Shown: one piece after another, positions 1 through 30,169 of the stretch | How the letters are laid out: each line of letters begins with the position of its first letter | Numbering within the stretch: the first letter of the stretch is position 1 | NCBI GenBank assembly: GCA_008932965.1 | Contig: WBXG01000015.1 | Coordinates: 1-30,169, forward strand | Direction: 5' to 3' | From: Verrucomicrobiota bacterium | GTDB lineage: Bacteria; Verrucomicrobiota; Verrucomicrobiia; Chthoniobacterales; UBA6821 | Length of the DNA: 30,169 bases | Made by a program: the position numbers and the translations under genes | The notes under the pieces: model-generated | Told to the model about the DNA's origin: nothing | What the model saw: the letters and a program-made list of their open reading frames with translations, nothing else | Databases searched by the model: none

Positions 1-227
1 CGAACACCTGATGGATACTGCGTCAGTCTCGAATTGCTCCTCGGGCAGTATGAAACATACAGCCGTCGTCGCAATCCATCACCTTCGTTGACTCGCTCGC
101 TCCCGCTCGTCTCGCCCTTTCAGAGCTGTCTAAAGACAGTCTCCACCGCGGTCTCCCGACCGCCGGTGGTGTCTGCATCAGGATTCGCGGCGCCTCGCGA
201 CGAATCAGTATGAAATATTCGGGCTAG
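1..227. repeat. R183 copy 1 (type-A arm), truncated by the window start; carries an extra ~86-bp GC-rich module at 87..172
   Basis: Positions 1..86 match copy 7 (15048..15133) at 84/86. The right end ...CAGTATGAAATATTCGGGCTAG finishes at 227 in the palindrome GGGCTAGCCC. Confidence 0.9.
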
Positions 228-254
228 CCCGCTCAACTATATTTTTAAAATGCT

Positions 255-1049
255 CTATGGAACTCTCACGGCAACACAATGATGAAGCACTCGATCTGGA
301 GAAAAATGCTCCGTAGAGCGAATCACAATTTCTATTCCTTGATGTTTCACAAAGCCATGTTGAGCTAATTCGGCTCCCAGATCCTGAAATGCTTCTAGCT
401 CCTTAACGAGAAGTTGATCTTGTGAAAGCACAAGGTTGGAACCACCAGGAATCTCAAGAAGGGACATGGGAATGAGGTGCCGTGCTAGTTGAGCAAGTTT
501 GTTATCAGTAGGGGTGAGGGATTGTGAGGCGGCATGTTTTACTTCGAGTTGAATCATGCGTGCCCGTGCTTCCGGACCTACCGACTCGAGGGCATGACTG
601 ATAGCATCTAGGAGGGTATGGCGCACCTCTGAGAGTTCATGGAGCTCTTGCAACTGTTGAAGTGCTTGTGTTTGATGAATAGCCTTTGCAAGAGAGGAGA
701 TCTCTTTGAGGTAGGCATTTTTTTGTGATTCTGGAACAAAATACATCACGACTAATCGCACTGGCTCAGAATCAGGAGAGCCATAACTGATTCCATGTGG
801 ACTCCAACCAACAGAACAAAGCAGTTCTGTATCACGCAAGGTGGAAGCATGAGGGCAAGCCCAACCTTTTCCAATTCCAGTATTATGGAGTTTTTCCCGT
901 GCGATGATTCTTTCAGTGACTTGATCTTCGACTTGAACTTCGGGAATAGCCTCAATTAAAGCAGAGAGAAATTCGAGGGCATCAGTCTTATCGTTATCGG
1001 GTAATTCAACCAATCGACCTTCTTGTAATGCATTAAGGAGAGCTTTCAT
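255..1049 (-). CDS. PTS EIIA type-2 / PtsN-like domain protein with an unassigned C-terminal ~110 aa
   Basis: 264-aa ORF. The N-terminal half has the EIIA(Ntr/Fru)-type phospho-His context HNTGIGKGWACPHA. I do not recognise the C-terminal part. Confidence 0.6.
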   Translation of the reverse strand: MKALLNALQEGRLVELPDNDKTDALEFLSALIEAIPEVQVEDQVTERIIAREKLHNTGIGKGWACPHASTLRDTELLCSVGWSPHGISYGSPDSEPVRLVVMYFVPESQKNAYLKEISSLAKAIHQTQALQQLQELHELSEVRHTLLDAISHALESVGPEARARMIQLEVKHAASQSLTPTDNKLAQLARHLIPMSLLEIPGGSNLVLSQDQLLVKELEAFQDLGAELAQHGFVKHQGIEIVIRSTEHFSPDRVLHHCVAVRVP

Positions 1050-1109
1050 GAAAAAATAGAAAAGTGATATTGAGAATGGGGTGAAGGCAAGGGTGATTCT
1101 GTGATTGTT

Positions 1110-1706
1110 TTACTCCATATGTAGTTTCTTTAACTTGGGTGCGATAACAGCACGACAGTAGGGAGCATTACGATTATTCTGATAATAATTTTGGTGATAT
1201 TTTTCAGCAGGATAAAAATGGGTCAGTGGTTCGATTTGTGTAACAATAGGTTTGGCGAAGCAATCTTGAGCGTTTTTCTTAGAAGCCTCTGCAAGCTTGT
1301 GTTGTTCTGGAGAGGTGGTGAAGATCACCGAGCGATATTGAGGGCCTAGATCAGCCCCTTGTTGATTCCATGTTGTAGGATCATGTGCACGCCAAAAAAG
1401 ATCGAGCAATTGATCATAAGAAATCTTTTTGGGATCATAGGTAATTTCAATAACCTCGGCATGCCCCGTCCCTCCTTCACAGACCTTCTCGTAAGTTGGA
1501 TTTTTACTCGAACCTCCAGCAAAGCCTGATTGGACCGAGATAACTCCTGGGAGTTTTTGAAAAAGAGCCTCCATGCACCAAAAGCATCCTCCTCCCAAAA
1601 CGGCTTGATCCTGATCTTTTGGAGCATTGGGTTCCGTTGCTAGCATGGATGAGATCATAGAAGTAAGAATTGAAGCGACGAGTAAAATTTTTCTGTAGCT
1701 ACTCAT
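1110..1706 (-). CDS. msrA: Peptide methionine (S)-sulfoxide reductase MsrA, probably exported
   Basis: 198 aa. It has the active-site motif GGGCFWCMEA, then GHAEVIEITYDP and YHQNYY. The N terminus is hydrophobic and signal-like (ILLVASILTSMISSMLA). Confidence 0.9.
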   Translation of the reverse strand: MSSYRKILLVASILTSMISSMLATEPNAPKDQDQAVLGGGCFWCMEALFQKLPGVISVQSGFAGGSSKNPTYEKVCEGGTGHAEVIEITYDPKKISYDQLLDLFWRAHDPTTWNQQGADLGPQYRSVIFTTSPEQHKLAEASKKNAQDCFAKPIVTQIEPLTHFYPAEKYHQNYYQNNRNAPYCRAVIAPKLKKLHME

Positions 1707-1872
1707 ACAATCTTTTTTTGGAGAGGGTTTTTTAAATTTTTGTATTTCTATAAATCGAGAGCGCTGGTCATTCTAGGATAAGTCTCAATTTTTGTTAATG
1801 AAAAATGTTGCTCCTCATCATGAGTCATAATCAGATAAGCCAGCCCTGGATTTTTCTTGAAACCTTCTCTGA

Positions 1873-2058
1873 TTAGCCCGAATATTTCACGCTGATCTAC
1901 TACGGAGGTCGGGAGGCAAGAGTGATATGTTGCGCCTAGGCTCGAAGTCTTCCTCGGGAATTAGGAACTCATGCAGCCTTTGTTAGAATTCATCACGTGC
2001 CTTGCCTAATCATCCTTCGCCGCCTCCTCGTCACACGATCAGCAAAATATCCGGCTTA
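1873..2058. repeat. R183 copy 2 (186 bp)
   Basis: Left end TTAGCCCGAATATTTCAC; right end AAAATATCCGGCTTA. The internal box CTCGAAGTCTTCCTCGGG is shared with copies 9 and 10. Confidence 0.85.
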
Positions 2059-2106
2059 ACTTCGAGCTTCCCGACCTACTCAGTAGATTAGTATCAAATA
2101 TTCGAT
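2059..2106. repeat. Extra R183 right-end fragment abutting copy 2
   Basis: GCTTCCCGACCTACTCAGTAGATTAGTATCAAATATTCG resembles the right end of copy 3 (GCTTCCCGTCCTCCGCAGTAGATTAGTGTGAAATATCCGGG). It is also complementary to the copy-2 left arm CTGATCTACTACGGAGGTCGGGAGGC. Confidence 0.65.
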
Positions 2107-2127
2107 TTTACCTTACTGTGCTTCAGC

Positions 2128-3072
2128 ATGATTGCTTTTTATGTCCATGATCTAAGTCCTTTTCTTATCCAGTTTGGAAGTGAATTTGGTCTTCGTTGGT
2201 ATGGGCTCGCCTATATTCTGGCTTTTCTTTTTGGAACGCTGCTCTATCGGCACTTGGCCAAGCGTGGATATTCTGTGCTAACTCCGGATCAAGTGACCGA
2301 TTTTATTACCTGGGGTGCTCTCTTTGGTGTGGTTATTGGTGGACGACTTGGTTACATGCTTTTCTATGATCTAGATGCATTTTTACAAAACCCATTGATT
2401 TTTTTTCGTGTTTGGGAAGGGGGAATGTCTAGTCATGGAGGAATTATAGGCCTCGCTCTTTATTCTCTTTGGTATGCTCGACGTCATCATCTCTCGTGGC
2501 TCAACTTAGGAGATAATCTTGTTGTTGTTGCTCCTATTGGACTCTTCCTAGGACGTTGTGCCAATTTTATTAATGGAGAATTGTTTGGGCGTCCCACAAC
2601 TGTTTTTTGGGCTGTGCAATTTCCTAAGGAACTCGCTTTTCTTCCTCCTGGTTTTGTGGTGGCAACACTGCAGGATACATCAGCCATAAATCCTAAGTTT
2701 TGTACGATTGATGCGGTAGCAGAGGGAGTGCACTCCTCTCCTCAGCTCCACGACTACCTTGCCACTATCCTTACACCCCGTTATCCATCACAATTATTGG
2801 AAGCATTTTTAGAAGGGGTGGTGCTCTTCACTCTTCTCTGGATGCTGCGAACCCGCTGCCGTCTCCCCAATGGTATTCTAACAGGAGTTTTTTTTATTGC
2901 TTATGCGTTACTGCGTATTGCTGGAGAAATCGTTCGCGAGCCCGATGCGCCACTTATTGGTTGCTTCACCCGTGGAGAATTTTTTTCTTTCTTTCTGATC
3001 TTAATTGGAATTGGTTTTATTGCTGCGGCTAAGCTTCAATTACAAAAGACGCAAAAGACAAGTAATGGGTAA
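2128..3072 (+). CDS. lgt: Prolipoprotein diacylglyceryl transferase
   Basis: 314-aa polytopic ORF with RWYGLAYILAF, GGRLGYMLFY, WEGGMSSHGG and GRCANFINGELFGR. Its stop TAA (3070..3072) lies inside the left arm of H element 1. Confidence 0.9.
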   Translation: MIAFYVHDLSPFLIQFGSEFGLRWYGLAYILAFLFGTLLYRHLAKRGYSVLTPDQVTDFITWGALFGVVIGGRLGYMLFYDLDAFLQNPLIFFRVWEGGMSSHGGIIGLALYSLWYARRHHLSWLNLGDNLVVVAPIGLFLGRCANFINGELFGRPTTVFWAVQFPKELAFLPPGFVVATLQDTSAINPKFCTIDAVAEGVHSSPQLHDYLATILTPRYPSQLLEAFLEGVVLFTLLWMLRTRCRLPNGILTGVFFIAYALLRIAGEIVREPDAPLIGCFTRGEFFSFFLILIGIGFIAAAKLQLQKTQKTSNG

Positions 3073-3176
3073 TGGGTGAAAAATAGCACTCTTGGTAAAA
3101 TTGACCTTATATGATGCGGCCATTTTAGTTCGAGCTTGCCGCAGGTAAGAAACTACACTTATTACTCATTACTTTT
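3055..3176. repeat. H element 1 (inverted GTAATGR heptamer arrays)
   Basis: Left arm AAGACAAGTAATGGGTAATGGGTGA (3055..3079). The right arm CACTTATTACTCATTACTTTT (3156..3176) is weaker and degenerate. Confidence 0.7.
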
Positions 3177-3258
3177 TTACTTAGTCTTTTCAAATATTAG
3201 TTTCAAACCAAGAAGCCACTATCTTCCACAATTTACTATTTTCACTTAATAAGAGTTT

Positions 3259-3747
3259 ATGAATATTCGATTGCTGCACGAAGAGGATTGGAGGAGCTGG
3301 AAAGCTTTTAGACATCAAACATTGATTGATTTTCCGTTAGCTTTTTCTATCTCAATGGACGAGGAGGAAAGATTATCAGACCAACAGTTTAAAGATTGGA
3401 TTACAAGAAATACGATCTATGGATCATTTCTGGAAGATCAGATGATTGGATCTGTCGGATTTTTTAAGCTTGATTCCTCTAAAGAGCAGCATCGTGGTGT
3501 TCTCTTTGGAATGAATGTTTTACCTGCCTTTCAACGTCGTGGTCTTGCTGGAGAGCTAATGACGATCGTTCTCAAACATGCAAAAGACCATGTGATGCAG
3601 CTTCATTTAACTGTGGTTAGCTCTAACGAAACAGCAGTACGGCTCTACCAGCGTCATGGATTTAAGATTTATGGGACGGAACCCCGCTCTTTAAAAATAG
3701 AGGGTCATTTTTATGATCATCATCTCATGGTATTATTTTTTAATTAA
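3259..3747 (+). CDS. GNAT-family N-acetyltransferase
   Basis: 162 aa with the acetyl-CoA pocket motif QRRGLAGELM and C-terminal LYQRHGFKIYG. Confidence 0.8.
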   Translation: MNIRLLHEEDWRSWKAFRHQTLIDFPLAFSISMDEEERLSDQQFKDWITRNTIYGSFLEDQMIGSVGFFKLDSSKEQHRGVLFGMNVLPAFQRRGLAGELMTIVLKHAKDHVMQLHLTVVSSNETAVRLYQRHGFKIYGTEPRSLKIEGHFYDHHLMVLFFN

Positions 3748-3784
3748 GATCACTCTTCGCTCATTTCTATCTTCCCGCACCATC

Positions 3785-4492
3785 ATGCTTGAACCTATTG
3801 CTCAACTCCTTATTTTACAAAACACCGATCAGCATCTTCGGGAAGTAACTCAAGCACTTCTTCAACTTCCGCAAGAAAAAATTTCCTGTGAGAAAGCGCT
3901 ACGAGATGCTGATGAGAAGCTTCAATCTATTCGCTCATCTGAGCACCAGATAGAAAGAGAAATTAAAAAAAATGAAGGCGATATTCTTGCAAAGCAAACA
4001 CAGATTGCACGCTATCGCATTCAACAAATGGAGACTCGAAAAAATGAAGAGTATGCTGCCTTCAATCATGAGATTGCTCTTGGAGTAAAAGCCATCACGG
4101 CCTTGGAGGAACAGCAACTCGAGCTCATGGAGAAATGTGCATCACTCCAACCTGAGATTGAGAGAGCTCAAGAAGTCCATGCCATTGAACACAAACGCGT
4201 GAATGCCATCCTTGGTACCATCGATGGTCGCTCAGAAAATTTACTGGTCCGACAACGAGAGTTACAGAATGTGCGGCCTACTCTCACGCTCCCAATTGAC
4301 GAGGATATTTTAGATCGTTATGAGCGACTTTTTAAAAGTAAAAATGGAATGGCCGTTGCCGCCATTGAACATGGTGTCTGCACAGGATGTCATATGCAGA
4401 TGACGACTCAAACGATCCTCTCAGCCAAAGCAGAAAAAGAGATCATGATCTGCCCTCAATGTGGGCGCTTCCTTTATACGGAAGAGGACTAG
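3785..4492 (+). CDS. Coiled-coil C4 zinc-ribbon protein (COG1579-like)
   Basis: I chose the ATG at 3785 because the ORF-track start at 3713 overlaps the GNAT gene. A long heptad-rich region is followed by CTGCHM...CPQCGR. The stop TAG (4490..4492) lies inside the terminal CTAG of R183 copy 3. Confidence 0.7.
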   Translation: MLEPIAQLLILQNTDQHLREVTQALLQLPQEKISCEKALRDADEKLQSIRSSEHQIEREIKKNEGDILAKQTQIARYRIQQMETRKNEEYAAFNHEIALGVKAITALEEQQLELMEKCASLQPEIERAQEVHAIEHKRVNAILGTIDGRSENLLVRQRELQNVRPTLTLPIDEDILDRYERLFKSKNGMAVAAIEHGVCTGCHMQMTTQTILSAKAEKEIMICPQCGRFLYTEED

Positions 4493-4671
4493 CCCGTATA
4501 TTTCATCTCGATTTTGCTGCGGCTTGCGAACACCTAATGGATACTGTGTTGAGCTCGAAGTTTTCCTCTGGCGGTAGGGGGGCCTACAGCCCGTATCACC
4601 TCGCCCGCCATGTACTAATAAGCCTTGCTTCCCGTCCTCCGCAGTAGATTAGTGTGAAATATCCGGGCTAG
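4489..4671. repeat. R183 copy 3 (183 bp), filling the whole spacer between two convergent genes
   Basis: CTAGCCCGTATATTTCAT...GTGAAATATCCGGGCTAG. The arm is a diverged type A (GCGAACACCTAATGGATACTGTG). The apex hairpin is GGCGGTAGG-GGGG-CCTACAGCC. Confidence 0.9.
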
Positions 4672-6674
4672 ACCACTTCGACAGGGCATTCTGGGAGCGC
4701 TTTGAGAAAAGCTTTTCCATACGGTTTGTGAATGACTCGACTATCGAGAATGACAATGGTTCCCCGATCTTGCTTGTTACGAATCAAGCGGCCCACCCCT
4801 TGGCGTAATTTAAGAATAGCCTCGGGCAACGAGTAATCACGAAAGCCATCACCTCCCGTAGCCACAATCTGTTCAAAACGTGCCTCGGTAAGCGGATGAT
4901 CAGGTGTTGCAAAAGGGAGTCGTGTGATCATCACATTGGAAAGGGCCTCTCCTGGAATGTCCACTCCCGTCCAAAAGCTATCTGTGCCGAAAAGCACACA
5001 GGGCTTACCAGAGCGAAATTCCTCGAGCATCCTGGAGCGAGAAAGACCACCTCCTTGAACAAGCAAATTCCATTTTTTCTTATCAAAAAAGGGTTTTATC
5101 ACCGAGGCAATGCTTTGCATGCTTCGGTAGCTTGTAAAAAGAACAAACGTGCGTGCATCGCTCTGCTCGGTAAAATGGAGAATCCATTTTTTTAATGCCT
5201 CTTCATAACCGGGATGACGTGGGTCTGGCATTTGGCCCACAAGATGAATACGCATCTGTTTTTCATAATTAAAAGGAGAGCCAAGCTCTAATCCCTCTAC
5301 CTCGAAGGCACCAATACGCGAGCGAAAATAGTCGAGCTGAGGAGCTCCTGTTGAAAGTGTAGCACTCGTAAGGATAGCACTTGTTTTTTTTGAAAAGAGA
5401 TATTTTTGAAGATGGGATCCCATGTCAACGGGTGCTGCACGAAGTGTGCAGGAGGGGGTTATACGTCCGCTTTTTTCAATCCAATACACATGCTCTTGAA
5501 GATGTTGTTCTAAAAAAGAGAGTAGGCTCTCACTGCTTTGAGAGAGCTGTTTGGCAATATCGTTGAGTTCCACTTGGAGTGGTTCCTCCAGAGGAGCTGC
5601 GATGATCTCGATTAAAATCGCAAGACGATTGAAGCGCTCTATGAGTGCATCCTTGTTTTTTAAAAATGGCAACTGCTCCGGACTACGAATCCGAAATTCA
5701 CGTCCTTGTTTAAAATCACATTTAGAAAGAAGTGATTCAAAAAAACGATCACTCTCCTCGAGAAGCTCGGTGGTTGCTGTGATTGCTTTGGTGGCCTTGA
5801 GTTGTTGAAAAATCCCTTTGTGAGTTCTGGGATGATAGAGGCGATGGAGTAATTGTTTGAGTCCATACTGCGAAAGAGTAATTCCAAAGTGATGCGAGGC
5901 AATCGTCTCAATTGTATGAGCCTCATCAAGGACCACAAAATCATGAGGGAAAAGATATCCGGTCTCCGTTTCACTAGGATCCTCTAAGAGTGTAAAGAAA
6001 AGAGTATGGTTCAGGATTAAAACATCAGCGCTAAGGGCACGTCGTCGGGCTGCTTGATAAAAACAACGTGGATCCTTTCCACACGTTTTTGGAGAGCAGA
6101 GAGAACGATCGCTGCACACTTGAGCCCAAACGTTAGGATCAGGCTCTGGGGAGAGAGAGCTGAGTGTACCATCCCGTGTTGTCTCACTCCAGAGGCGTAT
6201 CCTTTCTAATTCGGGTAAGACATCACCGGAAAAAAGATCCTGGGCATAATGCAGGGCACGATTAAAACGTGCAGGACAAAAATAATTTTGACGTCCTTTG
6301 AGTAGTACAGCTTCAAAAGGAATCCCAAGAATTTTTTGCAAAAGAGGTAAATCCTTATAAAGGAGTTGTTCCTGAAGGGTGATAGTATGGGTGCAAATAA
6401 CCGCTTTTCGCCTGGAGGCAACCGAATGAAGAACAGCTGGAATCAAGTAAGCAAGCGATTTCCCAACACCTGTTCCTGCTTCGACCACAAGATGCGTCTC
6501 CCCTTCAAGAGCTTTGGCAATAGCATGGGCCATTTGAAACTGTTCTGGTCGAGTTTCAAATCCAGAAATTGTAGAAAGCAACCCCTTTTCTCCAAAAATG
6601 GCCACTACCTGATCCACAAGCGAGCTCCCCTTGGAGGTCGATTCGTGTAAATCTATTTTTTTAATAGTGTTCAT
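4668..6674 (-). CDS. dinG: DinG/Rad3-family ATP-dependent DNA helicase
   Basis: 668 aa with Walker A EAGTGVGKS, DEAH box VLDEAH, a Cys-rich Fe-S-type region (FCPARF...CSDRSLCSPKTCGKDPRC) and TSATLS. The stop codon (reverse complement of 4668..4670) lies in the right CTAG of R183 copy 3. Confidence 0.85.
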   Translation of the reverse strand: MNTIKKIDLHESTSKGSSLVDQVVAIFGEKGLLSTISGFETRPEQFQMAHAIAKALEGETHLVVEAGTGVGKSLAYLIPAVLHSVASRRKAVICTHTITLQEQLLYKDLPLLQKILGIPFEAVLLKGRQNYFCPARFNRALHYAQDLFSGDVLPELERIRLWSETTRDGTLSSLSPEPDPNVWAQVCSDRSLCSPKTCGKDPRCFYQAARRRALSADVLILNHTLFFTLLEDPSETETGYLFPHDFVVLDEAHTIETIASHHFGITLSQYGLKQLLHRLYHPRTHKGIFQQLKATKAITATTELLEESDRFFESLLSKCDFKQGREFRIRSPEQLPFLKNKDALIERFNRLAILIEIIAAPLEEPLQVELNDIAKQLSQSSESLLSFLEQHLQEHVYWIEKSGRITPSCTLRAAPVDMGSHLQKYLFSKKTSAILTSATLSTGAPQLDYFRSRIGAFEVEGLELGSPFNYEKQMRIHLVGQMPDPRHPGYEEALKKWILHFTEQSDARTFVLFTSYRSMQSIASVIKPFFDKKKWNLLVQGGGLSRSRMLEEFRSGKPCVLFGTDSFWTGVDIPGEALSNVMITRLPFATPDHPLTEARFEQIVATGGDGFRDYSLPEAILKLRQGVGRLIRNKQDRGTIVILDSRVIHKPYGKAFLKALPECPVEVV

Positions 6675-6717
6675 GAAGGAAGAATCTATTTTGAAAGTCG
6701 TTTAATATTATCGAAAG

Positions 6718-6763
6718 TTAGCCAGGATATTTCATCCTAATCATCTGCGGAGACGGGAAAGTC
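6718..6763. repeat. R183 terminal fragment overlapping the 3' end of dusB
   Basis: TTAGCCAGGATATTTCATCCTAATCATCTGCGGAGACGGGAAAG closely matches the reverse complement of the copy-3 right end (CTAGCCCGGATATTTCACACTAATCTACTGCGGAGGACGGGAAG). Confidence 0.75.
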
Positions 6764-7741
6764 AGATGGAGTCTGCAAAATGAGGGCGGGGCTAGCCTCA
6801 AGAGTTGAAAAAAGTTCTTCTAACTCGATGAGTGAAGAGACACAGGATATTTTTTCGCGTAAGGGGCGTGCTCCTGGAAAGCCTTTGGTGTAGGCCATAA
6901 GACGGGCACGCATGCTAGAGATAGCAAACGCTTCGTTTCCTTTAAAGGCAATTTCTTCCATGCAGTGGCGTCGAATCAGATCACAGCGCTCTTGTAATGT
7001 TGGGGGAATGAATTCCTTGTTACCATCGAGGGCAGCATGAATTTCAGCAAAAATCCACGGATTACTCATAGCTGCACGTCCAATCATGAGTCCTGCCACT
7101 CCTGTTTGTATCAAGTTTAACGCATCCTTTCCTGAGGTAATATCACCATTGCCAATGACAGGAATAGAAACTGCGGTTACGACTTGGGCAATCACCTCCC
7201 AGTCTGCTTTTCCAGAATAACCTTGTGCCTTAGTGCGACCATGGACGGCAAGCCGCTTGATTCCACTTTCTTCAAGGAGGCGCCCTGTGGTGGTGGCATT
7301 GATGGAATGCTCATCCCAACCGATGCGAATTTTTGCAGTGACGGGAAGCGGGGCTACTGCCTTAACCACAGCTACAGCGACTTTTTCTAATGTGGGACAA
7401 TCACGAAGTAAAGAAGAGCCCCCATGACGACAGACTACTTTATTAGCAGGACATCCAAAATTAAGATCAATAAAATCAGGCTGTACCCATTCAACGACCT
7501 GGCGCGCTGCTTCTGCAAGGCGCTCGGGATCTCCTCCAAAGAGTTGAACGCCGAGTGGACGCTCTTCCTCTGTGAACTCAAGGTAGCGTCGTGTTCTCTC
7601 ATTTTTATGCATGATCCCATCAGCAGAAACAAACTCTGTCGTAAGAACCGTGGCCCCTTGTTCTTTGCAAATACGACGAAAAATCGAATTTGTTACTCCT
7701 GCCATCGGAGCTAGGAAGAGAGGGAGTGGCATTAAAGACAT
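6737..7741 (-). CDS. dusB: tRNA-dihydrouridine synthase
   Basis: Motifs LAPMAGVTN, DLNFGCPANKV and AVHGRTKAQ. The start is uncertain: ATG at 7741 or 7732, or TTG at 7750 as in the ORF track. The last 8 codons (DFPVSADD) lie in the R183 fragment. Confidence 0.88.
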   Translation of the reverse strand: MSLMPLPLFLAPMAGVTNSIFRRICKEQGATVLTTEFVSADGIMHKNERTRRYLEFTEEERPLGVQLFGGDPERLAEAARQVVEWVQPDFIDLNFGCPANKVVCRHGGSSLLRDCPTLEKVAVAVVKAVAPLPVTAKIRIGWDEHSINATTTGRLLEESGIKRLAVHGRTKAQGYSGKADWEVIAQVVTAVSIPVIGNGDITSGKDALNLIQTGVAGLMIGRAAMSNPWIFAEIHAALDGNKEFIPPTLQERCDLIRRHCMEEIAFKGNEAFAISSMRARLMAYTKGFPGARPLREKISCVSSLIELEELFSTLEASPALILQTPSDFPVSADD

Positions 7742-7743
7742 TG

Positions 7744-7833
7744 AAGACAAGTAATGGATAATGGGTAATGAGTGATTGAATGTTCGACGTTTTTATGTTT
7801 TGTGCCAGCCACCCATTACCCATTACTCGTTAC
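7744..7833. repeat. H element 2
   Basis: Left arm AAGACAAGTAATGGATAATGGGTAATGAGTGA (7744..7775); right arm CACCCATTACCCATTACTCGTTAC (7810..7833). The arms are inverted copies of each other. Confidence 0.85.
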
Positions 7834-8337
7834 TGGATTGATCACAGATTGATTCAGAATGGAAGAGACCTCTTCTTGTACCTCTAATATATTTTCTAAA
7901 CTGAGCTTAGGATCCTGGATTAGAAATGTCTCCCCGGTGGTAGCATGTTCATACACCAAGACATAGGGTTCTGAAGAGGGAAGTGGCTTCAATACCTTTT
8001 TTCGCTCCAACATCACGGCGAGAATATAGATTGCATTCAGGTTTTTAGTATCCTGAAGGGATAAGAGTTGGCGTAACATCTCCTCTGCATCATTCTTGGG
8101 TAGGGTTTCTGGAGCAGGAGCAGGAGGTAATTCATAAAGAGAACACCACGATGAGAAAGGAACTGGAGAAGCCGGATCTTTTTTCCTCTCTTCCCAAGCT
8201 GCTTCACTTAAGTCCAATCGTTCGTACCCTTCATGAGTAGAAAAAAGAAGTGTATAAAAAAATGCTCCCTCTACAAAGGGTAGCCCCGTTGCCTGGCAGG
8301 TCTTTGAGCGGGATGTGATGTTCCAATCGTAGAGCAT
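7816..8337 (-). CDS. Hypothetical protein (173 aa)
   Basis: Clean ORF with ordinary composition and no family motif I can name. Its stop codon and last codons (..PVTSNG) lie in the right arm of H element 2. Confidence 0.6.
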   Translation of the reverse strand: MLYDWNITSRSKTCQATGLPFVEGAFFYTLLFSTHEGYERLDLSEAAWEERKKDPASPVPFSSWCSLYELPPAPAPETLPKNDAEEMLRQLLSLQDTKNLNAIYILAVMLERKKVLKPLPSSEPYVLVYEHATTGETFLIQDPKLSLENILEVQEEVSSILNQSVINPVTSNG

Positions 8338-8382
8338 AGGAATTTAGAGAAGAGGAGGATTCACAAAAATGGAGAATAACTT

Positions 8383-8490
8383 GAGCCTAGATATTTCATG
8401 CTGATGTGTTGCAAGGAGCTGCAAAGCCTGCCTTACCTCATCAGCCTTCACCGCCTCCTCGTCACGATCAATATGAAATATCCAGGCTAG
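8383..8490. repeat. R183 copy 4, a short (~108 bp) internally deleted variant
   Basis: GAGCCTAGATATTTCATGCTGAT...CCGCCTCCTCGTCACGATCAATATGAAATATCCAGGCTAG. The right half aligns with the right halves of copies 2 and 10. The central box and apex are missing. Confidence 0.8.
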
Positions 8491-8573
8491 AAAAATGAAA
8501 AGTGATGAAAGAAATGAGGTGAAAGGATAGATCGGGAGAGCATCCTCTTTTTTATTCATTTTTTTGGAGTCGC

Positions 8574-9698
8574 TTATTTTGGCCATTGAAATTTTGGCAG
8601 CTCGCGTCCTGTTGCCTTGATCCAGATTAAATAAATTCCAATTCCAGCAAAAACAATATTGGGTCCCCAGGCTGCAATCCAAGCAGAGCAACGATATCCC
8701 TTACCCAGAGCTAAAAATAGATTACTTGAAAAAAGAAGTGCTGCAAAAAGACTCACTGCAATGGCCACCCCACTTAAAATACTTCGACGGGAATAGATCA
8801 CTCCTAAGGGTGCAGCCAAAAGAATCACAATAAAACACATCCAGGGAAGTGCCCAGCGATAGTCGAGATGAGTTAGAAAAGGAGCAAGACGTGCTTTGGT
8901 AAAGTCACTGTTGTTATGTAGGTATGTTTTGAGTTCAGGAACACCAAGCAAATCAGGATTCATACTAGAGCTTGCAATGCGCCAGGGAGATTCGCTCCAA
9001 TCATTTTTTTCTTGTTGTTGAGAAAAATCAAAAGTGAGGATGTTACCGTTAGGATTTACAATAACATGATGCAGTTGCGCAAAGGTCCATGTATGCGTGG
9101 AAGGATTAAAGCTAGCATCGACCGCGTACCATTTTTCTATAATATTTCCCTCTTTATCTTGTTGAATAATCTGCAGTTGATGAGCTGACTGGTTTTTCAA
9201 ATCAAGGGATTGCAAGTACCAGGTGCGATTATCAAGACGATTGCGAAAAAGGTGATTTTGAATGAGTTTGTTGATTTTTTTCCCATTCTTAATTTCATCC
9301 ATAAGCTGATTTTTAATCGCTTCGGCTTGAGGTGCCTTTTCGTAGTTAAAGTAGCTGCTAATGATTACTAAGAATAGTCCTACTAAAAAAAACGGAAGAA
9401 AGATGCGATAAAGACTGCGTCCGCTACACAACATCGAAATGATTTCATTACTACGCGACATTTGTGTCATGGAGTAGAGGAGTGCTAATAGTGTTCCTAC
9501 TGGAATGCTTTGGACAATGACATTGGGAATCTGAGTTGAATAAAAATAGATCAGCGTGCTGAAACTTGCATGACCTTGCACAAAATCGGGTAGATTTGTG
9601 CTGAGATTCCAAACAAGCCAGATTGCTATGAATCCGACAATGCAATAAAGAAAAGGAATTGCAAATTTCTTAAGAACGTATTGATCGAGAAGGAGCAT
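8574..9698 (-). CDS. LptF/LptG-family (YjgP/YjgQ) lipopolysaccharide export permease
   Basis: 374 aa with three N-terminal TM segments, a large soluble loop and three C-terminal TM segments. The N terminus MLLLDQYVLKKF...F is typical of the family. Confidence 0.8.
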   Translation of the reverse strand: MLLLDQYVLKKFAIPFLYCIVGFIAIWLVWNLSTNLPDFVQGHASFSTLIYFYSTQIPNVIVQSIPVGTLLALLYSMTQMSRSNEIISMLCSGRSLYRIFLPFFLVGLFLVIISSYFNYEKAPQAEAIKNQLMDEIKNGKKINKLIQNHLFRNRLDNRTWYLQSLDLKNQSAHQLQIIQQDKEGNIIEKWYAVDASFNPSTHTWTFAQLHHVIVNPNGNILTFDFSQQQEKNDWSESPWRIASSSMNPDLLGVPELKTYLHNNSDFTKARLAPFLTHLDYRWALPWMCFIVILLAAPLGVIYSRRSILSGVAIAVSLFAALLFSSNLFLALGKGYRCSAWIAAWGPNIVFAGIGIYLIWIKATGRELPKFQWPK

Positions 9699-9705
9699 GA
9701 CGGCG

Positions 9706-9851
9706 AAGACAAGTAATGGGTAATGAGTGAAGAGTAATGGGTAAAAGAAAATTTTCTAAGACAAATTTTTTGAAATGAGATTTTAAAAGTAAATTGCAAA
9801 AAGTTGTTTCTATTACCGAGCAAAAAACACTCATTACCCATTATCCGTTAC
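9706..9851. repeat. H element 3
   Basis: Left arm AAGACAAGTAATGGGTAATGAGTGAAGAGTAATGGGTAA (9706..9744); right arm CACTCATTACCCATTATCCGTTAC (9828..9851). Confidence 0.85.
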
Positions 9852-10541
9852 AGCTGTTTTGTTGTGTAACAACAAAACAGCCACCATATGCCCTGTTTTT
9901 CCATGTTCACGGCGGTAGGAGTAATAGTGATCAAGATGACAAGCTGTGCAAATTTTTTCATCCTGAATCACCCCTACTCCAGCCTTGGCTGCCTGCTTGC
10001 GAATGGTCTCTGCAAAGTCGATTTCATAGCAAGGTGGCCTAATGCACGGTCCAATAGTGAGGATGCAATCGTAGGGATCGATTTGAAATACTTCCTGCAT
10101 TTGATCAATAGCTTTAGAAACAATACCAAGCGCTGTCCCTTTTTTACCCGAATGAATTAAGGCGCCTGCTCTGCCTGTTTTTTCTATAATCCATACAGGA
10201 GCGCAATCAGCCGTTGTAATGCTTAAAATGACTTCCGAATGAATTGTTATTAGGCCATCGACCTGATTACATTTTTTTGTATCTAAAAAAGGAGGGTTAA
10301 CAATGGCTATGTCGGAACCATGGCATTGATCCGCAGAGACAAACGGAATTCTTGTTAATCGATCCTTCGAGGGGAAGAGGGTCTCTATGATTTTTCGTTG
10401 CAGCGGTTGTTGTCTAAGAAGTGCTTCATGACGGTCCGTAGGAAGTTCAAGGTCTGGAATTCTTCCGACCAGAAAACCGGTTGCTGGAAAATTTTTATCG
10501 GGAGATAGAGTTATTTTCTCAATCCATGCAGTATTCTTCAT
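9834..10541 (-). CDS. pgeF: PgeF/YfiH-family (DUF152, laccase-domain) purine nucleoside phosphorylase-like enzyme
   Basis: 235 aa with conserved positions QCHGSDI, DGLIT, TADCAPV, IHSGKKGT, GPCIRPPCYE and CTAC...YSYRR. Its stop and last codons (..AVTDNG) lie in the right arm of H element 3. Confidence 0.85.
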   Translation of the reverse strand: MKNTAWIEKITLSPDKNFPATGFLVGRIPDLELPTDRHEALLRQQPLQRKIIETLFPSKDRLTRIPFVSADQCHGSDIAIVNPPFLDTKKCNQVDGLITIHSEVILSITTADCAPVWIIEKTGRAGALIHSGKKGTALGIVSKAIDQMQEVFQIDPYDCILTIGPCIRPPCYEIDFAETIRKQAAKAGVGVIQDEKICTACHLDHYYSYRREHGKTGHMVAVLLLHNKTAVTDNG

Positions 10542-10554
10542 AGTAGAGAGAGGC

Positions 10555-12573
10555 TTATGGTGTTGCGATCATCTCTCGTTGGCGATTTTTAGCCTTTTTG
10601 TTCCTTGGCTTCGATACCGTGAATTCAGCAGGAAGAGGATCTGCAGCTCTTAAAGAACGGGGCAAAAGCGGTTGTGGATTTTTTGAGGAATTCAACATCT
10701 TGTAACGGCCTTTTTCACGATGGTTCATCGGATCATCAAAAAGTTCTTCGTACTGCGTGTTCAAGGAGAGCGCTTGATCATATTGGGCTGTAAAGGCAAT
10801 GTAGTTGTATTCAGATTGCAAAACCGTTGTCTGTGCCTGCAAGAGCTGCACTTGAGCATTGAGTACATCGAGTTGCACTCCTGCACCAGCATTCAAGCGC
10901 TCTTGAGAGAGACGCAAAGCCTCAGCAGCTTGAAGCACATTTGCTTTTTGACTATCAACTGTCTCCTGGGCTTGTTGCATATTGGAGATAGCTTGCTGAA
11001 CATTAAGAATCACTTGTCGGACACTATTATCGTAAGCAGTCTTAGCAATCATAAGATTGGCTTTTGCTTGTTTCACATTTCCATAGGTGGCAAGCCCATC
11101 AAAAATAGCCCAATTTCCTTGAACCCCAAAAAACCACCCACTCACAAAATTACTAAGATTATGGTTGTAGACTTTCGTTCCTGCATTGTTGGTATAGGAA
11201 CCATCAGCAGAAAGGTATTGATAGCCTCCTCCTGCAGTAATTGTAGGAAGGTAGCCCCCTAAGGCGGCAGTAATATTTTCAGCCATCATTAAAATATTAT
11301 GCCGTTGTGATTTGAGTGTTGGGCTTCGCTGCAAAGCCGTGTGGATCGATTCATCAGTATTAATTTTACGTGGTTGATAGACAAGCTCCCCAACAACTTC
11401 AAAAGGAACTTCAACAGAGTTGAGATTCGGATAGTTCATTCCAATGAGTTGAACAAGTTGAAATAAAGAAACGCGAAGGTTGTTACGAGCTGTGATGAGC
11501 GCAGGTTGTGCATTGGCAAGCTGCACTTCAGCTTGAAGGACATTGAAACGAGGTACCGTACCTGCATCAAAACGACTTTTTTGATCTTCGACTTGGCTGG
11601 CAAGTAATTCGACACTTTGTTGGTTGGCAACAACGAGTGCTCGATTAAGAACAACCTGATAAAAAGCAGAGATAATTTGTGCAATAACCGAGTCGATTGT
11701 CACTCGAAGATTATAGTAGGCGATCTGTTCAGAGAATTTGGCTGCTTTAATATTGGCGATTGCTGTGCCTCCATTGTAGAGAAGCTGAGTGCCACCTAAT
11801 TGTAATCCCCAACTTTGGTTAATAGGAACTTGGCTGTTAGGCAGGCGACTTCTGTTATTTAATTGAGGATCAATCCAGGTATAGGAGGCATTTGTGATGC
11901 CCAGTTGAGGAATAATAGCTGATCGTACTGTGATAAAATTACCACTTTGTTGACGTATCGTATCGATAGCAGTGAGGATGGAGGGGTTTTTTTGCAGTGA
12001 CGTTCTAACACACTCATCGATGGTGAGACTTGGAGCTCTAGGTGCCACCACCCCTGATTTTATTTTAGTTCCAGCATCCATTAATGCTTTTGTCGAAGCA
12101 GGAATAGCATCTCCCTTTTTTTCTAAATCTTGTTCAAACAAAGTGGAATTGGTGCCAAGGATTGGTGTGGTGTTTGTTCTTAGGAGAGGAGAGGGGGTAT
12201 TCGATGTGACTTCTGGTGAAACAGGGTTATTCGAAGATATAAGATTGGTATTCTCTAAAGGGGTTAACACTACTGCTGGAGATGGCAAGAGATCTTGTGG
12301 TGAAGCTGCTGGAGTAGGATAAGAAAGGGTGTTTGTATTGGATGGATCTTGCGCTATAGACAAAACAAGCTGGTTTGTGATGTTAGAAGGAGGAGCTAGG
12401 GGAGCTTCTTCATTCGTTGTCAATGCCGGACTTGAAATTAAAAAAGAGGTCTCCCCCTCAGCAGAAAAAGAGAGAGAAGCTATTAACAAAAGAAAAAAAC
12501 AACACAAGAATGGTCTCACTCCCTTGGAGAGTAAGGAACTTTCCTCGTTGTGATTGTTCTGCTGGTCCTTCAT
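10555..12573 (-). CDS. TolC-family outer-membrane efflux protein with a long low-complexity N-terminal extension
   Basis: 672 aa. A signal-like segment is followed by ~170 aa rich in P/S/T/N. The rest is the duplicated OEP architecture, starting about LTIDECVRTSLQKNPSIL and rich in coiled-coil Q/A/L repeats. Confidence 0.8.
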   Translation of the reverse strand: MKDQQNNHNEESSLLSKGVRPFLCCFFLLLIASLSFSAEGETSFLISSPALTTNEEAPLAPPSNITNQLVLSIAQDPSNTNTLSYPTPAASPQDLLPSPAVVLTPLENTNLISSNNPVSPEVTSNTPSPLLRTNTTPILGTNSTLFEQDLEKKGDAIPASTKALMDAGTKIKSGVVAPRAPSLTIDECVRTSLQKNPSILTAIDTIRQQSGNFITVRSAIIPQLGITNASYTWIDPQLNNRSRLPNSQVPINQSWGLQLGGTQLLYNGGTAIANIKAAKFSEQIAYYNLRVTIDSVIAQIISAFYQVVLNRALVVANQQSVELLASQVEDQKSRFDAGTVPRFNVLQAEVQLANAQPALITARNNLRVSLFQLVQLIGMNYPNLNSVEVPFEVVGELVYQPRKINTDESIHTALQRSPTLKSQRHNILMMAENITAALGGYLPTITAGGGYQYLSADGSYTNNAGTKVYNHNLSNFVSGWFFGVQGNWAIFDGLATYGNVKQAKANLMIAKTAYDNSVRQVILNVQQAISNMQQAQETVDSQKANVLQAAEALRLSQERLNAGAGVQLDVLNAQVQLLQAQTTVLQSEYNYIAFTAQYDQALSLNTQYEELFDDPMNHREKGRYKMLNSSKNPQPLLPRSLRAADPLPAEFTVSKPRNKKAKNRQREMIATP

Positions 12574-12621
12574 AAATACTTTGAAAAGGAGTCTGTAAAA
12601 TTAGCTATTTTATTCTCATTA

Positions 12622-12805
12622 CTAACACGAATATTTCAGACTAAATCTATTACGGCTTGTGGAAAGCTCTATTGTTACTGCGTTGGTCTCGAATGGTGAT
12701 TTGGACGGTATGTACTCCTACAGCCTGGCATCACATTCCTTTGCTCGCCTTCTGCTAATAAAGCTTTGTGCGGCTCCTCATGACATTTGAACTGGAACTA
12801 TGAGG
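12622..12805. repeat. R183 copy 5 (type-B arm), with a degenerate right end
   Basis: The left part CTAACACGAATATTTCAGACTAAATCTATTACGGCTTGTGGAAAGCTC...CTGCGTTGGTCTCGAAT matches the left arm of copy 8. The right terminus is eroded, so the end coordinate is approximate. Confidence 0.7.
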
Positions 12806-12827
12806 TTCCATATTTAGATATCACTGC

Positions 12828-14344
12828 CTACAAGCTCCCGTTTCCTGGCAGAGTCTGTGGATGTGATTCAGTATTAATGTTAGGGAGAATCTTTGGGGGG
12901 ATGCCATGATTTGAGATCTTAAAATGGAGTTTTAACACACGTCGACCATCACTTTCCTTAACAGTCACGCAGTAGTCACCAATCAAGACCTGTTCCCCTC
13001 GTTGAGGTAAATGATCAAGTAGCTGCGTCACATAGCCTGCAATGGTGCTAACATCGGTCTCTTCAAGCTTGAGGTGGATTATTTCCGAAAGATCATGCAA
13101 TGCAAATGACCCAACTACTTCAAATTCCTGATCGCTAATGTGGCGAAGCTCTTCTTCGGCAGTATCAAACTCATCTTGAATGGACCCTACTAATTCCTCT
13201 AGGACATTATCGAGTGTGACAATGCCAACAGCCCCCCCATATTCATCCACAACAATAGCAAGATGTGCATGCTGTGATAAAAAAAAGTTCAATAATTTTT
13301 CTAAGGACATCATTTCCGAGACGTGCAAGAGAGATCTCTGAATAGCTCTTAATTCTTCTCGATTGGAAGGAATGCTCTCTTGCTTTCTGCTGGGAAGCGA
13401 TTCTGATTGAGAAAACCTCTTTTCCTTGTTCGATGGTGCTACGATACATGCTAGTAAATCTTTGATATGGACAAGACCAGAAGCCTCATCCAATTCTCCT
13501 GAGCAGATTGGAAAACGGGTATGCTGTGATGCAACCACTTTAGCGATCTCCTCTTCAAAGTCCTTGGTAAGATCAAAGGTAATCACTTCACTACGAGGTG
13601 TCATGATATCCCGTACAACCCGGTGGCGAAGATCAAATGCATTGAGGGCTAGCTTTTGGCCTAGAGGCGTTATTTCATCAGTTTTGGTGCTTTCTCCTAA
13701 AATCAATCGGACCTCTTCCTCACTATGAAATAATTCTGTTTCATTAGCTGGCTCCAAGCGAAACACATGACGCAGCAAGGCATTGGAGGCTCCATTAAGT
13801 AAGGCAATAGCAGGACGGAAAAGAAGATAAAAGGTAGTTAGAAGAGGGCTGAGCCACAAGGTTGTTTGAATCGGTTTTCGAATGGCGAAAGTTTTTGGAG
13901 ACTGTTCACCCAGGACAATATGAAGAAAGGTGATGAGGGTAAAAGCCACCGCAAGGAACAGGAGGCAATGATTTTTTCTGAAGTAATTCCTACAGAAAAA
14001 AGGAGAGGAGTAAAAAGAGAATTTAAAAATGGTTCGCCAATCCAACCGAGTCCAAGACTTGCAAGGGTGATTCCAAGTTGGGTTGCCGAGAGATAGGCAT
14101 CAAGGTGGGAAATAATGTGACGGGCTCGTGCTGCTTGAGGAGTCTTCTCTTCAAGCAAGGCTTCGAGTTGACTTGGGCGAATTTTGACAATAGCAAATTC
14201 TGAAGCAACAAAGAGTCCATTGAGCAGGACAAGGAAAAAAATAGCTGCTATTTTTAAGAATATTATTTCTCCCGAATCCCAGGTTGCTGATGGGAGGAGG
14301 CAGAGGAGAGGCTGAAGTAATGTGAACACAGTTGTTGATATCAA
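12828..14344 (-). pseudogene. CNNM/CorC-HlyC-family transporter (DUF21 TM domain, CBS pair, CorC_HlyC) interrupted by a 1-nt frameshift
   Basis: Two overlapping ORFs (13838..14344 and 12828..14045) together make one family-typical protein. Frame 1 reads ...LGLGWIGEPFL...GITSEK and frame 2 continues LLFLAVAFTLITFLHIVLGEQSPK. The switch falls at the T6 run 13972..13977 (A6 on the coding strand). This could be a true pseudogene or an assembly indel. Confidence 0.75.
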
Positions 14345-14404
14345 GAGACAAAATGAGTCGCTAACCTATTTAGTTTCTATGATCCACCCATAGTGTGGGG
14401 ACCC

Positions 14405-14588
14405 CTAGCCCGAAGATTTCATGCTGATTCTGCTGCGGCTTGCGAACACCTGATGGATACTGCGTTAGCTTCGAATTGCTCCTCGGGCAGTATGTAACAC
14501 ACAGCCGTCGTCGCAATCCATCACTTTCCTTGTCTGCATCAGGATTCGCGTCGCCTCGCAACAAACCAGTATGGAATGTGCGGGCTAG
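14405..14588. repeat. R183 copy 6 (type A, 184 bp)
   Basis: CTAGCCCGAAGATTTCATGCTGATTCTGCTGCGGCTTGCGAACACC...CAGTATGGAATGTGCGGGCTAG. The core 14443..14528 matches copy 7 at 82/86. Confidence 0.92.
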
Positions 14589-14614
14589 CCCGATTCTCAC
14601 GCTGCAAGGGAAAA

Positions 14615-14884
14615 CTACCAACTGGACTTGGTCACTCCTGGGATAAGGCCGTTCGTAGCCATTTCACGAAAAGTGATACGAGAGAGTTGGAATCGGCGAA
14701 TAAAAGCACGACGACGACCGGTCAACTGACAACGGTTTGAGAGACGAACAGGACTTGCATCTCGAGGTAATTGGCTGAGGCCAATATAATCTTTCTTTGC
14801 TTTTAGTTCAGTACGAAGAGCTGCCCACTTTGCAACAGTTGCACGTTTGCGTTTCTCTCGTTCTAGCCATGAAGTTTTTGCCAT
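14615..14884 (-). CDS. rpsN: 30S ribosomal protein S14 (long, zinc-independent form)
   Basis: 89 aa from the ATG at 14884 ([13 protein letters not shown]...). The S14 C-terminal signature [32 protein letters not shown] is present and there are no CxxC pairs. The ORF-track start at 14893 adds MHL and is less likely. Confidence 0.9.
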
Positions 14885-15009
14885 AAGATGCATAACCTTA
14901 GCTCAAAGCATCATGATGGCAAGATCTTTTTAAAATAATTGATAAAGCTATTCTATTGTAAGAAGAGTCTAAAAAGGTTCTAATGCTCTCCTTTTTATGG
15001 GCAACAAGG

Positions 15010-15193
15010 CTAACCCGCATATTTCATACCGATTCTGCTGCGGCTTGCGAACACCTGATGGATACTGCGTCAGCTTCGAATTGCTCCTCGGGCAGTATGA
15101 AACATACAGCCGTCGTCGCAATCCATCACCTTCCTTCTCTGCATCAGGATTCACAGCACCTCGCGACGAACCAGTATGAAATATGCAGGCTAA
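15010..15193. repeat. R183 copy 7 (type A, 184 bp)
   Basis: CTAACCCGCATATTTCATACCGATTCTGCTGCGGCTTGCGAACACC...CCAGTATGAAATATGCAGGCTAA. The right terminal repeat contains the ATG at 15183. Confidence 0.92.
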
Positions 15194-16337
15194 TAACTCT
15201 CTGACCCTCCAAGGCAATAGCCATGCACGTCTCCTTATTTCTGAAAGTCAGCGTGGTGCTGATATGTTTTATGCTACAGGATTTCGTGCTCCAGATGATT
15301 TTGTCTATCTCGAACATGATGGACAAAAGATCCTCCTACTCCACGACCTTGAGATAGATCGTGGTCGTCGTGAAGCCTCAGTTGATCAAGTGATTTCCTG
15401 GAGTTTAGTTGCCAAAGAAGCAGGAGAAGAGCTCCAACATCAACCCAGCGAAGCAGAAGTTATTGCTTTCTTTATAAAAAAAAGAGGGATCTCTCATCTG
15501 GAAGTTCCTGCCACTTTTTCACTGAGCTTGGGGCGTTCACTGGAGGCATTAGAATGTTTTGTAGAGACACGAGAAGGGCTTTTTTTCCCAGAACGAGCAC
15601 TCAAAAAACCTCAGGAAATAGAATGGCTCCGCCGAGCTTCTCAAATCACGGAGGTGGGAATGGAGCGAGCTATTGAAATATTGAGGAAGAGTAGAATTGG
15701 GAAAAACAATGCCTTGAAATGGAGTGGAAAATTACTCACTTCAGAACGATTACGCCACGAGGTGGAGGGGGCCATTTATCGTGCAGGAGGTATACCTGCT
15801 GGGGATTCTATTATTGCAGGTGGATTGCAAGCATGTGATCCCCATGAACGTGGACATGGGATTCTCCATGCTCATCAACTCATCATCCTCGATCTTTTTC
15901 CTCGAGATGCCCAAAGTGGTTATTATGGTGACCTTACTCGTACCGTGGTGCGAGGTAAAGCCTCTGAACACCACCACCACCTCTGGAAAACCTGTCTGGA
16001 AGGGCAACAACTGGCATTCAATAAAATAAAGCCCAAGGCCTCTGGGAAAAAAATCGATGAAGCAGTACGGCAATTTTTTACTCAATTAGGATATCCTACT
16101 GAACAAAAAGAGGGGCGTTGGAGCGGTTTCTTCCATGGTACAGGACATGGTCTTGGACTAGAACTTCATGAAGAACCTCGTTTTGGAAAGGCGATGTTGA
16201 AATCGGGACATGTTTTTACTATCGAGCCCGGTCTCTATATTCCAGGCCTAGGAGGAGTTCGTCATGAAGATGTGATTACTGTAACTCCTTCGGGCTATCA
16301 ATTACTGAGCCACTTCCCAAAGATATTAGAAATTTGA
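15183..16337 (+). CDS. M24-family Xaa-Pro aminopeptidase/dipeptidase
   Basis: 384 aa with metal-ligand regions ILDLFPRD..GYYGDLTRT, HGTGHGLGLELHE, FTIEPG and GGVRHED. The only in-frame ATG upstream of the conserved N terminus (ARLLISE..ADMFYATGF) is at 15183, directly after an in-frame TGA. Confidence 0.85.
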   Translation: MQANNSLTLQGNSHARLLISESQRGADMFYATGFRAPDDFVYLEHDGQKILLLHDLEIDRGRREASVDQVISWSLVAKEAGEELQHQPSEAEVIAFFIKKRGISHLEVPATFSLSLGRSLEALECFVETREGLFFPERALKKPQEIEWLRRASQITEVGMERAIEILRKSRIGKNNALKWSGKLLTSERLRHEVEGAIYRAGGIPAGDSIIAGGLQACDPHERGHGILHAHQLIILDLFPRDAQSGYYGDLTRTVVRGKASEHHHHLWKTCLEGQQLAFNKIKPKASGKKIDEAVRQFFTQLGYPTEQKEGRWSGFFHGTGHGLGLELHEEPRFGKAMLKSGHVFTIEPGLYIPGLGGVRHEDVITVTPSGYQLLSHFPKILEI

Positions 16338-16358
16338 AATAGCTGCTTTGGCACTCTA

Positions 16359-16541
16359 TTAACCCGCATATTTCATACTAAATCTATTACGGCTTGTGGA
16401 AAGCTCCTTATTACTGCGTTGGTCTCGAATTGTGATTTGGGCAGTATGAGACATACAGCCCGAGGAGCAATTCGAAGCTGACGCAGTATCCATCAGGTGT
16501 TCGCAAGCTGCAGCAGAATCAGTATGAAATAGGCGGGTTAG
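16359..16541. repeat. R183 copy 8 (183 bp), a chimera of a type-B left arm and an inverted type-A arm
   Basis: Positions 16458..16508 are a perfect 51-nt reverse complement of copy 7 positions 15043..15093. The left arm matches copy 5. Termini are TTAACCCGCATATTTCAT...ATGAAATAGGCGGGTTAG. Confidence 0.92.
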
Positions 16542-16583
16542 CCCTATAGCGGAACTGACCTCGTTCTCATGTTAGTTTTTATT

Positions 16584-17384
16584 TTATTGTGAGGTCACAT
16601 GAAGAGCACTGACGTGATTCCAAGAGTAGGCATGAGCAATCGCATTAGTAATGACTTTTTTAGCCATAGCAACTGCTTGAGGAAGGGGATTTCCTTGAGC
16701 CAAAAAGGCAGTAATAGCAGCAGCATAAGTGCAGCCAGTGCCATGTGTTTCTACATCACGTAGAAAGGGAGCTGAAAAAGAATATTCTGTTCCATCTTGA
16801 AGAAGTAATAGATCAGTGGCTGTTTCTATGTGAAGATGCCCCCCTTTTAATAGGAGTGATCTTTTTGTCTTGGCTAGCAACTCATACCCGACACTTTTTA
16901 ATTCATCAAGCGATACGGGGCGTTTTATTGCGGAAGCAAGAAAATATAACTCGTCAAGATTAGGTGTAATCAGGGTGGCTAGTGGGAAGAGTCTTTCCTG
17001 ATAGGCAGCAACAGCATCAGGTTCTAGCAAGGGATCACCACTGCTCGCAATCATTACTGGATCGACAATCAGAGGTGGAAGATGAGGCAGAGATTCAAAT
17101 ACATCTGCAACAGCGCTGATAATTGATTCAGAATAGAGCATTCCAGTTTTTACTGCCGCAATAGAAAAGGTATCAAATAAGATCGATATTTGATCCCGTA
17201 CTATATCGGGATTGACCGCCTGGATTGAGACGACTTGGCCCGGAACTTCAGCGACAATGCATGTTACAGCAGTTAATCCGTAGCAGCCTAAGGCTGAAAA
17301 TGTTTTAAGATCTGCCTGAATTCCTGCTCCAGAGGAACAGTCAGAACCGGCAATAGTGAGAACAATAGGAGTTGGGAGGGTCAT
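16584..17384 (-). CDS. thiD: Hydroxymethylpyrimidine/phosphomethylpyrimidine kinase
   Basis: 266 aa with VLTIAGSDCSSGAGIQADLKTF, VKTGML, DPVM and C-terminal GTGCTYAAAI. Confidence 0.9.
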   Translation of the reverse strand: MTLPTPIVLTIAGSDCSSGAGIQADLKTFSALGCYGLTAVTCIVAEVPGQVVSIQAVNPDIVRDQISILFDTFSIAAVKTGMLYSESIISAVADVFESLPHLPPLIVDPVMIASSGDPLLEPDAVAAYQERLFPLATLITPNLDELYFLASAIKRPVSLDELKSVGYELLAKTKRSLLLKGGHLHIETATDLLLLQDGTEYSFSAPFLRDVETHGTGCTYAAAITAFLAQGNPLPQAVAMAKKVITNAIAHAYSWNHVSALHVTSQ

Positions 17385-17426
17385 AAAATGAATTTCAATG
17401 GAAGAATAACTACAAATATCGATGAC

Positions 17427-18107
17427 TCATCGCTCGTTCCGCCTTACTAAAAGTAGATAAATTAAGTTTCCAAGAACTGCAACAAAAGCAGCGATGTAGG
17501 TCCATGCTGCAGCATTGAGAACCTTGTAAACACCTTCCACCTCGAGAGGTGATTGAATGATTCCCATTTTTTGAAGAATCATTTTGGCTCGAGCAGAAGC
17601 GTCAAATTCTACGGGTAATGTAATTAACTGAAAAAGCATCAGTACCGCATAACAGGCAATACCAAGGGTAATAAGGTTGGTTACATGAAAAAGAAAGCCT
17701 CCCAAAATTACAAAAGGTAAAATCTGTGAAGAAAATTGGGTGGCAGGGACAAGCCCTGAGCGTAACTTGAGCAGAGCATAGCTCTCTTGGTCTTGAAGTG
17801 CATGACCGCATTCGTGGGCAGCAACACCCACAGCAGCAATCGAGTTTCCTGAAAATATTTCTTCAGAAAGGTGCAGTGTCTTATCTGTAGGATTGTAATG
17901 ATCTCCCATCATACCATCGGAAGAAATGATTTTGACACCATGAATTCCAGAGGCATCTAAAATCTGCTGTGCCGCTTCTGCACCTGTAAGACCACTGCTA
18001 ACCGTAATTTTTTTGTAACGTTTCAATGTCGAGGAAACTCGAAATTGTGCCCAGAGGCCAAGTATCAGTGGGATACCAATAAGCAAAAAATAGATAGACA
18101 TATTCAT
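17427..18107 (-). CDS. Membrane zinc metallopeptidase (putative neutral zinc metallopeptidase family, Zn_peptidase_2-like)
   Basis: HExxH motif (AAHECGHALQ) in a protein with N- and C-terminal TM segments. I prefer the ATG at 18107 (MNMSIYF..) over the GTG at 18128 used by the ORF track. Confidence 0.8.
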   Translation of the reverse strand: MNMSIYFLLIGIPLILGLWAQFRVSSTLKRYKKITVSSGLTGAEAAQQILDASGIHGVKIISSDGMMGDHYNPTDKTLHLSEEIFSGNSIAAVGVAAHECGHALQDQESYALLKLRSGLVPATQFSSQILPFVILGGFLFHVTNLITLGIACYAVLMLFQLITLPVEFDASARAKMILQKMGIIQSPLEVEGVYKVLNAAAWTYIAAFVAVLGNLIYLLLVRRNER

Positions 18108-18150
18108 AGTGAAGAGATGATAGCACACATTTTTAATTTCAAAAGGTCAG

Positions 18151-18334
18151 ATTGCCCGGATATGTCACACCAATCACCTGCGGAAGTCGAGAAGCCTGTT
18201 GAATGCTACGTTGAGCTCGAAGTCTTCCTCGGGCAGTATGTACTCATACAGCCGTTGTCAGACTTCGTCACTCGTCTTGCCCCATAAGCCATCGCGACCT
18301 CTTCGTCACGAGCAGTATGAAATATGCGGGTTAA
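18151..18334. repeat. R183 copy 9 (type-C arm, 184 bp)
   Basis: ATTGCCCGGATATGTCACAC...GCTCGAAGTCTTCCTCGGGCAGTATGTACTCATACAGCC...CAGTATGAAATATGCGGGTTAA. Confidence 0.9.
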
Positions 18335-18431
18335 CCATCAGGATTTTTTAGAAGGTTTTTTTAAAAGGATGGCTCTCTCTTATTGGAGATTTTCTTTTTT
18401 AAAGTCCATTTTTAGATTACAATTTGAAGTT

Positions 18432-20129
18432 ATGAAAAAAACGGCATTGATCTTAGGGATTATATTTGTAGTAGTTACCTCCGTTGTTTATTGGCAATTA
18501 CGTCGTTCTGGGCCAATGACTGCTGCAGCACTCGTTCCGAGCAATACAACTATTCTTTTTGAAGCACCCGATCTTCCCTCTTCCATTGCTCGTTGGAATG
18601 CATCCGAGCTCTGTCAACTAACGGTAGAGCCAGAAATAAAAAATTTTCTGCGTCGTCCTTTGGATCGTTTTTATGAAAAGAGTGGTCTGTTGAGTAACAC
18701 GATGAGCCCCAAAATAGCTCTGGATCTTCTACATAAAATTCGTCCGGGGCGTCTCTTTGCTGCCGTAGAGCCGGGTGAACAAGATCCTAGCTGGATTGTG
18801 GGATGTCAATTTTTTGGAGACAAGGACTCCTTGGAGGAAGGGATCATGCGATTGCTCCAACGTTTCAACATGCCCACGAGCAAGGTTAATGAGGTTGTTC
18901 TGAAAGTAGAGGAACATCATGGTGAAATCATTAAGAAGAGAACAATTTCTTCTTTGGTTTTCTACACAGTCCTTCATGATAACTGGTGTTTTGTGAGTAA
19001 TGACCTTAAGGCGCTTCAAAAAACGCTTGATCTCTGTTGTGGCCGAACTAAGAGCCAGGAGTCTCTTCGGAACGCGCCGCTCTACCAAAAAAACCGCCAT
19101 CATCTTTTGTTGCAGGGGGATCTTTTTTGTTATGTGAGGGAGTCTGCAGCACTTGAAAAAATCCCCTACATTTCCATGGTGAGCCGGGAGGAGCCTCTGT
19201 TGTCATTAGCACAAGCAACGGGAGCTTCGTTTTGCTTGACGCAAGAGGGAATGGAAGAAAACCTATTTTTCAGTGGGGATTTCAATATTGAGGAACACCT
19301 ATCCCATCAAGGTCTCCGCATTACCAAGCCTACAACACTAGGTTTTATAGAGCGACTCACGAACTGGAAGCAGATCGTAGAAAATATCAAAAGCAACCGA
19401 GCTCTTCCCCTCCATTTCAGCGATATGTTAGCATCCCGGGATCTTGATCTGCTTTTGCTAGCAACTCTATTAAAACCAGAAATGATCATGATGCTCGATT
19501 GGAATAGTGGAAGCACCTTTCCAACACTTCTGATGACTGCTCCAGAAGCCGATTCTGAGAAGGTGGCAAACTGGTTAGATCAAGCTGCACCACAACTTGG
19601 AGGTTCTCTTCAAGCCTCGGATCAAAATGATCTTTTAATGATTTCAATGCCCAAAGTGGCTTCAACAATAGAGCCCTGCTTAGCTTCTGCTAACGGATCA
19701 TTTTTTATCTCTTCGGATCCTGTTGTTACAAAGGAAACCAGCAATCATAACGCTGCCTCTCCAACATTAGAATCCACTCCCGGTTTCTCAAAAAATAAAG
19801 TGCTTTATGATGAGGCCAATGAAGCATTCTTTTATTTTGTTTCCAAAGAAATTGTGGAGCGTGCTTACACCTTAGCACGACCAAGCCTTCTAGTAGGGAG
19901 TGCTTTTTTTCCTCAAGTTAGAGCGCTCCTAGATTTTTCACTCCTTCCCTCAACAGGAACCCTCACAAAGCACCTTGCTCCCGTTGTTATTGCAGAAAGC
20001 CACCATGAAGATGGATTTTTGATTCAATCTCGTGGGCCGCTCAGTGCTACGCCTCTTTTTTTCCTAGGAAGAGTTTGCTATCAATTCTTGCTGAGTAAAA
20101 AAGGAAGCATCTCTCCAGAGGCTCCATAA
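18432..20129 (+). CDS. Hypothetical membrane-anchored protein (566 aa)
   Basis: I prefer the ATG at 18432 (MKKTALILGIIFVVVTSVVYW, a signal anchor). The ORF-track start at 18324 lies inside the R183 copy-9 terminus. Size and architecture recall DUF3352-type proteins, but I cannot verify that. Confidence 0.65.
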   Translation: MKKTALILGIIFVVVTSVVYWQLRRSGPMTAAALVPSNTTILFEAPDLPSSIARWNASELCQLTVEPEIKNFLRRPLDRFYEKSGLLSNTMSPKIALDLLHKIRPGRLFAAVEPGEQDPSWIVGCQFFGDKDSLEEGIMRLLQRFNMPTSKVNEVVLKVEEHHGEIIKKRTISSLVFYTVLHDNWCFVSNDLKALQKTLDLCCGRTKSQESLRNAPLYQKNRHHLLLQGDLFCYVRESAALEKIPYISMVSREEPLLSLAQATGASFCLTQEGMEENLFFSGDFNIEEHLSHQGLRITKPTTLGFIERLTNWKQIVENIKSNRALPLHFSDMLASRDLDLLLLATLLKPEMIMMLDWNSGSTFPTLLMTAPEADSEKVANWLDQAAPQLGGSLQASDQNDLLMISMPKVASTIEPCLASANGSFFISSDPVVTKETSNHNAASPTLESTPGFSKNKVLYDEANEAFFYFVSKEIVERAYTLARPSLLVGSAFFPQVRALLDFSLLPSTGTLTKHLAPVVIAESHHEDGFLIQSRGPLSATPLFFLGRVCYQFLLSKKGSISPEAP

Positions 20130-20211
20130 AAGACTTCGACTCATTGAAGGGGGGCTCTTCCCTGCAATAAAAAAATCGTAATGAGAAAATATTTTTGGGA
20201 GTAATCACTTC

Positions 20212-21645
20212 ATGATCAGGGTGCCTAATCAAGAAAAGCTCTTTCTTTTTTTAATCATAGTCGGGCTGCCCTTTCTTAGCGCTCAACAAGTTCCATCTTC
20301 AAAAAGTGAGGAGATGGAATTTCTTCAAAAGAGAATCAATAGAGATCCAGCTCTAAGAGGAGGAGGAATGGGATCAGGAGCGCGCCCAAGACGTTTTGGT
20401 TCCCCTTATGATGCCATAGCGAACATGCCCCATAATGTGAGAGAGTTTCAATATGCTTCTGGAAATTGGATTGGATATCGCGACATATTAGATCGGCATG
20501 GGATTGAATTTTCAGTGACCTACACCTCAAATGTTGCTGGAAATCCTGTTGGAGGAAAAGTGCCAGGAGGCTTGAGGTATGCTGATAATTTCGCTCTAGG
20601 GTGTCTTATTGAAACAGAAAAACTTTTTGGGTGGCCCGGTGGCTATCTCTTAATGAGCACTCTTCAACGTGATGGAAATAGTCTCTCCAAAGAGAATATT
20701 AAAAATCAATTTACAGTGCAGCAGGTTTACGGAGGTCAGACGTTCCACTGGTATGAACTGTCGTATCAGCAAGATTTTTGGAACAATCATTCTAGTTTGA
20801 AAGTAGGGCGCATCGGCTCTGGAGATGATTTTGCCGTCTCTCCCCTCTACTGGCTTTATATGAATAATGGAATTGATGGGAATCCTCAGTCCCTTCCGGT
20901 GAACAGCAGATTTTCTACTTATCCTAATGCTGTCTGGGGCAGCAGACTCAAAATAGACCTCCCCTCTCATATGGTTGCTCGCTGTGGTGTATACCAGGTA
21001 GTGCCCAAAAATTCTGTGCAAGGATTGAATTGGAACTTTTATCCTAACGATGGAGTCATGCTCCTGGGGCAATACAGTTGGAACCCTGAGTTTTTTAAAC
21101 AAACTTTATGCTCTCTCCCTAAAGTAAAAGAAAAATCTATTCCTACGGGTTTCGAAGGCCACTATTGGATGGGGGGGTACTATTCAAGCATGGAATATCC
21201 CCAATTCAATAATAGGGATAAAACGCCCAACACGTACGGCCTCTACTGGCATGCTGATCAGACAGTCTATCGACCAAGCCTCCTCACAGAAGAAGGGTTA
21301 GTTCTATGGTCTGTTTATACACTCTCTCCTCAACAAAATACTTCATTGATGCCATTTCAAGTCAATGGAGGGGCCATTTATACAGGGCTTATTCCTGGAC
21401 GTACCAATGACATGAGCATTGCTGGCGTAGCCTATGGAAATTATAGCACAGATTTTTCAGCACTAAGTCAGCAGATAGGTCATGGAACTCGTGACTATGA
21501 GCTTGTTTACGAAGCTGGTTATCGTGTCTCTTTGACGAAATTTTCCTATATCCAACCAGATATTCAATGGGTCATTCATCCTGCTGGTTCCAGCACAACA
21601 CCAAATGCACTGGTTTTAGGTGCCCAGATCGGAGTTGTTTTTTAA
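20212..21645 (+). CDS. OprB-family carbohydrate-selective porin
   Basis: 477 aa with a signal peptide (LFLFLIIVGLPFLSAQQ). It has a beta-barrel-like alternating pattern, starts with GIEFSVTYTSNVAGNPVGG and ends LVLGAQIGVVF with a terminal aromatic residue. Confidence 0.72.
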   Translation: MIRVPNQEKLFLFLIIVGLPFLSAQQVPSSKSEEMEFLQKRINRDPALRGGGMGSGARPRRFGSPYDAIANMPHNVREFQYASGNWIGYRDILDRHGIEFSVTYTSNVAGNPVGGKVPGGLRYADNFALGCLIETEKLFGWPGGYLLMSTLQRDGNSLSKENIKNQFTVQQVYGGQTFHWYELSYQQDFWNNHSSLKVGRIGSGDDFAVSPLYWLYMNNGIDGNPQSLPVNSRFSTYPNAVWGSRLKIDLPSHMVARCGVYQVVPKNSVQGLNWNFYPNDGVMLLGQYSWNPEFFKQTLCSLPKVKEKSIPTGFEGHYWMGGYYSSMEYPQFNNRDKTPNTYGLYWHADQTVYRPSLLTEEGLVLWSVYTLSPQQNTSLMPFQVNGGAIYTGLIPGRTNDMSIAGVAYGNYSTDFSALSQQIGHGTRDYELVYEAGYRVSLTKFSYIQPDIQWVIHPAGSSTTPNALVLGAQIGVVF

Positions 21646-21720
21646 AATGGGATGAGTTGTGACTTGCTCGTTGCAATAAAATCGCTAGAGTTACATCCAC
21701 TTAGTTGTTTCTAGGAGTAT

Positions 21721-21793
<73 letters not shown>

Positions 21794-21827
21794 CAGCTGC
21801 CTTATAGAAGCGAGGGAAGCGAGGTCT

Positions 21828-21871
21828 CACCTGGATATCTTATGTCATTACCTGTGGAAATCGGAAGCTAG
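21828..21871. repeat. R183 left-end fragment (type-C-like) just downstream of tRNA-Phe
   Basis: CACCTGGATATCTTATGTCATTACCTGTGGAAATCGGAAGCTAG resembles the copy-9 left end CCCGGATATGTCACACCAATCACCTGCGGAAGTCGAGAAGC. Confidence 0.6.
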
Positions 21872-21875
21872 CATG

Positions 21876-22058
21876 CTAGCCCCCCTATTTCACAATCAAT
21901 CTATTACGGAAGCTGGGAAGTCAGATAGATGCTGCGTTGAGCTCGAAGTCTTCCTCGGGCATTAGGGACTTCTACGCCCTGCGTCAAAATACGTTTCTGC
22001 CTTATTCCATCAGCCTTTGCGGCTTCCTCGTTACGATCGTATGAAATATCCGGGCTAG
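21876..22058. repeat. R183 copy 10 (183 bp)
   Basis: CTAGCCCCCCTATTTCACAATCAATCTATTACGG...GCTCGAAGTCTTCCTCGGGC...CGTATGAAATATCCGGGCTAG. Confidence 0.9.
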
Positions 22059-22139
22059 GGATGAAGAGCATGTTTATCACATCCCCTTTTCAATTGAATA
22101 CACTATAAAAAACAAAGTGACTCCAAGCACAAAGTAAAG

Positions 22140-24452
22140 ATGTCTTACGCCCGTATTCTCATAGACCGTACCGAAGGCACCGAACTTGACTATGCCATTC
22201 CAGATGAGCTGCAACAGCGCGTTGAAGTAGGGGTACGGGTCCGTGTTCCATTACGCAAAGCCATTGTGATGGGAGTGGTGCTTTCGTTGCACGACAAAGT
22301 TGCCTTTTCCAAGGTCAAAAAAATCATAGAAGTGATCGATTACCGTGCTCTATGCCATGAGGGAGAAGAGGGATCGGGCACATTGGAAACCTCACAGGAA
22401 AGACCATTAATTTCTCCTAAGATTATGAAGCTTGCCTATTGGATGGCCGACTATTACTGCACCTCCCTGGATGCCGTTTTGCGGTCGTTAGTTCCAACAA
22501 CAATTCGTAACAATTCTCTTACAGAAAAAAAAGTAAGGATGGCTATTCTACTCAAAACACCTTCTCCAACATTTCTGCATGCTCTTGGCGTACGTGCCCC
22601 CAAACAAAAAGCGTTACTCGAGCTCTTGCTCTCCTCCAAGGAGAAAATGAGCGCTGCCAAGCTCCTTAAACAAACAAAGGCAACAGGGAGTTCCTTACAT
22701 GCATTGGTTCAAGAAGGATGGATTTTTCTTAAGGAAGAATCGGTTTCACGTGATCCCTTTTCTCATGAGGAACTATTGCCAAGTCCTATCCCTAAACTCA
22801 ATAGCGATCAATATCGGACAGTAGCTCTCATTAATGAAGAACTCCTGCGGGTAGTAGCATTAGAAAAAAAATCAGAGCCTTTTATTTCACTTCCTTTTTT
22901 ACTTCATGGAGTCACAGGAAGCGGTAAGACAGAGGTCTATTTGAGGGCTATGGAAAAGGCTCTCGCACTTGGAAAATCTGTTCTTATTTTAGTTCCTGAA
23001 ATCGCACTCACCCCACAGACAGTAGAGCGCTTCCGAGCACGCCTTGAGCATACTCAAGAAAAAAAACTCATTGCAGTCTTACATAGTCATCTCTCGGAGG
23101 GAGAACGTCATGATGAGTGGTTGCGTCTGCATCGAGGAGAGGCGCGGATTGTGATAGGAGCAAGAAGTGCGATTTTTGCTCCATTGCAAGATTTAGGTCT
23201 CATCATTGTGGATGAAGAACATGAGACTAGTTACAAACAAGAGGAGACCCCTCGCTATCATGCTCGAGATGTAGCTGTCATGCGTGCCCGCTATGAAGGA
23301 GCTGTCCTAGTGCTTGGCAGTGCTACCCCCTCAATTGAAAGCATGAACAATGTGCACCTTGGGAAATATGCTCTCCTAGAACTTCCTAAGCGTGCTGATC
23401 ATCAACGTATGCCACTGGTGCGAGTGATTGATATGCGATTGCAAGGAAGGCAGCAGGGGGCAGATGCTATTCTCTCCTTTTTGTTGCGCCAGGCGATAGC
23501 AGATCGATTAGAACGCTCCGAGCAGGTGATTCTTTTTCTCAATCGTCGAGGATTTTCTAGCGCACTGTTATGCCCTCAATGTGGTACCGCTTGCTCATGT
23601 CCTAACTGCAGCCTGTCACTCACATTTCATCGAGCGAGCCAGCGACTCATTTGCCATCTCTGTGGCCATATGGAAAAGCCACCGACGACATGTCCTAGCT
23701 GCCACGAAGCTGGTATTTTATATTCAGGAGTAGGAACCCAGCGTGTGGAGGCAGCCGTGCAGCAAGCTTTTCCAACGGCACGGTGTTTTCGTATCGATGC
23801 TGATAGCATGCAACGCAAAGGATCCTACCAAGAAACCTTCGATCGCTTTAGAAAAAAACAGATCGATATTCTTATTGGGACACAGATGATTGCAAAGGGA
23901 CTTGATTTTCCTAATGTCACCCTGGTTGGTATCATTAATGCCGACACAACCCTCCATGCTCCTGACTTCCGTGCAGGTGAGAGAACATTTCAACTCTTGA
24001 CGCAGGTTGCAGGCCGCGCAGGTCGGGGAGATCGGGAAGGAGAGGTGATGATTCAAACATACACCCCAGAAAGCCCTTCTATTCAATTTGCACGGCATCA
24101 CGATACCTCTGGATTTTTCGAGCAAGAGATGGCTTTGCGACAGCAGTTTGAATACCCACCCTTTCAAAAAATGATTTTGATTCAATTAAGGGGGGTCGAT
24201 CAAGAGCACGTCGCCTTACATAGTGCTACTTTAAGAAAAAACCTGCGGCTTGCCCTTCCAGATTCTATCAACATTGGAGAGGCAGTCCCAGCATCACTGG
24301 AGCGTGCACATGGACAATATCGTTTTCACATTGCTCTTCACGGACCCTGCTCCAAAGCTATTAAAATAACGATGTGCAAGGTCATTGCCTCGTATGAATT
24401 TCCCTCTAGTGTTGTGATCACTATCGATGTCGATCCTCAATCCCTCATGTAG
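22140..24452 (+). CDS. priA: Primosomal protein N' (replication restart helicase PriA)
   Basis: 770 aa with Walker A GVTGSGKTEVY, the IVDEEHE box and a Cys-rich zinc insert (CPQCGTACSCPNCSLSLTFH..CHLCGH..CPSCH). Confidence 0.9.
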   Translation: MSYARILIDRTEGTELDYAIPDELQQRVEVGVRVRVPLRKAIVMGVVLSLHDKVAFSKVKKIIEVIDYRALCHEGEEGSGTLETSQERPLISPKIMKLAYWMADYYCTSLDAVLRSLVPTTIRNNSLTEKKVRMAILLKTPSPTFLHALGVRAPKQKALLELLLSSKEKMSAAKLLKQTKATGSSLHALVQEGWIFLKEESVSRDPFSHEELLPSPIPKLNSDQYRTVALINEELLRVVALEKKSEPFISLPFLLHGVTGSGKTEVYLRAMEKALALGKSVLILVPEIALTPQTVERFRARLEHTQEKKLIAVLHSHLSEGERHDEWLRLHRGEARIVIGARSAIFAPLQDLGLIIVDEEHETSYKQEETPRYHARDVAVMRARYEGAVLVLGSATPSIESMNNVHLGKYALLELPKRADHQRMPLVRVIDMRLQGRQQGADAILSFLLRQAIADRLERSEQVILFLNRRGFSSALLCPQCGTACSCPNCSLSLTFHRASQRLICHLCGHMEKPPTTCPSCHEAGILYSGVGTQRVEAAVQQAFPTARCFRIDADSMQRKGSYQETFDRFRKKQIDILIGTQMIAKGLDFPNVTLVGIINADTTLHAPDFRAGERTFQLLTQVAGRAGRGDREGEVMIQTYTPESPSIQFARHHDTSGFFEQEMALRQQFEYPPFQKMILIQLRGVDQEHVALHSATLRKNLRLALPDSINIGEAVPASLERAHGQYRFHIALHGPCSKAIKITMCKVIASYEFPSSVVITIDVDPQSLM

Positions 24453-26528
24453 CTATTCCTCAATAGGAAAAAAGGGGTCGTCTTGGAGGCTCTCTTCTTC
24501 ATCAGAATGAGAATGAATAAGTGACTGGCGGTCCTTATTTTTACTAACAATCTGTTCTTCGATAGATGAGTAGAGGGTATAGTGACCGGGATATTCTTCC
24601 TGGAATTTCCTCCAGCGGTTGGAAAGAGCAGTTTTTTTTTCCAATAATTCTTGGAAAAGAGATTCGTTTTCCTCTTCCATGCTTACATCATCGATGTAGG
24701 ACAAAGCAAAGTCCTGGGATGAAGCTTTTTCACATAAAAACTCCTCATGCCTGAGCTTCAGATAAGGTAACAACGCAAGAGTGAATGTTGAGGTAAAGTC
24801 ATTGATCGGACAAGGAGTAGCTAAAACAGGTGAGGTAGCTCTAGAGGGCTTGAAGAATACCAAACCTTTAGTTGAGCGATCAGTAGTCTTAGAATCCCTT
24901 ATTGGTTCTTCACGAGAATAGTCATCAAAGAGTTGTTCCATCTTTAAATCACTCTTGGAATAGAGCTCTTCTGCTTGATTAGAAGCCTTAACAAGCTTAT
25001 TCCAAGCTTCCTCTGAGTTTTGTTTTAATGCCTCATCACGGAAAAAAAAGAGATCATGAATAGCATCACAGTAATGGGTGATCTGTTGCCAAGAGGCGAC
25101 ATGTTTTGTTGCCTCTTGTTTTGTTGCCTCTTGATAACTGTTCTCTATATGAGTGATGGGTCGAGGGCGATCATTATATAAGGATGCTTGGAACCGTTGG
25201 AAATCAGCTTTGTCCTCCAGGATTGTTTGATGATGCTCTAGAAGAAGGATTGATTCCTCATAACAGTCATTCCAATCTGTGGTACTAAGTGTCCGAGATG
25301 CTTTTCTCAGAAAACTGTTAAAATTTTTGCTAGCCTCTAGAAATTGAGGGTTTGATAATTTCTTGGTCTGAAAGCTTACTGACTGGCTAGAATATTCATC
25401 CTTTGAGGAAGATGAAGTGCTATCAATAAGGATAGCGGATGAGCGTCGAGAACCAGAGAGTCCTTGATTAGTAGCACTTAACGAGGTTTGCCCGCTTCTT
25501 TCATCCTCATTAACGAAGAAATCTAGGAAGCCAAATGGATCCTGCGTTGGATTTTTATCTCGACTTAGGTGGTAGGGACTCACAGAGCCCTTACTAAACA
25601 TGCTCGCCTCCCTTTCCTCATCAGCCTTCTCATTACAATCAAATCGCTCCCTTAATGACTTGAGGCGTCTCCAAGAGCAAAGAGCATGCTCCAGTGTTGT
25701 TTTTCTCTTTATTTGAGGACTGTCTTCATGATCCCGACTATCGTAATTGAGATGAGAATGCTCTATTATTAGAGGTGCATCACTTTTTCTACAAGAGGGG
25801 CTCCAGTACCACGCTCCAGCTGTAATCACTCCAATCAATACTATGGCTTCAATAGGATCATCCCACGAAGAAGCACTGGTTGTTTTCTCCTCTTTTTCAC
25901 AATCTAATGATTCTTCTTTCTGGCTTATGGAAAAGCGAATCTGATTCGAATAAAGTGATGCATCTATTTGGGTGATCTCCTGGGAAGGGTTGGATTGAAG
26001 AAAACAATGTAGGGATAGCAGAGGAGAGCTAAAACCACTTATCCATGCGCCATAGTATTCTGCAGTCCTCGTGTTTAAAAATAATACTGAATCCAAGCCC
26101 GATCTTTCATGCTGATCACCTCCGAAGCCACAGAGATCAGATGAATGCTGTGTGAGATTTCCGTTTTGAATGGGGGAATATACATGCATACAGCCTCCCC
26201 TTGCCATGCTCGCTTGCGTTGCCTCTGGAGCCTGAGAAGACTCTTCGTTACGGTCACTTTGTAATATAGGGTCTAGGCCTGATTGAACCTGGCTTTGGTA
26301 GTGATAGTGACCTGGTTCTCCAATCCGAAAGATGGCCTCGATGCCCACATACAGATCATCACTACAGGCCGCTTGAGTCATGTCATTAAGAAAGAGTGTG
26401 TAGGAGGTTGTAGTAATCAATCTTGATTTGGAAAGAGGATCTTCCGAGAGAAGAAGATGATTGATCGATAAAAAAATAATTCCCAAGAAAAGTGATTTAA
26501 AAAGGAAATTAAAATTCAAGGACCTCAT
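24453..26528 (-). CDS. Hypothetical single-pass membrane protein (about 691 aa), orphan
   Basis: I prefer the ATG at 26528 (MRSLNFNFLFKSLFLGIIFLS, signal-like) over the TTG at 26552. A central TM segment (AIVLIGVITAGAWYW) is followed by a long Ser/Asp/Glu-rich tail. I recognise no family motifs. Confidence 0.6.
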   Translation of the reverse strand: MRSLNFNFLFKSLFLGIIFLSINHLLLSEDPLSKSRLITTTSYTLFLNDMTQAACSDDLYVGIEAIFRIGEPGHYHYQSQVQSGLDPILQSDRNEESSQAPEATQASMARGGCMHVYSPIQNGNLTQHSSDLCGFGGDQHERSGLDSVLFLNTRTAEYYGAWISGFSSPLLSLHCFLQSNPSQEITQIDASLYSNQIRFSISQKEESLDCEKEEKTTSASSWDDPIEAIVLIGVITAGAWYWSPSCRKSDAPLIIEHSHLNYDSRDHEDSPQIKRKTTLEHALCSWRRLKSLRERFDCNEKADEEREASMFSKGSVSPYHLSRDKNPTQDPFGFLDFFVNEDERSGQTSLSATNQGLSGSRRSSAILIDSTSSSSKDEYSSQSVSFQTKKLSNPQFLEASKNFNSFLRKASRTLSTTDWNDCYEESILLLEHHQTILEDKADFQRFQASLYNDRPRPITHIENSYQEATKQEATKHVASWQQITHYCDAIHDLFFFRDEALKQNSEEAWNKLVKASNQAEELYSKSDLKMEQLFDDYSREEPIRDSKTTDRSTKGLVFFKPSRATSPVLATPCPINDFTSTFTLALLPYLKLRHEEFLCEKASSQDFALSYIDDVSMEEENESLFQELLEKKTALSNRWRKFQEEYPGHYTLYSSIEEQIVSKNKDRQSLIHSHSDEEESLQDDPFFPIEE

Positions 26529-26639
26529 AAAAATAATAAAATAGGATATCAATTAACCTTTTTTGCTAAAATACAAGTGTCAATTTGCGTAGTGACACAA
26601 TTTTGGCGATTTTGTAGCAATCATTCCAAAAAAACCAAT

Positions 26640-26668
26640 TTGACTCTTAAAATGATCTCGACTAATCT
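26640..26668 (+). promoter_or_regulatory. Candidate sigma-70-type promoter (TTGACT, 17-nt spacer, TAATCT) upstream of the NDK-like gene
   Basis: The hexamers sit at 26640..26645 and 26663..26668. This would leave only a few nt of leader before the TTG start at 26680, so either the promoter call or the start call may be wrong. Confidence 0.25.
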
Positions 26669-26679
26669 CACTTGCCCTA

Positions 26680-27741
26680 TTGCAAAACAACCATCCATCA
26701 CAACTCGTGTCCGAACAACTCACTTACGTACTCATTACCCCAAAAGCCCTCTATAAGGCACGTACTGGTAATATCCTTTCCCGTCTTCTTTCTCGCTCTG
26801 GATTAGATCTTGTAGGAGCTCGGATGTTTATTCCGAGCAAGGAGCTTGGTGAGGCTCTAGCCGATAACTTCAGCACCCAAGAGTTAACAAGTGCCTTCCT
26901 GCGTGGATCCCTTCCACAAGAGGGTAATCAGATGCTATGCCTGCTTCTCCAAGGTGAGGATGCTATTAAAACAGTGAGCACCATTGTTGGTGATGATGAA
27001 CGTATGGATAGTCGTGGAGAGACACTACGTGATACTTATGGAGATCATGTTCTGCTTCACGAGGAAGAAGGTGAAGAGCCTGCAATCTACTATTTTGAAC
27101 CTGCTGTTATTGCTCCTAATACAAAACAAGATACTGCTCAGGGGCTTGCTCTTTTAGCTCAATTTTCCGAAAGCGATGGTGGTATTTTTGATATCACCTC
27201 TCAGTTTCCTCAAGATACTAAAGTAGAAAAAACCCTCGTTCTCATCAAACCTGATAATTTCGATTTCCCTAATACACGGCCAGGTGGCGTTATTGATCTC
27301 TTGGCACGTACAGGACTTGCTCTTGTAGGAGTCAAAATACATCAAATGAGTGTGACTCAAGCAAAAGAGTTTTATGGGCCTGTACTACAAGTCCTGGAGG
27401 CTAAACTTCCAGATGGTCGCATTCATTGGGAATCCATTATTGCCTTTATGTCTGGCGCTCGCCCTTCAGAGCTGCCTGAAGAAGAACATGCATTACCAGG
27501 AAACCAACTCTGCGTAGCACTGATTTATCAAGGTGAAGAGGCCATTGCAAAAATAAGAAACGTTCTGGGTCCTACAGATCCAGCAAAAGCACCTCACGGA
27601 ACCGTTCGTAAAGAGTTTGGTAAAGATATTATGATTAATGGAGCCCACGCTTCGGATTCCTCCGAAAGTTTCTTGAGGGAAATTGCTATTATCAATATCA
27701 ACGAAAACAATTTCAAATCGGTCATTCTCGCTCATCGCTAA
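26680..27741 (+). CDS. Two-domain nucleoside diphosphate kinase-like protein (degenerate N-terminal domain plus a C-terminal NDK domain with an insertion)
   Basis: 353 aa. The C-terminal half aligns to Ndk (EKTLVLIKPDNF, GLALVGVKIHQMSVTQAKEFY, GPTDPAKAPHGTVRKEFG, NGAHASDS with the catalytic His). The N-terminal half is NDK-like (LTYVLITPKA..GLDLVGARMF) but lacks the NxxH motif. The TTG start is uncertain. Confidence 0.72.
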   Translation: MQNNHPSQLVSEQLTYVLITPKALYKARTGNILSRLLSRSGLDLVGARMFIPSKELGEALADNFSTQELTSAFLRGSLPQEGNQMLCLLLQGEDAIKTVSTIVGDDERMDSRGETLRDTYGDHVLLHEEEGEEPAIYYFEPAVIAPNTKQDTAQGLALLAQFSESDGGIFDITSQFPQDTKVEKTLVLIKPDNFDFPNTRPGGVIDLLARTGLALVGVKIHQMSVTQAKEFYGPVLQVLEAKLPDGRIHWESIIAFMSGARPSELPEEEHALPGNQLCVALIYQGEEAIAKIRNVLGPTDPAKAPHGTVRKEFGKDIMINGAHASDSSESFLREIAIININENNFKSVILAHR

Positions 27742-27772
27742 AACTCAATACATCTTAACATCTCCTTTTATT

Positions 27773-28936
27773 ATGGAACTCGCTCCTCGCATCGCTCATA
27801 TCACTCCTTCACTCACTCTTTCTATCGATAGCAAAGCAAAAGCATTACGTGCTCAGGGTGTGGATGTCTGTAGTTTTGCTGCTGGAGAACCTGACTTTGA
27901 TACGCCTGAACATATCAAAGCAGCTGCAATCAAGGCTCTAGAAAATAATTTCACACGCTATACTCCTGTTGCTGGCATTCCAGAATTACGCGAAGCGATT
28001 GCGCACAAATTTCTCACAGAAAACCAGCTCGATTATCAACCTCAAGAGATCATTGTGAGCAATGGTGCAAAACAGAGTTGTTTCAATGCGATTATGGCCT
28101 GTGTAGGTGAAGGAGATGAGGTTATTATCCCAGCTCCTTATTGGATTAGCTATCCAGAGATGGTGCGTCTTGCGGGTGCAGAGCCAATCATTATTCCAAC
28201 AACAGCAGCTAACAATTGGAAGATTACTGCTGAGGATTTTGCCAATGCCATGTCACCTCGGACTAAAATGATCATTATCAACTCCCCCGGTAACCCTACT
28301 GGAGCCATTTATACTAAGGAAGAACTCCGTGCTATTGCTGAAGTGGCAGCTGATGAAGAAATTTTGATACTCTCGGATGAAATTTATGAAAGTCTTATTT
28401 ATGATGAGCTCAAACATGTGAGTATTGCTTCTGTGACTCCAGAGGCACGTGATTTAACGATCACCATCAATGGTTTCAGCAAGGCTTATGCGATGACTGG
28501 ATGGCGTCTTGGATACCTTGGAGCTCCTAAAAAAATAGCTCAAGCAATCGAAGCCCTTCAAAGCCATAGCAGTTCTAATGCTTGTTCCTTTGCTCAATAT
28601 GGAGCTGTTGCAGCATTAAATAGTAGCCAACAGTGCGTCGCCGATATGCGTGAAGAATTTAATATTCGTCGCGAATATATGTATGATCGTCTCTCCAAAA
28701 TGCATCAGCTTTCGGCTATAAAACCATCGGGGGCCTTTTATATGCTGACTGATATTTCTAAGTTTGGAATGTCCTCCATGAACTTTGCAGATCGTCTCCT
28801 AAGTAAATCCAATGTTGCCGTTATTCCAGGAATTGCATTTGGTAATGATAAAACAATTCGTATGAGCTATGCAACGGGCATGGATATCATTAAAGAGGGC
28901 CTTGATCGTTTGGAAGATTTTTGTAAGACATTATAA
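27773..28936 (+). CDS. Aspartate/aromatic aminotransferase (class I PLP enzyme)
   Basis: I prefer the ATG at 27773 (MELAPRIAHITPS...). Motifs are GEPDFDTP, NPTGAIY and the PLP-lysine motif SKAYAMTGWRLGY. Confidence 0.9.
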   Translation: MELAPRIAHITPSLTLSIDSKAKALRAQGVDVCSFAAGEPDFDTPEHIKAAAIKALENNFTRYTPVAGIPELREAIAHKFLTENQLDYQPQEIIVSNGAKQSCFNAIMACVGEGDEVIIPAPYWISYPEMVRLAGAEPIIIPTTAANNWKITAEDFANAMSPRTKMIIINSPGNPTGAIYTKEELRAIAEVAADEEILILSDEIYESLIYDELKHVSIASVTPEARDLTITINGFSKAYAMTGWRLGYLGAPKKIAQAIEALQSHSSSNACSFAQYGAVAALNSSQQCVADMREEFNIRREYMYDRLSKMHQLSAIKPSGAFYMLTDISKFGMSSMNFADRLLSKSNVAVIPGIAFGNDKTIRMSYATGMDIIKEGLDRLEDFCKTL

Positions 28937-28988
28937 TTACAAAAAATCACGGTGATGACAGGGATGTGAATTCGTAAATGATGATTCT

Positions 28989-29897
28989 ATGCATTCATCC
29001 TTGCGTTATTCCTTCTCCTCCTGGGTCATTGAACGAAGGAAGCTTGTTAATGCTGCATTAAGAGAGGCATTGCCTTCGGTAAAGACACAACCAACAACCC
29101 TTCATCGAGCAATACGCTACTCGCTTTTTGCAGGTGGTAAAAGACTCCGTCCCATTTTATGTCTTGCCGCTGCAGAGGCCTGTTCTTCCAAAGGAGACCC
29201 TCTCAAGTCTGCAATGCCATCAGCCTGTGCCCTAGAGTGTTTACACACTTATTCCTTGATTCACGATGATCTTCCATCGATGGATAATGATGATCTTCGG
29301 CGAGGAAAACCTACATGCCATCATGTTTTTGGTGAAGGAATAGCTATTTTAGCAGGAGATGCCTTACTCACCGGGAGTTTTGAATTATTAGCACACGTTA
29401 AGCCAACCAAACGTTATCCATTACAAGTTTTTTTAAAAGAGATGGCTCATGCTGCCGGAAGCCAGCAGTTAATTGCTGGTCAAGTAGCCGATCTAGAAGC
29501 TGAGGGGAAAAAGTGGAAGCTCTCAGATATTAGCTTCATTCATCAACGTAAGACGGCAGCACTCATCATACTCTCACTGAGACTTGGTGCGATGTCGGTG
29601 AATGCGACTTCTCGACAATTAGATACCTTAACATCTTTTGGAGCTGCTCTCGGACTGGCCTATCAAATTATTGATGACATCCTAGATGTAACCCAGTCAC
29701 GTGAGCAACTTGGTAAAAGTTCTGGTAAAGACATCACTGCGCAAAAAGCTACCTACCCTGCAGTAATGGGTGTACCAGCAGCACTCCAAGAAGCTGAAAA
29801 ACAAACCAATAAGGCAATGATGGCTTTAAAATCATTGGGGAAACAAGCAGCAATGCTCGAACTCTTTGCAAGGGAGCTATTAGAAAGGACGAAGTAG
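28989..29897 (+). CDS. Short-chain (E)-polyprenyl diphosphate synthase (FPP/GGPP synthase)
   Basis: The first Asp-rich motif is LIHDDLPSMDNDDLRRGKPT and the second is IIDDILD. Length is 302 aa. Confidence 0.9.
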   Translation: MHSSLRYSFSSWVIERRKLVNAALREALPSVKTQPTTLHRAIRYSLFAGGKRLRPILCLAAAEACSSKGDPLKSAMPSACALECLHTYSLIHDDLPSMDNDDLRRGKPTCHHVFGEGIAILAGDALLTGSFELLAHVKPTKRYPLQVFLKEMAHAAGSQQLIAGQVADLEAEGKKWKLSDISFIHQRKTAALIILSLRLGAMSVNATSRQLDTLTSFGAALGLAYQIIDDILDVTQSREQLGKSSGKDITAQKATYPAVMGVPAALQEAEKQTNKAMMALKSLGKQAAMLELFARELLERTK

Positions 29898-29939
29898 ACT
29901 CTTCAAGAAAATCTACGATAAAGTCTAATTATCCCTTTT

Positions 29940-29959
29940 CTATGAAATATCCGGGCTAG
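29940..29959. repeat. Solo R183 right terminus
   Basis: CTATGAAATATCCGGGCTAG is identical over 18 nt to the right terminus of copy 10. No recognisable internal R183 sequence lies upstream. Confidence 0.7.
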
Positions 29960-29967
29960 AAAGGACA

Positions 29968-30169
29968 TTATTCCCAATCACTACTCTCCGGTTTCATCGT
30001 AATGGAAAGGGGACGATGGGTTTTCAACTTCCATAATTTATCTCCAATATTCCAGAGGGAATAGAGAATTAAAACAGGGTAGATAATTTGAATCATGGGA
30101 GATAAAAGACTCATGATACGACTGAAACCAAGATTGGTAACACAGGCAGTAATGAGACTTGTAATAGCA
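29968..30169 (-). CDS. C-terminal fragment of a hydrophobic membrane protein, running off the window
   Basis: My own translation of the minus strand is ...AITSLITACVTNLGFSRIMSLLSPMIQIIYPVLILYSLWNIGDKLWKLKTHRPLSITMKPESSDWE, with the stop at 29968..29970. The family is not assignable. Confidence 0.35.
   Translation of the reverse strand, partial: AITSLITACVTNLGFSRIMSLLSPMIQIIYPVLILYSLWNIGDKLWKLKTHRPLSITMKPESSDWE

Follow-up and report, generated by a model that had tools for sequence, protein, structure and literature searches.

R183, a repeat family analysed here in a 30,169-nucleotide stretch of DNA (the window), is very probably a MITE of freshwater Chthoniobacterales (Verrucomicrobiota) that has no transposase of its own and is recognised by a DDE transposase of the IS1380 family. 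Its 16-nt terminus, CCCGNATATTTCAYAC, was found 17 times in the window with up to two mismatches, where chance would give 0.05. Searching with a profile of the full copies gave eight full-length matches (1874-2057, 4489-4671, 12622-12804, 14405-14588, 15010-15192, 16360-16541, 18152-18333 and 21876-22058) and four partial ones (1-227, 6719-6776, 8384-8490 and 29941-29959), and two further copies lie within ORF 24453-26552. The places that an earlier note on this DNA had given for the family were borne out with two adjustments: of its interval 21828-22058 only 21876-22058 matches the family, and its interval 1873-2106 consists of the copy at 1874-2057 and a remainder holding a weak extra fragment. 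The eleven spacers longer than 160 bp on the window gene map were all occupied, either by R183 or by an 'H' hairpin, in agreement with that note.

The core of R183 runs from CCCG to CGGG and measures 175-176 bp in the window copies; the modal length is 176 bp, the range is 175-182 bp, and a long variant of 257 bp occurs in two species. The left end reads CCCG[G/C/A]ATATTTCA[C/T]AC and the right end is its inverse, and a terminus of 16-19 nt, CCCGSATATTTCAYAC, is present at both ends of every full copy. The inverted termini described before are real, and the outer CTAG that had been counted as part of them is instead a 4-bp target duplication. The element is an imperfect palindrome over its whole length, with an internal box and an apex hairpin (GGCAGTATG...CATACAGCC) kept across copies; it is shorter than 300 bp and contains no ORF with any protein-family match. 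Copies within the window are 60-90% identical to one another. The earlier note had proposed that the family be sought beyond the window. When 185,579 species genomes were scanned for the terminus, most matches fell in Verrucomicrobiota MAGs, where the terminus is widespread and many matches form +/- pairs about 183 bp apart; 42 full-length copies were recovered across the scanned loci.

The long variant (copy c1, 1-227, + strand) carries an additional GC-rich 81-bp module at about 90-170 and ends in a CTAG duplication at 224-227; the window begins 34 nt inside its core, which is present in full (257 bp) in L127. Between msrA and lgt, which are divergent, stands a full copy at 1873-2059 (+) whose left flank is TTAG and whose right end has degenerated; the weak extra R183 arm fragment (2064-2104) comes after it. 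At 4489-4671 (+) a 175-bp core stands between two CTAG duplications, each of which gives a TAG stop to one of the convergent genes on either side (3713-4492, +, and dinG/yoaA, 4668-6674, -). The C-terminus of DusB is supplied by a left-end fragment at 6718-6776 (+), from which dusB (-) reads its last 13 or so codons and its stop; the orthologous spacer in L075 is likewise occupied. The copy at 8384-8490 (+) is internally deleted, with both termini retained around a core of 101 bp, and that at 12622-12805 (+) has an intact left end (CTAA CACGAATATTTCAG), a decayed right arm and a weak fold (-34 kcal/mol).

Two full copies with 176-bp cores follow: one at 14405-14588 (+), downstream of rpsN (S14), with CTAG/CTAG flanks and a frame from the duplication that is open on the - strand, and one at 15010-15193 (+), 90% identical to it, with the non-palindromic direct repeat CTAA/CTAA and frame 0 open on both strands. 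The full copy at 16359-16541 (-) has TTAA/TTAG flanks and lies between the convergent genes pepQ and thiD; its + strand folds into an almost perfect hairpin of 90 bp (-94.5 kcal/mol, z = -12). Further full copies were found between divergent genes at 18151-18334 (+; left duplication decayed to ATTG, right TTAA) and between a tRNA gene (21721-21793) and priA at 21876-22058 (+; CTAG/CTAG). A solitary right terminus (TATGAAATATCCGGG CTAG, 29940-29959, -) lies downstream of crtE.

Insertion of R183 duplicates 4 bp, YTAR (CTAG, TTAA or CTAA). The earlier note had favoured a MITE moved by a transposase of the IS630/Tc1-mariner type, with TA duplicated inside CTAG. Under that model the outer C...G is target sequence and the inverted repeat is GCCCG...CGGGC. 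Where the flanks are palindromic (CTAG or TTAA), the TA and 4-bp models predict identical sequence, including the empty/filled pair of copy 1-227. Eleven elements with non-palindromic flanks are informative: ten have direct 4-bp repeats (CTAA/CTAA in eight and TTAG/TTAG in two), window copy 15010 and the full IS in L096 being among these ten, and in one, the L018 IS with a deletion, the flanks are inverted (TTAG/CTAA). The direct flanks in 10/11 define the duplication as YTAR and the core as about 176 bp. The TA model permits the L018 element but needs two matched mutations for each of the other ten, and a TA duplication, the criterion for IS630/Tc1-mariner, was rejected on these flanks.

The enzymes encoded between such ends also tell against IS630. 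The termini CCCGSATATTTCAYAC bound elements of 1.6-1.8 kb as well (L060, L096, L068, L102, L053 and L113), the ORF of which encodes an IS1380-family transposase (PF13701, E 1e-127 and 5e-162; NCBIfam NF033539, 347 and 423 bits at a cut-off of 180 bits). Among metagenomic IS copies of 1575-1703 bp, about 30 of 80 carried both such termini, mostly with YTAR flanks. Autonomous IS1380-family elements with R183 termini thus exist in other PVC genomes as well as metagenomes, and wherever a full-length element with these termini was found, its transposase was of this family and never of IS630; the recurrent ORFs adjoining the terminus all belong to the IS1380 family, with no IS630 cluster among them. 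An IS630 origin is, on this evidence, extremely improbable, and the earlier assignment gives way to IS1380-family termini and a 4-bp YTAR duplication.

Elements of the IS1380 family have ends that start with CC and a duplication of 4-5 bp. R183, with ends CCCG... and a 4-bp duplication, agrees with this, as does ISPa33. The named relatives ISPa33 (CCCGGAT.T.TCA..., flanks CTAA/CTAA) and ISPosp7 (CCCGCATATTTCACGC) both have ends of the R183 kind; they share inverted termini with R183, and the 4-bp duplication is seen for ISPa33. The IS1380 insertion sequences differ from it in being 1.6-1.8 kb long and encoding a transposase, whereas R183 has 176 bp, no transposase and a palindrome over its whole length. 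Similarity between R183 and the sampled insertion sequences is limited to about 20 nt of terminus, so that no parent IS was identified. As the earlier note had stated, no transposase gene is encoded in the window (ORF protein-family search). An IS1380-family transposase or a full-length IS with R183 termini was found neither in the roughly 50 kb of source genome examined nor in 8-kb pieces of the two closest MAGs. Insertion sequences commonly cause assembly breaks.

By these comparisons, R183 would be moved by an IS1380-family transposase supplied in trans. It inserts at YTAR tetranucleotides, with duplication of those four bases.

Pairs of filled and empty sites were available for three insertions (copy 1-227, copy 26094-26276 and a copy in PBP1A). 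The earlier note had called for a check of related strains for empty sites. Copy 1-227 is filled in the window, L127 and L128 and empty in the 99%-identical strains L129-L132, which have a single CTAG in GGG CTAG CCTCC. With at least one copy polymorphic within the species, R183 moved or was excised recently. The classification as a MITE without its own transposase, already proposed in the earlier note, is supported by the inverted termini, the target duplications, the occurrence in many genomes and this empty/filled polymorphism. Most surviving copies are intergenic; many are old and some are decaying.

The lone within-species polymorphism could be a deletion instead of an insertion, and R183 might then be a fossil in this lineage, copy 1-227 having been lost precisely by slippage between its CTAG repeats. 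Consistent with such a history, every window copy apart from 1-227 is fixed in the strains of about 99% identity, window copies differ from one another to the extent given above, some occupied sites are common to species with a nucleotide identity of 79-85%, and the vicinity yielded no transposase. On the other side, slippage on 4-bp repeats is rare, and only 4% of the protein sequence separates PBP1A alleles that have the element from those that lack it. The polymorphic copy is the long variant, and its 81-bp module is about 94% identical to that of a species with genes at about 79% identity, suggesting a subfamily that is young and has been spreading recently. We consider the fossil explanation unlikely.

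R183 might alternatively be retained as a structured RNA or DNA signal (a REP/ERIC-like stabiliser, a terminator or a protein-binding hairpin), its mobility being secondary, a role for which the earlier note had left room. Each copy folds into a long rod with one strand at z -8 to -14; the same strand is the stabler in 36/42 copies, with a mean difference of 12 kcal/mol, and G.U pairs outnumber A.C mismatches (199 vs 154). The length is tightly kept despite differing arms, and all long spacers in the window are occupied. The strand asymmetry may, however, be no more than the legacy of a founder copy. Orientation showed no bias to the flanking genes in tandem contexts (5 same vs 7 opposite) or downstream of genes (15 vs 12); copies decay (12622, 8384, 6718 and the ortholog of a window copy in L052), one copy (1-227) is dispensable within the species, and some copies are in coding sequence. 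None of the terminator-like sites (n = 16) or promoter-like, sigma-70-like sites (n = 9) in 12000-22500 fell within an R183 copy. Rfam in gathering mode matched tRNA alone in the window, and nothing relevant was matched by four R183 copies at E<=1. No support was found for an RNA or terminator role, and retention for such a signal is very unlikely.

The earlier note had described all copies as intergenic. This does not hold for the DusB fragment, nor for two diverged copies in ORF 24453-26552 (-), the gene for a conserved hypothetical protein in which both are translated. The copy at 25488-25632 (+) is decayed and old and is read as aa 307-355; indels that keep the frame, of 9 bp and 138-147 bp, distinguish the strains there. 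The copy at 26094-26276 (+; CTAG, 175-bp core, CTTG) contributes exactly 60 codons, aa 92-151, which stand between two G-L-D repeats and are absent from the syntenic ortholog (P0004/L133), where the empty site reads AGC TTAG AT. The product has 699 aa in the window, 640-699 aa depending on the strain and 595 aa in a sister species. In a sister lineage, PBP1A carries an R183 insertion of 60/87 codons between its two domains: the filled allele reads CCA TTAA [257 bp] TTAA GTC (L110) and the unfilled one CCA TCAA GTC (L218), in proteins 96% identical. In-gene insertions have thus persisted in at least two proteins.

The gaps in the proteins are exactly 60 and 87 residues, and core plus duplication amounts to 180 bp, or 261 bp in the long variant. 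The frame that starts from the duplication (CTA/TTA = Leu) is mostly stop-free in either orientation; with these lengths, an in-gene insertion is readable as 60 (or 87) added residues. Among 13 copies of exactly 176 bp, frame 0 is open in 11 on each strand, against 3.0 and 5.4 copies expected from a simulation of neutral divergence; the test takes no account of common descent of the copies or of a GC bias in three of them. Element-level selection for tolerance in coding sequence may have shaped R183, a tentative reading that we hold to be possible but doubtful. It draws on the 3n length with the duplication, the Leu-coding target and the stop-free frame in both orientations. The stop-free frame is shared by subfamilies that have diverged at 40% of positions.

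That R183 is previously undescribed is consistent with the literature and database searches made. IS1380 and Verrucomicrobia are both absent from a 2024 review of prokaryotic MITEs. The classical bacterial MITEs that form hairpins over their whole length (ERIC/IRU of enterobacteria, Correia/NEMIS of Neisseria and Nezha of cyanobacteria) resemble R183 in being small, in their inverted termini and target duplication, in their capacity to form hairpins, in being enriched between genes and in fusing now and then in frame with genes (PMC10969869). To our knowledge, ERIC, Correia and Nezha have been tied either to other IS families or to no IS family. Correia duplicates TA, unlike R183, which duplicates 4 bp. 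REP/BIME sequences and R183 are both abundant extragenic palindromes, and REPs are tied to RAYT (IS200/IS605-like) enzymes. REPs have 20-40 bp and GTAG or CGTC heads (PMC3733652). R183 differs in its 176 bp, CCCG heads, DDE-type inverted termini and target duplications; its identity with REP/BIME was rejected on length and heads.

RPEs are short palindromes found between genes and in frame within protein genes, where they are read as peptide (PMC10969869). R183 resembles them in being palindromic, intergenic and in frame within unrelated genes (the hypothetical protein and PBP1A), and differs in that RPEs are found in Rickettsiales and R183 in Verrucomicrobiota, with mostly intergenic copies. 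We know of no inverted termini, duplication or transposase family established for RPEs. R183 is treated here as an analogue of RPEs and not as a member. IS1380 transposases serve as the outgroup of piggyBac (PMC10813416), and the YTAR target of R183 resembles the TTAA at which piggyBac, a eukaryotic relative of IS1380, inserts. If selection for tolerance in coding sequence did operate, R183 would be a Verrucomicrobial counterpart of RPEs and the first for which a transposase family (IS1380, piggyBac-like) can be identified, and it might, as piggyBac is, be capable of seamless excision.

The R183 palindromic repeat family was recovered by repeat finding, by alignment and with a profile made from the full copies. 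Full-length copies of 182-184 bp start at positions 1874, 4489, 12622, 14405, 15010, 16359, 18151 and 21876, and partial copies were found by the same profile at 1-227, 6719-6776, 8384-8490 and 29941-29959. The 16-nt terminus CCCGNATATTTCAYAC, with two mismatches or fewer allowed, occurs 17 times in the window against 0.05 expected from shuffles, and the family proposed in the earlier note is thus real. R183 accounts for ~7% of the window, with a density of ~1 copy per 2.5 kb across ~50 kb, and an R183 copy or an H element is present in each of the 11 spacers that exceed 160 bp, as had been claimed. The window has an ordinary set of housekeeping genes (msrA, lgt, dinG/yoaA, dusB, lptG, pgeF, tolC, a CNNM transporter, rpsN, pepQ, thiD, priA, ndk, an aminotransferase and crtE), and their identification confirmed that there is no transposase gene among them.

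The H elements lie at 3048-3179, 7737-7834 and 9699-9851 of the window, and at 7878-7976 and 12686-12763 of L129, a strain ~99% identical to it. Each is a hairpin, right at gene ends, with stems made of short tandem arrays of the heptamer GGTAATG / CATTACC; the arrays grow to 12-15 units in another strain of the same species, and the elements are absent from the related species examined. The CNNM/CorC gene (12828-14344) is present as two overlapping frames in the window and as an intact 500-aa gene in all other strains, the split being either a frameshift mutation or a sequencing error. The nucleoside-diphosphate kinase ORF (26680-27741) codes for 344-353 aa, of which only residues ~180-338 form the NDK domain; no family match was obtained for the N-terminal ~180 residues. 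At the convergent gene pair 3713-4492 (+) and dinG 4668-6674 (-), the TAGs of both CTAG duplications of the 4489 copy (4489-4492 and 4668-4671) are the stop codons of the two genes. A CTAG common to two overlapping gene ends was apparently the insertion site of the element, with both proteins left unaltered.

The terminus TARCCCGNATATTTCAYAC was scanned against one genome per species (185,579 species) and matched at least 111 stretches. Verrucomicrobiota MAGs made up nearly all of the matches listed, and Planctomycetota, Kiritimatiellia and Lentisphaerota contributed a few. The closest MAGs among the matches listed were those of Chthoniobacterales Tobar2m-G38 (genes with 85-87% nucleotide identity), followed by 'Spartobacteria' Kiruna_bin-02438 (~79%), both syntenic with parts of the window. 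A cyanobacterial origin with a Nezha/IS630 idea, based on GC content and heptamer repeats, was dropped, the genome scan and the synteny indicating a freshwater member of the Chthoniobacterales. Window-like contigs (~99% identity) are present in many lake metagenomes; R183 DNA had no similarity to plasmids.

In search of a transposase, ORFs located on the inner side of the terminus matches were clustered. One recurrent protein of ~450-490 aa was found between two inverted termini 1.6-1.8 kb apart, in the loci L060 and L096 (same chromosome), L068, L102, L053 and L113 of other genomes. The protein is an IS1380-family transposase (Pfam PF13701, E values of 1e-127 and 5e-162; NCBIfam NF033539, 347 and 423 bits, cut-off 180), found in place of the IS630 transposase with R183 termini that the earlier note had expected. 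When metagenome contigs were scanned with aligned sequences of these transposases, 80 loci were obtained; in ~30 of them both termini were of the form CCCGSATATTTCA, at a spacing of 1575-1703 bp and almost always with YTAR flanks (a CTAG, TTAA or CTAA-type 4-base target), the other contigs being mostly too short or too diverged for both ends to show. Of the named elements, ISPa33 and ISPosp7 come nearest (47-53% protein identity); ISPa33 has the end CCCGGATTTCTCATGA with CTAA on either side, and the end of ISPosp7, CCCGCATATTTCACGC, adjoins CTAG. piggyBac has the IS1380 transposases as its prokaryotic outgroup (PMC10813416). No IS was found in the loci of Tobar2m-G38 and Kiruna_bin-02438, the closest two MAGs among the matches listed, and a profile search of 90 IS loci for a parent IS of R183 gave terminal similarity of ~20 nt only. 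We infer that the transposase works in trans in the source organism. The apex hairpin of R183 (e.g. window 15090-15110) reads GGCTGTATG TTT CATACTGCC on one strand, and the 10-mer TTTCATACTG in it is found in the terminal repeat too; this 10-mer might serve as an internal binding site for the transposase, in the manner of the piggyBac subterminal repeats, or be a coincidence.

Since TA and 4-bp duplications are indistinguishable at CTAG and TTAA, only non-palindromic flanks are informative as to the target. Among 87 terminus pairs from all loci, 10 had direct repeats (CTAA/CTAA in eight, TTAG/TTAG in two), including window copy 15010 and the full-length IS of L096; inverted flanks were found in one pair only, belonging to a deleted IS in L018. 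It follows that 4 bp are duplicated, at YTAR. The element itself begins with CCCG, ends with CGGG and has a modal length of 176 bp (175-176 bp for the window copies). This refutes the IS630-type, TA-duplicating MITE of the earlier note and fits IS1380. Other Verrucomicrobiota have MITEs with the same termini in other sizes (131, 140-143, 154, 197, 209-211 and 229-232 bp). IS1380-type termini and YTAR duplications were recorded for the classes of 131 bp (L014, L030, L063, L084), 140 bp (L064, L092), 143 bp (L015, L026, L113), 209 bp (L048, L098) and 231-232 bp (L031, L047, L071, L100). As the termini are the same in these further size classes, the IS group has yielded miniature derivatives repeatedly.

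In conspecific contigs all R183 copies are fixed save copy 1-227, which the window shares with L127 and L128 and which is missing from L129-L132 (all strains ~99% identical to the window). The empty allele reads GAGCGGG CTAG CCTCCAAC and the filled allele GAGCGGG CTAG CCCGAATATTTCA...ATATGCGGG CTAG CCTCCAAC; empty sites, the lack of which the earlier note would have held against mobility, thus exist, and the polymorphism would stem from insertion or from excision. The 21 conspecific contigs had no further presence/absence differences, only 9-18 bp indels and heptamer-array changes. At 21806, 9 or 18 bp that the window lacks are inserted in several strains, with a tRNA just upstream and the 21876 copy downstream. 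An indel at 25556-25710 in L002 and L006, considered as an empty site, was rejected as an internal deletion of a decayed copy and not an excision. Other R183 copies are old; some occupied spacers are common to relatives at 79-85% identity and several copies are decaying. Copy 1-227 is a long variant of 257 bp with an 81-bp GC-rich module (window 90-170), ~94% identical to that of a Kiruna-lineage copy, as compared with ~79% for genes between the two genomes. The module, also found in L110 within 292-548, has two small internal palindromes, adds exactly 27 codons and may be a separate nested mobile unit. In copies of related MAGs (L009, L075 7248-7474, L106, L107 and L117) an insertion of ~90 bp lies at a different place, exactly at the hairpin apex (profile position 85).

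The claim that all copies are intergenic did not hold, as two diverged copies were found with the profile within ORF 24453-26552, which has a 699-aa product and homologs in related populations. The syntenic 595-aa ortholog of a sister species (P0004) is without exactly 60 residues; the filled site in the window reads GGC CTAG, a 175-bp diverged core and CTTG, and the ortholog DNA reads AGC TTAG AT. The other copy (aa 307-355) is older and decayed, and strains differ in it by in-frame indels. Other loci were then screened for R183 copies within long open frames. In L110, a 257-bp element with TTAA/TTAA flanks separates the transglycosylase domain of a class A PBP (PBP1A) from its transpeptidase domain. 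Among the proteins of this family, P0005 (741 aa) has an insert of 87 residues and P0006 and P0007 (714 and 715 aa) one of 60 residues; there is none in P0008 (654 aa, 96% identical to P0005) or in any of the more distant homologs (~650 aa). The L110 DNA reads CCA TTAA, the core and TTAA GTC, and that of L218, which encodes P0008, CCA TCAA GTC. The inserted peptide, LTRIFHTARGEE...CEISGL, is the translation of R183 in frame 0 (the frame starting at the duplication), and the 81-bp module explains the 87- versus 60-residue inserts. Not counted as coding insertions were the copies in L101 (perhaps upstream of the true start), in L022 (its ORF has no family match) and in L062, L073 and L076 (in high-GC DNA, which often has long spurious ORFs).

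With the duplication, the 176- and 257-bp elements add 180 and 261 bp, each divisible by three; among the MITE size classes of other Verrucomicrobiota MAGs, those of 128, 131, 140, 143, 197 and 209 bp likewise give multiples of three with the 4-bp duplication. Frame 0 is stop-free in 11 of the 13 copies of exactly 176 bp, on either strand, against 3.0 and 5.4 open copies expected from simulated neutral divergence from the consensus; the other frames have 2-3 stops per copy. The test is crude, since the copies share ancestry, three are from high-GC genomes and the strands of a palindrome are non-independent, and selection for translatability is for these reasons rated as no more than plausible.

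The REP-like, terminator or RNA role also considered in the earlier note was examined as well. Every copy folds as a long rod. When 34 copies were aligned with MAFFT, RNAalifold gave 26 pairs only; because that alignment is not structure-aware, per-copy folding and arm-against-arm counts were used. The strands differ in stability: in 36 of 42 copies the same one folds more stably, by a mean of 12 kcal/mol and with z-scores of -8 to -14, and G.U pairs are in modest excess over A.C mismatches (199 to 154). The orientation of the stable strand has no bias relative to the neighbouring genes (5 same versus 7 opposite in tandem contexts; 15 versus 12 downstream and 13 versus 16 upstream of genes). 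No terminator-like or promoter-like sites were found within the copies, and no Rfam match was obtained even at E<=1. These searches and counts lend the proposed role no support; a strand-specific RNA function was rejected as the folding asymmetry is real, yet without orientation bias, and we treat the asymmetry as an inherited property. No host function is indicated for the hairpin, which is a property of the element and may be required for transposition or simply inherited from a founder.

R183 works like the classical bacterial MITEs, having every MITE feature tested, in line with the MITE reading of the earlier note, and within genes it behaves like the Rickettsia palindromic elements (RPEs); it lacks the defining features of IS630 derivatives, REPs, Rfam families and terminators. 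In the searchable literature, papers naming both IS1380 and MITEs draw no link between them and no paper connects MITEs with Verrucomicrobia. Neither IS1380 nor Verrucomicrobia is mentioned in a 2024 review of prokaryotic MITEs, from which in-frame fusions by RPEs and others are already known. These searches are consistent with the earlier note, in which the family was not recognised from any described repeat class.

Several public contigs start or end within R183 copies (start of the window, starts of L122-L124, end of L128); short-read metagenome assemblies of the source organism evidently break at the repeat. The mechanical ORF starts of pepQ (15183) and of a 601-aa gene (18324) are ATGs in the terminal repeat GTATGAAATATGCGGG, and ORFs of 57-92 aa spanning whole copies are in the mechanical ORF list, with a gene call in public contigs for at least one of them. 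Such starts and small ORFs are probably annotation artefacts due to R183, which misleads gene callers as well as breaking assemblies.

A dense repeat of abundant uncultured freshwater Verrucomicrobiota is hereby given a link to an IS family and an exact insertion chemistry, and its YTAR target links the prokaryotic IS1380 elements with the TTAA specificity of piggyBac. The clean insertions of 60 and 87 codons extend in-frame 'selfish DNA in genes' beyond Rickettsia and, since a candidate transposase is known, the process of insertion into genes is open to laboratory testing.

Follow-up and report, generated by a model that had tools for sequence, protein, structure and literature searches.

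GTAATGG heptamer arrays in convergent pairs at gene 3' ends of a Verrucomicrobiota bacterium: intergenic simple-sequence repeats and a probable RNA hairpin

Short inverted arrays of the heptamer GTAATGR lie between genes in a 30,169-nucleotide stretch of a Verrucomicrobiota genome (contig WBXG01000015.1, positions 1 to 30,169; the window). This DNA comes from a freshwater verrucomicrobium similar to Chthoniobacterales, and not from a chlamydia. They raise the question whether the stop codons that these arrays carry are their purpose. An initial annotation of the window had interpreted them as compact cassettes that stop translation from both sides. The arrays, here called H elements, are indeed a genuine repeat family. 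The 14-mer AAGACAAGTAATGG is present in exactly three copies, at 3055, 7744 and 9706, all on the plus strand. With up to two mismatches about 0.26 matches are expected, and none of 100 shuffles reached three. The heptamer dimer GTAATGRGTAATGR, searched with the same tolerance, gave 13 matches, all within the three H loci, against an expectation of about 0.7, and none of 100 shuffles reached this count. TRF detected the period-7 arrays as well. At each locus the 14-mer is followed by GTAATGR units (GTAATGG is GGGTAAT in another register) and then by an inverted arm (3156-3180, 7810-7833 and 9828-9851), in agreement with the earlier description. Arms contain two to five units each and are spaced by 35, 77 or 98 nt of unrelated loop sequence. 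The outer ends are asymmetric yet recurrent, the left being AAGACAA and the right GTAACGR.

Locus 1 starts with a G-rich left arm (3055..3078, plus strand) of AAGACAA, 2.3 GTAATGG units and GTG, which includes the TAA stop codon of lgt (3070-3072, plus strand). A 77-nt loop (3079..3155), unlike the loops of loci 2 and 3, leads to the right arm (3156..3180, plus strand), a degenerate CACTTATTACTCATTAC followed by TTTTTTAC, and U6 follows the locus. The left arm of locus 2 (7744..7774, plus strand) reads AAGACAA, GTAATGG, ATAATGG, GTAATGA and GTG. After a 35-nt loop (7775..7809), the right arm (7810..7833, plus strand) consists of CAC, CCATTAC twice and TCGTTAC. On the minus strand this right arm is the G-rich one, and it contains the TAA stop of a 173-aa ORF (7818-7816, minus strand). 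At locus 3, the left arm (9706..9750, plus strand) is composed of AAGACAA, GTAATGG, GTAATGA, GTGAAGA, GTAATGG and GTAAAAG. An A/T-rich loop of 56 nt (9751..9806) separates it from the extended right arm (9807..9851, plus strand; ..TTTCTATTACCGAGC..CACTCATTACCCATTATCCGTTAC), and the extended inverted pair (I8) comprises 37 nt with 76% complementarity. The TAA stop of a Cu-oxidase_4 (PgeF-like) gene (9836-9834, minus strand) falls within this right arm. A scan for further copies recovered a fourth locus just beyond the window and none in about 45 kb of additional sequence from the same species. All four known loci fall within about 14 kb. Locus 4 is an array without a clear inverted partner, and inverted pairing is thus not a constant feature of the family.

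Stop codons face inward in all three frames in five of the six window arms and face outward in none. The 7-nt period does place TAA or TGA in every inward frame, and the reverse complement of an arm is free of stops, as had been noted; the exception, also noted before, is the degenerate right arm of locus 1 (R1), which covers two frames only. What had escaped attention is that the stop codons of the upstream genes lie inside an arm at all three window loci. These stops share a register, ..T-S/D-N-G-TAA (lgt, the 173-aa ORF and Cu-oxidase_4), and with locus 4 included, each of the four ORFs upstream terminates within unit 1 or unit 2. Because the G-rich arm always begins inside the last codons of the upstream gene, this holds at any array length. 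The stops are thus used, but from one side only: all four loci are flanked by co-directional genes, so that no ORF enters from the side that the second arm faces.

The idea of a bidirectional stop cassette is borne out only in part, and the H element is not a fixed cassette either. Locus 1 holds 2.3 units in the window versus 17.3, 15.3, 25.3 and at least 12.3 in the conspecific contigs L020-L023, which are 99.3-99.8% identical to the window, and the array of locus 4 holds 7.7, 12.7, 12.7 and at least 17 units among contigs, although in short-read assemblies copy numbers may be imprecise for arrays near or above read length. Contig breaks fall inside heptamer arrays. Between strains, pure arrays change in length rapidly, from 2 to 25 units. 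Lgt has a constant length of 314 aa in all length variants of locus 1. The short impure arrays of loci 2 and 3 are stable across the conspecific contigs: the left arm of locus 2 is nearly invariant (the sole exception is L020, with AAGGCAAG at the left end), and the right arm of locus 3 does not vary.

Comparison with relatives suggests an order of events. Two siblings, L108 and L123 (Lgt 90-91% identical in amino acids, about 84% nucleotide identity), have a one-unit inverted pair at locus 1 with a loop of 11-12 nt. L108 also has such a pair at locus 2, with AAGAGTAATGAGTAA at the right-arm position; the L123 contig stops short of this region. These one-unit versions stop only one or two frames, so the inverted repeat predates the all-frame stop property. 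The pairs started out as short inverted repeats, GTAATGAGT...ACTCATTAC, which the sibling lineages already carry at the same loci. The Lgt tail ..KKSNE or ..KTSNG is confined to this clade, other relatives having ..RPRYPxxx, and arrays are absent from relatives with 85-93% LptG identity. Every H pair in the lineage is convergent; divergent pairs are absent.

Heptameric tandem repeats in other bacteria, which the initial annotation had named as superficially similar, proved to be an apt comparison. Mazel et al. (1990) reportedly described STRR (short tandemly repeated repetitive) heptamers in heterocystous cyanobacteria, with the units CCCCAGT, TTGGTCA and CAACAGT. These share with H elements the tandem intergenic arrays, the many dispersed loci and the strain-variable length, but they are cyanobacterial, have other units and are not defined by inverted pairing or stop-codon overlap. 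A report of STRR heptamers in Calothrix PCC 7601 is cited by Rehm et al. (2015, PLoS One, PMC4692102), who describe G-rich heptamer repeats of Xanthomonas (GGGAATC) and Nostoc PCC 7120 (GGGGAYT). About 90% of these are intergenic; most are on the coding strand, 0-50 bp past the stop codon of the 5' gene, and some overlap the stop. Xanthomonas genomes contain 70-75 convergent pairs each, and relatives differ in repeat length but keep the type, single or pair (PMC4692102). H elements resemble them in the tandem 7-nt units with a G3 tract, the G-rich coding strand after or overlapping a stop, the frequent convergent pairs capable of forming stem-loops, and the variable length between close relatives. 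They differ in the unit (GGGTAAT), the phylum (Verrucomicrobiota), the conserved non-repeat 7-mer AAGACAA ahead of three arrays, and the number of loci, four so far versus about 180 per Xanthomonas genome (PMC4692102). H elements belong to an already known kind of bacterial DNA, variable 7-base tandem repeats that form facing pairs after genes.

All-frame stops are largely missing from comparable repeats. The convergent Xanthomonas pairs use GGGAATC, which direct reading of the unit shows to be stop-free in any frame or direction; unlike it, the H unit carries TAA in its A/T-rich loop. The stops are not new either. They are an arithmetic consequence of a stop-containing heptamer, already described for the TAACTGA direct repeats of marine Beggiatoaceae, some Cyanobacteria and Bacteroidetes (MacGregor, 2015, Front Microbiol, PMC4679880). 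Forward TAACTGA repeats stop all frames and hence overlap only ORF ends. As in H arrays, the reverse orientation is open, and arrays occur near start codons that lack Shine-Dalgarno sequences. The unit sequences are unrelated, however, and TAACTGA occurs almost exclusively as direct repeats (a single indirect one in 170 sets), mostly pointing to a downstream start (PMC4679880); H arrays, by contrast, are tied to the upstream stop and usually form convergent pairs.

We therefore favour, with a probability of roughly 0.6, the reading that H elements are intergenic heptanucleotide simple-sequence repeats, arranged as convergent pairs at gene 3' ends, with stops as a by-product and a probable RNA hairpin. 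Array length would change by replication slippage, and all-frame stops would follow arithmetically from a 7-nt unit that contains TAA. Their effect may be permissive: as the upstream ORF would be capped within about five codons, arrays in the stop-bearing orientation could be tolerated at gene ends and expand there, leaving the protein unchanged. The two arms would pair in the transcript as a stem-loop of 19-24 bp, the inward stops of the second arm merely mirroring the first. The function of H elements is most likely that of an RNA hairpin, which may act at 3' ends or between cistrons in stabilisation, processing or weak termination.

Folding predictions are consistent with a hairpin, as each window locus folds to a stem of 19-24 bp with z-scores of -2.7 to -6.7. 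On the sense (+) RNA of locus 1, G-U pairs account for all three arm mismatches; those at loci 2 and 3 have no strand bias, so selection acting on the RNA is not demonstrated. Loops of 35-98 nt close A/U-rich stems, and terminator calling gave no canonical terminator at the H loci. A hairpin cannot explain everything, since locus 4 has no clear partner arm.

Two observations sit uneasily with simple-sequence repeats. Local slippage leaves unexplained why an identical non-repeat 7-mer, AAGACAA, precedes the first unit at three loci, an identity that implies copying between loci, and the loci are clustered. A miniature non-autonomous mobile element of MITE or foldback type, with heptamer-built terminal inverted repeats, is an alternative that we consider unlikely. 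Its ends would be AAGACAA- on the left and -CGTTAC on the right, and it would insert at extreme gene 3' ends, replacing the last codons. The shared 14-mer and the asymmetric, recurring outer ends agree with this, as do the C-termini of Lgt and of the 173-aa protein, whose tails differ from those of element-free relatives, and a hyp-dus spacer of only 39 nt in relative L009. Eukaryotic foldback elements likewise have variable tandem-repeat arms flanking a variable centre, and H elements share with MITEs, REP/BIME/REPIN and foldback elements the format of intergenic units of about 90-150 bp with inverted termini and long hairpins. However, no target-site duplication is visible at any of the three window loci, the interiors differ in sequence and length, locus 4 lacks the second end, and an individual H arm, unlike REP, is not palindromic. 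Unlike polymorphic MITE-type insertions, the copies are orthologous in a sibling species; with one-unit forms at the same two loci, at about 84% nucleotide identity, they are old elements and did not insert recently. Five conspecific contigs showed no polymorphic empty site, and the 21-mer end had only chance matches in GTDB species genomes, JGI metagenome contigs and IMG/VR.

Quite improbable, in our view, is a device under selection for its effect on translation, which is what the initial annotation's idea amounts to in functional terms. With a stop in the 5' arm of the hairpin and a 3' arm abutting the next start, terminating ribosomes would open the stem and so free the next start codon in an organism that lacks Shine-Dalgarno sequences, resulting in coupling or insulation, possibly tuned by copy number. 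The upstream stop lies within the 5' arm in all three pairs, and the 3' arm ends 1 nt before the dusB ATG (7741-7739, minus strand) at locus 2 and 7 nt before the lptF/G ATG (9698-9696, minus strand) at locus 3, distances from the left ends that had been given correctly. An alternative in-frame TTG start of dusB (7750-7748, minus strand) lies inside the left arm of locus 2, and CATTACTTG with an in-frame TTG is retained before dus in L108. TAACTGA repeats, too, occur a short way ahead of starts that lack ribosome-binding sites (PMC4679880). The further claim that the element forms the initiation context of two genes loses its force: since the genes here as a rule have pyrimidine-rich leaders and no Shine-Dalgarno sequence, CTTGTCTTC preceding the two starts is unremarkable. 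The next start lies 79-87 nt past the arm at locus 1 (depending on the arm end chosen) and, at locus 4, about 95 nt past an array that has no hairpin. Relative to transcription the element is found in either orientation, the hypervariable array is that of locus 1, which does not adjoin a start, and bidirectional stops go unused since genes converge at no locus.

Just as improbable, finally, is a G-quadruplex or contingency element, (GGGTAAT)n of at least four units forming a DNA or RNA G4 downstream of the stop, in which switches in copy number would tune transcription, replication or mRNA fate from cell to cell. The unit is a canonical G3N4 motif, copy number is highly variable among strains, the ViennaRNA G-quadruplex model predicts several G4s in long alleles (-76.5 vs -51.1 and -95.5 vs -56.6 kcal/mol), and the closest described heptamer family forms G4s biophysically; against this, every one of the six window arms has fewer than four intact GGG tracts, which rules out an intramolecular G4 for the window copies. 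Loci 2 and 3, moreover, are short and stable, and Rehm et al. found no clear regulatory role (PMC4692102).

In viral contigs, GTAATGG triplets gave 14 matches and triplets of composition-matched control heptamers 3, 29 and 37; heptamer triplets of this base composition are common there.

The H elements of the window are three loci, numbered 1 to 3, at which inverted arrays of the heptamer GTAATGR face each other. The 14-mer AAGACAAGTAATGG, which the initial annotation had reported at the start of each, was indeed found at 3055, 7744 and 9706 and nowhere else in the window, always on the plus strand. At up to two mismatches about 0.26 matches were expected in the window, and none of 100 shuffled sequences gave three. 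Dimers of GTAATGR (up to two mismatches) were matched 13 times against about 0.7 expected, all within loci 1-3, and TRF called period-7 arrays of 2.3-4.7 units in the window. The inverted arms lie at 3156-3180 (locus 1), 7810-7833 (locus 2) and 9828-9851 (locus 3), and the loops between the arms measure 77, 35 and 98 nt, respectively, without mutual sequence similarity. A stem of 19-24 bp is predicted at each locus, with z-scores of -2.7 to -6.7 relative to shuffled sequences. At locus 1, each of the three mismatches between the arms is a G-U pair, and only on the sense strand; the mismatches at loci 2 and 3 are of mixed strands and carry no strand signal.

Five of the six arms present TAA or TGA inward in all three frames, as had been claimed, and the degenerate right arm of locus 1 (R1) does so in two. 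Reading outward, none of the six arms contains a stop. Gene callers place a 54-aa ORF on the minus strand wholly inside locus 3, overlapping the lptF/G start (9865-10029 of L001, a JGI assembly of the region, corresponding to about 9670-9834 of the window). This ORF is almost certainly spurious, since it runs along the arm in the direction that is free of stops.

The genes near the H loci are lgt, a GNAT gene and a CT398-like gene on the plus strand, and a helicase gene, dusB, a 173-aa ORF, lptF/G, a Cu-oxidase_4 (PgeF-like) gene and an OEP gene on the minus strand. Homologues of LptG, Lgt and an inositol phosphatase come from freshwater Chthoniobacterales or Verrucomicrobiota assemblies, and on these grounds a chlamydial source, to which the CT398-like domain had pointed, was rejected. 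At all three window loci, the upstream gene ends within the G-rich arm facing it, with stops at 3070-3072, 7818-7816 and 9836-9834. Together with a fourth locus outside the window (locus 4; stop at 12774-12772 of the conspecific contig L020), the stop is in unit 1 or 2 at four of four loci, and the G-rich strand is the coding strand. The stops of loci 1-3 share the register ..T-S/D-N-G-TAA, which could be taken as a sign of targeted insertion, but the register of locus 4 differs and the argument is weak.

The left ends of two elements abut start codons, as noted earlier: the ATG of dusB at 7741 and that of lptF/G at 9698. An alternative TTG start of dusB, at 7750, lies inside the locus 2 element. 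Shine-Dalgarno-like motifs are generally absent before the genes of the window, whose leaders are A/T-rich or pyrimidine-rich, suggesting that initiation in this lineage may proceed without Shine-Dalgarno pairing. The elements had been interpreted as bidirectional translational stop cassettes. The stops are real, and they are used on one side. However, all H loci have co-directional flanking genes, so that no ORF runs into the stops that the second arm presents inward, and neither bidirectionality nor design could be upheld.

Conspecific contigs, found by look-up of window proteins and 99.1-99.9% identical to the window, revealed copy-number change at the strain level. The left array of locus 1, with 2.3 units in the window, has 17.3 units in L020, 15.3 in L021 and 25.3 in L022, and at least 12.3 in L023, where it lies at the contig end. 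GTGATGG variant units are interspersed in the locus 1 arrays, in an arrangement that differs from contig to contig. Lgt has 314 residues in the window and in all conspecific contigs, whatever the length of the array, because its stop sits in unit 2. Locus 4 lies just past the left end of the window (about 2 kb; L020 12687-12775), after a 289-aa gene and upstream of gatB. Its array comprises 7.7, 12.7, 12.7 and at least 17 GTAATGG units among contigs that are at least 99% identical. The preceding ORF ends at the first TAA, and the leader is GTGAAGA instead of AAGACAA. No convincing inverted arm was seen at locus 4, so that three of the four H loci are paired, and the array runs directly into the 14-nt AATATTCGGGCTAG, identical to the terminus of another, ~190-nt repeat family. 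The short, impure arrays of loci 2 and 3 are stable in the conspecific contigs; only three substitutions were seen, all in L020, of which two fall in locus 2 and one in locus 3. Three contigs end within arrays.

Two sibling lineages (L108 and L123; about 84% nucleotide identity, Lgt 90-91% identical at the amino acid level) have a mini-hairpin with one unit per arm, AAAAGTAATGAGTGAAATTTT(C/A)CATTAC.., at the end of lgt. In L108, AAGAGTAATGAGTAA and GACTCATTACTTG, separated by 110 nt, lie between a 174-aa ORF and dus. These one-unit pairs are orthologous precursors of the H elements; the inverted pair thus predates this species, in which its arms have expanded to several units. An Lgt tail of ..KKSNE or ..KTSNG is limited to this clade, while about 25 other relatives end in ..RPRYPxxx, which points to a single replacement of the native tail by the hairpin, in a common ancestor. 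In all sequence of the lineage, GTAATGR/YCATTAC pairs no more than 250 nt apart are convergent without exception (0 divergent).

The H loci are filled in all conspecific contigs. Relatives with 70-86% amino acid identity have no element there, and their flanks are too diverged to place boundaries. Arrays sought in about 20 kb of relatives with 85-93% LptG identity were not found; the hyp-dus spacer of one of them, L009, is 39 nt. When L006, L009, L012 and L108 were compared with window 4600-10600, gene order around lptF/G differed among relatives: upstream of it lies pgeF in the window but PfkB in L009 and L012, while L006 has the contig start there, and the hyp-dus pair was not downstream of lptG in L006 and L012. 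Gene order turns over fast in this clade.

G-rich heptamer repeats are known from Xanthomonas (GGGAATC) and Nostoc (GGGGAYT) (Rehm et al., 2015; PMC4692102). About 90% of them are intergenic, mostly on the coding strand of the 5' neighbor and 0-50 bp past its stop or, in some cases, over it. Convergent inverted pairs number 70-75 per Xanthomonas genome, relatives differ in repeat length but keep the type (single or pair), and the repeats form G-quadruplexes in vitro. They are also abundant, with around 100 or more loci per genome. H elements likewise consist of head-to-tail 7-nt units (2.3-4.7 in the window, up to 25.3 in conspecific contigs). Their arrays are intergenic, at or over the stop of the 5' neighbor, with the G-rich strand coding (4/4), and are often convergent pairs (3/4 loci). 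Length varies as well, while locus and type are kept: units number 2.3-25.3 at locus 1 and 7.7 to at least 17 at locus 4, and the siblings keep one-unit pairs. Convergent pairing and anchoring on the upstream stop are established for the H elements. Read as GGGTAAT, the unit fits G3N4. No window arm has four intact GGG tracts; RNA G-quadruplexes are predicted for the long conspecific alleles, and the window copies are too short. On the features open to test, H elements match these repeats; G-quadruplex formation is predicted, and abundance was sampled in about 59 kb of this species, with four loci.

The forward TAACTGA repeats of MacGregor (2015; PMC4679880) also create stops in all three frames, overlap ORFs only over the last 18 nt or less, and often precede starts without ribosome-binding sites. 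All-frame stops are common to these repeats and the H elements, but the family is not shared: TAACTGA repeats are direct and mostly directed toward a downstream start, whereas H arrays have the unit GTAATGG, are tied to the upstream stop and are inverted in most cases. Moreover, GGGAATC contains no stop codon, and all-frame stops are therefore not defining for convergent heptamer pairs. The property is a matter of arithmetic, already noted for another heptamer, and no new mechanism.

The arms, at 21-37 nt and 76-95% complementarity, are terminal inverted repeats as in a miniature transposable element (MITE), but no direct repeat that could be a target-site duplication flanks any of loci 1-3, and the interiors are not homologous; only the arms, not the loops, fall in repeat families (D14 and D16). 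A terminator scan gave no call at these loci. Their stems are A/U-rich and their loops 35-98 nt long, unlike the G+C-rich stem, 3-8 nt loop and U tract of a canonical intrinsic terminator, and among loci 1-3 a T6 tract follows locus 1 only. Promoter-like matches overlap H arms in two cases, both weak (9 of 12), and are rarer in the region than in shuffled sequence. An Rfam search of the window at the gathering threshold gave no match at the H loci; the only match, a tRNA at 21721-21793, adjoins copies of the ~190-nt family. REP, BIME and REPIN elements do not fit, as a single arm, GTAATGGGTAATGRGTG, is not self-complementary and pairs only with the other arm.

We propose that the arrays grow and shrink by replication slippage. 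The all-frame stops would be permissive, ending the ORF in the first or second unit in any frame and at any array length, which may be why arrays in the stop-bearing orientation persist at the ends of genes. Through hairpin symmetry, the second arm would simply mirror the stops of the first. In RNA, the pair may act as a stem-loop, which at locus 1 is followed by U6. More speculatively, the convergent pair might serve an organism without Shine-Dalgarno sequences as a tunable module between cistrons. The stop of the upstream gene would then lie in the 5' arm of a long stem, with the 3' arm abutting the next start; terminating ribosomes would open the stem and license the downstream start, and slippage would tune stem length, and thus coupling or mRNA stability, between cells. 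We give this module slightly less than one chance in ten. The proposed mechanism does not account for the presence of the same AAGACAA-led array at three gene ends no more than 7 kb apart, or for the clustering of the four H loci within about 14 kb of the roughly 59 kb of this species.

No further loci were found in an extended 111-kb conspecific contig or in additional conspecific and sibling contigs. The 21-mer AAGACAAGTAATGGRTAATGR, a pattern that proved too specific, had two matches in GTDB genomes, one in JGI metagenome contigs and none in IMG/VR; the genome of this species lies outside the scanned genome collections. All three were chance matches with no second, inverted arm. (GTAATGG)3 was matched 14 times in IMG/VR, compared with 3, 29 and 37 times for control heptamers of the same composition. 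This count among those of the controls rules out GTAATGG as a special heptamer; heptamer repeats are generally common. A full-text literature search for the heptamer dimer gave no match.

Two IMG/VR contigs of 62-65% GC, L035 (about 1700-1950) and L038 (about 10700-10800), contain back-to-back inverted arrays of GTRAKGG / CYMTYAC units, in L035 with up to about 12 units per arm. The arrays sit between a TAA stop and the Shine-Dalgarno sequence and ATG of the next gene. The same architecture thus recurs in unrelated, high-GC phage-like DNA. GTAATGG array copy number also differs between the related contigs L025, L033 and L037.

The H elements extend a little-studied class, convergent intergenic heptamer repeats at stop codons, to a freshwater verrucomicrobial lineage. 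They also provide a growth series at the same loci, from one unit in the siblings through the multi-unit arms of the window to hypervariable arrays of 25 units in conspecific strains. The arrays break short-read assemblies. As variable-number tandem repeats, they might be used as markers to tell strains of this uncultured lineage apart.

Another repeat family, more abundant than the H elements and presumably the first one of the initial annotation, is about 190 nt long, with termini like TAGCCCGnATATTTCATAC / GTATGAAATATnCGGGCTA. Copies or fragments are located at 1-230, 1870-2105, 4485-4675, 6719-6761, 8384-8493, 12620-12712, 14389-14592, 14994-15197, 16357-16550, 18154-18337, 21874-22061 and 29941-29962, and also occur in the relatives L006, L108 and L123. 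The ends of this family provide flanking genes with TAG stops (for example, ORFs 3713-4492, 4668-6674 and 6737-7741) and with ATG starts, at 15183 and 18324, in ..GTATGAAATATGC... Window 1-221 belongs to this family, and the conspecific contigs all align only from 222 on, running into gatB in place of the first 221 nt; the mismatch may reflect either a rearrangement between strains or a join made at the repeat during assembly. Finally, two independent assemblies of the region, L001 (JGI) and L002 (Logan), both end exactly at 6409, in the helicase gene, where no repeat was noticed.

Follow-up and report, generated by a model that had tools for sequence, protein, structure and literature searches.

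A probable IS1380-derived MITE holds the stop codons of two convergent genes in a freshwater Verrucomicrobiota lineage

In the 30,169-nt stretch of DNA analysed here (the window), two convergent genes meet tail to tail across a single repeat element. The plus-strand gene (3785–4492) encodes a zinc-ribbon/CT398-like coiled-coil protein (PF02591, PF24481) of 235 aa when read from the conserved start at 3785; the longest open reading frame (ORF) begins at 3713. The minus-strand gene (4668–6674) encodes a DinG-like helicase of 668 aa (PF13307, PF00270). Judging from these two proteins, the host is an uncultured freshwater lineage of Chthoniobacterales ('Spartobacteria'), Verrucomicrobiota. The spacer between the genes consists of one 183-nt element and nothing else (CTAGCCCGTATATTTCAT...GTGAAATATCCGGGCTAG, also written CTAGCCCG...CGGGCTAG), the third copy in the window of a repeat family termed R183. 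Its 175-nt body (4493–4667, plus strand) is bounded by the terminal inverted repeats CCCGTATATTTCA (4493–4505) and TGAAATATCCGGG (4655–4667), and on either side stands a CTAG, the left one (4489–4492, unstranded) being a target-site copy. The left CTAG holds the TAG at 4490–4492 that ends the zinc-ribbon gene, and the right CTAG (4668–4671, unstranded) holds the TAG that ends the DinG-like gene on the minus strand, as the reverse complement of 4668–4670.

A sequence-only reading of this DNA had proposed that both stops fall within the terminal CTAGs of copy 3 and that the element fills the spacer exactly. Re-checking the coordinates in the sequence confirms the positions of both stops and finds no further nucleotides between the two genes. 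Collapsing copy 3 in silico gives GAAGAGGACTAGACCACTTCG, which matches the reconstruction made there, and the TAGCTA at 24450–24455 to which that reading had pointed for comparison is real, forming a zero-spacer convergent junction between a PriA-like gene (plus strand) and a 699-aa ORF (minus strand). The sole ORF overlapping copy 3 is a spurious 86-aa frame, and a transposase gene is absent from its 183 nt.

Copy 3 has the same sequence in 8/8 other same-species contigs fetched, which derive from several samples; this identity shows that it is genuine and fixed, and no artefact of assembly. We conclude that it is old and fixed, with no recent mobility. The DNA around copy 3 is equally invariant among strains, so the identity of the element between strains is uninformative about selection. 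The left arm, the middle and the right arm of copy 3 each find their best match in a different R183 subfamily. This mosaic is compatible with recombination, though mosaics are frequent in the family and are seen in most R183 copies, not in copy 3 alone.

BLAST and an nhmmer profile place about 12 R183 copies or fragments in the window, which by the sum of their lengths make up about 6% of it. R183 elements measure 105–261 nt, contain no gene, and share the terminal inverted repeats CCCGNATATTTCA / TGAAATATNCGGG, with the last base of CCCGNATATTTCA followed by C or T. Internally they are 60–90% identical, and many also align to their own reverse complement. Copy 1, a 261-nt variant on the plus strand, is cut by the start of the window (1–227, full extent −37 to 227). 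Copy 2 (1872–2058, plus strand) lies between msrA and lgt, in a spacer that is also occupied in the relatives L009 and L016. Further plus-strand members are a truncated left arm at 6718–6776, of which bases 6737–6776 encode the C terminus of Dus on the minus strand; a short derivative of 107 nt with both ends present (8384–8490); and copies at 12622–12800, 14405–14588 (flanks CTAG/CTAG), 15010–15193 (flanks CTAA/CTAA), 18150–18335 and 21876–22058 (flanks CTAG/CTAG). A near-perfect palindrome occupies 16358–16541 on the minus strand, and a solo end fragment, unstranded, lies at 29941–29959. Two other candidates were discarded. A split element around dus–h173, with its left end at 6719 and its right end at 8489, is ruled out because 8384–8490 is a complete short copy, and a length polymorphism between lgt and the GNAT gene comes from a heptamer repeated a varying number of times and involves no R183 insertion.

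The family thus combines small size, lack of a transposase gene, shared terminal inverted repeats and many dispersed copies, as a MITE does. Nearly all members have YTAR 4-mers (CTAG, TTAA, CTAA) at their flanks, in keeping with the earlier proposal that R183 targets CTAG-type sites. About half of all intergenic spacers contain R183, with copies placed equally in start/start, start/stop and stop/stop spacers. The family also occurs in at least seven related species whose zinc-ribbon and DinG proteins are 70–90% identical to those of the window (loci L009/L016/L097, L017, L018/L100, L114 and L116). In the strain comparison, the copies around rpsN were fixed in 9/9 contigs. An alignment of intergenic regions between the window and Deming_bin.170 yielded no further pairs of occupied and empty sites, the spacers being too diverged. 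The window encodes no IS transposase or other transposase gene. R183 appears to be an undescribed MITE family, and we found no paper on IS1380-derived MITEs in the literature searched.

Copy 1, at the left edge of the window, is polymorphic. This strain and contig L132 have it; eight other same-species contigs do not. The empty allele, read in eight distinct contigs, is ...TAGTTGAGCGGG-CTAG-CCTCCAAC... (GCGGG-CTAG-CCTCC); where copy 1 is present, in L132 and the window, the sequence reads ...GAGCGGG-CTAG-CCCGAATATTTC...(261 nt)...ATATGCGGG-CTAG-CCTCCAAC.... The flanking DNA is otherwise identical. Because the flanks agree, and a single CTAG in one allele corresponds to a CTAG at both ends of the element in the other, the two alleles differ by one entire R183 unit, added or removed with its ends as the precise limits. 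Copy 1 therefore provides both a target-site duplication and an orthologous empty site, and since that empty site is one CTAG, it calibrates the rule by which the site of copy 3 was reconstructed. That removal of a copy leaves a single CTAG, as had been assumed, is seen here directly; the clean presence and absence of copy 1, together with ends shared with IS1380 elements (below), likewise bears out the idea that R183 is transposon-derived. The polymorphism could reflect insertion or precise loss, the 9-nt boundary repeat GCGGGCTAG permitting deletion by slippage.

The likely parentage of R183 became apparent from elements in other organisms. When viral contigs were scanned with TARCCCGNATATTTCA, most gave single chance matches, and two (L175 and L188) carried paired, inverted matches. 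The element in L175 is 1.59 kb long, and its 447-aa product scores 390 bits against NF033539, the NCBIfam equivalog for IS1380, and 527 bits against PF13701. L188 contains an internally deleted, 860-nt copy of the same kind, flanked by CTAA/CTAA, and L234 is a metagenomic IS copy with R183-type ends, flanked by TTAG/TTAG. The closest annotated relatives in plasmids are ISPosp7, ISPa33 and ISMaq4. The ends of ISPosp7 are CTAG-CCTGAATATTTCAC and CTAG-CCCGCATATTTCAC, its right end reading ...GTGAAATATGCGGG-CTAG, and ISPa33 and ISMaq4 have CTAG-CCCGGATTTCTCATGA at both ends. All six resemble R183 in having near-identical terminal inverted repeats with CTAG or another YTAR 4-mer on both sides. They differ in size and content, the named IS1380 elements and metagenomic copies measuring 1.56–1.62 kb and encoding a transposase of 430–450 aa, whereas R183 is 105–261 nt long and gene-free, and in host, ISPosp7, ISPa33 and ISMaq4 residing in Proteobacteria and R183 in Verrucomicrobiota. 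Other organisms thus harbour autonomous ISs that share the ends of R183; no IS1380 transposase was seen in the window, and tblastn detected none across the roughly 1.26 Mb of loci fetched for the host clade (Chthoniobacterales).

Because IS1380 transposase genes lie between ends of this type, R183 is best placed as an IS1380-family derivative and not an IS630 one. The IS630-like assignment made in the sequence-only reading has therefore to be given up: the elements that carry R183 ends encode IS1380 transposases, and ends common to an element with an IS630-type transposase were not found. Descent from IS5 was also rejected, since the best NCBIfam model for the transposase is the IS1380 equivalog (390 bits), PF01609 being a secondary match at only 62.6 bits. 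The terminal repeats of R183 are not known to be related to IS5 ends. IS1380 ends, as described in ISfinder, begin with CC and are bordered by direct repeats of 4–5 bp; the inverted repeats of R183 also begin with CC and match those of the named members ISPosp7, ISPa33 and ISMaq4. A similar pattern is known from piggyBac, which has ends starting with CCC, duplicates the palindromic, TA-centred 4-bp target TTAA, and can excise precisely. The piggyBac elements differ from R183 in being eukaryotic and 2–3 kb long, and IS1380 transposases are regarded as their distant prokaryotic relatives (PMC10140906).

Several other elements look like R183 at the level of the target. IS5 shares the 5′-YTAR-3′ target with a 4-bp duplication (PMC5009759). 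IS630 prefers the TA within 5′-CTAG-3′ and duplicates that TA (Tenzen and Ohtsubo 1991, cited in PMC2170065), which gives it the same CTAG-type site, the same TA flanks and the same reconstructed empty site as R183; it belongs to another transposase family, and the flanks of R183 lean towards a 4-bp over a 2-bp duplication. The IS630 preference for CTAG/TA and the YTAR duplication of IS5 are functional look-alikes of R183 only. MITEs of the Correia/NEMIS and ERIC type resemble R183 as hairpin-forming intergenic repeats of 100–200 nt with terminal inverted repeats and TA flanks. They are often co-transcribed with their neighbours, are sometimes fused to gene ends, and are associated with rearrangements. 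They are distinct from R183 in their sequence, in the phylum of their hosts and in the IS family from which they descend (for a general review of bacterial MITEs, see PMC10969869). That R183 supplies stop codons at gene ends is a known kind of event, and no new mechanism.

How much of the target is duplicated can be read only from some of the flanks, because CTAG and TTAA are palindromic and so uninformative on whether TA or all four bases are copied. Non-palindromic direct flanks occur three times, as CTAA/CTAA around the window copy at 15010 and in L188, and as TTAG/TTAG in L234. One non-palindromic pair is inverted (L175, CTAA...TTAG) and fits a TA duplication better; the other non-palindromic pairs differ by one base. 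With three direct non-palindromic 4-mer pairs against a single inverted pair, the flanks fit a 4-bp YTAR duplication better than the TA-only duplication that had been suggested before, and the longer one is favoured as the probable target-site signature of R183.

R183-type ends also act as stop codons at other genes. In the set of non-redundant loci, 5/57 such ends have a terminal TAA or TAG that closes an ORF of 80 codons or more, where about 1.7 would be expected, given that 3.05% of all TAA/TAG triplets do so; the enrichment is modest. An element with both ends serving as stops is uncommon and was seen only at copy 3. At L097, in the sister species, a 105-nt R183 has a TTAG flank that contains the TAG stop of DinG, and at L009/L016 the TAA that ends a PTS-EIIA gene lies within the TTAA flank of another copy. 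In the window, the minus-strand Dus gene takes its last ~13 codons and its stop from the R183 fragment (bases 6737–6776), a C-terminal tail that is missing from the Dus of relatives. Solo R183 ends directly follow the zinc-ribbon stop in L017/L116.

The age of the junction can be judged from orthologous loci. Zinc-ribbon and DinG genes converge in L096 (76–78% and 82% protein identity to the window, respectively) and in L136 (80% and 83%). In Deming_bin.170 (L018/L100, 83%), the 3′ neighbour of the zinc-ribbon gene is h173 (plus strand), and the h173–dus–dinG block is inverted relative to the window. In the sister lineage (L009/L016, 88–90%) an amidohydrolase/OprB neighbour follows, and the DinG gene (90%) lies elsewhere in the same sister MAG as L016, adjoining lptFG (L097). 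In the outgroups L017, L114 and L116 (~70%) the neighbour is gcpE (plus strand). The 3′ flank of the zinc-ribbon gene has five different neighbours among relatives. As the zinc-ribbon|DinG junction is found in the window, L096 and L136, it is most parsimoniously ancestral to the clade. Neither L096 nor L136 has R183 at the junction, which was therefore already in place when the element arrived and does not owe its origin to it.

The same two loci bear on the empty site GGACTAGACC predicted by the sequence-only reading, in which the two genes would share one CTAG as overlapping stops. It was not found. In L096 the junction reads GAC TGA gcctataggctatagc CTA, with a 16-nt spacer, and in L136 GAT TGA is followed by 171 unrelated nt and CTA; the stops are separate in both, and the zinc-ribbon stop is TGA in 4/4 in-clade relatives. 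That reading had named junctions without a CTAG at the shared stop, or with a long unrelated spacer, as the outcome that would count against it; running the comparison gave formally that outcome, and simple one-step insertion into a shared CTAG fails by its own measure. A later intermediate with overlapping stops, unsampled here, is possible, L096 and L136 being only 76–83% identical to the window in protein. No empty allele of copy 3 occurs among the eight other same-species contigs fetched, and a search of JGI metagenome contigs for GGAAGAGGAC-N2-32-GACCACTTCGAC returned 13 matches, all of them unrelated chance hits. A similarity of the L136 spacer to the sister-species spacer was not significant and was set aside. 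As a weak lead, a possible R183 remnant lies 3′ of the zinc-ribbon gene in L009 (z 4.9, a value reached by 3/300 shuffles); it is absent in L016.

We consider it probable, with good confidence, that R183 is an IS1380-derived MITE residing at YTAR sites and that the flanks of copy 3 serve as both stops within an ancestral junction. An IS1380-type DDE transposase, supplied in trans, would recognise the CCCGNATATTTCA terminal inverted repeats and insert the element at a palindrome-like YTAR (CTAG, TTAA or CTAA/TTAG) that then borders it on both sides, most likely by duplication of 4 bp. Either strand of YTAR includes a TAA or TAG, so insertion of a copy at a stop codon, or its later trimming back to one, restores a stop and does no harm. 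Since all sampled relatives have TGA and a spacer, the exact fit of copy 3 calls for at least one extra step, and we infer at least two in all. In one order of events, the spacer would have been lost first, leaving the zinc-ribbon gene to end at the TAG within C-TAG-AC of the DinG stop region, and R183 would later have inserted into the CTAG that held the overlapping stops; we give this order slightly less than an even chance. In the other, the DinG stop would have received R183 at its TA, after which the zinc-ribbon TGA and the residual spacer would have been deleted or, alternatively, two R183 copies would have recombined. An R183 at the DinG stop is a position common to the sister species, with the opposite arm type there, and we rate this second order as equally likely, just short of even.

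The original form of the insertion model would have an IS630/Tc1-mariner MITE insert once into a CTAG already shared as overlapping stops, duplicating TA only. It agrees with the target preference and TA duplication of IS630 described by Tenzen and Ohtsubo 1991 (cited in PMC2170065), with the CTAG/CTAG flanks of copy 3, with the existence of a zero-spacer convergent junction at 24450–24455, and with the inverted CTAA...TTAG flanks of L175, which are those expected when TA is duplicated between complementary ends. Against these stand the IS1380-family transposases between R183 ends, the three direct 4-mer pairs that favour a 4-bp duplication, and the unoccupied junctions, where TGA and spacers of 16 or 171 nt take the place of a shared CTAG. 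The IS630 point is largely refuted, and the one-step model as a whole is very improbable. Recombination offers another way to an exact fit: an inversion or deletion between two R183 copies, situated at the stops of the zinc-ribbon and DinG genes respectively, would have made the junction and left copy 3 as a chimaera. The five different 3′ neighbours of the zinc-ribbon gene would suit such a history, as would the inverted h173–dus–dinG block of Deming_bin.170 with R183 sequences at both ends, the mosaic of subfamilies in copy 3, the solo ends after the zinc-ribbon stop in L017/L116 and the R183 at the DinG stop in L097. However, the junction without R183 in L096 and L136 is older than the element, the presence of R183 in roughly half of intergenic spacers makes its association with breakpoints weak, and most R183 copies are mosaics anyway; we judge this origin unlikely.

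A different kind of explanation is that copy 3 has been kept for a function, as a bidirectional terminator, an mRNA-stabilising hairpin or a structured RNA. Either strand of the element can fold into an extended hairpin (plus strand, −64.4 kcal/mol, z −3.2; minus strand, −59.7 kcal/mol, z −2.4), the element is the only 3′ untranslated sequence of both genes and is identical in all strains, and MITE hairpins have been proposed to act in this way in other bacteria (PMC10969869). Yet the element contains no U-tract terminator, and a terminator and promoter scan of copy 3 gave only one weak promoter-like match, spanning its left end. Rfam has no match for copy 3, neither under its gathering threshold nor with E ≤ 10. 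Across 17 copies no conserved or covarying structure extends beyond the terminal repeats (consensus −1.08 kcal/mol). R183 copies sit equally in start/start, start/stop and stop/stop spacers, and the DNA flanking copy 3 is as invariant among strains as the element itself. Retention for function is likewise unlikely, if slightly less so than an origin by recombination, and any role of the copy 3 hairpin at the 3′ ends of both mRNAs is speculative.

If copy 3 is the product of an IS1380-derived MITE, as we think probable, the family assignment is corrected from IS630 to IS1380, and the IS1380 family, noted chiefly for moving resistance genes and as remote kin of piggyBac, gains an apparently undescribed MITE lineage. 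This parentage is the most interesting by-product of the analysis. On a broader and decidedly tentative reading, an undescribed family of IS1380 MITEs, duplicating a palindromic TA-centred 4-mer (CTAG/TTAA) in the manner of piggyBac, could come to lie within stop codons and so might provide housekeeping genes with their stops, with C-terminal tails and perhaps with start codons, and may drive the repeated reshuffling of gene order 3′ of the zinc-ribbon gene; the polymorphism of copy 1 could then represent precise excision of the piggyBac style. Metagenome assemblies are broken at R183 copies, which also mark synteny breakpoints within the clade, and knowing the family helps in assembling and annotating these uncultured Verrucomicrobiota. 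For the organism, R183 illustrates how mobile repeats in very large numbers can be borne by a compact genome: where target and element ends together read as stops on both strands, insertions at gene ends are silent.

The 3′ flank of the zinc-ribbon gene, which in the window is followed by copy 3 of the ~183-nt mobile repeat R183 and then the convergent DinG-like gene, is a rearrangement hot spot within an R183-rich clade. The downstream neighbour of the gene changes in almost every related species, being DinG, h173, an amidohydrolase or GcpE (flank at window 4492; L009 4708; L018 535; L096 6384; L017 2453; L114/L116 6708), and the h173-dus-dinG block lies in opposite orientations in the window and in Deming_bin.170. 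In outgroups with the zinc-ribbon→gcpE gene order, solo R183 left ends lie one base past the TAG stop of the zinc-ribbon gene (L017 2454–2495, where the end is tandemly duplicated, and L116 6709–6750), reflecting either recurrent targeting of this site or a very old remnant. A short palindromic motif, CTATAGCC / GCCTATAGGC (L096 6368–6383; L100 9317–9333), is a recurrent feature of spacers in related species, one of them the unoccupied zinc-ribbon/DinG junction, and may represent a further small repeat family.

At the left edge of the window, copy 1 (1–227; L132 1746–2010), a 261-nt variant, was compared with L127 and other contigs and found to be occupied only in the window strain and L132, with a clean single-CTAG empty site in eight other contigs. 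One of its arms shares 97.6% identity with the copy at 15010, and the second arm shares 92.8% with the neighbouring copy. The window begins partway through copy 1, which probably marks an assembly break. Just beyond that end, two R183 copies enclose a unique segment of 150 nt (L001 203–354; L127 3320–3470); it carries a small hydrophobic open reading frame (ORF), MKKINSLLIVFFTVLILSVALFLG..., that reads on into the next R183 copy.

In three cases an R183 right end is followed, after a spacer of only 26–27 nt, by the stop codon at which the adjacent minus-strand gene ends (spacers 228–254, 12801–12827 and 14589–14614). Because two of the three spacers start with CCCG immediately after the CTAG, their sequence suggests leftovers of older, abutting R183 copies, as would arise by nested insertion at the element's own CTAG. 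A different repeat occupies the stop region of lgt (3058–3085), where G-rich tandem heptamers, (TAATGGG/TGATGGG)n, begin within the last lgt codons. This array is a highly variable repeat sited at a gene end, its unit count being 2 in both the window and L006 but about 17–25 in other strains of the species (L001 3199–3547, and also L002 and L003).

R183 sequence also reaches into one coding region and may do so in others. The 3′ end of dus overlaps with a truncated arm (6718–6776), which encodes the stop codon and about the last 13 residues, QTPSDFPVSADD, a C-terminal tail that is absent from the Dus proteins of relatives. For the M24 peptidase gene and a 601-aa ORF, the ATG predicted as the start (15183 and 18324) falls within the ATATGC of an R183 right terminal repeat; these start codons may have been donated by R183, or else the true starts lie further downstream. 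Finally, a 699-aa ORF (24453..26552) with no Pfam domain contains two weak R183-like profile matches, at 25488–25632 (36 bits) and 26098–26267 (14 bits), which may be in-frame coding sequence derived from R183.
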